DNA of 64,000 bases, from the NCBI GenBank assembly GCA_951406725.2, contig OX597830.1, positions 68,138,001 through 68,202,000 of the forward strand, given 5' to 3'. This document shows, piece after piece, positions 1 to 64,000 of the stretch. This stretch comes from Octopus vulgaris (taxonomy: Eukaryota). Positions within the stretch are counted from its first letter, which is position 1; every line of letters begins with the position of its first letter. Made by a program: the position numbers and the translations under genes. The notes under the pieces are model-generated. The model ran no database searches, was not told the origin of the DNA, and saw only the letters and a list, made by a program, of their open reading frames with translations.

Positions 1-149
1 TATCCATGTATATTTAGCGTTTCTGTAAAATTATATCCAATGAGGGCTCAGCCATTTAGGATAAGAATCAAACTTGGCAGTTTCATAGATACTTTGCAAT
101 TCAACTAGATTCACAGAATCCATATGGCTAATGTTCGTTTCTACTCTAG

Positions 150-1445
150 GTGCAAGGCATGAAATTGCATGCTGCATTTGTTTCATCTTATGCCCAACTT
201 TTCTCTCAATACGTTAGAACTTTGTCATATATGCACACTGATATTGCACTTTTCCCCAGTCTACGCATGTTGTCTATATTCATAGCCATTCATAGCCCAT
301 GTCTCGCTACCATGGAGTATAGCCATTCGCACACAAGCATCATTTAATCTATTTTAACTCTGAGAAAGAGAGAGTCCTTTTCTTGCCAACAGAAGTAATA
401 GTTCTCTGAACTTCCTCCATCCTATTCTTATTTTGAAAACAATATTTTCAGAGCATTGCTAATTTGGTCACCTAGGTAACAGAAAATATCTACAACCACA
501 AGAGAGCCTCCTGCGCATTTGAGAGAATCCAAGTCCCATGTGCTTTTAGAGATTATTGTTCCTGCACATGTCATATACGAAGACTTTATTTGTTAATCTA
601 CCTCTGATTCCACTACGCCTCTTATGTGTCCCTGGCTTACACTGGATGCAATGAATGGTATTACTTCCCACTCCTTTCCTACAAAGTGACCAATTTAAAT
701 GATGGAAATAGAGTCTTATCTGCTTTCTTGTTAACAACAACTTTGCTCTTTACTAGGTTAACTTTAAGGCCTTTGATTCTAGGTTTTTCTTTCTGTACCT
801 GAAATTTCTTCTCTAGTTCTACTATTGATTCGGCCAGAAGACCAAGATCATCAGCGTATATTAGTTTTCTTTAGCATCCAGCTTTGAATTCCTCAGTTAT
901 GGTCTGGAGGACTATAATGAAAAAGTGTGGGCTGAGAACTGAACATTGGTGAACCCCTACTTGTATGCTAAGTTCCTCACTGTATTCATAGCCGACTTCA
1001 CCTTACTGACTGCACCACTTACATGGCTTGTGCATTTTTAACGAGTCACTGATCAATTCCTAACTTCCTTAGATACCAGCAGATAACAGAGTGGGGTATC
1101 TGTCGAAAGCTTTCTCCAGGTCAATGAAAGTTAATTTTGGCCAAATACGATTCCTGCAGCTGTTTCACTTGGAACATGGTATCTGCGGCAGGTACAAAAT
1201 AAAACTGCATCACATCTAGTCTAATTCTATACCTAATCAACTGAATTATAACCTTCTCAGCAACTTTCATGACCTGGTCTAGCAGTTTGGTACCTTTGTA
1301 GTTGTTTCTATATAAGGCATCACCTTTATCCTTGTTACAGCTAACTATAATACTACTACATCAGTCATTGAGGATGGTGTCTTACTGAATAACTCGATTA
1401 ACTATACAGGTGGTTAGGCTGTATCCTACATCACCGTACATTTTA
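150..1445 (-). mobile_element. RTE-clade LINE, degraded RT/3' portion
   Basis: Minus-strand remnants of FIDLEKAFDR, GVHQ.SVLSP..FIIVLQ, YADDL.L and LARKGLSF.RVK motifs with stops and frameshifts; same family as 62925-64000. Confidence 0.8.
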
Positions 1446-2490
1446 ACTATGACATTCAATTACAAAATGTATGGTACGTAGTATAGCAGTCTGGAAATAT
1501 TGCAATCTCTCTCCTCCCTCTCCAGCGAACAATACAAAATGCTGGTGAGCCAACAATCTATCAAGCTACCATGTCTATGTAGTGTACAAGAACAACACTT
1601 TCAGATACTAATTTTTCACATGGAATCGGTTGGGCATGCATTCTCTGCTACAAGTTTTCAATCTCTTCCTATTCAACCTCAATACACATAGTCAACTTCA
1701 TATGCACACTAACATAAACACTCACATCTTCCCAGGACTTTACAGACAGTGCTGCCAAATTAACACAGTTCTACTTAAATTAGTAAGAAACACGGCCTCT
1801 AAATAGATTGAAAGTAAAGCAACATCTATCAACCCCACATTTTTTGCCAACAACACTGGAGAGCATTAAATACAGTCACTTATAAAACACGTACACACAC
1901 AACACACACACAAAATATTACAGTTCTTTGAACTGTGACAAAGACAAATTATTGGTTGAAATGGATATAATTATTAGATAGTCTGATACAAGAAAGATGG
2001 TTGCTGAGATGCCAGACTTCAGTATTGTAAACGTCAGACCTCTACACCAATACAACTCCATATTTGTTGGCTCCTTTGACAATAGTGCAGTGTCAAAGTT
2101 GTCAATGGTAAGGTGCAATGAGCTCCATCAGAATAATATTGATATATCTCAACTCCTAGTTTCAAAAGCAATCTTAAGAAAGCTGGTACATACTGATTGA
2201 TAGATTCAACAATTTTGAATTGACCAAGAGCTCTCTTAGTGCTAATATTTTGCATAATAAAATTGATATTGAATAGACTAGTTTTCCACTTCAGAACCAA
2301 AGAATATTTCATCTCATCAACTTCAAAAACCTGCTATTAAGCTCAGGTGAAACCCAAAATATATGTAATTCTCATATATGGGATGTTATAGTTGCTACAC
2401 ACACAGATATCCTGAAACATATGAAAAAATATCCACGTGACTGATTAACTAGAAGGTACTCAATGAACGTCTAATCCAGAGACATGCAGA

Positions 2491-2494
<4 letters not shown>

Positions 2495-2529
<35 letters not shown>
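2495..2529. repeat. (CT)n microsatellite
   Basis: Direct reading. Confidence 0.95.
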
Positions 2530-2534
<5 letters not shown>

Positions 2535-2997
2535 CCTACCATTATTGCAGTGGCCTTTTTTTCTCAGGGTCAGGTGCTCTTGTGGCACCTCTAGATCATT
2601 TCGCCTCTTCCGTCACACATCTCACGTCCCTTTTAAGCCTTGCTATAAACATTACGCCCACTTTCCCTTCCTAGAACATTCGCTTTCTAAAATTCTCTCA
2701 CTGCATAGAGGAATGCTAATTGTCTTATTCTCATGAATCTCAGAAAGCCTTGTGAAGGCCAGGCATACGGCCCCTTTCCCCACGTAAATTCAATGAAAGA
2801 AAATTACCTTAATTAAATATAAAACATAGCACACTACACAGATAACAAAGTGTAAATTTGTATTATTTCTTAATGTAAGTCAGAAGAATTACAGATAAGA
2901 GATTTTCAACAAGTATAGCTTAGTAACTCTTATCTTGTAATGAAACACGAATGATATGAAATTAAATAGTACCAAATGTGTTCTTGTTCTAATCTGA

Positions 2998-3270
2998 TAT
3001 ATACATACATACATACATACATACATACATACATACATACATACATACATGCATACATATATATATATATATATATATATACACGTGCTCTTTCAAAGGT
3101 ATCGACACCCTCCTTAACCTGTCTCTTCCATCTGTGGCGATGACAGGCATTGCTCACCCAGTCGGTCTCCTGCATATCACAAGCCTTTAATGAGGACTTG
3201 ACAGTCCTTAAATCGCAGCCTTGGTTTCTGTCAGGGTCTCTTTCCACTAACAAGTTCTCCATATAACCAC
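2998..3270 (-). mobile_element. (TACA)n/(TA)n microsatellite adjoining a short RTE-type LINE 3' fragment
   Basis: Minus-strand TVKSSLKACDM...WVSNACHRHRWKRQVKEGVDTFE resembles the RTE ORF2 C-terminus. Confidence 0.6.
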
Positions 3271-3484
3271 TCTTTAGAAAGGGTACGTATTCTTCATGAA
3301 GAATTTAAACACGCTGCTCAAAAGCGTATTGCTAGCGTAGTGAATGGGGAAAGGTTGGTTTGCAATGTTTGCAGTCATATATACTTACAAGAGCAAGGCT
3401 CTTGTGCCACCAACGAACTGTAAATGCAAAATAAAAGTTTGTCCTAGAGCGCACAATGTTCCTGAAGGTCAACAATGATCTTCC

Positions 3485-4468
3485 TTGGTCACGAACAGAT
3501 GGCAATCATTTATAAATATATATATATATTATATATTTATCTGGTTTGTAATACCTTTCGGAAAACAAATTGAATCGAACCTTCCCTTACAGTTCCGTGA
3601 AGCCGTTGCTAGGAACTTTCCCAGAAATTCTAGATATCATTCTATTATCAATTCCCACAAGGTCAGAATAGCTTTCTCTAACACTAGGAATCTTTCACAA
3701 ATTATATCTTCCCACAATAACAAGCTGTTAAACAAAGATTCTTCACCCGGGAGTTCCAACACTAATCTTGCCAATTCCAACCCATTATACAATCATAATA
3801 ATAGGAATAGTATTAATAGTAGCAGCATTAGTAGCAGCGAAAGTGTTAACAATGATAATATTAATAATAGTATTAGTCGTGTTAATAACAATGGTAGTGT
3901 TGATGGTAACAACAATAACGGTATTATTGTCGGTGGTATTACTGGTCGTAATGCCATTAATAATACTAATAATAATAGAAACAGTGTAGTTGTTAGCGCT
4001 AATAATAATGGTAACAACAATCATAACAATAAAAACTTCGTCTCGATCTCGGAGGACAACCCCAACAGAATTAAATTTTTGTCTAGTAATTCTAAGATTA
4101 AGAATTCTATTTACCAGTGTAGAATTTCTTCCGGTACCGATGTCTTCTTCTATATAGGAGCGTCCACTTCCCAGTTATCCAAAAGAATTTCAAACCACTA
4201 CTCAACATTCAGGGATAGTAAAAAACGACATAGCACAGGGCTAAGTAAATTAGTTTGGCGTCTCAAAGACAACAATATAATTTTCAAGTTAGATTGGTTC
4301 ATACTGTCTGTATCCTTTCCTTTTGATAAGGGCAGGAGATTTTGTAACATTTGTAACTCTGAACTCTTCCATATTATTTTCTCTAAGGTTCCCCTAGTAA
4401 ACACACTCATAGAAAAATCGTGCAAATGTAAACATTGGCAGAAACACACTTTCTACTCATATAAATGA
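3485..4468 (+). CDS. Penelope-like element ORF fragment (RT thumb + GIY-YIG endonuclease); true homology starts ~3535
   Basis: 327-aa ORF with SIY/YIG motif, downstream R, H and E residues and C-terminal CxxC/CxH. Confidence 0.75.
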   Translation: MVTNRWQSFINIYIYYIFIWFVIPFGKQIESNLPLQFREAVARNFPRNSRYHSIINSHKVRIAFSNTRNLSQIISSHNNKLLNKDSSPGSSNTNLANSNPLYNHNNRNSINSSSISSSESVNNDNINNSISRVNNNGSVDGNNNNGIIVGGITGRNAINNTNNNRNSVVVSANNNGNNNHNNKNFVSISEDNPNRIKFLSSNSKIKNSIYQCRISSGTDVFFYIGASTSQLSKRISNHYSTFRDSKKRHSTGLSKLVWRLKDNNIIFKLDWFILSVSFPFDKGRRFCNICNSELFHIIFSKVPLVNTLIEKSCKCKHWQKHTFYSYK

Positions 4469-5190
4469 TAACGATAGTCACTGTGGTTTGAACAATTAGC
4501 TTTACGTCCACCCCACTGCTATAGAGAAATTCTTTCAATCAATGTACCCTTCCCTCTCCAATTGTTCCCTACATATTATTCATTTATACCTTCTCTTCCT
4601 ACTATCTCTGACGTCTGTCTCTCTCTCTCTCACACACACAGACACAAATGCAGTTATACACACACACATACACACACACAAACACACGCACTCATTACAA
4701 GCACACACCCACATATTTCCATGCATACAGCAAACATACTGTTCCCTAACTATCACTACTTTATCCTTTCTCTTCCTACTATCTATTTTTGACGTCTATT
4801 CTTCTAACGTTTTTTTTTTAAAAAACACACTCATTATCGCTTTGTTTACCATGTAGGCAATCATCGAAAATTTTGTTTGTCTTGTTGTCGAGAGAGGCTC
4901 CCTTTCTTTCCTGATGAGAAGATTGCATAATGCACCCTTTATTCCTTTGGAATGAAAATATGCTGTCTTCGAAACATGTGTCGAGAGTAAAGGAATTTTG
5001 TTAACATCTTCGTTCGACTCCATTCTTTCATTTATTCATATACAACACACAAATTTCTACACATGAACCCGGAGTTTCTACCCTTGACAGGTCGCTTCAA
5101 CCGTGTTTTCTGACGGAAATTTGCTACCCAGGTTTCGGTTTAACGAATTTTCCATGCTGACGATAAACATAGGATAATTCATTCCCCTAC
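3530..5190 (+). mobile_element. 5'-truncated Penelope-like element (Naiad-type) inserted in a (TA)n tract: RT thumb, Asn-rich linker, GIY-YIG endonuclease, 3' region with hammerhead ribozyme
   Basis: IWFVIPFG..IESN...F......FP.....SIINSHKVRIAFS...NL.QIISSHN.KLL, then IYQC...FYIGAS....KRISNH..TF...STGLSKLVWRLK...W.I....CNIC..E...CKH; (TA)n at both ends (~3516-3528, 5191-5206). Confidence 0.85.
4901..4993 (+). ncRNA. Type I hammerhead ribozyme (PLE-associated)
   Basis: CCTTTCTTTC-CTGATGA(4911-4917)-GAAGA...TCTTC-GAAA(4971-4974)-C-ATGT-G-TC|GAGAG-T-AAAGG: intact core, stems I and II pair, minimal stem III within palindromic ACATGT. Confidence 0.85.
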
Positions 5191-6885
5191 TATATATATA
5201 TATATACATACATTCATATGTTTAGAGAAAAGGGGACAGTAGGAATTTTGGATAATCCTTTATTAGTGCTTTTGTTCGTTTTTCTAGCTCATCAAAACAA
5301 CATCAAAATAAAAATGGTAAAAACTGAAGATTTTGCTGTTCATTTATATGAATTAGATTTTTGTTTTTCTTTGTTTAGAAAAGGAGAATACTGTGTTTGT
5401 TTTTTGGGGAAAAGCAAAGAGGTGGAGAAATAGATAGAGAGAGTGGTTTCAGGAAACTCAAGAAAGAGAAGAAAGAATAATAACATAGGAGGGGGAAAGG
5501 ATAGACAGATACATACATACATAGATAGAAGTTAAAGTAGATAGATATATAGATAGATGGAGGTTTCTTTTTAATTTAATGTGGTCAATTCATCGAAATT
5601 ACATTACAAAGCTCTTTTCTTTTTGTTTCTCCTTTCTTTCTTCTTTCCATTGTATACCTATCAATATATTTATTAATAAACACATTTTCTCACAAGGACT
5701 GGTGACCTTTCAAAGATGTCAATTTTAGGAAGTAGGATTACTTCATAGGAAGTCCTATGAAAATGTATATTCCTTTACACTGTATAGTCAAGTCCCATAT
5801 TCTGAGTAATTCTATGTTTTGCATGAACAATCATTAAATATTATTACAATACTCATAAATTAGGAAAATTAAGTCAGAATATAAAAAAGTAATTTGGTAC
5901 TGTTTATAATTCAATCTATTCTCTATATACATTTAATTAAACCTCATAAACGAGGTATATTGTATATTTAGCTGTAAATATATATATATATATATTAGTA
6001 TCTTTCATCCATTTGTAGGATTAATTTTTCTTTTTCTTGCTTGCTTGGACAAGAGAATTCAAAAGAGATCTTTTTCACGGATTACTTTGCCAGGTAGCTA
6101 CATTAGATAACTTTGCTAATTAGTCGTAAAAAGGTTCTAGTATTCTTTCTCGGGTATATGTAAGTTCTATAAGAACAACAGTTGTTAAAATCCCAGTATT
6201 ATATACACATATATATCGGACGTTAAATGATGATGATGATGTTGATGATGATACATATGAATAAATATATACCTGGAGTTTAACTCAGGTATAAAACAAA
6301 TATTTTTACTTTCGACACATGTTTCGAAAATTCCACTGATATTATTCAAAAGAATAAATGGTATAAACAATGCAATCTTCTCTTCAGGAAAGTGAAAAAA
6401 GCAAAACTCGTCAATAAGACATTTTAGCAAAAAATGATGGATTTGTATAGTGATTAACTGAACGCTATTAATATTGTTTAAAAAACGTTATATAATATAA
6501 CGTCAGAAGTAGCTTACAGAAAGAGTAGGGATATTAATAGTGAATGTTAAATACAAAGGAAATTAATGTTTAAATTATATATAATGATAGAGATTACTTA
6601 TATGCACTAAAGGTGTGTTTTTGCCAATGTTTACATATAATGTTTACAGCTGGTTAGTGAGGCAATCTGCACCCAATATATATTTCAAGCAGGCAAGCAA
6701 ACCCTTATTGTCTTGTAGCAGATGACAGGACCACTTGACCCTCCAATTTCAAGCTACTTGAGCTCCGTGGTGGAATGAACTACTGCTATCTCTAGCAGAC
6801 GGGTCCACTACTGAGGATGAAAACAAATAGCTTGAAACCATTGATACATAGACACATCCATACATACATAATACATACAGAATGT

Positions 6886-6898
6886 TGATGATGATGGA

Positions 6899-6958
<60 letters not shown>

Positions 6959-6995
6959 GATGACGACGACGACAATGATGATGATGATGATGATA
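6886..6995. repeat. (GAT)n microsatellite
   Basis: Direct reading; source of the poly-Ser ORF. Confidence 0.95.
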
Positions 6996-7619
6996 TCATG
7001 TCAAGACTTTTCAAAAAACAGTTTTATATTTCGTTAATATGGTGAACACAAAATGCACATATAAGTAGAAGTGGTGTTGCTTTTATATAGTATAATAAAC
7101 AGAAAAGTCATTTGAACTATTTTAAAGAAAGACTGAGTTCTTTTTATTTACATGTAGCACAGCATTATGTGTACATTTATGAAAATTAGATTTTGTATAA
7201 ATTTATTAAAAGTTGGTATATTTTCATAACAGAAATGTAGTCACCCTTGCATTATCCTGCCATAATGAAACAGTGAAATACACCAAATATCATCGAGATA
7301 ATACATAAAATAGTTTAACACTACTATATTGTAGATAAAATTCACTCTCAGCCATCAATGTTCACGTTTTATGTTAATTCAATATCTGAAGAATTAGAAT
7401 AATAGAAAAAAAACAGTGTCAGGTTAGTATGTGCACTGTTAAAGAAAGCAGATCTCCTTTCTTGGATTGTTGAATTTTCGTTTTGTTCTATTGCTAGGAA
7501 ACAACAACTGTTTGATATTTTTGTATTTCATCATCCAAATATCAATTTTCTTTAAACACTTTTCCTCAGCTTTTAGGAATGCTAGAGTTTTTCTCAAAAC
7601 ATTAAAAAAAATTCTTAAT

Positions 7620-8310
7620 TGGCTAATCTATCATTAATGTTATCTTAAGCCCATTAATTAGACTGTTTAAATTAAACAGTGCTCTTTCCATACTGAAGAA
7701 CTGCAAATGTTTTCCTCTTGTCAATAAAAACCAAATTCTGTTCTCAAAGCTAGGAGGATATTTTGATTCAAGCTGGAGCTTAATAATTTTGCTGATGTCA
7801 CTGAAAGATCTAACTTACACACTAAGTCATTTAATTCAGTCTAGATCAGCAGGTTGTGCATAAGTTTTGTTCACAGGACTTCCAGATCATTAAAAACTTA
7901 TTAGATATAACAACATACAATTCAGGTCAATGAGGCTCAGCTTTAAATGTCAAGAACAAGACTGAGTAATTCATTTTCGATTTGTATCCAGCATAAAAAA
8001 ATACAAAATTAGGAATTGTCAAGATGATTTGTTAGTTCTCAGCAGACCACTTGTCCAATAAAACTCATTCTCTTTCTTTTATTTTTGGTCCATTGCTTCA
8101 GATTTATATTCCAAGTTCAGTAAATGAAATGATTCATAGTTTGTTTTGATCACTTAATTTCACTCCAAAATACATGAAATACGGTCTTCTAATAAAGTCT
8201 TTAACAAATTTCAGTTGTTTCATTGTTTCAAATTATCCACGAATGTAATAGTGAATATCTGTGCTGCATACTCTCTGCATTTCAGGGAGTTTATCTGGAG
8301 AATATTTTCT
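7620..8310 (-). mobile_element. Degraded Sola-like DNA transposase, 5' part
   Basis: Broken minus-strand peptides YFGVKLSDQNK, NLKQWTKNKRKRMSF and QTELNDLVCKLDLSVTSAKLLSSSL resemble Sola transposase motifs YFGVKLGDQDK, LRQW..GK and Q.ELNDLVRDL.LSK..AELLGSRL (recalled, not searched). Confidence 0.65.
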
Positions 8311-8635
8311 TGGACTATATTGTATTAGTTGCTTTATTGTAATGATGGTATCTCATTATTATTAGCCTTTTACCTTACATTTTCATTTTCCAATTCTTTC
8401 AACATCATGTAGTGATTAGGCATTTATGGTATTTATAATTTGTACGAAATTAACTTTAAGTTATTAATGCTCTAATTGTCTTGAGGTTGTTTATTATTGT
8501 TTAAATTGTCCAAATATATAAGAATAAAAATTGATATTTAAATTCTTTAAGAATCAGATATTCAAAGGTTTAGTGGTTTAGTGGGGTTTCGAAATATGAT
8601 GAATAAAAGTTATCTGGAAATGTCTGTCTACTTAC

Positions 8636-8661
8636 TCATTATTCTTCTTTCTTCTTCCACA
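8636..8661 (-). CDS. Candidate 26-nt micro-exon of the TRPM-like gene (CGRRKKNN(E))
   Basis: Acceptor ctgttttattttctag, donor GA|gtaagt, phase 0 to 2, compatible with the preceding exon; no recognisable homology. Confidence 0.3.
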
Positions 8662-8879
8662 CTAGAAAATAAAACAGAATCATGCTAACTACTGAAAAAA
8701 TAGCTATTAAAAACAAGGGTTTAATAGAATATAAATTTGAAGGGGTGAATATAGAACAGTAGCAAGCAAGAGAGAAAGAAGAATAACCACATCTAAAAAT
8801 CCCAACAACGCACAAATATAGATGTAACTGAAGGAACGAATTCATTTTGATTTCTTTCCTTTTAGTTTGAAATGTTCAA

Positions 8880-8910
<31 letters not shown>

Positions 8911-10039
8911 CACGTACATGCCTATTTTTCAAAATCAGGTGGTTTGACATGAGTAAATTTAATTTAAAAGCAAAAAGAGTAAAATACTCTGAGAACCTTA
9001 TCACAAATAAAAGGAGGGAGGAAAATCTTTCTATCTATAAATCAATGAAACAATATTAATAAAGACCAAACTACAAAATAGCAACAGAAACAAGAATAGA
9101 AACATGTGGCAGGCCCAACAGTCATTTATGTTTAAATCTGTCAGAACGATAAGATATACGTTGTTTGGGAAAAAAGCAGCTCTTCAAAATAAAAACAAAA
9201 TGATTTATTTGTGCAATCAAGAGAAATGTATTCAATAACAAACCCAGAATGTATAGCAAACTACATGGGACAATTAAAGAAAGATCCTTAAGATATTGTG
9301 TAACCCTGCATACATCGCAAATTCTCAAATACTGGAGTACAAAAAATAGAGCTCATAGAAAAGATAGACACAAGTACGAGTAAGAAAGGACCACATTTTA
9401 TGAGCTTCTCTTTTATCAGTTTGTCAGTGGCATATCAAAGCAGTAACACATTAGGAAATAAATGATATTCTTAACAAAATACCGACAACTGCACAACCAC
9501 TGTAGTAACATCCCGGTCATTAGTGTTAATCGGATTCAAGCAAAGATTATATGAGAAAAGCTGATGTGGGAGTGGAATACCAAAGTCTCATATAACTTCT
9601 TAAGTATTCTTAAATATCTGATAGACTTTGCCTCGATATCCTGAATACGGTCTTGTGAACTTGGTCAAATTGCAGTGGATCATGCAGGTCATATTTAGAG
9701 AGGGTCTTCATTAGGGTAGTAAATGACCATGATATGAATTGTTCACAGATTCAGATTGCTGGCTTCCCCGAACACAAATTCAGGAACTTTACAGTTCTCA
9801 GCACGGAATGATGTCAGGGATTGTGTTAGAATGCTGGTCAAACAGGAATTAACAGTAGCTATCATCCATGACATGTGGTGGGTTCCTCTAAAAAGGAAAG
9901 CCAGAGTGACATCTGTTAGTTTAGACAAACTAATTAGTAACTTAGATTTTTGTACCTTGACAATTTCTTCACTTCTTTTTGGACAATAGTTTGACCAACA
10001 GGTCTTCACAAGCAGAGTTTAGTGTCCAATGAAGGAAAG

Positions 10040-10345
10040 GTATGCATAAGTGGCCTAGTTACACCCCTGGCATAGGCCATGAGGTTGCGGTCTTACTTGG
10101 CTTGCCGGGTATTCTCAAGCACAGCATATTTCCAAAAGTCTCGGTCGCTAGTCATTGCCTCGGTGAGGCCTAATGTTCGAAGGTCGTGCTTCACCACTTC
10201 ATCCCAGGTCTTCCTGGGCCTACCTTTTCCACTGGTTCCCTAAACTGCTAGGGTGTGGCACTTTTTCACACAGCTATCCTCATCCATTCTTGCCACATGA
10301 CCATACCAGCACGGTCATCTCCCTTGCACACCACATCTGATGCTT
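10040..10345 (-). mobile_element. RTE LINE 3' fragment
   Basis: SIRCGVQG...CWYGHVARMDEDSCVKKCH..GRPRKTWDEVVKHDLRTLGL; matches 23600-23900. Confidence 0.8.
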
Positions 10346-10359
10346 CTTTTATTATTATT

Positions 10360-10850
10360 AGTGCCTTTGTACAGCTTCTAACGCTAGAGATGTACAACAG
10401 TGTCAGCTGTTCACTACCAGTGAACTAAGGTAACACATCTTATTTTTCAAGCACCTTCCGGAGTATTTGAGAGGTTCCAAGCAGTGCTGTTTTCTGCAAG
10501 TGCTCCACCCTTATTGCAGCCCCTATTTGTTGAGCACCATTTTCATCTACTGGGTTGCTTAGGTAGTAACACACCATGAACACAGCATTAATTTGCTTGC
10601 TCCATCTATGCCGTGTGAGGTGGCCCCTTTCCAGAATCTCTAAGCCCACCGGGTGTACCACTGTCACTGTCAGTGGCTTCAGTTTCATTACCACCATTAT
10701 TCACGATATTTTGTTTATTCATTGTCACTCATATGAGGTAGTGATCATCAGGTTGCACAATTGCCAGTCTTTTAATTGTGACACCATCACTAGATGTATC
10801 ATTAATCAGGACATGGAGAGACTCGGGGAGACTCTACTCACTCCTTTCAT
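10360..10850 (-). mobile_element. Internally deleted Dong/R4-type (RLE) LINE flanked by (ATT)n
   Basis: 3' end (EHLQKTALLGTSQILRKVLE) fused directly to the 5' region (RRWSKQINAVFMVCYYLSNPVDE); both parts match the ends of 40137-42350. Confidence 0.8.
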
Positions 10851-11015
10851 TATCATTATTATTATCATCACTGATATCACTGGTATTATTGTTTGGGCCT
10901 TAGATTCCTGTGCTATCAGATTATTATTATTATTATTATTATTGTTTGTTTATCACAGGTTTTGTTGGACCTCCTCATCGACAAAATTCGACTATTTTTG
11001 AGAAAGTTGGCACCA

Positions 11016-11395
11016 GCCGAGCAAGAGTGGCTGTGTGGTAAGAAGCTTGCTCCCCAACCACACGTTTCCAGGTTCAGTCTCACTGCATGACACTTTGGGC
11101 AACTATCTTCTACTATAGCCTCAACCGACCGAAGTCTTGTGGGTAGATTTGATAGACGGAAACTGAAAGAAGCCCGTCCTTTATGTGTGTGTGTGTGTGT
11201 GTGTTTGTCCTTCCCCCATCGCTTGACAACCGATGTTGGTATGTTTATGTCCCGTAACTTAGCGGTTCAGCAAAAGAGACCGATCAATAAGTACTAGGCT
11301 TACAAAGAATAAGTTCCTGGGGATGATTTGTTCGACTAAAGACGGTGTTTCAGCATGGCCGAAGTCAAATGACTGAAACAAGTAAAAGAATAAGA
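11016..11395 (+). mobile_element. tRNA-derived SINE (octopus-type)
   Basis: A-box TGGCTGTGTGG, B-box GGTTCAGTC, internal (TG)n, tail GACTGAAACAAGTAAAAGAATAAG; related copies at 48080, 57030 and 60322. Confidence 0.8.
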
Positions 11396-11399
11396 AGGT

Positions 11400-12600
11400 G
11401 AAACCTATTCTGAAGAAATGGTGAACATGCTATCAAAGATTTTCCATGAAAAATGCTCTTTATTTAATACACGCTGGCAATGCATGAATATTACAAAAAG
11501 GAGGACAAAGATTTTATTACATATGCTGGAATCGTTAATAGGAAATGGAAGTGATTCAAAATTAAAAAATTAATACCACTTCTCATACCAAAATTGAATT
11601 ATGTTTGAATGCTTAATTTTCTTATAAGGTTTTACAGCAAAGAAAGATACGGAAATTCGTAGCCGAATTCTGACTAAATTAGAGCAGAATCAGAAGCTAA
11701 CTCTACAAGAAATATCCGAGGAATGCCTGAGAATAATAAGTCTAAGGCACGATACGGAACAAATTAGTATAAGAAATTGCTCTCATTTACAGTCGTTGCA
11801 AACAAAAGTAAGTAATGAAAAGGAGAAAATTTACAGTCAGTGTGGCTTAAAGTAAGAAATGAAAAGTAGAAAATTAACCCATGTTTTGGATGTGGAGAAT
11901 TACACAACAGATTCGACTGGCAAAAATGCTTCAAATGCGGTAAGATAGGTAAAAAAAAATCACACTCTAAAACAAAACTTAGAAGATAGTTCAACAGAAA
12001 AAATCATGTAAATTGTTTATCAGTGACAGGAAATACAAACGGTACTCAAAGGAAATTTGGGGATGTAAAAATTAATAACACAAATGTAAAATTACAGTAA
12101 GATGCAGGTAGTGACATTACTTTAGTTAATGAAACCACATGGAAAACTATTGGGAAACCTACGTTACAAGAAACCTCGAAAATTGCACGTGGAGTCTCGG
12201 GAATTAGATTAAATTTTAAAGGTGAAACTACCTGTAGCATTAAATTTCGCAGTACGATTATAAAAGCGAAAGCTTATGTATTAAAATCATACAAGCAACC
12301 TTTTTATAACTGACTGGATAGAATTGTTCAACTTATCGGATTTACCCATAAAAATTATCATAAATATGTAATGCAGTTGTGCACCAGTTCTAATTCAGAA
12401 TCAGGAATATTATTAAAAGAAGTGAAAAGGTTGTTCACTGATATTTTTTTCGGATGAGTTGGGTTGGTGCAATAAATTTTAAGCCAAATTTCAGGTAAGG
12501 GAAAACTCATTACCAGTTTTCAAACCCAAACGCAATATATCGTGTGCTGCCCTGGAACAATTAGAAAGACTGGACAAAATGGGAATGATTGAACATATCG
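11400..12600 (+). mobile_element. Degraded Ty3/Gypsy LTR retrotransposon gag-protease
   Basis: SRILTKLEQNQKLTLQEISEEC, zinc-knuckle remnants CFGCG..H and CFKCGKIG...H, protease KLQ*DAGSDITLVNETTWKTIGKPTL. Confidence 0.8.
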
Positions 12601-12749
12601 TCTATTCTCAAATAATGTATGTAAACAAGAATAATAATAAAGTTCATGTATGTGCAGATTTATCGACGTAACTAAACAAATGTTTAAGACAGTATAACTG
12701 CCCATAACATAGCCCAGATGTTTAATTATAAGTGGAAGACGAATGAGGC

Positions 12750-13760
12750 AGGCCATGCCATGACAGTGTTGAAATGTGATTGACGGAAGGACCAGTTAAG
12801 CTGCTCGTGATCCAGTTTGGTCTAGAACTCCATGTGGTCAAGAACTGATGGGGAGTGATGAGCAGGGTGGCCAATTTCATCAAGAAATGGGCAGAGATGG
12901 AGTTGTCTATGAAGGGTCAGGTGGAGATGGCGACTACATACTTCACTTCCGTCATCTACTACAGCCTGACAGTCGTCTCTTGCATCACTTTGTGTCTGAT
13001 CACATTGGATGCGCTTGCTCTCCTAATTTCTGTGCAAGGCATGTGTTCCTCTTGTCCGACGGTCCATCTTCAGCCAACAGTCATTGAGTGGAGGAGTGGG
13101 TATGCCATGACTAATGATGCACAGACATGCACTGAGGCTGCAGACGTTCAGCACTTTCTTAACGGTCAGTGGGTGTGGTCACCATTTTTCGGGCAGGACT
13201 TTCCACAGTTTGTCTCATTGACAGAGCTGCACTCCTAGTTCATGCAAAGGCCAAGAAAGGACGATTGGCAAACGCTCACAAGTTTGTGCCAGTTAGGCAA
13301 TGCGGTCGGTAGAAGTTCCACTGTAGACTTCTAAAGGAGATTAGTAGCGGGCAAAAGCGGCGACGTCCTCAGAGAAATTCAGGACCTCTGGAGGAATCAG
13401 CTAGCGACTCTTTCTTGGAGGGCTTTTGGGCTGGGTTCTGTGGCGATCTTCCAGGAATCTTTGGCCTGGCAGTTCTACTGGAGATCTGTGCCACTTCAGA
13501 TACGGAAATGCTGTCAGACAGACGGCTCTGAGGTATGCGGAGGATGATAAAACTGTCCTGCATGCATTTTTCCAATGTCTATATACTGACAGGTGAGATT
13601 TCAGCTTAACCATTAGCAATGGAGTGGTATTATGGATGAGCAAGAATTTCATGTGAAATTGGTTGTCCTATCTCAATCCGATGCCCTCACTTGCTGTGAG
13701 AAGTTTGTCTCCCTCACAGAGAAATGTGCTTTGTTCATGACTAAAATGTCTTGGACTCTT
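12750..13760 (+). mobile_element. Degraded L1/Tx1-type LINE ORF2 C-terminal fragment
   Basis: WAEMELSMKGQVEMATTYFTSVIYYSLTVV; same family as 19370-20560. Confidence 0.65.
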
Positions 13761-13798
13761 GCTTCAAGCAATGTAGATGCTGCTCTGCACCCTTACTC

Positions 13799-13802
<4 letters not shown>

Positions 13803-13870
<68 letters not shown>
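13803..13870. repeat. (CA)n(TA)n microsatellite
   Basis: Direct reading. Confidence 0.95.
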
Positions 13871-14388
13871 CGATAGGAATTAATTTTTTGTGCATACTTT
13901 TCTTCCATCTTAGTACTCAATGCTCTTTATTTACCTACCACCCCTTCTTCATACACACACCACCCGCCTCACACATTTCGACATACTATTCATACACAAA
14001 CATATCAACAGATATAAACATACATACACACACAGAGAATATACAGGTACACAATAGCCTTATCTATACATAGAAGCAAGCAAGAAAGTGCACATATATA
14101 CTCACACACATATACACACACATATGCCAGACTAATTCCAGTTATCCATCATACTGAGATAGTTAGATACATGTGTGTTTCAATTTCTCCAATTTACCTT
14201 TTCCTTTTTGGTATTTCCATGTCTCTCCTATCTTTCAGAAGATGAGCAAATAATCGAAATATTACAGATTATTCCTTCTTACTGCTTTTTTCCATCATTT
14301 ACTGAGCATCAAACTTATACCAACTCTGTGTTTTTGTTTTACGCTGCCATTGTGTTGTAATTTTTGTAACCTTTGCACAATTTATAAT

Positions 14389-14430
<42 letters not shown>

Positions 14431-14639
14431 CGCATAGAGAATGCAAGAGAGAGGAAAGACTGGTGAAAATGTTAGTAAAACAAACAATGAATATTTTACA
14501 AGCATAAAATTTTTAAAACTTTCAGTAAACAATCTTTAAAATACATATTTTACCTATGTAATTTTACTTTTCTTCTCAGGAAAGAGAAATTAAAATCAAT
14601 TTATTAATGGTTCATTACATGAATTGATAAAATAATAAA

Positions 14640-14689
<50 letters not shown>

Positions 14690-14694
14690 CTTAC

Positions 14695-14789
14695 TTGCCA
14701 CTGAGTTCCGTCTGAAAATACGTTATTTAGTAGACTATCAATTCTTTTTCTCTTCGATGTAAGCTTGACTTCTTTCAATTCTTTTCTTC
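14695..14789 (-). CDS. TRPM: TRPM-like module A exon 9 (MHR3: GRKELKEVKLTSKRKRIDSLLNNVFSDGTQWQ)
   Basis: 95 nt, phase 1 to 0, CAA|gtaag donor; same length and homologous acceptor (taaaatctatattaaag) as 56889-56983; aligns to TRPM QL.LAL.WNR.DIA...IF....W. An in-frame alternative acceptor exists at 14849. Confidence 0.8.
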
Positions 14790-15411
14790 CTTTAATATAG
14801 ATTTTAAAATAAACCATCAGTCGATATTCAAAACCAGTGCCTGATGGAACTGAAAGAATTTCTGCTCAAACAAAACTACTTATATACTTTCCATTTCATA
14901 AACTATACAATCTGAACAAAATCGAGAGAAAACTGAGAGAAAATTAATAAATTCAAACTGAAGCTTAATAAACAAGGATAAAATTAATCTTATTTAAGGT
15001 TTAAAAGTCTTATTCCTATACCTAAAAAATAAAAATCCCTAAAAAGTTCTGCTGTCATCATTTCTAAGAATAAACACTGAAAAATGGTTTGGCATCATCT
15101 CTAAAAATAGCCAAGCAACTACTACTGCTGTCCACAGGAACGTATATAAAGAACAAAAGACAGACACTCAAGTACAGTTGAAACATTCCTGTCACAACCT
15201 GGGATCTTGAAAACTGCTTAAATGCAAGAAAGTATACTGGTCCCTTAATATTTGATGTTCAGTATTTCATCTATTCAATAACACAATCAATACTTCATTT
15301 CATTTTACTATATATACTATTTATTCTATGTATTCTATATTCTACATTAATATTATAAAGAATATAAGTTAAGCGCAAAAAACAGACAGAGTTGGAATTC
15401 CTTTGAATAAT

Positions 15412-15469
<58 letters not shown>

Positions 15470-15470
<1 letters not shown>

Positions 15471-16040
15471 ATCATCATCATCATCATCTAATGTTCACTT
15501 TCCATGCTGGCATGGGTTAGACGATTTTACTGCAACTGGTAAGCCAGAGATCTGTAGCAGCTTCTTGTTTTATTTGGAATGGTTTCCACAGCTGGATGCT
15601 CTTCCTAATGCTAACCACTCCAAGAGTGTAATGGGTGCGTTTTGCATGTCACTAGGACGGGTGTGATGTACTCGACACTGGTAACGGCCATGACTACGAT
15701 TTTACAGGTGCCATTTACATAACACTGGCAAAGGCCATGACTACTGATTCAGTTGGTTTGATGAGTTTTCTTAAGCACAGCATATCGCCATGTTGTAGGC
15801 TGCTTGTCCACGCCTCCCTGAGGCCCATGCTTCATTACTGACTCCTTTATTTCTGTGAGGTTCGACATACGAAGATCATGCTATTGGCAACGGCCACGAT
15901 AACAATTTCATGGGTGCAATTTACATGACACCATCAACGGCCACAACTGGGAATTCCCTTGGCTTGTCGAGTCATCTCAAGCAGAGCATATCACCGAAGG
16001 TCTCAGTCACTAGTCATTGCTTCTGCGAGGCTTTGAAGAT
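15470..16040 (-). mobile_element. RTE LINE 3' end with (GAT)n tail, degraded
   Basis: catcatcatctaatgttcactttccatgctggcatggg end shared with ~24450-24505 and 62925-63100. Confidence 0.7.
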
Positions 16041-17166
16041 GATAGATGTGTGTACATGCATAAATATGTATATATGCGTGTGTGTGTGTGTTTGTATGTA
16101 TGTGTGTTTGTGTGAGTGTATATGTGTACACTCACACACACATACACATGCCCACATACAGAAATACACATATTGTGGACCATATCTTCCAAAATGACAG
16201 TACAACCGTATCTGATTCTTCAAGAACTTCAAGTCTGTGAATGTACATTTGTTTATTAGATCCCTTAAATTTTGCAATGGGTTCTCCTATTTTGTTGTTG
16301 TGCCATTTTCGATAATTAATAAAACTGTCTGAATTTTTGGCGACACAGCAATGCTACTTAGATATTATGAAAACCATTTTGAGGGGAAAAAGTGCAATAT
16401 GTTTTGCTGCAAATTGCTTTTTGTAATAACTGATGTGATTAAATGTTGAATATATTAGCAGTTAATTCATAATTATTCCATAATTAATACTTAATATTTT
16501 AACATCTAACTATTATATTTCCACGGTCTTCACAAAGTCTCATAAAACCAGTGAGTTTGATGCTATTACTAAAGAGCAGTAACAGTCACCTTTCCATAAG
16601 CTTCTGTTGTTCCGACTCTAGACCCCATCTTATCTCTAGTTTGTATATCATTTAAATGACAATTTCTTCTGGAAAATATTCATTGGGTTAACAATTTCAG
16701 AAGTATACTCCTTTTACTATTTAGTGCCTATTTACAGTAATATAGAAAAGGGGAATTTGTGAGTTAAAGGTCTTCATCACAGACAAAGTACAATGCTAAT
16801 GATAACATACCATTCCCTCACATTCCAGAAACTTCTCCAGAAAATTTATTAATACAGCCAAATGATTTCTTATTGATGAAGCTCAATTAAGCTTCAACAT
16901 TCCAAGATTAACATCCAAAAACTTGGTGAAAGATATAAAAATAATAACATTAGTCATTAACTATTATTCTTTCCTCGTACATTTCACCCTAATTTAGATT
17001 TTTAATATTTTATGCTAAAAATAGCTCTTAACTTTTTGGCATGTCTAATAATTGGTTTAATTAATAATAATTAATCTAAGTTAGGAACATATTCAATGAA
17101 AGTCAAACTCACTGGAAAATGTGAAAAAGAAAAGAACGAAAATTCAATTTTAAAATTATTTCTTAC

Positions 17167-17330
17167 CTTTGAACAAAGCTTTCATGATTGCGACATCAAA
17201 GTCTTCTGGTGATTGTATATTACATACAGTTATCAAATCTACATGTCCCATGGAATCAAACACACAATCAACCAAGTCATTTGCACCCTGTTGTTTTTCA
17301 ATATCAGCTTTCAGTTGCCTTAGCATTGAT
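17167..17330 (-). CDS. TRPM: TRPM-like module A exon 8 (RSMLRQLKADIEK...EDFDVAIMKALFK)
   Basis: 164 nt, phase 2 to 1, ttttcctag acceptor, G|gtaag donor; TRPM motif LIT.......D.D.AIL.AL.K. Confidence 0.92.
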
Positions 17331-18329
17331 CTAGGAAAAAAGTTGTTTCAAAAAATATTATATAAAACTTGTAATGGTGATTCAAGGAAAATTACATTTA
17401 GAGAATAATATAAGGTCTACACTGATGTCACTAGCAAGATATGTTAACTAGAATTAATATTAGCCTGGTTACTCTGTTAGTGACACAGATGATGAAAGAT
17501 GTTAGCTGATGGACGTTCCTCTTGATGGAATGGAGCTTGATTAAAGGAGGAAGAGCACAACACATAATCTTTACAGGATATCGAAGATTGGTGAGGGAAA
17601 TTCTTGGATAAACCCCAACTCATGGGTTGTTGTTAATCATTTCTTGGATCCTGTAAATAGTTAACTTGAAAGTTATAGTGTGGGTAGGCCTGACAAGAAA
17701 TAGGAGTTATCTCTACAGATGTTATTCAGAGTATTTCTGTCATATATGGTGGTAGGCCTCTTTTGGAGAACCATTTAGCATCAATCTGTTAGTAAATAGT
17801 GATGCCATGAATTGAAAATGCTGTGAATCAAGACATCATTTTATTTCCACGTTGATAATCTGGCCTGAATGCTTGCAATGTTGTGGATTCTGTTAAAGTT
17901 TATGAAGGACCAAGTGGTCCTGTTGAACCACAACCAGTACTTCAGTGTTTGAATTAAGTTAACAACCAGAGACAGTGGGCCCAGAATTGGTTAAACCCAT
18001 ACCAGATTAATTCATATTAACCAGTTCTATCAATATGCTTTAGTGTTGTTTCATAAGGGTAAGTCATGATACTGCTTGATCTGATCCCTTAAATTGGATA
18101 GAAAAAGAAATAGAGAAGAAATCCAAACACCTCCAGGCATGTCCTCAACTTTATCCACTATCATTCCCCAGCAAATATGGAGCCTTGAATATTAGCAGTG
18201 TCATGTCATACTGCCTTAAATTTGAGTATTGTGTAACAGAAATCTGATGAGTCATCAGTTTCAGTCAAAGCTATGAATATCCTCAAAGCTATGAATACCA
18301 GCTCTAAAATCAAACTATCAACTGTAGTA

Positions 18330-18581
18330 TTAGGTTGGTGCATAATTATTGCAGCTTTTTTCAATGAATTTTATTCAACAAAAACAATAACAACATTTAA
18401 CAAAAACATCTTTAAATGATTATTCCAGAGCATATTCACCATCTACTTCAATTACTGCTTCCCATTTGCTTGGCAGCCGGTCGGAATAATCATTTAAAGA
18501 TGTTATTTGTTAAATGTTTTTATTGTTTTTGTTAAATAAAATTTATTGAAAAAAAGCCACAGTAATAATGCACCAACCTAA
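18330..18581. mobile_element. Mariner-derived MITE with ~100-bp TIRs and TA TSD
   Basis: TA|TTAGGTTGGTGCA...TGCACCAACCTAA|TA; the paralogous intron (~62377) shows the empty site. Confidence 0.92.
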
Positions 18582-18899
18582 TAATAGGTGAGTTGCAAGC
18601 CAATGTGGGAGCAAATTACCTTGTCACTCAACCTATCAAAAATATAAGTTATATCCCTCTCTAATCACACCCCTTCAGCTTAAATGGAGACAGATACTGC
18701 AGGATAAGGTTGTGTTGTTAAATACACAAGATAGTAAAGGCTGGATTACTTATATTCAGGGTTTCTTTTTATGAGGACTAATACGTGCCAAAAGACCACA
18801 TTTTAATAACAACAGAAACAGAAAAAACAACAGTAATAACAAAATCATCATTCCATCCAAATGAACAAAACTATCATTCTATCCAAATTAAGAACAAAC

Positions 18900-18985
18900 C
18901 GTTCAGTTATGTCTTTGCCCTCTTCATCTTTCTTGAGTAGTGCTTCATAAACATCTGCCATAATGTCTGCTGCTTTACCAGAACC
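18900..18985 (-). CDS. TRPM: TRPM-like module A exon 7 (GSGKAADIMADVYEALLKKDEEGKDITE)
   Basis: 86 nt, phase 0 to 2, GT-AG; TRPM GSGRAAD motif. Confidence 0.93.
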
Positions 18986-19369
18986 CTGTTAATTAAAAGG
19001 AAAAATTTAAAGAATTCATTAAAATTAAATCCAAGATTTAATTTAGTAATTTAGTATTGAACAAATATTTTGAGAAATTCTAAACAATACACACATACAA
19101 CCAATAAAGATGTCTCCTTTATGAATTTAATGTGAACTTAGCTGTAACGCATCCAGGGATGATATACAGTGACACCATCAGGCCTAGGTTGTGGAAACAA
19201 GAGTAAAATAGATAGAGTCAACTGTTGTTTTTGTATGAGATGGAACTAAATTGTTCTAGAAACAATTATTTAGAGATATGTGACAATATAAAGTAAATTT
19301 ATCGACAAAGCACAATAAATGTCAGTAGTAGAATATAAAATAAAGATATCGACAAAGGAAGAATTGGTG

Positions 19370-20560
19370 TGAGGTGACAAGCAGGGTGATCCATCTAACT
19401 CAGACCTGGTCTGAGCGGTGGGTATCACTGAAAGGAAGGGCGGAGGTTGCAGGAGTGTTTATCACCCCTGGGATTACCTACCGCCTAACCGTCGTGCCGT
19501 GCCCCCATTCGTGGCTGCTTTTCCACTTTTTGTGGGAGGGTAGAAGTCCTCTTGTAAAGCGCTCTGCCTGCTGCCAGTACCTGCTAAAGGGTGGGCTAGG
19601 CCTTAGCTATTGATGCGCAGACATGCACTGAGACATCTGTGGCTCTACCTTGATGGTGAACAAGCGCGGTCTTCATTCATTCGGTCGTTACTTCCTGAGC
19701 TTACTAGTTTGAGTGAATTAGGGCCTTGGATTAAGTGGGGTGCATGGCAAGCGGAGTGTCGTGAGACACTCAAGCTTCTCTGTCACACGAGCAATGCCAG
19801 TGTCGGGAATTCCACCTCATCTTTCTATAGAGGGTTGGTAGAGGATCAGTGTGACGACATCCTGGGCAAAGACTCTAGGCTTTGATAATGGTCAACAAGC
19901 CGGCCTGTTCCGAAGGACGATCGGGCCAGGACCCCTGAGTAACTTCCAAGGACCCCTGGCTTGGCATAGCAGTTACTGAGGAGCCTTACCATTTCCTGAT
20001 AAACACGCAAGATATGATGTCCCTTGTTCACCCATGTGCCCAAGATGCGAGCAGGACAGGGAAACCATTCTGCATGCAATCGTGCAACGCCCCAAATTTT
20101 CCGAAATATGGGTTTACGTTGAACACCTGCTGTGAAGGCTGAGAAGAATACAACTGTCTTCCGAATCGATTGTAAAGAATGTTCGTCCTTCATCTTTTAA
20201 AACAAGGTAAGGTTTGTTTCATCACTGTGGTCACTATAGCGAAAGAAGTGGTATGGAAGACCCACGTGAAAGGAATCATGACTGGCATCTTCCTCGCCAG
20301 CCTTGGACTGGTTAATGTCCTCATTTACCACCTGATGTATATGGAAGATGGAAGGCTATAGCGAGTTTGTTGAGAAGGAATGAATCCGCATAGTATATCT
20401 ATAAGGTTATACGAAAGGTTACAGTGGTGGCATAGGGCTTGCGGGGTCGAAACGAAATCTTTAACTTAAATTTTTAACTATTAAAATGTTTTCGTTTTAT
20501 CGACCCCTCTGTCATTTGTATCGTCCCCTCTATGTTTGGCCCCCTGTGGGCAATAAAGAA
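19370..20560 (+). mobile_element. Degraded L1/Tx1-type LINE 3' part
   Basis: WSERWVSLKGRAEVAG...YRLTVVPCP...LFHFLWEG...C....KGGLG..MRRHALR; 3' end GCCCCTGTGGGCAATAAAGAAA. Confidence 0.7.
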
Positions 20561-20564
20561 AATG

Positions 20565-21660
20565 TTACAATCAACTGAAATGGAATTGTCAAAACGCGAT
20601 ATTCAAGCAAGTTTGTTATTCATCATAAAAAAAAGACGTAAAGCAGCTGAAACTGTTCACGATGACAACACAACATTTGGTGAAGAAATGACAAATATAG
20701 AGGTCAGCTTGAAAAGGGTTTAAACGATCTCGCAGTGGAAATCTGAGCCTTGAAAATCGTGAGCATAGTGGACGCCCATCTGTCATCGATAACACTCAAT
20801 TAATGACTGTCATTGAGAAAGATACGTAAAACCACTCGAGAACTGGCAAAAGAACTTCAAGTTAGCTAGAAAACTACCTGCAACCATTTGCATGCGATTG
20901 GAAAATCAATGAAGCTCAGCAAATGGGTGCCACAATTTGAATGAAAATCAGAAAATGCACAGCTATTGAATTTGTTTGTCGCTTCTTCTCCGTAACAAAA
21001 CGGCTTCATTTTCGACCATTTTTTTAACTTGCGATGAAAAGTGGATTCTGTACAATAATAAAAAACGTTCTTCGCAGTGACTGGACTAAAATAGAGCACT
21101 GAAAGCCTTCCCTAAACCCAAGCTCTTCAAAAAGATGGCTACGGTGATTGTTTGGTGGTGTACTGCTGGACTCATCCACCATAACTTCCTCAAACCTAGA
21201 AAAACTATTACTGCAGAAACATATTGCCATGAAATTTCCAAAATGAATGAAAAACTGCTACTCATCCATCCCAGACTGGTCAGCAGAAGAGGGCCAGTCA
21301 TTCTTCATGACAATGATCGATCAGACTTTTCACTAATGATGCTCCAGAAGTTAAGGAAACATGGCTACAAAGTTCTTCCCCAGCCAGCTTATTCCCTAGA
21401 CCTTTCTTCAACCGACTGCCACTTTTTCAAATACCTTGATGATTTCATACGAAAGAAGGAGTTCTAAAATCAAACCGATGTTGTAAATGCTTTCAAAGAG
21501 TTCATCATCTCTAAATTTTTTTTTATGTTATCAGAATAAATAAACTTGTAAGTCATTGGTAAAATGTGTTGATTGTAATGGTACTTAAATTTCCCCGTTG
21601 TTGAACTATATTGTCGTGAATTTCATGTTTCAAAGCGTTGCTTACTTTTTATTCAGCTTG
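20565..21660 (+). mobile_element. Degraded mariner transposon
   Basis: GRPS, KWVP, TCDEKWILYNN, VIVWWCTAGLIHHNFLKP..TITAETYC, ILHDN, PAYSLDLSSTDCHFF (D,D34D-like). Confidence 0.9.
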
Positions 21661-21802
21661 ATATTTATATAAAATTCTGCACCAACAAAATACATAGTTC
21701 TTCCGTTTATTTTTCCTAACCACAAACGTCTTTAGATATGTAAACATTATAAATGGAATAAACTTCCAGTAACATTATTTAGATAATAGTCTATTTACTG
21801 AC

Positions 21803-21906
21803 CTTTAATATTATAACAGGGATGTTGCGAGATAGTGAATCAAAGGCTGACATCAGAGTTTCAAGTTCCTCTCCAACCATTACTACAACAGCTGGAATCT
21901 TGACTT
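21803..21906 (-). CDS. TRPM: TRPM-like module A exon 6 (KVKIPAVVVMVGEELETLMSAFDSLSRNIPVIILK)
   Basis: 104 nt, phase 1 to 0, tttcccgacag acceptor, AAG|gtcagt donor; matches TRPM IP.V.V..EGG..TL......P.VV. Confidence 0.92.
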
Positions 21907-22419
21907 CTGTCGGGAAAGTATATACAGAAAAATATAACTCAATTAATATACAAAATATATCTGGTTAATTTATAAAATATACCTGATTAGGGTAAAACAT
22001 ACACCCGATTACTGAATGAAAAACATACGTGATTTAATTAAAAATATATACCTTTTAAAGCATGAAGTATAACATGATCAAGGTGAAATGAATACTTGAT
22101 TAAGATACACAACATCTCTGATTCAGATATAAAGTATAACTTGATTTAGGTGTAAAATATTATGAAATATATTTGACTAATGTATAAAGTATAACTAGAC
22201 TAAACTATAAATTTTAGCAGCAGGTTTTAGAAAACATAAATTAGTATCATAATCACCATCATCAACATCGTCGTCGTCTATACCAACATCATTTAATGTC
22301 CTCCATCGATGCTGGTATGGGTCGGATGGTTTGAGAGGAACTGCAATGACAATACACACATGACAACATTAATTTCTCCCTGAATTAAATTAATTTATCT
22401 CGTATATTACTCAATCTAC

Positions 22420-23500
22420 AGTTAATCTATCTCTTCTGTTGTGGAAGGTTTCCAACCATCTCCATGCGACTAAAAGTAGACTGACACATTTCTATTAAAT
22501 AGACAACTGATGAGTTCATAGAAGCAAGTCACTGTAAGCTGTTGATTGAGAGCGTCGAGCCTCGTGTAATAGTAATCGAATTGCGTCATGTAAATATTTC
22601 TTTCCCCTGCCTCATTAAATTATATATTCAAAGCCAGGAAATAAAAGTGACGACGAGTTGTTCGAAGCTTGCTTTGGATGCTTAAAATTTTTTATGGTAC
22701 AAAACCAAAGAAAAAAATCGTATTAGCATGGAAGACTTATTGACCTCTATGTTGCAGTTGCAACAGCAACAACAGTAACTAAACAGCAACAACAACAAAA
22801 CCAACAGCTGCTGGAATTAATGTTGAAGAAGTCTGAAAATACTTGAGGTTTGTACACGCCAGACAGTGTAGCAAACACAAATGAAGAATTCAGTTACAAA
22901 CCAGGAAAACATGATTGCTTTCTCTACATGTTTTCGAAGATATGAAGAAATCTTCAAAGAAGAATGTAAAAATTGGATTGATGAAAAAAGTATGACTACT
23001 TTTAAGAAAGATATCCCCTGCCGAAATGAAAAACATAGTAATTATATTCTGTCAGAGAAGCCAAGTGAGATTTGTTTCGATGAAACAATTTTTTATCGAA
23101 ACTTTTCACCGAAAGAAGTCCCCTGTTCAGTACTCGCTGGCAATGTTTAAATTTTGTCATAAAAGATGATTTCCTCATCTATTCTGGAGTTGTTAACAGA
23201 GTGTATGAAAAATTCAGCCTAAAGGAATTAACTCCGGATATGTTCAAATGTCTAAATTTTGTTCAAGGATTTACTGCAAGCAAACATGCAGATATACGTT
23301 CCAGATATTAACGAAATTGGAATAGGACCAAATATTAACTCAACAGGTAGTAGCAGAAGAATGCCACAGGATTATATATCTAAGACATGATGCAGATAAA
23401 ATTGAAGAAAAAGATTGCTCTCTTATTCTTGCGTGTCAACCAGTAATGGATAAGAAAATGGAGAAAAAATGTCAAGACCTCTATGGTGCAGTTGCAACAG
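22420..23500 (+). mobile_element. Gypsy LTR retrotransposon remnant (putative LTR + gag)
   Basis: FRRYEEIFKEECKNW, NYILSEKPSEICFDETI, LFSTRWQCLN and ELTPDMFKCL; homologous to 11400-11760. Confidence 0.75.
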
Positions 23501-23514
23501 CAACTAAAACCTAT

Positions 23515-24507
23515 AGATATGGTAATGAAAGCTGCGTAGGCTTGAAAGAAATGCAGTTAGCATGATCTGCTGGATGTGTAATGTCAGTGTGCATACACGA
23601 CAGAGTGAAAGTTTCCTGCAAGAGGAGTTGGACATAAGAAGCATCAGATGTGGTGTGCAAGAGGGATGACTGCGCTGGTATGGTCATGTGTTGCATATGG
23701 ACGAGGACAGCTGTGTGTGAAGAAGTGTCACAGCCTAACAATGGAAGGAACCTGTGGAAGAAGTAGACCCAGGAAGACATGGGATGAGTTGGCGAAGCAT
23801 GACCTTCGAACATTGGGGCTCACAGGCAATGACAAGAGACCGAGACCTTTGGATATATGATATGCTGGAGAAGATCCGGCAAGTAAAGTGAGATTGAAGC
23901 CATGGCAGATGCCACTGTTGCATAACCGGGCCATTTAAAAGTACCCTTGGATCGTCGGGCGATATGATGCGCTTGAGAAGACCTGTTGAGTCAAGTGAAG
24001 TCGAAATCGTAATCGTAGCCAGTGCCACCTGACTGAGACCTGTACTGGTGGTACGTAATAAACACCATTCGAGCGTGGGTCAATGCTAGTCCCGTCTGAC
24101 TGGCTCCTTGCGCCGTTGGCACGTAAAAAGCACCATGCGAACGCGGTCTATGCCAATGCCTCCTGACTGGCTCCCGTGCCGATGGCACGTAAAAGGTGCC
24201 ATCCGAATGTGGTCGATGCCAGTGCCCTTTGACTGGTTCCCATGCCAGTGGCACGTAAAAAGCACTATCTGAACGTGTTCGATTCCAATGTCCCTGACTG
24301 GCTCCCGTATCGGTGACATGCAAAAATCACCCACTATCCTTTCGGCGTGGTAGGTGTTAGAAAGGGCATCCAGCTGTAGAAAGCTTGCCAGATCAGATTG
24401 GAGCCTGGTGCAGCCTACTGGCTTGCCAGTCCTCAGTCAAACCATCCAACACATGCCAGCATGGAAAGCGAACGTTAAGAGATCATGATAATGATGATGA
24501 GGATGAT
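23515..24507 (+). mobile_element. RTE LINE 3' end containing a ~60-bp internal minisatellite and (GAT)n tail
   Basis: LRWYGHV..MDEDSC, RPRKTWDELAKHDLRTLGL; tandem units at 24020-24330. Confidence 0.85.
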
Positions 24508-25059
24508 AACTAAACATGTAATCAATATCACCAATACTAAACTCGATAAAGTTAGAGATGGTACGTTGCCCTTAATTAGAACACCCGGTTCCTAAGGCTA
24601 AACTCGCAAGACTGATGAACAAGGAGCAAGTGTGGCATGTGTTTAATATGATTTCATAATTATTAGTTTACTATCAGTAATGCCTAATACCAGTATAGGT
24701 GAGTAATAAGTTTAGGCAATTTGAAAGCAGTTCCAGTGTGCTTTGTTCACTAAAACAGGTACGGATTTGAAAATTTTTAATCGATTTTCGATTTACTTCG
24801 AACAAGAGAATAGCGCTTGAAATATGTTAATTCTTTTACACTGAATAAGATACAACAAAAATGAGTGTTATATAATGAAGATTACTTCTACCTTTTTTAT
24901 CTTTTTGTTTTTTAATCTTGCCACTAAATATGAAGTGGGATATGATAGCCAGTAGGGACCTAAATTGACATGTTCACTCTACTATTAAATATATTACGAA
25001 AAGCTGAAATAAATTGGTATTGGGTATCTTATATATTGATTTCCTGTGCGGTTGCGACA

Positions 25060-25116
25060 CACCTACGCCCTGCTGGCGACACAATAATGTGTCGCGACAC
25101 AGTTTGAGTAACACTG
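25060..25116. mobile_element. hAT (Charlie-like) transposon terminus
   Basis: Minus strand reads CAGTGTTACTCAAACTGTGTCGCGACAC, with repeated GCGACAC subterminal motifs. Confidence 0.5.
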
Positions 25117-25300
25117 GCATAGAAGAATAGAATTGTTTAGATGTTAACTATTAATAATAACCTAACTATAACCAATAAAAGACTTGTTTGCTATTAAAGA
25201 GAGTAAATTAATATGATGTATATATAAACTTAACCAGTTATCCTTAATATTTCATTTCCGGTCTATACTTTATGGTTTTATTTCTCTAATAACAACTTAC

Positions 25301-25460
25301 TTTGCCTTTTGATTTGTAAAATAGTATCTTCTAACTGTTTTTTGAATTCAAGTTCTACCCCAGAAGTGTCGTTGGTACCATCATCAACAAGGATAAAATG
25401 TGTATGATTAGGATCCAAGGCGTACTCTCCTCCATTAGAATAGTTTGCAGGCCATAATCC
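25301..25460 (-). CDS. TRPM: TRPM-like module A exon 5 (GLWPANYS...LDPNHTHFILVDDGT...GVELEFKKQLEDTI)
   Basis: 160 nt, phase 0 to 1, GT-AG; diagnostic LD.NH.HFILVDDGT motif of the TRPM MHR1/2 (SLOG) domain. Confidence 0.97.
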
Positions 25461-25566
25461 CTGGAAATTAAATCGAAATTTTAGTTTTATATATATATAT
25501 ATTTATTATAAAAATCATTATGGTCTAAAAATATATTTATTGCGTTTGTTCTGACACAGAAAAATA

Positions 25567-25569
<3 letters not shown>

Positions 25570-25626
<57 letters not shown>
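25570..25626. repeat. (GA)n microsatellite
   Basis: Direct reading. Confidence 0.95.
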
Positions 25627-25879
25627 TGGAAAAAGAGAAAGGGGAGAAAAAGAGAGAGTATCAGAATATAGATTGAGTTATACTGAAAGTGTTGGTGGGG
25701 AGATTTTGATGTTCCCAGACATTAGAAAGAGGAACTCTAATGAATTGCTATACAGATGCATAATCACGCCTCCCCTACACACACATACATTCATACACCA
25801 TTCCACAGATATATAGATTCATATATGCATATACATATACATACATATATGAATGCACTCACACACACGCACAAACACA

Positions 25880-26202
25880 TATATGCCTATAGAACTGGCA
25901 CTCTGTTGGATACGATAAGAAGTTGATCCGATCGACAGAACAGCATGGTCTTGAAATTAACGTGCAAGTGGCTGAGCACTCCACAGACACGCACATCCCT
26001 AACATTGTTCTCTTGAAGATGAAGCAGAACACACAATGTGACAAGGGGTTACAAGTACAACTCATTTTTATCAGCTGAGTGGACCGGATCAACGTGAAAT
26101 AAAGTATCTTGTCCTAGGACACAACGCGCTGCTCTGACTCGATCTCACAACCTTACGATTGTGAGTCAAATACGCAAAGCACTTAGCCACTAAGACGTGT
26201 GC

Positions 26203-26205
<3 letters not shown>
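25880..26205 (-). mobile_element. tRNA-derived SINE
   Basis: Minus strand GTCTTAGTGGCTAAGTG...CACAATCGTAAGGTTGTGAGATCGAGTC...GTGTCCTAGGACAAGATACTTTATTTCACGTTG; head like 39204. Confidence 0.75.
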
Positions 26206-26233
<28 letters not shown>

Positions 26234-26421
26234 CCATACCACACATACACACATGCGTATGCACCTACATATATACACATGTATAAGTGTATATAAAAAA
26301 GTGCGTTGAAAAATAAATGACAAGTTAAAGAGAATGCATAATCTCTACATTGTCTTTCATTTAATTTCAAATTCTGCTCTATATTCGACCAACACTTACC
26401 TCAGAAATACAATAGAAATAC

Positions 26422-27171
26422 AATAAGAGGCTTGCAAAGAAGAAAGCCTTGTGCTAGAAAGAGCAGTAGAACAACTTAAACCACCAAATAAGGATAAATT
26501 CTCGAAAGTAATGAAAATTAAAAACGTTTACGATCTCAATTATTTCCCAGACCATGGTTTCTAACTATTTCCAGCAAAAAATATTTGTTGAAGGCCAGTT
26601 TCATCAGTGGGACAGCCTTTAGATTTCAAATATACACACAGCCAGATCCACATGTAAAACTAACTGCCTGTACATCCTAACTTTTCAGACCACTGCGCAG
26701 ACGCAGATTATACCCGGCGACATTATATTTCTATGTGAATAATATATAGTCTAATGACTAATTCGTTTTTGTGCTAGGCCACTGGTAATAATAATTTCTT
26801 ATTACCCTATTGATATTTATTATGTTTATTCCTTGAGAAATTTGTTCGAAATTTTTACCGGCATCCTCTCTGTCGCCGGGTATAATCTGTGTCTGCGCAG
26901 TGATCTGGAAAGTTAGGATATACAGGCAGTTAGTTTTACATGTGGAACTGGCTGTGTGTATATTTGAAATCTAAAGGCTGTCCCACTGATAAAACTGGCC
27001 TTCAGCGAATATTTTTTTGCTGGAAATAGTTAGAAACCATGGCCTGGGAAATAATTGAGATGGTAAACGTTTTAATTTTCATTCCTTTCGAGAATTTATC
27101 TTTATTTGGTGGTTTGAGTTTTTCTACTGTTCTTTCTAGCACAAGGCTTTCCTCTTTGGAAGCCTCTTATT
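26422..27171. mobile_element. Foldback/MITE element: ~300-bp inverted arms (26422-26722 and 26871-27171) with ~150-bp spacer
   Basis: Arms are near-perfect reverse complements, e.g. GCAGATTATACCCGGCGACA / TGTCGCCGGGTATAATCTGT. Confidence 0.9.
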
Positions 27172-27289
27172 TTTTTATTTATATATATATATAAATATCC
27201 ATATATATGAAGGCATGTATATATATAATTATGTATACGTGTGTTTATATGTATGTGTGTGTGTGCATGCTTGTGTGTGCGTGTGTATG

Positions 27290-28020
27290 CTAGCTGAATG
27301 ACCGACGTTGTCTGGGTTATTGCATTTCTTATTTACATTAGTAAACAATAAATATACAAATTGTAATGTTAATAGAATTTTGAACTGAAAATCTGTCAAT
27401 GCCGAAGCACCTCAGGGTAAACAATATTCACTGTGCCATTTTTTGTTGGTGTTGAAATGAATAAATTATTGCTGCTTCCAACTCGCAAGGGAGTAACAAA
27501 GGGTTGGACGTGGGAGAAGTTTGTAGTGGAGAGATCAAGTCCAACTACTTTGAGGGATTGACTGATATTTGTTAACTGAAATACCAAAACTTAGTTTGAC
27601 TAGAAACTGAAGCCTCTTAAATTCAAATGGAACATCAGTAGGTACGAGAGGAATTTTTGGAATAAAGACATTTTCTTCTTTGTGACTACCTGTTATGATT
27701 GTTGCCTGAAGGACATGGGGCTTCTTGGAAGTAACAATTAAGTGAGTTCCATTACACAGGCTAAATGGGTCAAGATTCTTATGCAACATAATGGGAGCAC
27801 CCAGTTTTAGTGTCAAGTTATGCGGTGGCATCCCAATGGATTTAAGTGTGTTCAAAAATTCAACAAGTATTGAAGGACCTGATTTTGATCGACTGTTGTC
27901 AATTGATCAAAAAGTCATTTCTGATGTATCTGTTAACTTTGAAGAAGCTCATGTCATTAGTTGGAGCTAGTATAACTCTTTCATATAGCCAGTTTACTTC
28001 AGAGTAATTGACAGATAATT
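27290..28020 (-). mobile_element. Helitron 3' fragment (Pif1-like helicase C-terminus, terminal hairpin, CTAG)
   Basis: GMPPHNLTLKLGAPIML.KNLDP..LCNGT, FIPKIPLVPTDVPFEFKRLQF, QSLKVVGLDL...FSH.Q, NIVYPEVL; ends CCCAGACAACGTCGG-TCATTCAG-CTAG. Confidence 0.9.
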
Positions 28021-28029
28021 TATCTGTCA

Positions 28030-29148
28030 ATTAGGGAATATGCTAGGTGGGAAAGAACTTTGTGGCCATGTTCCCTCAACTTCTGGAGCATCATTAAAGC
28101 ATTGTCATGAAGAATGTTTGGCCTTGTTCTGTTGCCCTGTCTGGAACGGAGGAGTAGCAGTTTTTTGTTCATTTTGGCAATTTCATGGCAATATGTTTCT
28201 AAGTTAATGATTTTTCCGGGTTTAAAGAAATTATAGTGGATGACTCCAGCAGTGAACCACCAAACAGTCACTATAACCATTTTGAAGAGCTCGGGTTTAG
28301 GAAAGGTTTTAGGTACTCCATATTACTCCGACCACTGCAAAGAACTTATTTTATAATTGTACAGAATCTACTTTTCATCACAAGTTACAATATGGTTGAG
28401 AAATGGTTCGGTCTGGTTACGGAGAAGAAACAACGAACAAATTTCATATCTGTACATTTTCTGATATTCATTCAAATCGTGTGGTACTCATTTGTCGAGC
28501 TTTATTGATTTTTCGATTGCATACAAATGGTTTCAAACAGTTTTCTGGTTAACGTGAAGTTCACGTGCTAGTTCTCAAGTCGTTGTACAGGGATCTTTCT
28601 CAATGACGGTCTTTAATTTACCGTAATCGATGACAGATGGGCTACGCTCACAATCTTCAAGGCCCTAGTCTCCACTGCAAAATCGTTTAAACTATTTTCG
28701 AGATGACCACTCAACAAATGCTTCGTTGATATCACAAGCAGTTTCAGCTGCTTTGCATCCAATTTTGAAGTTGAATAGCAAACTTGCTTGAATATCGCGC
28801 ATTGACAACTCCATTTCAGATGATTCTGACAATGGCTAAAGAAATAACAATGTTAATTTACCGTTGCATTTGGGCAAGTCTATGTCTATATTATCATACA
28901 ATTGCAATAAAGTGCTTTAAATAATTCAAAACTCTGAAAAAATCCAGTACAAATTCTTCATGATTCAAAATGTTGCTTACTTTTTACGCAAAATGAACAA
29001 AAAACTGCTACTACTCCGTTCCAGACAAGGCAACAGAAGAGAGCCAATCATTCTTCGTGACAATGCTCGGCCATAGGTTTCACTAATGATGCTCCAGAAG
29101 TTGAGGAAACTTGGCTACAAAGTTCTTCTCCACCTAGCATATTCCCCA
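28030..29148 (-). mobile_element. Degraded mariner transposon with a local inverted duplication (28991-29148, + strand)
   Basis: VTVWWFTAGVIHYNFFKPGK, ILHDNA, CDEK.ILYNN; same family as 20565-21660. Confidence 0.88.
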
Positions 29149-30058
29149 GTTTAATTCAAATTTCCTACAGTCCTCAAGGTACCTCTTTCTTTTTATATTT
29201 TCATTGTTATAATATTTCTAACTTAGACAAAGGGAAAAGTGAAGTACCTATGGTCTTTAAAGGATTTCTGAAACAGGTGGTGGTTAGAGATTAAAAAGCT
29301 ACAAGTCATGTGTTGTCTTTATTTCTACTACTTTGATTCATGTAAATAATATGACTGAATCCCAAGAATCAACAAAAACAAATAAGGCTCCTGAGATAAT
29401 GCTCGTAGAACCAGGCTCCTGCTGTATTTAGCAAGAGTTCTCTGCTATATAACCACATACTCCTTTAATCTCTTAGAAATAGTAAATCTAGACAAACGAA
29501 TTAATTTTTGAGTTATGTCCATTGCACACAAATTCTAAGCAGAACCAGAAACTAGATCCAATGTCAAACAAGTGACCAAGATGATTGATAATATTTGAGA
29601 AGAGACGGGACACTGCCAAACTGATGTGTTTATTCTTGATAACTAAGGAAACTGAGGCTATGTAGAATATGGTATTTTTCCCAGAAACAATGAAATACCT
29701 GAAGTAGAATAGAACTCATTCTCTAAGGTCTGGTAATCTAACACCTTATTCACTCAATCATTTTTACTTTTTCACTTCAAGTAAAATAGAAAAGCAACAC
29801 ACACACAAAAACCAAAAACCTTGAATAAATTATATTAATTCCTTTATCACAAAATGAGCATTGTAACATGAATGGAAATTATAAGGGTCTTTTCTTGATT
29901 CCTTGATGTAATCTAATGTTTAAATGTTAAAACTTAATAATTAATATTAAACATTCAAACATTAACAGTAAAATGTTATAAATCAATATTTAATGTTAAT
30001 ATGGAGAAAAGATTAGATAAAAAGTTAAAAAAAGAAAATAACTGAAACAAAAATTTAC

Positions 30059-30222
30059 CTCCTTATTCACTAGGGATTCTTTGTTTTGTACACAGTTCCA
30101 CCGTGCAATACCAAAGGTTTTCACTTTTTTCATGTCAGCCACTTTATTTTCATTATCAGATATAGCTTCCCCAATATATTTCACAACTCCACTATGTAAA
30201 CCTTCACTTATGATCCAGGCAT
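30059..30222 (-). CDS. TRPM: TRPM-like module A exon 4 (DAWIISEGLHSGVVKYIGEA...GIARWNCVQNKESLVNKE)
   Basis: 164 nt, phase 1 to 0, ttgttttgcag acceptor, GAG|gtaaat donor; matches AWIITGG.HTGVMK.VGEA and IGIA.WG.V.N. Confidence 0.96.
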
Positions 30223-31949
30223 CTGCAAAACAAGAGATCAATAATTATATTCAAACATTGATTTCTTATTCTAAAACTACAGTATGTTTTTGGACAAAAT
30301 ACCCTATGGCATTTTCTTATATTCCGTCACATTCAGGCTTCACACAAAAAGGCTGAATTTTCTCTTTGTCCGTGTAAGCTTGATGAAATATGCACCAGTC
30401 ATTAACTGGGGTTAATCTAATCATTGATATATTCCTCATTATGGAAGTAAGGATATGATATACTGAATCAATCTAGAACTCAATTATCGATTTTCTAATC
30501 AGTCCTTGACAAAACATGTAAAACAGAAATACAACCCAAGCAGAATTTGAACTCATAACTGAAAGAAACAAAAACCTAAATACAACAATATGCTTATTCA
30601 GCCTTTTTCAGATATAGTCATCAGCACCCAGCATATTTTATTCTATATTGATAACTGGAGATAAGATGAGATGGTCATTGCTGGAATGATTTTGAACATA
30701 GGTCTGTTGAATTAAGCTTGACCTCGGTTTCAACAGCAACAAACAGCTCAGCTAGAAAACGTTTATAACAAGTCAAAATGAATTATTATTACAAGAAGAG
30801 ATAAATCCTTTGGAATTACAAATAAAATAGATTCAGCTGCTAGTATTTTTGTAGATAAATCCTATGCAAGTATGGAATAAGATATATCTCAGCATGGATC
30901 TGAGAATACTGAGAGAATTCCCTTCCCAGCCGTGTTAGTTGAGGAGAGGTGGCCCTGAGGAGGAAGGACTCAAGCAAGAAGGATGTAGCCAATAACTTTA
31001 AGTGCTCACAGAGTGATTGATGCTAGTGACAGATAGTGTATTAGGAATACTCAGATTTGTGCAATTCTTGAGGGATCGATCCTAAACATCCTCTGCCTCA
31101 TACATCATAGAGAGTGTAAGGTATAGATCCGAATTTTTATTTCAGTCAGAGAAGAAACAGAGTGACATACCAAGCTGAGTGATGGATGAGGTCTGCCAAT
31201 CTCAATCACAAATCTTTGGTTATCCCATAGGTATAATCAAAGACAGTTACCCAAGGTGTTACAAATTGGGGCGGAACCGGAAAATGCATAATTGCAAAAT
31301 GAAATCAATAAACTCACAACCATATTATTCCAGGATACTGATAAATTTGATTGGGTTTGATTATTGTTACTTGGAAATTGTATTGTTCAATAATCAAAAG
31401 AAATGGTCATCTATTGAAACCCTTTTACACTGTGTGCTTGGTCGGTCGAGAATCTCCCCTTTTGTCCCTTCTATATATTTTACTATGGAAATCATTGCTG
31501 TGGAACTTAGAAATGCTGGATTTGGGACACATATATTTCCAACTTGACATCTATTACATGGATTACCTGGATGTGCCATCATGAACTCAGGTAAGTAATA
31601 ACTGCTTATGCAGATCACTACTTTTGAATTTACTGTTTGAGAAACTTCGTTCTTTGAGTGATATATGTTTTCATAGAATTCATTTATTCTTTCTAATATT
31701 TGTACAACTTCTGTCAGCTGTTTTCCATCGTTATATTTTAATGATTGTGTTGCGTCCCATACTCAACTTTAGTTTACTTTTTTAAACATTTTTGGTTTCA
31801 GTTATTTCTTTAGTCGTCTCCATATTTTACTTTCTTTTGTTTTCTCTAATTATTTTCTTTACTATACAGAACGCTTCCCTTTCCCCCCCCCCCCATCCCT
31901 ACCTAGTGTCTATCTTCTACTGAATGAATTGATTATATAGCGAATAAAA

Positions 31950-32603
31950 TGAGTTAGTGAATGCAGGTTGAAGACGATTGTATGTTTACGAGATCTTTCA
32001 AATGCTTCCTTTTCAGATGCAAAATGCTACTGTCCCCCATCCCAGGGTCTCGCTGTCCCACACCTCTCACACCTTCAGAGTTGGCACACTTAATGTTGGT
32101 ACATTCAAAGGTAGGTCTGGTGAAATTGTTGTGATTCTTGAACGGAGACGTGTTGATTTGTGCTGTATCCAAGAAGTAAGGTGAAGAGGAAGTTCTGTTA
32201 GGTTCCTCACAGGCAAAGAACACAAGTATAAGATTTTCTGAGTAGCAAACGCTGATGGAGTTGACTGTACTCCTTACAGAGAAATGGGTTGATAAGGTAA
32301 TCGAGGTAGTCAAAAGTCTGTGATAGAATACTTAAGCTTAGACTAGTTCTGCAACGTGGATTGGCAACCATTATCTTGCATATGCTCCTCAGCCAGGGCT
32401 ACCTGATGAACAGAAAGACCGATTTTATGACACCCTCTTATAGACTATCTTGTTGATGAATGACAGGAACCTTGTCTTTGTTGTTGGTGACTTCAACAAT
32501 CATATTGGACAACATCCAGGGGATTCCATGGTGTAGATGGTGGCTCTGGATTTGGTTCCCGCAATGGGGAGGAAACCAAGCTGCTGGAGTTGTGTGATGC
32601 AAC
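31950..32603 (+). mobile_element. RTE LINE 5' part (APE endonuclease), degraded
   Basis: RVGTLNVGTFKGRSGEIV..LERRRVDLCCIQEVR, AYAPQPGL, GDFN.HIG, G.RNGE..KLLELCD. Confidence 0.85.
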
Positions 32604-34029
32604 AGAAGATAGTTCAAGGATGGGCCTTTCTTCCCACATTTGTAACCCATCTTAACTTTCCTAAGTGTCATTGTTATGAGTATTAGTGCAATTACAAAAA
32701 CTAACGGTGAGAACGAGTCACCTTGGAAGATTCTCTTTTTAATATTAACTTCTCCAAGGAATACATTACTTGAGTACAATTTGGTTTACCAATCTTTTAT
32801 GCTATGCATAAAGAAATTTGTGATGTTGTCAGCAATACTAAACACCTGCAGGCATTCAATGGTCCAAGAATGAGGCACCATATCATATGCCTTCCTGAAG
32901 TCAATCTAAGCCATATACATGTTTGTATGTTGCTTTTTACAATACTTCAAAACTGTTTTATCTATGATTAGGTGATCCTTGCTACCCTGAGAACTCTTCC
33001 TACATCCTTTTTGTTCCTTTGGTTGTATTTCTTTCTGTGCCAGGAAAGTGTATGTCTTTGCCACACATATTCCAGTGAGTATCTTCCAGATTATCCTTAG
33101 GCATACTATGGGTCGGTAGTTTCCCACAATATTCCCCTTCTATTTTTTATTATAAGTGTTGTCCTCCCAGTCACCATCCACACAGGGACTGTACCTTTCT
33201 GGACACACTCATTCAATTGGTCTGCTAGTCTTTCATGCACGGCGTGGCATCTCTTCAACCAGAAGCCATGAATCCCATCTGGTCCGGAGGCTTTCCAGTT
33301 AGGCACTTTACCCACTTTGTGCTTATGACAATATTCCTTTGTTTCTTTCCTCCTTGATATTTCCTATCCATATTGCATCCCTTTTATGCACCACATCATT
33401 TCCCCATAATCCGCTCCAGAACTCCTTGGCTTGATTTGCATCAGGAACAACATTTTCACCATTGTCTCCTTCTAACATTCGGAAGAATTGCTTCTAGTTA
33501 TTTTTGAACAATATGTTCCCCTCTAACTGCTTATTCCTGTTCATTGCTTATTCTAACGGCTTATTCCTTATTTCTGATCTTTGGATTTTTGCCATGATCC
33601 TCTGTTTTAACTGCTCTATTACTGCATCAAACCCGTTCTTCCATATTTTATATTTCTTCTCTAATTTTTCTCGGTCTTTCTTTTTCCCATTTTTCTAGTT
33701 TCCTCTTAACCATTGCTCAATTTTCCCTAGATCTTGCCTTGCCCACATTATGTCCCTTTTAAAGCGTCGTTTCCAATATGGTTCTTTTGCTCCACCATTT
33801 TTTGCTTAAGAAAGCTGTAATTTCTCCTCAACAAGTAGTGCAATAGCTCGGAGAAGATTCCTTGTTTGTGTTATGTCCTCCATCTGGATGGATGGTATGA
33901 CAGTATTTATCTTTTGTGTTACTTTATTTATCATACTCCTATCTACCCTTCTCATATTCATGGGGATTTTTTTTCTGGAGCATTCATCAACTCGGTGAGA
34001 CGTCTTTGAATTTCAAGCAATTCATTATC

Positions 34030-34034
<5 letters not shown>
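32604..34034 (-). mobile_element. Dong/R4-type LINE RT region (distal part of an element split by the CR1 insertion)
   Basis: WKASGPDGIHGFWLK, NYRPIVCL..IWKILTGI, EQKGCRKSSQGSKDHLIIDK, IFQGDSFSPLVF. Confidence 0.88.
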
Positions 34035-34063
<29 letters not shown>

Positions 34064-34118
34064 ATTTGGCTCAAAAGCAAATAGCAAGGCCATGTAGGGG
34101 GACATGGAGTTAAGTACA

Positions 34119-37016
34119 GGGTGGTGTTCATGTAAAGAGTTCAGGCCACTTGAGGTCCAGGGAGGCTTTGAACCGAGCGGTCGTCGGCATCTTCACCGTC
34201 TCGTCTGGCAGCTTGTTTCACGGATCCGCAACCCGGACGGAGAAAGCTCCTCTCCTTCGATTGAGATGAAATCGTCGCAAGTAGAGCTTTTCGGAATGAC
34301 CCCGCAGCCGACGCTCTGGAGCAGGAGTGAAGAACAGCTCTTTCGAGAGGTTACACTTTCCGCTTATGATGTTGTGGGTGAGAATGAGATCACCATGGCG
34401 GCGGCGTTTTTCAAGAGAATAAAGGTCGAGCGTCGTCAGCCTTTCTTCGTAGGACAAATTTTTGAGACCATGAACCATGCGGGTAGCCAACTTCTGGACT
34501 CTTTCCAGATGTTGTATGTCTTTGAGGAGATAAGGAGAAGAGGCTTGAATCCCATACTCCAATATGGGTCTCACCAGTGTGTCATAGAGTGGTAGGAATA
34601 TGGCTGCTGTGAGCATTCCGAATGACCGTCGAATCAAGAACAGAATTCCGCGTGCTTTGTTGGCAGCATGGACGCACTGGGCTGAAGGCGAAAAGGAGGA
34701 ATTCACCAAGATACCCAGGTCCTTTACCTGATCGGTCCTCTCCAGCAGCAGACGACCCGGCTCGAAATCAAGTTGAGTTGCAGGAGTAGAGCCGACAGGC
34801 AGATGACAGCACTTTGACACGTTCAGACACAGGTCCCAATCGTTAGACCACTTCCAAATTTGGTGGAGGCATCGACGAAGATCCTCTATATTACCGCGAG
34901 GAGCGACCAGTTTGATATCGTCGGCAAATAGAAGGGTGTGTTGCGTGAGGTCGTCGGGCAAGTCATTTATGAAGACTAAGAACAACAAGGGCCCAAGCAC
35001 TGAACCTTGAGGCACGCCACTGCTCGCACTGGAGACGTCGGACCGCGAACCATTAACTTGGACTTGGAAGGAGCGATCTGAGAGGAAGGCACCAACCCAT
35101 CGTACAATATCCGGATGGAAACTATATGCTTGAAGCTTGACAAGTAATAGGCGGTGGTTTACCGAGTCAAAGGCTTTGGCAAAGTCCAATAAAACGATGT
35201 CAACAGCATCACTATCATCGAGGATGCGCGTCACCAATTCTTCCATTACTAGTAGGTTGGTCAAGCATGATCTCTTCGGCACGAAGCCGTGTTGGGAATC
35301 GGAGATAGAGGCTGTGTTTAGGAGGTGGAGCATCATACTTTTCTTAAGGATGGTTTCGCACATCTTGCTGATTATTGATGTAAGGGAAACCGGTCGGTAG
35401 TTAAGCGGGTCTTCGCGGCTCCCTTTCTTGAAAATTGGGCAGATTATCGCTGTTCTCCAGTCTGCAGGTATAACACCCGTCGCCAATGACATATTGAAAA
35501 GTCGTGTTAAGGGCTCGCAGATGACCGGAGCCAACGCTTTGATAACCCGTGGGTGTATGCCGTCAGGGCCGTGACCCTTGTTGACATCGAGGCCTTGAAT
35601 AACACGCTTGACTTCGTCCCGCGTGATGACCAATCGAAGCATTGGAGGTACCGATCTAACAAATGGAGGGGGTTCACGACCATCATCTTGTTTGAAAATA
35701 GTTGAAAAAGCCTCGGCAAATAACTGACTCTATTGATAAGGGTCCTCAATCGATACGCCTGTTGAGTCTACCAACGTTGCAATCTGGTTGTTCAATCGGG
35801 AATTCCGCTGGACATGAGCAAAGAAGGTTTTGGGATTGCTACTGGCATTTGCCGCGATTTTGTATTCATAACTGAAGCGTTCTTTCTTTTCAATTTTCAC
35901 GGCTCGGTCTCGTTGAGTTTTGTACACCTCAAAAGCTGCAGTCGAATCCAGATTTTTGAATTCAGCCCAAGCAATATCTCTGAGTCGACGTTCTCGTTTA
36001 ACCTTCTTCGTCACCCAGGGCTTGTGTTTCTTCCTCTTGGAAAGCCCAACGGGAACTGCCTGGTCAGTCAAACAGATTACATATGCTTTGAGGGATGACC
36101 ATAGTTCGTCAACTGAGGACAACGTCATCAGGGATCGCCAGTCCAGAAGCGCGGAAGCCTCGGTTAGAATTTCAAGATTAATTGCAGAGAAAACTCTACT
36201 CGGCAGCGAAGTAGTCGTGGGCGTAGAAAAAGTTGTGTGCATGACGAACTTCAGGACCGCATGATCACTCTTGGCAAGAGGGGCGCACACAGATACGTCT
36301 GACACTGATCTTGGATAGCGGGAGAATACCAGATCTAGCATAGATGGCTGCTGCCCAGACCGATGCCTTGTCGGATATTCAACATGTTGCGATAGAAAAC
36401 AATCTTCAGCCACGTCAAGAAGGGCCTGGCCGAACCGGGAAGATGTTGTACAAATTGATGCGGGCCAGTCAATTGTGGGAGCGTTGAAGTCTCCTAGTAC
36501 CAAACAGTCATGCGAAGCTGAAACGAATCTTATCGCCTCGAGTAAATGAGCATCGTCCTGGGGGTCGGCAAGAGGCGGCCTGTAGACAGCCAACACGGGC
36601 AGGCAAAACTCAGATAGGCTCAGCTTGCAATAGACGGCATCGAATTTTGTTGTAGGTTGCGCATTAGTGGGTAGAATACCGCTGGACGGTTTGTGCTCAG
36701 ACTTAACATACACAGCAACACCTCCACCTCGCCTTTTTCCTCTGTCACATCTGAAAAGGACGTAGCCCTGCAGGTGGATTTCTGAGTCCTTTACTGCTGG
36801 AGTCAGCCAAGTCTCGGTGATAGCTATCACATCTGGGGAGTCACGTATGGCCAGTGTAAATAGTTCACTGAACTTTGGGAATAAGGAGCACGAGCTGGTG
36901 TAGACGATGCTGAGCTGTGAAGTCTGAGGGGCGGGAGTTGGGGAACAAGCAGAATAAGGGGCATCAGAGATAGCATCGTTGACGGGGGTATCAACTTCAC
37001 TTCGATTTTCCCTCAC
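34119..37016 (-). pseudogene. CR1 ORF2 (APE + RT) interrupted by only two in-frame nonsense codons
   Basis: APE: ITETWL, RGGGVAVYV, GDFN, LDLVF, SDH. RT: GPDGIHP, NYRPVSLTS, QHGF, DFAKAFD, SGVPQGSVLGP, LFADD. TAG at 35730-35732 is in frame with the RT; TGA at 34218-34220 replaces W in DP*NKLP. Confidence 0.92.
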
Positions 37017-38179
37017 ATCACTTTCCCTGTCAGCACTACAGCATGGGACCAGAGGTAGGACTTGATTATCTGTCCATCTTGGATTCGTAAACCCTTCTCT
37101 CCCATTTGTTTCCTCATCTTTAGCTCGGATATTAGATTTCTCCAGCGAATTCTCTCTCTTAGTGAGTATTCCTCGCGAAAACCCATATTGGGGTCCTCCC
37201 AGGCATGCGTCTGAGCTCTGTTCAGAAAGACTGAAGCCTCCCGATCGGAGGAAAAGATTACCCTTATTGGGCGTGGTCTAGTATCTGAGGTTGGGTTCGC
37301 TTGGAATCTTCCTAGCCGAGCGACCTTGTGGACACTGACATTTTCGTTCACAGAGAACAATTCTCCAACTAAAATGGAAACAAAATTAATGTCATCTTTT
37401 AGGCGGTTTATGCCTGTATCACAGGTGGATTCAGCTATACCGTAAATTATTGCTGATCTTGAGTGGGCAAAATGTTCTCTACTATGAGCTGCAGTATTCG
37501 ATTCTTCATTGGAAGATTTCGAAAGGGTGGTTTCATAGACATCGGACTTATGTCGGCCTGTGGGGTCGATCGGAATGGGTTTAGTGGTCATAATTTTCCC
37601 GCCTGGTTTCGAACTGCACTGCCTCTTCTTCGGTTTGGGGGAGCACCACTGCCCAGATGAACTCACATCAAGATCGTTCAGAATTGGTTGAGCAATGGCA
37701 TTAATCGGAAGGACAGGTGAGGGAGAATCCAAACAGATTTTATCGTGATCAGGTTTCATAGCTAAATCTGCCCCACTGGAGATTTGACTACGTTTCTTCT
37801 TTTGGGGAGAACAACGGTCTTCAGGTGGGTTTGAGTCTACGCTCCTCAAATTAGGTTGGGGAACCTCCGGGACCGAAAAGGCAGGTGAGGAAGAATCCGC
37901 ACAGGAACGATCATGTGCAGAAACCACCGCCGGTTCCTTCTCTTTTGGCCGCTTCGATTTTGTTCCCTTCGGTTTGGACGTCTCCAGGGAAGAAATCAAG
38001 GGTGACTCTGCGTCAACAGGAGACCGTTTATTCAGTAAAAGAGCAACAACAGACTTTAGGTGCTCGACCTCTTGTTTGAGCAACAGCAACTGCTCGTTGA
38101 GGTGACTATTGGTAGGACCATCATCTTGATGAGAAGCCCTTCTTGCAGATCTCAGTTTCGATCCGTAGGTAGCTGACAT
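37013..38179 (-). CDS. CR1 LINE ORF1 protein (388 aa)
   Basis: Intact ATG ORF; coiled-coil N-terminus; AIIYGIAES, RLGRF...RPRPIRVIF and R..GEKGLRI motifs typical of CR1/L2 ORF1. Confidence 0.85.
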   Translation of the reverse strand: MSATYGSKLRSARRASHQDDGPTNSHLNEQLLLLKQEVEHLKSVVALLLNKRSPVDAESPLISSLETSKPKGTKSKRPKEKEPAVVSAHDRSCADSSSPAFSVPEVPQPNLRSVDSNPPEDRCSPQKKKRSQISSGADLAMKPDHDKICLDSPSPVLPINAIAQPILNDLDVSSSGQWCSPKPKKRQCSSKPGGKIMTTKPIPIDPTGRHKSDVYETTLSKSSNEESNTAAHSREHFAHSRSAIIYGIAESTCDTGINRLKDDINFVSILVGELFSVNENVSVHKVARLGRFQANPTSDTRPRPIRVIFSSDREASVFLNRAQTHAWEDPNMGFREEYSLRERIRWRNLISELKMRKQMGEKGLRIQDGQIIKSYLWSHAVVLTGKVM

Positions 38180-38554
38180 GATGGATGGTTGACTAAAAAC
38201 AATCTTCTATGGGCTCTAGGACAAATCGGAGTTAAATCAGGAACAAAAAACAGGTGCAATCCTTGTAGGAGTAGGCAACAGCAGACAAAATCTGAGAGAG
38301 TTTGGGCTGAGCCGAATCACAATCCAAGATTGAAAGCAGACGGTGCAACGAGTCGGGAACCCTTCCTAATTGTCTGAAGCAGCTTTAGGATAAGGGATAG
38401 TATGTCCAACTTTAGAATATTGATATGCATGTAAAATGTTCCACACGATTAAATATCATTTGACGTGCCATTTAGTACTTCAATAATTGCATCTGCGCAT
38501 GTTTGTATATGTGTGAATAATGTGTTTATGTGCGAGAAGGCACATGTTTTTGTC

Positions 38555-38830
38555 TATCTAGTTGGATCATTTCCCTTGCATGTCCACCCACTGCAATATC
38601 AGAGTTCACTGCATAATGTTCCTGTTCCTCATCTTTAACAGCCCCATCACTATTCCCCTCTTCTTCCTGTCTACTCTTCTCCCTGCTTTCATCTCCTACC
38701 TCTCTATTTTCAACTGCAGCCAACGTTTATAGCTCATTCGCAGGGTCTCTCAGATTCTCACTAATCTGAGATATTTCTACTCCAGATAAGTAACCTTTCC
38801 TCCTAATAACTCTCACACGGTTCATTAGTT
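38555..38830 (-). mobile_element. 5' part of the Dong/R4-type LINE split by the CR1 insertion
   Basis: LMNRVRVIRRKGYLSGVEI; removing the CR1 and one TSD copy restores the frame EMIQLDNELLEIQRR. Confidence 0.7.
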
Positions 38831-38848
38831 TATTATTATTATTATTAT

Positions 38849-38907
<59 letters not shown>

Positions 38908-38921
38908 TAATTATTATTATA
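38831..38921. repeat. (ATT)n/(AGT)n compound microsatellite
   Basis: Direct reading. Confidence 0.95.
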
Positions 38922-39203
38922 TGAAAGGCATGTTTGTTACAATCACTCGCCGAGACACGATGAGTGAAGCATTTGAGATTTTACAGAATGACTGAAAGCT
39001 TGGGGTGGGGAAGTGGCAGGGGCAGTAGCGAAATATCTTCACGTAATACAACACAGACATTTAAATTGATAGGGGGTTTCTAAGGATGTGGGCAGCACTT
39101 GTCAGCACAATCTCTGAGACATTGTTCTTCTGGGACATTATCTAAATGTTTCTGACATCTCTTTCCTATCATTCTTAGGGCACCTACAATAACAAGAACA
39201 GTG

Positions 39204-39550
39204 AAGGCGCATGGCTCAGTGGTTAGAGCGTCGAGCTTACGATCGTGAGGTTGTGAGCTCGAATCCCGGACCGGGCTGCGTGTTGTGTTCTTGAGCAAAG
39301 CACTTTATTTCACGTTGCTCCAGTTCACTCAGCTGTAGAAATGAGTTGCGACGTCACTGGTGCCAAGCTGTATCGACCTTTGTCTTTCCCTTGGATAACA
39401 CTGGTGGCGTGGAGAGGGGAGGCTGGTATGCATGGGCGACTGCTGGTCTTCCATAAACAACCTTGCCCGGACTTGTGTCTAGGAGGGTAACTTTCTAGGT
39501 GCAATCCCATGGTCATTCATGACCGAAGGGGGTCTTTACTCTTTACCCCT
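39204..39550 (+). mobile_element. tRNA-derived SINE inserted into a Dong/R4 3' fragment (39080-39780)
   Basis: A-box TGGCTCAGTGG, B-box-like GCTCGAATCCC, core GTGTTCTTGAGCAAAGCACTTTATTTC; flanks encode RLE motifs (NRPDIV.K, IDLSV..D.NI..KE..KLSKY, IVGAL). Confidence 0.8.
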
Positions 39551-40101
39551 TGATTTAAGATGCCACAACTTTTTCATTTCAATTTCCAGATACATTAACT
39601 TAATTTGTCAAATTCCTTTGCAGATATATTTTTATCGGTGAGAACACTTAAATCTATTAGACTACAAGTATTGTCTTCCTTGTCTTTATTAACTATGTCT
39701 GGTCGATTATACTGAATCGTTCTGTCGGTATTGACTGGAAAATCACAGTAGATAGTAACATTTTTACCTTCAGCAACTGGCTTGTTATTATTATTATTTT
39801 TTTCCCCTTTCTTCTTCAAATTTTCTTCCGTTTTTCGTCGAGTGTTTTCCGTACACCAGGGCAGAGAAGATCATTGTATGCATTCCCAGATTACACACGC
39901 AAATTCACAGGTAAAATATGTATTTAAAAATTAATGAATAAATAAATTCATGAATGGATGTTGTTTTCACAACGATAATGCTCTTCTCAGTACATGAGCT
40001 GTTCCAGTTAATACGATTTTTTGCACTTCCTGTAGGGATGGTAAGCCTGGTATCATTTTCAAATAGGTTTCAGTACCTTTTTTAATCATTCCTAGAGACC
40101 C

Positions 40102-40136
<35 letters not shown>

Positions 40137-42348
40137 GCCTTTGCACAGCTTCTAACACTGGAGATGTACTACAGTGTCAGCTGTTCACTACCAGTGAACT
40201 AACGTAACACCTCATATTTTTCGAGCACCTTCGGGAATAGTCGAGCGGTTCCAAGCAGTGCTGTTTTCTGCAAATGCTCCACCCGTATTGCAGCCCCTAT
40301 TTATTCCATGTACTTCTCAAGATCTTTGCTCACTGTTCCCAGGGCTACAACAATTATTGGGACTACTACCACCTTTTTCATTGACCACAACTACTTAACC
40401 TCCCTCCTAATTTCTACTGTCCCTAAATTTCTTCTGTATGCTGTCAGGTCCCTCCTCCAATTCACCATACTTTTTCCAAGCAATCGCTTAACATTCGATG
40501 CAATACCACTATAGGTTCATACATTCCATAATCCAAGAATGTGGGATCATGTCGTATGCCTTACGATAGTCGATCCATGACATGGCTAAGTTACTTTTCC
40601 TTCTCTTGTAGTCTCTAAGTACAGTTTTGTCTATCAGGAGTTGATCCTTGGTACTTCTGCACTTACGCTTGCAACGCTTCTGCTCATGTGGCAGGACTCC
40701 ATTTTTTCTAGGTGATCATACATTGACTCTGCAAGTATTCCAGTCAATAACTTCCACATAAGTGGCAAGCAGGATATCGACCTGTAATTGTCTACTGTAT
40801 TGCCTGTTTCGATGTTTTTCAGGCACAGCACTGTCCTACCTAATGTCAACCACCCTGGTGTTACTTGGTCAGCATTTAGCAAGGTGTTGAGTTGTGCAGC
40901 TATTCGTGCATGACATTCGCCAAATCTTTTGATCCAGTAGCCTTGAACTCCATCTGGTCCCGGGGCCTTCCAGCTGCTCATTTGTTTTGCTGATTTCCTT
41001 CACTTCCCTAACTGAAATGACTAGTTCTTCCTGTTTTGGACAGACTACTGTTTGTTTCAGTTCTTACAGCCGTTCAGCATCCTTCTTGTGTTCCTTGTCT
41101 TTGCTCCAGATGTCACTCCAAAATCTTTGACTTTCAATGTTATTTGGTATCAACATTTCATTTGTACACTCTCCATTTATTTCTTTGTAGAATCTCTTCT
41201 GATCTACTCTGAATAGCCTATTCTGCTGGTAACCCTTCATTCTTTGGTCGTATCTTACCGTCTTTAGTTTCTTTGCAACAAGGCGCTGTTTGAGTTCCTC
41301 CGTTACTCCTTTCAGACCCTTCCTTTCAATATTATACTTCCTTTTTAGCGCCCTGTATTTTTGTTTGCTTTTAAGATTCCCTTTCTCTTTTCGGTCTAAC
41401 ACAGAGATTTCCTTCGAGAGCATGTCTAACCCTGCTTGGATTCTTCTTTTCCACCATGGATCTTTTCTTTTGTCACTCCCATTATATTTCTTTTTCTTGA
41501 CATCAACACACGCATTTTCTGCTACAACAATACTTGCTGCCTATTATTTGTTTCTGTGACATTGTTTTTTCTGATGTATTTCAGAATTTCATTGACATTT
41601 TTCGTTTCTTGGTTCAATTTCCACCAATCAACCTTTTTAAGGTTGCAAATAATGTCGCTATCGTTCTCCTGCAGTCTTGCATTTATTCTGTTGTAGATTG
41701 CCTTTTTTCATCTGTCATGTTGCCATTAGTTTTATTGTCTTCTTTTAGATCATCTATATGTCACTCATCAAGTAAACTTCCACTGCTCCCTTCCTGTGAT
41801 ATGAGATTACTTTTATTAGTAAGAACTGTATTTTCATTGTTATCTCTGCTGTTATTTTCATGACCCATCTTTTGATAGCTTCGAGCTCTACTTCTGTGAA
41901 CCAACGATTTTTCCTTATTGCATTAGCTTGATCACATAATCTCTATTCCGTGAGTTGAAACAATTCCTTTTCTCTCCAATGATAATACCTACGTTGTTGG
42001 TGACCCCTAATTTGAGAACCATATTCATCTACCGGGCTGCTAAGATAGTAACACTCCATGACCACAGCATTAATTTGCATGCTCCATCTACGCCGTGTGT
42101 GGTGGTCCCTTTCTGGATATCGACAGGCTGGAGCCAGACCAGAATCTCTAAGCCCGCCAGGTGTACCACTCTCACCATCATTGGCTTCAGTTTCATTACC
42201 ACCGTTATTCACAATATTTTGTTTTTTCATTGTCGCTCATTTGCAGTAGCGATTATCAGGTTGCGCAGTTACCAGTGTTTTTATTGTGACACCATCACTA
42301 GATGCATCATTAATCAGCCCGTGAGGAGGCTCCACCTATTTCCTTTCA

Positions 42349-42350
<2 letters not shown>
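40137..42350 (-). mobile_element. Dong/R4-type LINE with internal deletions, both ends in (ATT)n
   Basis: [72 protein letters not shown]. Confidence 0.9.
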
Positions 42351-42379
<29 letters not shown>

Positions 42380-42799
42380 CATCATCGCTGATATCACAGT
42401 TATTATTGTTTTTATGTGTAGTAGCAGCAGTGGTTGCAGCAACAGCAGCAGGGGTGGAGCAGTGGTAAGTTTGGTAGTTGGGTTTCAGATTCTTGTGCTA
42501 TCATAATAGTAGTAGTTGTAGTATCATTGTAGTGTTAGTAGTATTTAGTATTAGCAGCTGCAGCATATTATTATAATTTTTATTTTTATCATTATCAACA
42601 TCACCACCACTACCATTGTTATTCTCATTATTACTATTTCCATTGATTATTAAAAGATTTTACTAAACGTTCTTTATTTTCAACTTTTGTCTTGTACTTA
42701 ATATAATCATAAATATATCATTGTTGGAGGAAATAATAGGGTAGCATTTTAGTGAATAGATCATATTCTACAGGTGTATAATTAGATTCGGCAGATGGT

Positions 42800-43640
42800 G
42801 TGGAGGATAGGTATTCACACAGTAGTTGTAGATATTAAAGTCTTTTCTTAAAGCTGATCGTTTGTGTGTTCGAAAGCTGTAGGTATGTAAGTTTCCTAGC
42901 TTATTTTATTTTGAGGGAGATTTAAAATATTCACAGGAAATTGTAGATATTCCCGTCTTTGGGAATAGTAGGAGGAAGAGATGTTCACCTTGTTGGATTT
43001 TTGAATTTCCGAATTTATTTTTCTTTTAAACAGTTTTGCTGTGGTTTACAGTTTTTGTAGTTGTGCAGTATGTATATATTGGCAGGTGCTTACTTACTTA
43101 ATTTTTTATTTTGCATTTAATTGTGTTGTTACAATAAAAGGCATGTTTACATATTCTGTTAGTCAGGGAAGAAGGAAAGACAAAATGTTCACACAAAACT
43201 GGAGATATTAACGTTTCTAAATTTTCTGAGGTGTTCGTTTGTATGTCCGTTCAGAGAAAACTGTAGTGTTTTTTTTTCTTCATTAAAAGTATGGTTACAT
43301 TTTTGAATATTCAGGGAAAAAGGAACGGAAAGAAAAGGAAGGTAAAACTTTTTCACAGAAAATTGAAGATTTGAAATTTTAAAAATTTACTGGAGATGAT
43401 GTTTTGTCTGTCCGAACAGAGAAAACTGTAGTGTTCTTGAAGTAAAGAGGATGTTTACATTTTCGAATACTCAGGAGGAAAGGAGGAAATGGTAGGTATT
43501 CACAGAAGTTGTAGATATTAAAGGTTTTAAAGCTGATTGCTTATGTATTCGAAAGCTTTAGATATGTAAGTCCCTTAACTTATTTTCAGGGAAATTCAAA
43601 ATACTCACATGAAACTTTAGATATTCCAGTCTTTTAGAGT
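42800..43640. repeat. Degenerate tandem array of ~150-bp units
   Basis: 42808-42960 matches 43493-43634; 43143-43270 matches 43290-43435. Confidence 0.7.
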
Positions 43641-43937
43641 TATTTTTCAGTTGTCCTTCTGGGTTGTATTAGTGTTTCTGTGTCTTCAGCTGCTGACAGC
43701 TCAGTGCAGCGAAGAATACGTCCAGCCGCTTCATCATCATCATTATTATTATTGAGTGAGAGAGCAGTGCATGCCATCAAAGTGACACTGAGGTAAAATA
43801 TACGAAGCCAGTATACCCATCATGACTACTCGTCTGATAAGATACACCAGGCACATGCATCACAACCGTATGTGCATGACATGGTGATCTCATATCAAGA
43901 TAAGCAATGCATGATCTTGCAGGTGGGGCCCAGTTAG

Positions 43938-43938
43938 A

Positions 43939-44023
<85 letters not shown>
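43938..44023. repeat. (ATT)n(AGT)n microsatellite ~30 bp from an exon donor
   Basis: Direct reading. Confidence 0.95.
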
Positions 44024-44053
44024 TTCACAATAAGTGTGCTAAAACCTTTTTAC

Positions 44054-44234
44054 CTGTTGTTCTTGCAGCTTTAACTAAACTATGCCCAAGAGCTTCTTTA
44101 GCAGGTTCATTCAACTGGACGTCTTCTCTTCCCCCAATCACAGAAATAAGTAAGTTTGGCAATGAGAAATTCCATTGATATATTATCAAATTAATTATAA
44201 TATCCATGGGGGTTTGGTGATCCACACGAACAAA
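44054..44234 (-). CDS. TRPM: TRPM-like module A exon 3 (FVRVDHQTP...WNFSLPNLLISVIGG...SLVKAARTT)
   Basis: 181 nt, phase 0 to 1, GT-AG; matches YVRV..DT.....W.L..PNLLISVTGG...GLVKAA.TTG. Confidence 0.97.
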
Positions 44235-44544
44235 CTATATGTAAAAAAAACCCATTTAATTAATGTTCCTTAATGTTTGATACAATGCGAAAAATACATT
44301 CAAATACTGGGGAATTTGGTGAACAGATTTCATTGTGATGATTTAACATTTGTATTCATAATATTGAGAATTGCGTTATTTGACATTAAGTATTTTAAAT
44401 GTTGTGGGTTTGTCCTGTCACAGGGGAAGTCAGGAAAATTCAAGCAGCAATTTCAAGGATTATCAGCCATAAATGTTATTGTCATAATCATTTATTATAT
44501 GTTCATTATCTTGTTATATAAGTTGAATATTGTAACAGATTTTA

Positions 44545-47500
44545 ATGTTTCTCTCATACGTAGAGTTTAGCCATGTCCGGTTGCTTCAAGCTCTTGCTTG
44601 TTGTGGTTGAGATCCTCCCAGGTAAGTGGTTACAGAGACATCACCATGCGTAGAACCGACCAGGTCTACCAGTGCTCTATCACTGGCTGTCCCGTAGCAG
44701 CCCCTAATGCATCCTCCACGGTGACGTCAGTATTCTGGACATATCCTCCAACCACATCCAGCCATAATGAGGCTTCTCCTAGTCTACAGCTTCAGGATCG
44801 AATGGGAGTAAAACCCAGGTAGGAGGATATAGCAGGAGATGGAGGAAACATTCGTATCAGTGAATTCGATGGATAGCTGTGAGGTGGGAAGCTGTGGGCT
44901 GATGCATGCACACACGCAGTTCTTTGTTGGAAACATGATGGTACCATTTGATGTTCTCAAATATTCTGCTATCGACGTCACCAATCTTCTTTGCCAGGTC
45001 TTTTGCGAGGGCCGATGCGTTGTAGATAGAGAATTTCGTCTTGAGGAAGATAGAATAATGGTGTCAAAGGGGCTTCCATAGGGAGTACATGACCCCAGTG
45101 ACCAAACCACATCTGCGATTGATCTCCATTGTTGGGCTCAGATAGATGAAGGAGTTGACAAACTTCACGACGTCAGGGTCAATAGGGAAGAAGAGGGTCT
45201 GAGCTATCAACTACATGCATCAGCATGGTCTCCGCCCATCTCACCTGATAGCCAAGCTTTGCTGATTCTCTGCATATTGTCAGTGCGTCCCTTAGCTCGT
45301 CAATCGAGTTGCTGAATAGGGTGGTGTCGTTCTCATACTCCAGGTCGGTATGATGGTAGTTTCAGAAGGTCACACCAGAAACTCACTCACCAAATAATCG
45401 ATGACATAGATGATGAGGTCGAGACCGGCCACGCAGCCCTGTCTCTTGCTCTTGAGGAGGAACCAGTCAGAATCATTCCCGTTCACCTAAACCCAGCTTT
45501 CGGTACTGCTATAGAGCTACTAGAACAGGGTAGTGATCATGGGAGACACACCGTCGAGCTCGAGAATTTTCCAGAATGATGCATGGTCGACCGTGTCCAA
45601 AGCCACCTTAAGGTCGATAAAGGCGATGTAGAGGTGGAGATCTCTGAACTACGAGACGAAGTGCAAAAGTATGGTCTGCAGAAGATCAACACGGTATGAA
45701 TCTGGCTTATTGTGAATGGTGTATGCTTCTAATGACAAGAAGAGATCCAGATGAAGGGCTTACTGGGGATGGAAAGGAGAGTGGTGCCACCGTGGTAGCT
45801 GCAGACGAGTTTGTTGCCTTCCGCTTTCTGACGCAGAGGATGATACTCTGAGTTCAGTCATTTAGGAGCTGCTCGGATACCCATAGATGGTCGATAATGT
45901 ATCTGAGCCATTGAGTCATGTTTTCTCCATCCGGCCAGAACATCTCCGCGGCCACAGTGCAGATTCCTGGGTGTTTGAGGTTTTCGATCTTCTTCAGGGT
46001 GACACTGACTTCATCAGAGTTAACAGGATCGAGTCTACAAGTGTCGTTGGTTGGGGCTGTGTGTGCAGTGATGGTTAGACTGGGATCGATTTGGACAGAT
46101 ACGTGACAGAGAAAGCCGAAATTCTCCTTCCAGTGTTCGAAGCAGGTGGTTTCCATGATGTCTACATTTCATTGGTATCCCTCGCTGAGGTGGTCTTTAA
46201 GTAGAGACTGGTACAGTCTCTGCGGAGCATATTGAATATCAGACTGATCTTGTTATTCTTTGCTGCTACATCCAAGTGCTCGGCTTCTCCCGCCCAGAAC
46301 TTCTCCCAGTTTTCTGAATGGAGTCGTCGCATATCCAGTTGGGCTGGTTGTTTTCATTTGTGTTACTGCATAGGTGAGCCTCACTGCAGCAGTTACTTCT
46401 GTACGACCTCCACAGTAGGATCAAGGGTCGCTTGAGAAGAGGTAATAAGTTTACCAGGACATCACCTTCTAACTTTTGACACTTGATTTGAAAATTTCTC
46501 AGTTGGTAGTCTCATTTTTGGACACGGAAGTGAAGTGATTGTTGTTAAATCACGCAACTGTTGAGGCAATGTTGAGATTACAGACACAAAATGAATCAGG
46601 CCATTGCTGGTACTTTGAGACAGAGTCAGCTCGCAACTTCAACGCGAGTGTCGCCACCAGCAATCGATAGTAGATATTGCCGAGTTGATCTTCTCTATAG
46701 AGTCGGCAGCCAGTGAGAAATGACCTCTAGCAGCGGAGATGATGATGTAGTTGATCGCCCTCTGTGTTTAACAGTCCGGACTGTACAAAGTCCTGTGATG
46801 ATCAAGTCTGCTGGAGGAAAATGTGTCTGCAATATAGAAATTGTTGTTGCGGCATTGGAGCAGGAGGCAATTACCAATAGTTTGAGTCTGGAATAAGCTT
46901 GTCGAAGGGAACCTGGCAGAAGAGATGGCAGCACTGATGTCCGTCTGGGGGGTGGGGTGATATCGTGGTGGGGACTGGTCCTAAAACTTTTGGAGTTGGT
47001 TGCAGTAGTCGCCCTTGACTGTCTTCTCTGCGAAGTCTGTGGGGTATAGGCAATGATGAAAACAGGTGGACAGCAAACGATCATTCACCGGGTTCCATCC
47101 TATGAGTAATTGCGGATGTACTTGGGCACGACTAATTCCACACCACAGAGACCTGTTCTGTCGTCGGGGCCTCTCTAGAAGAAACTCCTGGAATAGCAGA
47201 ATGGCTTCTCCTGGACGAATGAGCAACAAGACATTCCATTTAGTAGCATGTCTTTTGTAGCGTAAGTTGATTACTCATTGGTCGGTGACATGCATGTGTC
47301 TGTTCCGATGTTGGACAGTCTGGTTTCTTCAGACGGATGATGGTCCTGCTATCTTGGCGATGTGCCGACACACTGTGGGACACAGTTAGTCTGGAACCTT
47401 TCCAGAAGTCTTGTCTCCTGCATGATGTAGCCATACCAGCATCAAACGGTTAGATTCTCTTGGATCTAAACTACATATAAGCTACTCTGGCACCATATGG
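44545..47500 (-). mobile_element. Degraded near-full-length RTE-type LINE (APE + RT)
   Basis: IIAYTP, TTLLSIPSK, FIDLKVALDTVDH, RQGCVAG, DLEYENDTTLF and FVNSFIYL remnants with many stops. Confidence 0.8.
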
Positions 47501-48079
47501 CCAGACCTTAGAATTAGTCATGAATATAAAATTTAGAATTAGCCATTTCTTGATGCAATTATTTTCTACAAAATTTTCTGTAATCTCTGTTCTTGTAATA
47601 CTTATTCCAATAGTTCTGCCACAACAGAATAAAATTCTAATATCAATGAGGTATATCGTTGAGAATAATTATAATTCAGTTAAGATCGACATAATTCATT
47701 ACATCATTACAATAAAATAGACTATTGTCCAAGTGGTAGATACAAGAATCAATAATTACATAGACACAAAACATAAGTACATGCATGCGTGTGAACATAC
47801 GTACATACATAAATACAAAGAGAATCTGGATAAACTGAGATTTTCCGAAAGAACTTTTTGACTGGCTGATTCGTAGATTGCAAGTTCAATCTGTGAGTGG
47901 AACAGTAAAAATATGCAAGACTTTTCTCAAGTTCCAAATGTGAATTTGTCTGTGTTAACTACATCCCGAAGATGGAGCCTGGTATCTTTGTTGGAAACCG
48001 GCTCCTTTCTCAATAGAAAAATTATAATAATTCATAATAATGCGTGTATATATATATATATATATACATACATATGTAC

Positions 48080-48226
48080 GACAGGCTTCTTTCAAAGCTC
48101 CTTTCAGGCCTTGCTTGGCCCGAGGCCATAGCAGAAGATACTTGACCAAGGTGCCTCGCAATGGGACTGAACCGGAACCATGTGGTTGATAAGCAAGCTA
48201 CTTATTACACAGTAATTCCTGCGCCT
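48080..48226 (-). mobile_element. tRNA-derived SINE 5' fragment
   Basis: Minus strand GGCGCAGGAATTACTGTGTAATAAGTAGCTTGC...GGTTCAGTCCC...CACCTTGGTCAAG. Confidence 0.75.
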
Positions 48227-48264
48227 ATATATTTATATATATGTATATATATATGTGTGTGTGT

Positions 48265-49190
48265 ATTTAGTAACAGAAAGGGTGGAATTTCAATTATCCT
48301 CACGTGGTAAGCTGTAATATATATAAGAAATTAAAGAAGGAAAATGCACACACTTTACATAGTTTTAGTTTTTTTAAAATATATTTTATGTTGTTTGTCG
48401 ACTGGTTTCGTTTTAGCTAATCATGACATTAAAATTATTTTAATTACGTATTTTCTTAAGAAAATTTTCTTTATCTATGTGTGTGTAGTTTATGAATGAA
48501 TGATTCAACAAGCATAAAATTCTAAGGGGAGGTAATTGGTGATCGTTATCATTGTGGACAGGGAAGATAACTGTTCATTTTCAGTGCCGGGGGAGGGAAA
48601 TATATACACAAAATTTCAAAAGCTAGAGTAGTGGGGAGAAATATGTACAGTGATGGGAATGCAATCGTGAGTCAAAATATGTATAGAGAACAAAGCTGGT
48701 TATGCGTGCATATTTAGATGTTCTGTATTTTTCGTTGAATAATTTTTCTTTATTTGTATAGAAATTGTATCGTTGCGCTGGAAGAAGGGAAAAACTGTGA
48801 AATCTGGTTTGATGTTACCTGCACATCTCTCCATTCCTCTTAAAGGAATCTGTCTGTATTACGGGAATCGGATCTGTTCTTTATGTAGAGTGGCTCTCCA
48901 TCTCAATGTCATACTCGTTCTATATAGTTATGTCCACAATCCGAGCAGGTTATTACATAAATTAGATTCTCAGAGGCATAAGTAAAATTGATTTAAATTG
49001 TGACCCTCTCTCCTTGTTTGGAAAGGAAATTCGAGCCTTCAAGTAGATTGGAGTATGTTGCACAGTTTGGGCGTTTATATTTTTAACCATTGGTTTCGTA
49101 GTTGTTGTGTAAAGCTTTGCAATTGTTAGAAGTCACTTTAGCGATTTGTGTTGCTTTTTGCATTTCATGAATTTATGTGTTTTAGGATTT
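48265..49190 (-). mobile_element. Degraded Penelope-like element 3' part (GIY-YIG) with decayed hammerhead
   Basis: FTYASENLIYVITCSDCGHNYI...TLRWRATLHKEQIR...CAGNIKPDFTVFPFFQ; bounded by (TA)n; hammerhead relic at 48396-48428. Confidence 0.75.
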
Positions 49191-49545
49191 ATATATATAT
49201 AAGGCGGACAAAACACAAACCCTTCGAGTAGATGGCCCTGCTTGATCTGTAGAAAAGGCGTAGGTAGAAAATCTATAAGATGTACCTGTTGTAAGCTATA
49301 GACACATAAGAGGTACAGCAATATCAAAGGAAAGTTACATGGGAAGATAGTTTCTGTGTGTGGAAGTTGCACAAGTGCAATAAACAACGAAAATGCACAG
49401 AAGAAAACAGATTCCATCACATGCCAGGGTAACAAACTTGAAGTAGTTGATAGCTTCTGTTACCTATGTGATATGTGACCAAGACAGTAGTAGGGGTGGA
49501 TGCTCTGTGAGTGTATCTGCTAGAATAAGAATATTCTGGAGAAAG

Positions 49546-49546
<1 letters not shown>

Positions 49547-49623
<77 letters not shown>
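49547..49623. repeat. (TA)n microsatellite following an RTE RT fragment (49210-49545, +)
   Basis: Direct reading; LEVVDSFCYL and GGCSVSVSARIRIFWRK lie upstream. Confidence 0.85.
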
Positions 49624-49625
<2 letters not shown>

Positions 49626-50915
49626 CAGAATTTATTTGGGATTTGAAAATGCATCTAAATCTCAAATTGTGTGGGTGTTTCAAAATTTTGTAATACATTT
49701 ATTCAAATATCAAGCTGGTTCAACAACGTTTTGCATATCAGTGGTAAAAATAAATAAATAATACAAGGTTTGGGTAAGTTTATATGTACAAAGCAAAATT
49801 CGGAAAAACTTGTTTAAACGATCAAATTTTCGGATGTTCACACAAATTCCAATGAGTTTCACAGAGCCAGAATGTAATATAAGTCTAAATTTTCGCTGAA
49901 GATCATAAGAAATATCCATGATTGAAAGTTTAGTCATACCGAGGTTTTATAAAAATGACTAAATTGTTAATCATGTATATTTGTTTTGACCTTCATTAAA
50001 TATTTACACTGTGCTACTATTGCAAGACTTGTGTTTCTATAATTTGCACTAATTACACTGTATGGAATTTCTAACAGCACCTTTGTACATGGTTTGTATG
50101 GCTATCAACTGCCAGTTTCCTCTGTGACCACCAGATCAGAGAGAGTAAGGATCTCTGTCAAAGGTTTTCTACAGGTCATTGAACACAATTTTAGCCAGAT
50201 ACTTCTCTTGCACTTATCTCACCCAAACAGGACATTTTTAATACTTGTCTATAGAAAGCAACCAAACCAAACTATATCTCATCTAGTCTAACTTTTCTTC
50301 TAATAACTTGATCATTCGTTGTTTCCATAACTTTTGTACCATTGTCCAGCAGTTTGATACTTTGTATATTTATCTTTTTCTAGCATCTGCTTTACCATTG
50401 CAACAGTTGGCTGTTATGCTGTAATGTCATTCACTGGGAATCTCACCTTCATCTATAATCTGATTCACTATAGAAGTAACAAAGCCATATCCCATACAGC
50501 CAAGTATTTTAAACATTATAGCAATCGTTCCAAACGGTTCATGGAGATTCCCATGCATTTATATTCTTCAGTGCTGCCAACTAGAAAGACTAGATCCTCT
50601 GTTGAGTCCATATTGAGAAGACCTTTTTTTCACTACAATCACCACATATAATAACCTTTAATGATAGCTCTTTTATGCTTCTTTCTTTTCTGAATCACTA
50701 AGTGTATGTGTATTACTAATAATTCATACACACCAATATGAAATATAAAAACCAACTGTACAAAAAAGAAAAGGGTATGTAAAAACATTCACAAAAAGCA
50801 TTTAAAACGTTGCTGCTATACAAATACATTGCCGAAATCATGAACTGATTATTCAATAAAATTTCTACAGACAAGTATTATCAATAAAAATATTTAAAAG
50901 CATTAAAACAATTAC

Positions 50916-51000
50916 CTTTGCAATTTTCTGATCATGTTCTACAAACTTTACCTCACCAAATGCATCACAGGGATTTGATGCCTCTTCGTCTCTAAGGTTT
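50916..51000 (-). CDS. TRPM: TRPM-like module A exon 2 (RNLRDEEASNPCDAFGEVKFVEHDQKIAK)
   Basis: 85 nt, phase 2 to 0, tttgtctttgatag acceptor, AAG|gtaatt donor; TRPM PTDAFG.I.F motif. Confidence 0.93.
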
Positions 51001-51624
51001 CTATCAAAGACAAACAAAAGCCAAATGAACAATTGGAGTAAATTTGTGATGGGGAAGGTAGAAAAAGGAAAATGACAAAATCAAGAGATAAAGAACAACT
51101 CCAATGAAAAATACAAATATTCACAGATATAGAGATATAAATCTATACACAGAAATGGATACTTATCTTTCAATTTAGTTGAATAAAACAATGATTAATT
51201 TTAAATAAACTTAAAAGGAAAAGCAAAGAAACATTTTGCCATCAGAAGTAAATGGAGAAAAATGAGGCACACTGGGGAATAGTGATTCCACATCTGGGAT
51301 GATGCTGCCCTTACACATACAGGTCTCATAAGACCACATCAAGAAAGAAAAAAGGTGACTCATCTGACTGGCATGAAGTCACTTACCAATACACACTAAA
51401 TTCTGACCTATAGTTGTGCTGTGTCCTCTCTTTGCCTTTTTTACCACTACACAATAGCCTCTGCCCCACAGAACTGGTTGCTCTCTTTCCACCCTATCCA
51501 GGTACCACTGATACACAGATCTCTTTGTCCATTAGACTTGATCCCCACACTAACAATATAAAAATTGAATTAAGTAGGTGTGAAAAGAAACTGCATGAGA
51601 TGTCCGGTGGTGTGTCTCCTTTTA

Positions 51625-51657
<33 letters not shown>

Positions 51658-53765
51658 TTGTTCCCCTCTTGCCCAAGGAAAGAAAATGTTGATCTTATTG
51701 GATTTATCCCCCTTGCTTACTGTACAACTAAATTCATATGAAAGGTAATATTGGGTATGTGTATTTGTCACAGTTAACTGTATCAGATATTATTACTAAT
51801 GTAGTTCCTCAATATATAAACAGTATTATCATTATTGATAGTATATATTCATTACAAATAAACAAATCAGAAAAATCTATTAAAATTTATGTTTTAATTT
51901 CAAAAATATTTTTATTTTGAAAATTAGCATTCATTTTCTATGAAATTTGAAAATATATGATTATAATTATTATAGTTATGTAACATTACCTGATATTACC
52001 TGGATTGGCAAAATATATGTATTCTCAGCATTAGCCAACATAGTAATTGATAAAAACTGTTCTTAATTAATAATAATTATGTGGTGTGACAAGCTCCGAT
52101 GAAGGCTATGCTTTGCTGAGGAAATCTAATTAGACTAAAATATGTAAACAACAAGATCATTAGCGGGCCAGAAAAAATACCATGTGGTATTAGCTTCAAG
52201 TATTTATATTGAGTTCAAGTTTTACATTGCTCAACCTTTCATTTTGTCTTTCTGGAGTTGGGGAGTCATTAAAATAAAGTACCAAAACATGTCAGTGACT
52301 GTTGCCTGCAAATGCAAAGGTCACATCAAATTAGTATCAGACACTGAGCGAAAGAATTTTTTTCTTAAATATTATCAATTATTTAAAATTTCTTCAAAAT
52401 TTAAAAAACAATGGCAGTACAGTTATGAGCTGGCAGAATTGTTAAAACATATTACTTTTGATACTTAACATTCTGAGTTCAATTTTTGATGAGGCCATCT
52501 TTGTCTTTTGTCCTCTTGGAGTTTGATAAAATAAAGTAGCAGTCAAGTGCTGGTGCTCATGGTATTAATTTAACCATTCCCCGAAAAATTGCTGGTCTTG
52601 TGCTTAAATTAGAAACTATTTTCCATCCAGATAAGAGTTAGTAGATAATTTCTCTCACATCTCTATCAATAGTGTATACATGATGTGATGGCTATTATGA
52701 CTTTCCCATGATGCAATTGTTTTAGATTCAACATTCAACTTCAGATCAAGTCATTTGACAAACAAGTACATTAAAATTAATGGATGTATTCATCAGTGAA
52801 TATTTACACATGCATACACATATGTGCATGCACACACTTTCATGCACACACACACCTGTGTACGGAGTTGGTCAACATGCTGTTGGCGTTTACAGATTTC
52901 TCCAATATCCCAATTCATCCAATAAAAGTCTTTGTGAACAATGATTGATTTTCTTTTTAAAGGCATCAATCCACAGCCATAATTAACCCCTAAAGGGGAA
53001 TTTTCCAGAATCAACACCTAAAGGTAAATTTTCCCCGTAATTTTTCCTTTCACTTTTTAACTTTGCTTAACTGTCCCTTTTTAAGTATTATCTCCCACTG
53101 GAATTAAAGATTATTTCTTTTTTTATCCAACTCCTTCCCTCATATTCCATCCACCACATACAAGTGCACATACATATTCACACTGCTTGAATCTTATACT
53201 TACCCTCTCACACATATATACATTGTATAGTGGCACACATCTCTCCACACACACCTGTTGCTATTTACTCTTTCCTCTCCACACACCTGTTTATCTTTCC
53301 TATTTCTTTTTCACCTGAGTTCCACATGAACATCAACCACCCATCTCCACTCTCCTCTGCTAGAAATCCCATACCTACTAACACTTCTTGTATCCAATAT
53401 CATGATGACCATCTATAATAAGACATAGACAATCCTCATCTCCTTCCCTTAATTTTCTCTTTACCTCTCCCCCCTCTCTCTCTGTTGTCTTCCATTTCCG
53501 CATGGCTTAATATACTGACTTTGTTTTATATTTCTCATATTTTTGCTTCTTTGAATTCCTTTTGCTGAGAAACACAAAGATCTCATTTTCCCGTATATTG
53601 TATTTCATGCATTAATTCCTGCTTACCCCTCAGTATCTTCGGAAGCAGAGGAAACTGGAATCTATTGAATTATTAAATAACAATAAAACGACATTTTGAA
53701 CTTCATCCCAAACCTCCAAAAAGTATGTATTTGATGTAACCTTTGAGACTTACTCATATTTAATA

Positions 53766-53980
53766 TTCTTTTCTACTCTAGGCACAGGGCCCAAAATTTT
53801 TGGTAGGGGACAGTCGATTAGAACGACCCTAGTATGCAACTGGTACTTAATTAATCGACCCTGAAAGGATGAAAGGCAAAGTCGACCTTGGTGGAATTTG
53901 AACTCAGAACGTAAAAACAGACGAAATACTGCTAAGCATTTCACCCAGCACAGCAATGTTTCTGCCAGCTCGCCGCCTTA
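53766..53980 (-). mobile_element. SINE (octopus-type)
   Basis: Minus strand GGCGGCGAGCTGGCAGAA...GAGTTCAAATTCC...CTTTCATCCTTTCAGGGTCGATT; related copies at ~52430-52610 and 60430-60600. Confidence 0.75.
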
Positions 53981-54190
53981 ACTCATATTTAATACTAAAT
54001 ATGAAAATATAAATATAGTGAATATAACCATAAATGTATGATGAGATGGCTATCATTCATCATCCATGATGAAGTCATTTTACGTTCAACACAAACTTTG
54101 GTGAAGTCTCTTGCCAGAAAGTAGAATTCCAAAATGAGTAAATCTCTCTCTCTTTTTGTGTGTGTGTGTGTGTCTCTCTCTCTTTCTGTA

Positions 54191-54229
<39 letters not shown>

Positions 54230-54785
54230 GCATGAGTATAATTTGAAGTATCATTAGCAGACACTATGGATTTCCCACTGAGTTGATTTACAGCAATCTG
54301 ATCCTTACAAAACAGAGAAAGAAATCGATATCATAAACTCTAACTTCTTTCACCAATAAAAGAAATGAGTCTGATTGTTAAAATTATTAATACTAGAGCT
54401 GTCTTAAAAGTATTAAGTATACAGAAATGATGAATTCTCATTTTGCCAACCAAATTTATTTTGAGCCTTCTGTTGACTTTTTTCCGCTATTGATAAATAA
54501 CACCAGTGATCTAATGGTGTAAGAGTTTTTGAAGTGTAGCAACTTAGTATATTTGCAATATATTATGTGAAAAGACTTATGTATAAATCAACAATCAATT
54601 AATTTTAAGTTATCTTCATTGCTTGTTGTTTTGGGGTTACTGACATCCCCAGAAGTTTTTGTCAACTAGTTACTTGGATAATCTCGGTTGACCAAAGTTT
54701 TTCAACTCACTATGTAGTATAACTGAAATCCTTCTACACATGTACTTATATTTTATCAGAATTATGAGCTTATTGCTTGAATTAC

Positions 54786-54823
54786 CTCAATTTTATGTTT
54801 TCCTGAATCCATTTCTTTACATC
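54786..54823 (-). CDS. TRPM: TRPM-like module A exon 1 (DVKKWIQENIKL(R))
   Basis: 38 nt, phase 0 to 2, ttttttattttcag acceptor, AG|gtaatt donor; matches the TRPM2 N-terminal SSWIPENIKK motif. Confidence 0.85.
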
Positions 54824-56512
54824 CTGAAAATAAAAAAAATTTTAATTTGAATGTTTGAAGGAATGATGGAGTTCCAACATCTGACATTAATTCTATAACA
54901 GAGAATCTCAAAATTTACAACAAATTATAGAGAAGACATATAAACAGTACAAGACACGAGTAAAGCCAAGAGTATCAGGTGGAGATAATCTCATCACTAT
55001 TAATACAGATACACATGATTTCAGTTTGTCTTATTTACAATTTTTTGCATGGTACACTGGTTTTGACATTGGACTGTAATGAATGAAATTTTCTGGATAG
55101 AAACAGTGCCACATCATGATAACAGAATTTTGCTTAACCAGTTTAATCATTTGTGTAAAACTTATAAGCCATGTCAGACTTACAAAGATATAATTATAAA
55201 CTATTGAAAAGGTTGCAGGACGCAGTGAAAATTTTAGAAAAATAAAGAAGGAAATGAGTGGAAATTTTACCGGTGAGTTTGTCAGATTATAAGGCACTAA
55301 AAGAGAATGACTCTCCCCAGACACAAGAGAATAGCTCTAATATATCTTTAAAAAATGACTAAAATGAATGGGAAAATGAATACAAAGAACAGTTAAATAG
55401 TTCTGTTTATTTAATATTTTGTAGTCCCGCCCCCTTGAAAGCATATTGCACTTCCAACCTGGGTAACTTTTTAACTTGAATTCACTAAACATTCTACATT
55501 TCCAAGTGCTAAGTTTTGGAAATGGAACAAATATTCCGTAAGGTTTCTGATTATTCATCTCTACAAGAACATAATTTTCATTCCATACGATACGTTCATG
55601 ATAGAATAGAACTTAAAGGAATATGGCACTGTCAAAGCCAACAAAGTCATCGAATGTTAACCTTGCTCTGTCTTTGATGCATTTTATACGTTGACAGATC
55701 TGACTGAGATAATGGAGGTATACAGAGAAGAGTAATATTAATGATGAGTCACTGGAAGAAATGTTCAACAGTGACATGAGAATGCAGGGTTTAACAAATA
55801 AAATTATGGAAGATCAACGGAATTGTGATATACAATAGAATAGACCTATGCAACAATGTGTCAGCACAGAAGGACAGATGTCTAACTGATAATGATGATA
55901 TTTAATATTTATCATATTCATTGTTTTATATGAAGTACGTGACAACAATTTTATAGGAAGAGAAATACAAATTTATGATAACTTCTTAATTCCCTTCAAG
56001 CAGAAATTGAAACAAGGAATTGAAACTGGGAATTGAAACCAGGACAGTGTCTCAGTTCACTGGATGTTTATCTTCCAATGTAAGAGGCTAAGGAATGTCC
56101 AACTATAACTACATTCTTCAAAGACTTTCTTCCTTTGTTTATGAAGTCAGTACCATCCAACTTTCATATTATATTCTGATTATTTTCCTCTTTTTCCCCC
56201 TCTAAATAGAAACCATGCTAAAGTAGACATTGGAGCTCAACGCAGACCTCCAGATGTTTGGATCCTATTGGATTGTCCAACCTACGTTAGCAAGGAAGAT
56301 GGCTGTTAAATGATGAAACATAATTGTGTGTATGTGTGTACATATATATACATATATATATTCTAGCAAAAACTGTCCGATGAATGGCAACGGGAAACTC
56401 AGAGTATCAGGTTATGTTGAATTTTCTGCTGCTTTAAATAAAGCATATTACTCTACCACTGGTTTTTGAGTACTCTTTTTTCCACCTTATTTCACATTTA
56501 TGTGTTTACTCC

Positions 56513-56554
<42 letters not shown>

Positions 56555-56888
56555 TAGGGAGAGACAGACAGACAGACAGAGATAAATGCACACGGATGTA
56601 TACAGCAGCATCTTACACATACTGACAAATAAGTATGCACACACACATACACAAGGTGCATAAATTTCCCACTTGCTATTCCTGCCTAAAGCGATCCTTC
56701 GACTATCTCCAGTAAAAAAATTTTACAAACAAGCAATAATTATTTTACAAGCATTCAAATTATTAAAACGATATTTAAAATACATTTTTATTTAAAACAT
56801 TTTACTCTTCATCCTCTCAAGAAGAAAAAAAATTTTAAATTTATTAATTGTTCACAACATGAAGTGATAAAAAAAGATATTATCTTAC

Positions 56889-56983
56889 TTCCCGGGGAGC
56901 TTCTCCTTTAAATATTAGATGTTTTAGAACATCGGGTTTGTTCCATTCCAATCCGAGCCTCATATTTTCTATGTTTTTCTTTG
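56889..56983 (-). CDS. TRPM: TRPM-like module B last exon (AKKNIENMRLGLEWNKPDVLKHLIFKGEAPRE)
   Basis: 95 nt, phase 1 to 0, atattacag acceptor, GAA|gtaag donor; MHR3 L.L.WN..D....IF; paralog of 14695-14789. Confidence 0.92.
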
Positions 56984-57029
56984 CTGTAATATAGATTTTA
57001 CATGAAACAGTCTGTTGATATTAAAATGT

Positions 57030-57570
57030 TCTTGTGGCTGTGTGGTAAGTAGCTTGTTTACCAACCACATGATTCTTGGTTCAAGTGTCTTCTCTATGCC
57101 ACTGCGTGGCACCTTGGGCAAGTGTCTTCGTTTTTATATACTATATGTGTGTTTATGTGTACAGGGCCGACCAAAGCCTTGTGAGTGGATTTGTATGACG
57201 GTATTTGTGTATGTATATAACTAGAGAAAGAAGCCCGTGTATAGTATGAGGAGGAAATGAGTGAGAGAACTGTATATATATATATATATGCGTGTGTGTG
57301 TTTGTGTGTCCTTTGTGTTTGAACCCCCTAGCATTGCTTGACAACTACTTTGTATGATGCTGGTGTGTTTATGTCCCGTGTGTGTACTTAGTCTCTATGT
57401 GTTCGGCAAAAGAGAAAGATAGAATAAGTACTGATGATTTCATTTGAATGAAACAGTACTAGTCCTGTGGCTATTACAAAAGAATAAGTCCCGGGGTGTG
57501 TTGTGTTTGTCTAGCATTAAAGGTGGTGTGCTCCCCAGCATGACCGCAGTCAAATGACTGAAACAAGTAA
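57030..57570 (+). mobile_element. tRNA-derived SINE, heavily interrupted by small insertions
   Basis: Colinear with 11016-11395 but ~160 bp longer. Confidence 0.7.
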
Positions 57571-58011
57571 AAGCAGTCAAAGAGAGTAAATCAAAATAGT
57601 TAATAGCATTAACATGACTCATATGATACCTTGTAATTCCTACACTCTACTTTTATTATTGTTCATATTATTTCCCAAAACAGTGAGCTTGCCAGTCGTT
57701 AGTGTAACGGGGAAAATGCTTAGCAGTATTTCTTCTAGCATTATATTCTGATGTTCAGTGTTCATCATGAAATGACAAGGTTATGACAGGAATATATGAA
57801 GAATATCTATGTTGTTATTAAATAGAAATAAATATGGAATCACCATATTATATCACCCTACTGACTTAAAATGGAAGCACAAATCAGATAAAGTAGTCCA
57901 AGATGAAATTGTAGATGTCTTGGAAAAAAAGATAGGGTGGTCACAATTAAAAGACCGTGACCATTGGTCTGCACAATTACGCCTAACATGTTGCCAAATG
58001 ATAGTAGTTAC

Positions 58012-58012
58012 T

Positions 58013-58058
<46 letters not shown>

Positions 58059-58086
58059 GAGGAGGAGGAGGAGGAGGAGGAGGAGT
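58012..58086. repeat. (GTA)n(GGA)n microsatellite
   Basis: Direct reading. Confidence 0.95.
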
Positions 58087-59112
58087 AATATTTGGATTTG
58101 AAGCTTAATGCTTAAATTTTATGTAATTATGTGTAATAACTTAGTGTGACAAACTTATTCCAGATATTTCAGTCCTCAATATTTATCGTAGAAAGGGCAA
58201 AAACAGTACAAAATGTCTTTCAATTCTCTACTTCTGTCAGACCCCACAATCCTTAAATTTTATTCTTTAAGGTTGATCCAAAACTTAATAACGTTAATGG
58301 AAGAATTTGATCATTATATTCATCGTTGTTAATCATGAATGTTTTTAAAGACATAGCTATTTGCCTATCATCGAGCAATTTCTAAAGAGGCATTAAAGCT
58401 AGACAAAAGAAGAGTGTTTATAGGGTCACTCTGGAAAGTGCCACATGAAATTCTTACATTCCTAGCATTGAAAGATTCTTTGTCACTATTCAAAGTCAGT
58501 GTTGTTTTCCATAATCTCATACCATAAGACGTTTTGCAGAGTAGGTGCTATTTTATAACTTCCCAAATATTTCCAATCCAGCTTTGTGGTAGACTATCAA
58601 AGCTTATTTATCATACTATTGATAAGTTCTTGTGTTGTTTGTGACAATCTTCCAAAATCATCTTATTGATGAGTTGCTGATCTTTACAACTATAGAACCC
58701 ATGTTTACAATCTTTTGTTCATTAAGGAAGATACCACTTCTATTAAAAAACTACAGGTATAATCAGTTAAGACAGATGTTAGTATCTTATACATTGTTGT
58801 TAAGCAGGTTATGGGTCTATGATTTTTGGTTCATTTGCTTCTTCATGTTTCTGAAGTAGAAATGTAACACCATTAACGAGCCAAGAGGGAATCGTACTTT
58901 CAGAAAAACTTTGTTGTAAAGTTTCTTTAGCTTCTCATGACTCTCCGGTAAGGCAACATTTGATCTTTGCTGCCAATATGAAACTTTCAGTCACTGTTTT
59001 CAGTCCTGAGCTTCTCAGCTACTGATGGGTTGTTGCTTGGTCTACATCAGCATTTCGGCTTCAATGTATATACTGTCCATGCAGAGGCTTCTGGCTCCAC
59101 TGCACTTCATTT

Positions 59113-59113
59113 A

Positions 59114-59169
<56 letters not shown>

Positions 59170-60300
59170 CATTATTATTCTTATTATTATCATTATTATT
59201 AATCTTATTATCTCTTTATTACAGGTTTTGTTGGAACACCTGGAGTCTTGCATGCGTATTGGGTTTACTACCTGCTCTTTACAGTTATCTAATACTGTCC
59301 TGATTATTCTGGCCGTGCCAAGGAGGAAATCCTTTTGTAACAGTTCTACTGGGAACTCTATTCCGATTTCCTTTATATTCCTCTTGATGCCTTCTCATAC
59401 TCTTCCCAAGGATCTAACAATAATTGGCACTGTCTTCACCTTCTTCATTTTCCATAGCCTGGCTATTTGATACTTAAAATGATTGCATCTATCTTTTCAT
59501 CTTCTTTCTTGATTGTTCGTGGGTCAACAGGGCAAGCAACATCATTTATATAACATATGTGGTGCACCTTGTCCTCCACCACTAGGTCCAGTCTGTTATG
59601 CTCTAGCATTTGATACGTTTGGATTGGGAAATCCAGAAGATTTTGCTAGTCTCCAATTACCGCCAATCTCTGTGGTTTGTGCTCATGCTGTGTTTTGACT
59701 CTCTCTAGCCCTCACTTTTCACACAGTTTCTAGTGGAGCACTTTCACTACTTGATCGTGTGGTCACAACTTATAGAGATTTTGCTCAAGTCTATGGCACT
59801 CGTTCATGATATGGGCAGTAATTTCATCCACTCTATTGCACCAGTTCTTTGTAAGTACATTTCCAGTCCAACTGCTTTTATTTTGTAGTTCTCTATCTGT
59901 GTCAAGACACCATCTTCTGAGAGGGGTAGATATATTCTGTTTTTGTCTGCTGTGGGGTGGTGACTTCTGTATGCTGTTAATAGGGTCTTTTTATCTAAGG
60001 TTTTCAATTCACTGTTCTTCAAGTATGATCAGTATAGCTAGCATGCTTGTTTCTATCATATTAGTTTCAGCATTGACTTCAGTGTTTAAATATAAGTCTA
60101 ACTATTCTTTAATATTCTCTACTAATTTACTCTTTCATTTTTGTGATGTATTCTATTTCCACTGTTCCTAGATGTGTGGGCGATTGAGATCTAATTTTCT
60201 GATTTCTATGTCTATGTTGAGCGCAATATTTTCAGTATTGATTAATCTGGCTCTTCTCAATGTCTCTGTCTCTTTGAAACATTTGTCCAGCCACCCAATA
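59113..60300 (-). mobile_element. (ATT)n tract followed by a degraded Dong/R4 LINE 3' part
   Basis: LLQKDFLLGTARIIRTVL, TVPIIVRSLG and ELKTLDKKT...HHPTADKNRIYLP..E.G. Confidence 0.75.
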
Positions 60301-60321
60301 TCCATACTGAAACAATTTTAG

Positions 60322-60600
60322 AAGACACTTGCTCAAGGTGCCATGCAGTGGAACTGAACCTGGAAGCATGTGGTTGGGAAGCAAGCTTCTTACCACAGCC
60401 ATGCCTGCACCTATATATTCTTTTTTACTCTAGGCAAAAGGCCCGAAACGTTTGGAGAGGGGCTAGTGGATTAGATTGATCCCAGTATGCAACTGATACT
60501 TAATTTATCGACTCCCAAAAGGATGAACTCAGAATGTAAAGACAGACCAAATCCCACAAAGCATTTCACCCAGTATGCTAACGTTCCTGCCAGTTTGCTG
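60322..60600 (-). mobile_element. Two adjacent SINE fragments
   Basis: 60322-60412 matches the 48080 head; 60430-60600 matches 53766-53980. Confidence 0.7.
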
Positions 60601-61194
60601 CCTTCTTGTGCCGATATATTAAATGGCAATTTCGTCAAGACAAGAACTATTTCCAACTAACTATTTCTATGGCTAAGGTTAGATTGAGTGCCTCAAATCT
60701 GGAAAATATTCATCGTGATAACAATTGCAGAAGCATACTGTTTTTACTATTTTGTATCTATTTTCAGTAATATAGAAAAGGGGAACCTGTGAGTTAAATG
60801 TCTTCACCAGAGACAAAGTACAATGCTAATAACAACATACAATTCACTGAGACACCAGAAGCTTCTCTAGAAAATCCATTGATACAGCCATCGATTCTCT
60901 TATTGATGAAGCTTAATTAAGCTTCAGGTACAGGATTAACCTCCCAAAACTTACAAGAAAATATACAAATAATAGTATAAGTCATCAATAATATTGTTAT
61001 TCTTTCTCTGCATATTTCATCCTAATTTAGATTTTTTAGATTTTTTATACTAAAAATAGCTCTCAACTTTTTTACAAGTGTAATAATTAGTCTAATTAGC
61101 AATAATTAATCTAAATTACAATTACGTCTAATAAAAGTCAAACTGATTGGAAAATATAAAAAAACTGAAAATTTAATTTTAAACTGTTTCTTAC

Positions 61195-61379
61195 CCTTGA
61201 ATACAGCTTTGAACATTGTTAGATCAAATTCTTTCACTGAATCTTTATCATAAACAGTCAGCAAGTTTGGTCGTTTTAGGGACATCAACACATAGTCAAC
61301 CAAGTTATCTATCCCTTTTCCTTTCAATTCCTTTTCAAATTCTTTAATAATTTGCTCTCTGATATCAGTTTTCAGTTTC
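61195..61379 (-). CDS. TRPM: TRPM-like module B exon (RKLKTDIREQ...NLLTVYDKDSVKEFDLTMFKAVFK)
   Basis: 185 nt, phase 2 to 1, G|gtaag donor; paralog of 17167-17330; the ancestral AG is missing and the next AG 12 nt downstream is in frame. Confidence 0.88.
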
Positions 61380-62683
61380 CTTAGAATTGATGGAGAAAGA
61401 AGAGTTATTTCAGAAATTAATATGTAAATCTTTTAATAGTGATTAAAAGAAAGTTAGCTATAAAGAATAACATAAGGTCTATACTGATGTCACAAAGAAG
61501 ATAAGTTAGGCTACCTTGGAGCCCTAATCAGAATTATGTTAATCAGGCTACACTATTAGTGATAACAAATGATGGGACAAATCTTAATATAAGGAGGAAA
61601 GGCACCACCCATAATTTTTACAGAACAACTAAGATTAATGAGGAAAAGACATGGATAAAACAGAACTCATGGGTTGCTGTTAATCAATTTTTGGATCTTG
61701 TAAATAATTAATCTGGTAGACATAGATTGGGGAGGCCTGACAAGAAATGGGGTTGTTTCTAGAGATGTTGCTCATAGTAACTCTGGCATATATGCTAGTA
61801 GACCTCCTTTTGAGAACCCCTTACATGTCAGCCTGTAGCAAACAGTGATGCTATGAATTGAAAAGTCTGTAAATCAAGACATGGCCGGTTCTGAATGCTC
61901 ACAACATTGTGGACTGTTAAAGGCAGTGAAGGACCAAATGCTCCTGTTGAACCACCACCAGGTACTTCAGTGTTAAAAGATGGAATGAATTAAGTTTACA
62001 GCCGGAGCCAGTGTGCCCAGAACTGGTTAAACCCATACTAGATTTATTCATAATTACCATTTCTATTAATGTGCTTTCATGTTGTTTCATGATACCTACT
62101 GCTTGATCTGATCTTTTAAATTGGATGGAAAACGAAATAGACAAAACCAAACATCTCTAGGCATGTCCTGAATTGGACCCATTATCCTTCCCCAGCAAAT
62201 ATGGAGCCTTGTGTCAAAATAACAAATCAATATTATGATTATTATCAGTGTCAAGTCATACTGCCAAAAGTTTGAGTCTTTAGTTAAAGAAATCTGATTA
62301 GTCATCAGTTTCAGTCAAAGCTTTAAATATCTACAACGCTTTTAATATCAGCTCTAAAATCAAACTATCAACTATAGTAATAGCAGAGTTGCAAGCCAAG
62401 GAGGGAGCAGATTACCTTGCCACTCAAAACTGCTAAAAATATAAGTTAAATCCATTTCAAATCATACCCTTTCAGCAAAAAGGAAGACTGACACAGTGGA
62501 ATAATAAAGTCTTCTAATAAATATGTAAATACAGGAAAATAAAGACTGGATTACATACGTTCATAGACCTGTTCTATCAGGGCTAATAGGGGCTAAACAA
62601 CAACATATTTAATAACATCAACAGTAATGACAACAACAAAAGCAAAAAAAAAAATTATTGTTCTATCGAAATGAAGAACAAAC

Positions 62684-62772
62684 CTGTCATTTTCCTCTTC
62701 ATCTTCTTCATTTGAATTTTCGAGTTTTGTTTGGTAAGCATCTGCCAAAATATCTGCTGCTCGACCAGTATC
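62684..62772 (-). CDS. TRPM: TRPM-like module B exon (DTGRAADILADAYQTKLENSNEEDEEEND)
   Basis: 89 nt, phase 0 to 2, GT-AG; G.GRAADILA motif; paralog of 18900-18985. Confidence 0.93.
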
Positions 62773-62924
62773 CTGATAATTAAAAGAAAAACTTTAATGA
62801 ATTCATTAAAGTTAAATCTTCAGATATAAAGTAATCTAAGAATGAACAAATATTAAAAAAAATCTTTGAAAATGCACACATACAATCAAATAAAGATGTT
62901 TTGTTGTTTGTAAAGGTACTACAT

Positions 62925-64000
62925 CATCGTCGTCGTCATCATCATTTAATGTCCACTTTCCATGCTGGCATGGGGTGGACAGTTTGACTGAGGGCTGGTG
63001 AGTCAGAAGGCTGCATTAAGCTCCAATCTGATCTGGCAAAGTTTCTACAGCTGTATGCCCTTCCTAATGCCAGCCACCCCAAGAATGTAGTGGGTGCTTT
63101 AATGTGCCACTGGCACGGGGGCCAGTCAGGTGGTACTGGCATCAACCACGCTCAAATGGCACTTTTTATGTGCTACCTGCACAGGAGCCAGTCAGGTGAC
63201 TCTGCCAATGACCACTCTGAAATCGTGCTTTTTACATGCCACCAGCACAGGAGCCAGTCAGGTGGCACTGGCAACGACCAAGCTTGAATGGTGCATTTAA
63301 CATTCCACTGGCACAGGTCCCAGTCAGGTGGTACTGTCATCAGCCATGACATCGATTTCACTTGCTTCAACAGGTCTTAGCAAGCAGAGATTATTGCCCA
63401 ATGATTGAAGAGTACTCTTAAATGGGCTGGTTATGCAGCACTGGCATAGGCTACGGTTATAGTCTCATTTGGCTAGCCGGGTCTTCTCAAGCACAGCATA
63501 TCTCCAAAGGTCTCAGTCACTTGTCATGCCTAGGAGAGGCCCAATGTTCAAAGGTCATGCTTCACCACCTCATCTCAGGGCTTCCTGGGTCTACCTCTTC
63601 CACAGGTTCCCTCAAATGCTAGGATGTGGCACTGCTCACACAGCTGTCCTCATCCATTCACAATACATGACCATGCCAGTGCAGTCATCTCTCTTGCACA
63701 CCACATCTGATGCTTCTTATGTCCAACGTTTCTCTCAGGGCACTTACACTCTGTTGTGTATGCATACTGACGTTACACATCCAGCAGAGCATACTAGCTT
63801 CATTCCTTGTAAGCTTACGGATGTCCTCAGTAGTCACAACCCATCTTTCACAGCCATGTAGCATGGCTGTTGACACACATGTGTCATACAGTCTACCTTT
63901 TACTCTGAGTGAGAGGCCCTTTGCCACCAGCAAAGGTAAGAGCTCTCTGAACTTTGCCCAGGCTATTCTTATTCTAGAAGTTACACTTTCACTTGGTCAC
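62925..64000 (-). mobile_element. RTE LINE 3' part with internal ~60-bp tandem repeats and (GAT)n tail
   Basis: LLVAKGLSLRVKGRLYDTCVSTAMLHGCERW, SIRCGVQER; repeats at 63110-63350. Confidence 0.88.

Follow-up and report, generated by a model that had tools for sequence, protein, structure and literature searches.

A single melastatin region (MHR1/2, MHR3 and MHR4) per subunit is described as a constant of TRPM and TRPS channels (PMC13143021, section 27). The 64,000 nucleotides of Octopus vulgaris DNA analysed here (the window; contig OX597830.1, positions 68,138,001 to 68,202,000) raise the question whether one gene can carry several such regions, and whether its product is still a channel. 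The octopus gene departs from the rule: several copies of TRPM MHR1-3 follow one another head to tail in a single reading frame. All 12 exons of the preliminary description proved real, with AG acceptors, GT donors and matching phases on the minus strand. They are given below with the intron that links two modules and with two micro-exons found in addition.

62684..62772, minus strand: module B exon 7 (B7), 89 nt, phase 0-2; bears the Arg matching human TRPM2 R358; in RNA contigs
61195..61379, minus strand: module B exon 8 (B8), 185 nt, MHR3; in RNA contigs
56889..56983, minus strand: module B exon 9 (B9), 95 nt, end of MHR3, ends in phase 0; in RNA contigs
54824..56888, minus strand: B9-A1 intron, 2065 nt, GT-AG; links module B to module A
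54786..54823, minus strand: module A exon 1 (A1), 38 nt, phase 0-2; in RNA contigs
50916..51000, minus strand: module A exon 2 (A2), 85 nt; in RNA contigs
44054..44234, minus strand: module A exon 3 (A3), 181 nt, LSDAT_euk 3-62; in RNA contigs
30059..30222, minus strand: module A exon 4 (A4), 164 nt, LSDAT_euk 64-114; placed from the sequence, outside both stretches compared with RNA
25301..25460, minus strand: module A exon 5 (A5), 160 nt, LSDAT_euk 130-168; RNA comparison
21803..21906, minus strand: module A exon 6 (A6), 104 nt; an acidic loop replaces the glycine-rich one; RNA comparison
18900..18985, minus strand: module A exon 7 (A7), 86 nt; RNA comparison
17167..17330, minus strand: module A exon 8 (A8), 164 nt, MHR3; RNA comparison
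14695..14789, minus strand: module A exon 9 (A9), 95 nt, ends in phase 0; RNA comparison
8636..8661, minus strand: linker micro-exon, 26 nt, phase 0-2, in frame
G000:C17:68137608-68137581, just outside the window: partner linker micro-exon, 28 nt; together with the 26-nt one it connects modules A and C in frame

Module A amounts to 1077 nt or 359 codons with phase 0 at both ends, as had been described. Exons 1-6 of module B were found upstream of the window, and exons 1-6 of a third module, C, are reached from module A via the two micro-exons, which encode a linker of 18 residues identical in the O. sinensis and O. bimaculoides models. Module B, module A, the linker and C(1-6) together gave 2991 nt, i.e. 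997 codons without a stop, bearing out the claim of tandem modules in one frame; under neutral simulation a module stayed stop-free in 1 to 53 of 1000 runs. The B9-A1 intron was homologous to the introns preceding exon 1 of modules B and C. The LSDAT_euk (PF18139) cut-off was passed by A3, A4 and A5, three of the 11 exon peptides scanned, the other eight being too short for the profile or outside it. MHR3 was identified by way of paralog P0003, whose exons 8-9 aligned with the equivalent region of NvTRPM2 and TRPM3; B9 was aligned through the same paralog to the corresponding stretch of solved TRPM chains. The window copy thus holds at least three MHR1-3 units, a twin locus holds four, and O. 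bimaculoides probably has five. The domain scan and flank count that had been suggested added module C and the first six exons of module B, but no channel exon in 264 kb.

The junction 56889/54823, which the preliminary description had proposed to seek in RNA, was spliced in contigs of all four runs from three studies; the runs were taken as RNA by guess, without a record of their type. Single contigs of 631 and 528 nt extended from B7 over the B-A junction into A2 or A3, and further junctions of module A were also present. Per exon, the contigs and the window differed at no more than 8 letters in the B7-A3 stretch and no more than 13 elsewhere in module A, and the contigs may therefore derive from paralogs. 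The same junction occurred in models of O. bimaculoides and O. sinensis, and the window itself has no assembly gap. These results speak against both a truncated tandem paralog with its own start and a misassembly at 54.8-57.6 kb, the two outcomes named beforehand as fatal to the fusion. The B9-A1 intron contained 31 phase-compatible ATG..GT stretches, a number expected by chance; an additional internal start within it is possible, as contigs are blind to transcript starts.

Exons for MHR4 and the channel gave no tblastn match in 264 kb around the window, while the control gave 11 matches at the twin locus. The spliced B+A+C product was without a transmembrane stretch (maximum 19-residue hydropathy 1.39, compared with 2.53 for the channel). 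That no channel exon lies between the modules, as first described, was thus confirmed, but this absence reflects the size of the window and an assembly gap that interrupts the window copy at C17:68083022. The twin locus (C17:79.66-79.25 Mb) contained no N in 470 kb and was 98.35% identical to the window across 63,007 aligned bases. Its order was a hybrid module, Y, Z, 10 micro-exons, V, MHR4, S1 to S6 and a coiled coil. The acidic micro-exon linker, module V, MHR4 and S1-S6 followed in phase except for three small frame-breaking indels in the locus (exon X4, -2; Y6, -1; third MHR4 exon, -1), so the twin is either a decaying copy or carries assembly errors. The window copy was colinear with it until about 4 kb before the gap and ended ahead of module C exon 7; an orphan contig at C17:67.695-67.803 Mb, whose first exon is Z7, is a candidate for the missing 3' half. 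A reading of module C as a Z/V hybrid was discarded, as its introns are colinear with those of the twin's Z region, which argues for Z.

The same succession was found in other copies. Linker micro-exons came after exon Z9 in all three places where Z9 was found, module V exon 1 came after the last linker exon in four of four, and an MHR4 match followed all three V modules whose contig continues. In the copies examined the chain broke off at N gaps; the unclear case is the one at C17:69.05 Mb, where no exon Z7 occurs within the 68 kb preceding its gap. An acidic tail followed by a stop was considered as the gene end and rejected, because the donor of the last 'tail' exon fits in phase and five more in-frame exons follow before module V is reached. 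No match to NUDIX or PF25969 was obtained; the coiled coil is the last element of the twin locus and of P0009/P0010. Depending on the model or copy, there were one to five modules.

In RefSeq models of O. bimaculoides the closing part of the array's last module is followed by the linker, one more module, MHR4 and S1-S2. XP_052830016/7 comprise four modules and end by reading into an intron; XP_052830018-21, with accessions consecutive to these, contain the end of module Z, the linker, V, MHR4 and S1-S2. XP_052830018, the 3' half, is classified as TRPM-beta in Table S1 of PMC13143021. A single protein with all modules plus the channel was absent from the database proteins examined. All eight related database models had 2-4 LSDAT_euk stretches and no Ion_trans. 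RefSeq model P0004 stops inside the linker, and several models stop at module Z exon 6 via intron read-through; these ends may be real short 3' ends. The non-canonical, channel-less protein proposed at the outset nevertheless became less likely, because the gap-free twin continues into V, MHR4 and S1-S6 and the O. bimaculoides models reach S2.

In the phylogenetic tree the 17 module rows formed one clade (100/100) within the octopus TRPM2-like channels and nested (100/99) among octopus and cuttlefish TRPM2-like channels. The latter are listed as TRPM-beta in two papers (PMC13143021, PMC13402157); as the tree contained one alpha-type row and was rooted at the midpoint, the deeper TRPM-beta placement is taken from these papers. 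Modules clustered by position across three Octopus species, order and type being kept. In comparisons of O. bimaculoides with the other two species, identity was 76-80% for orthologous modules, against 85-94% for three single-module paralogs. Between modules dN/dS was 0.87-1.12 in nine of 10 pairs, with intervals including 1 in all 10, as determined by NG86, which AT-rich codon use can bias; at the level of sequence such values fit relaxed constraint as well as diversifying selection. We infer that unequal crossing-over produced module B as a hybrid that combines the first with the second module type.

The ligand residues of TRPM2 MHR1/2 are M215, Y295, R302 and R358 in human numbering, according to bioRxiv 10.64898/2026.03.30.715250 and PMC6759353. 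No module kept all four together. Among the 17 module rows Met215 was kept in none, the aromatic residue in six and Arg302 in 14, while Arg358 was kept in five of the 15 rows covering that site; the retained aromatic was Phe, as in molluscan single-module channels. Module B of the window showed Ala, Phe, Arg and Arg at the four sites and kept the glycine-rich loop, module A showed Val, Ser, Lys and Lys with the acidic loop, and the innermost module V showed Glu, Ser, Arg and Gln. The ADP-ribose pockets thus appear to be altered differently in each module, B being the best kept and the likeliest, judged from its residues, still to bind ADP-ribose or a related nucleotide. The idea of a multivalent ligand sensor is weakened for ADP-ribose, since no module has all four residues and the loop of A is acidic.

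The pore filter of the channel had Ala where other rows show Gly. Acidic and amide residues of S2, S3 and the TRP helix aligned with those of TRPM2, where they serve as the calcium site. In the predicted fold of paralog P0003 the modules mostly reached pLDDT 80-95 and the junction less than 50, with a pTM of 0.48; the best match was human TRPM2 (about 330 columns, rmsd 3.0), covering MHR1/2. A pseudo-tetramer ring of four modules was unsupported, as this fold (pTM 0.48) showed no confident packing between modules. The single-sequence fold of P0007 (mean pLDDT 35) was unusable.

The gene was compared with TRPM2/TRPM-beta (human 6puo/6mix, Nematostella 6co7; PF18139, TRPM2 PF25508, Ion_trans PF00520). 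Each module matches MHR1/2 and MHR3 in sequence and predicted fold, and the probable downstream part likewise has MHR4, S1-S6 and a coiled-coil end. Unlike TRPM2 with its single MHR1-3 unit, the octopus gene probably has four to five; it lacks the NUDT9-H of the chanzymes, has partly lost the ADP-ribose residues, differently per unit, and has exchanged the filter Gly for Ala. The cysteine-rich motif that precedes MHR1 is also missing from the octopus modules, where the alignment shows a direct join.

The closest relatives in the tree were single-module cephalopod TRPM2-like channels (O. bimaculoides XP_052830098, XP_014781149 and XP_014774531; a cuttlefish cluster with CAE1165048). They also gave no NUDT9-H match, and in octopus they lie on the same chromosome-scale record, but each has one LSDAT_euk. 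The XP_052830098/cuttlefish type retains Met, the aromatic residue, both arginines and the glycine-rich loops. Two LSDAT_euk before MHR4 and Ion_trans occurred within single predicted gene models in XP_072049890-2 (RefSeq) and Sanderia malayensis gene9475-10465. These have only two units, and the duplications are independent, because in the tree the two units of each pair cluster together and at a distance from octopus. Two other candidates were dismissed as parallels: P0018 (sturgeon, nine stretches) is an unverified entry of near-identical scrambled pieces, and P0021 (oyster), whose second SLOG lies behind the channel, resembles a fusion of two adjacent genes. Of the accession series checked in the supplement of the cephalopod TRP survey PMC13402157, only the single-module beta channel of octopus is listed. 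No description of tandem MHR arrays in octopus was found in the openly accessible papers searched.

Two of several tandem modules, each made of a SLOG and a helical part, lie in the window. Judged from sequence and gene structure, these modules probably form an array at the N-terminus of a giant TRPM-beta cation channel of octopus, with four or five modules before MHR4 and S1-S6. An unlikely alternative is that the array mainly yields a soluble protein with a short 3' end after Z6 or in the linker, which acts as a ligand buffer or channel regulator beside a separately started single-module channel. The eight database models without Ion_trans, the end of P0004 within the linker and the hydropathy of B+A+C would all suit it, and channel-less or pore-less TRPM products such as TRPM2-S are known to suppress the full channel (PMC9948629). 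TRPM2-S parallels possible short products of the octopus locus, but it is a truncation of a single-module gene and not of a tandem array. Moreover, no terminal exon was found: each short model reads through a GT donor into the intron, the phase of that donor fits the next linker exon, four O. bimaculoides RefSeq isoforms cross from Z into V and MHR4, and chain breaks fall at N gaps except in the unclear 69.05 Mb copy.

It appears distinctly unlikely that repeated unequal crossing-over left the outer modules behind as tolerated by-products that have no sensing role and keep their frame only on account of a needed channel downstream of them. The dN/dS near 1, the lower identity of module orthologs, the range of module number and the loss of M215 from every row agree with this, although the dN/dS is open to codon bias; module order and type are conserved over three species, the modules are predicted to retain their fold, and module B still has the glycine-rich loop along with the two arginines and the aromatic residue. 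That the fusion is an assembly or annotation artefact, or the locus a pseudogene array, is highly improbable. N gaps are numerous in the region, strands flip at gaps, and copies are nearly identical, some perhaps being haplotypes left uncollapsed; the twin also has its three indels. However, the splicing of the B-A junction in every run, its presence in two other species, the 997 stop-free codons and the gap-free window have largely refuted this reading for the B-A junction.

With an N-terminal array on a channel as the preferred reading, the phase-symmetric nine-exon unit appears to have been duplicated inside an octopus-specific TRPM2-like gene without NUDT9-H, and unequal crossing-over seems still to alter module number. 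As in TRPM2, the innermost module V would be coupled to MHR4 and the gate. Because its ADP-ribose pocket is degenerate, opening of the pore would depend chiefly on calcium and on the ligands, whatever they are, of the outer modules. Each outer module is predicted to fold on its own and to hang on a flexible joint, and the differently altered clamshell cleft of each could give wider or tuned ligand recognition. Tentatively, each subunit might carry a string of 4-5 diverged nucleotide-binding clamshells, or 16-20 in the tetramer. Recombination among gene copies would reshuffle module number and hybrid modules, yielding a family of combinatorial intracellular sensors on one pore.

Because databases split or truncate the gene, its repeats go unseen in entries named 'uncharacterized protein'. 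Should the full transcript prove real, it would provide a natural experiment on how ligand binding by MHR1/2 couples to gating, one chain having intact and degenerate pockets at varied distances from the pore and natural alleles of one to five units. Octopus biology gains a fast-evolving, copy-variable candidate sensory or immune gene family.

The gene lies on the minus strand of a window (C17:68138001-68202000) with zero N, and its nine-exon MHR1-3 (SLOG) modules follow one another in the order B, A, C. The 12 exons of the preliminary description were all recovered on this strand, each bounded by AG and GT and in phase with its neighbours, and module A again measured 1077 nt with phase 0 at both ends. 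Window proteins matched Octopus database models at 87-100% in seven of eight matches. Further parts of the gene were located in flanking DNA:

C17:68247290-68209001, minus strand: module B exons 1-6, upstream of the window
After exon A9, minus strand: two micro-exons of 26 nt and 28 nt
Downstream of the micro-exons, minus strand: exons 1-6 of module C, the third module

Joined by coordinates, modules B and A, the micro-exons and module C exons 1-6 gave 2991 nt (997 codons) with 0 stops. When neutral substitution at 0.10-0.15 changes per site was simulated as a control, between 1 and 53 runs of 1000 left a single module free of stops. The A3-A4 intron (window 38206-34221, minus strand) holds three long overlapping open frames of about 400, 515 and 500 codons, whose motifs suggest a fairly intact non-LTR retrotransposon. 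Transposase-like and helicase-like fragments, presumably of mariner and PIF1/Helitron type, lie in the A4-A5 intron (28852-27399, minus), and broken reverse-transcriptase-like LINE remnants occur in introns at 42236-40512, 34012-32441 and 60028-59110 (minus).

Splicing was followed in read runs that were treated as RNA by guess (24 listed, RNA on record for none). Contigs from four runs were placed on window 43900-62900 and from four on 7500-26000; exon A4 is in neither stretch. The proposed splice of module B to module A was borne out on 43900-62900, where a GT-AG joint removing the 2065-nt B9-A1 intron was present in all four runs from three studies, as were the A1-A2 and A2-A3 joints. Single contigs of 631 and 528 nt spanned B7-B8-B9-(A1)-A2-A3 and B7-B8-B9-(A1)-A2, respectively. 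On 7500-26000 the A5-A6, A6-A7 and A8-A9 joints were found in two, three and two of four runs, and one 519-nt contig extended 73 letters beyond A9, which probably explains the depth in the bin with the 26-nt micro-exon. The contigs, uninformative on transcript starts or ends, carried as many as 8 letter differences per exon relative to the window on 43900-62900 and as many as 13 on 7500-26000, so that paralogs or alleles contribute. A misassembly between modules B and A is contradicted by the same junction in O. sinensis and O. bimaculoides models and by homology of the B9-A1 intron to the introns preceding exon 1 in both module B and module C; that the fusion is an artefact is highly improbable. 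The tandem-module gene is real, expressed (the runs being RNA by guess) and conserved in three Octopus species.

Across copies and species the modules fall into types X, W, Y, Z and V, module C probably being of type Z. Exons 1-5 of module B are 87% identical to X and 46% to W, while exons 6-9 are 62% identical to X and 88% to W; module B is a recombinant of both types (hybrid). LSDAT_euk exons gave 81 matches in the genome, mostly clustered on C17, and MHR4 (PF25508) matched at seven loci only.

The absence of channel exons between the modules had been noted earlier, along with the possibility of a multivalent ligand sensor or channel regulator. No such exon was found in the 264 kb around the window, but this copy is interrupted by a 100-N gap at C17:68083022 and a twin copy proceeds to a channel. 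The twin (C17:79.66-79.25 Mb) runs for 470 kb without a gap and shares 98.35% identity with the window across 63,007 aligned bases; the window copy is colinear with it up to about 4 kb short of the gap. The twin contains, in order, N-terminal micro-exons, hybrid module, Y, Z, a linker of ten acidic micro-exons (phases alternating 0-2 and 2-0), V, MHR4, S1-S6, coiled coil and stop, and all junctions from the first module through V9 are GT-AG and phase-compatible. Frame-breaking indels occur in exons X4 (-2) and Y6 (-1), at sites intact in the window copy, and in the third MHR4 exon (-1), at a site intact in the 67.6 Mb copy. Linker exons come after Z9 in three of three places, and V1 after the last linker exon in four of four. 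A contig between two gaps, C17:67695503-67803159, begins with exons Z7-Z9 and linker exons and may hold the continuation of one of the copies that break off at exon Z6, the window's among them. At C17:69054413-69122222 no exon Z7 was found within 68 kb beyond Z6, before the next gap, and this copy is possibly truly truncated. The number of gene copies is uncertain, since some of the near-identical ones in this assembly may be haplotypes.

In O. bimaculoides RefSeq a four-module 'uncharacterized' model ends inside intron Z6, and four isoforms under the next accession numbers start in Z8 and continue through linker, V and MHR4 to S1-S2. The O. vulgaris model P0009 joins Z, linker, V and channel, with two LSDAT_euk domains and Ion_trans. 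The partial models of both species are probably split annotations of one gene. Its modules would be hybrid, Y, Z and V in this copy type (four in all) and X, W, Y, Z and V in the full type (five). An alternative exon after S2 (C17:79289641-79289540 and 67593100-67593035) ends the O. bimaculoides models P0017 and P0166 early; it would yield a pore-less product, as in TRPM2-S, and has an earlier in-frame stop in the O. vulgaris genome.

In a tree of 49 rows, the 17 rows for modules formed one clade (100/100) nested in the TRPM2-like channels of octopus and cuttlefish that lack NUDT9-H (100/99). Modules clustered by position across species, so the duplications took place before O. bimaculoides diverged from O. 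vulgaris and O. sinensis. The cuttlefish relative found was single-module, and at least three ordered modules occurred only in Octopus among the best 150 matches of one module in 1.84 billion representatives and the best 120 of 204 matches to the four-module model, cephalopod sampling in these libraries being thin. The O. sinensis model P0010 (XP_036366251) is a channel with one module: its first half matches window module B exons 1-5 at 98% identity and passes directly into the second half of V, followed by the channel. Either this is an allele with a deletion or entire modules are skipped in splicing. Two-SLOG TRPM channel models from two unrelated animals, P0173/P0027 (XP_072049890-2) and P0023 (Sanderia malayensis), stem from independent duplications.

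The fold of P0003, a paralog model bearing the same junction type, was predicted from an alignment. Mean pLDDT was 74.3 (modules mostly 80-95, junction <50) and pTM 0.48, with human TRPM2 as best structural match (330 columns, rmsd 3.0); the prediction is compatible with separately folded units on flexible joints. The channel part retains the residues of S2, S3 and the TRP helix that align with the calcium-binding ones of TRPM2, and the selectivity-filter Gly is replaced by Ala in P0009, P0010 and the exon at C17:79271250. Human TRPM2 is reported to bind ADP-ribose via M215, Y295, R302 and R358, with a Kd of about 0.5 uM for the isolated MHR1/2 (bioRxiv 10.64898/2026.03.30.715250; PMC6759353). 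After transfer of this numbering by mapping, module rows were found to keep the Met in 0/17, the aromatic residue in 6/17, R302 in 14/17 and R358 in 5/15. The pocket contains Phe, Arg, Arg and a glycine-rich loop in window module B, Ser, Lys, Lys and an acidic loop in module A, and Ser, Arg, Gln in the innermost module V.

The dN/dS between modules was 0.87-1.12 for nine of ten pairs and reached 1.83 for the most similar one, and every interval included 1. Orthologous modules were 76-80% identical across species, compared with 85-94% for single-module paralogs. It is unlikely that the array is mainly made as a soluble protein, and rather improbable that the outer modules are an inert extension. 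A calcium-gated TRPM-beta channel with tethered outer modules is the moderately probable architecture; the ligand-sensing role of these modules is the weaker half of the explanation.

According to section 27 of PMC13143021, every member has a melastatin region made up of four domains; Table S1 of that paper enters XP_052830018 as an ordinary TRPM-beta. The survey in PMC13402157 left out incomplete predictions, and its entries from these accession series are XP_052830098 and CAI9735236 only. Little TRP expansion in octopus is reported in bioRxiv 10.1101/2021.11.14.466824 and 10.1101/2024.05.23.594666 (further cited literature: PMC9112350, PMC8145809, PMC9948629). No description of tandem MHR arrays was found in the literature, subscription papers and bioRxiv supplements being outside the search. 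The gene probably encodes a TRPM-beta channel of novel architecture, in which calcium would gate the pore and the outer modules would act as tethered, diversified ligand-binding units.
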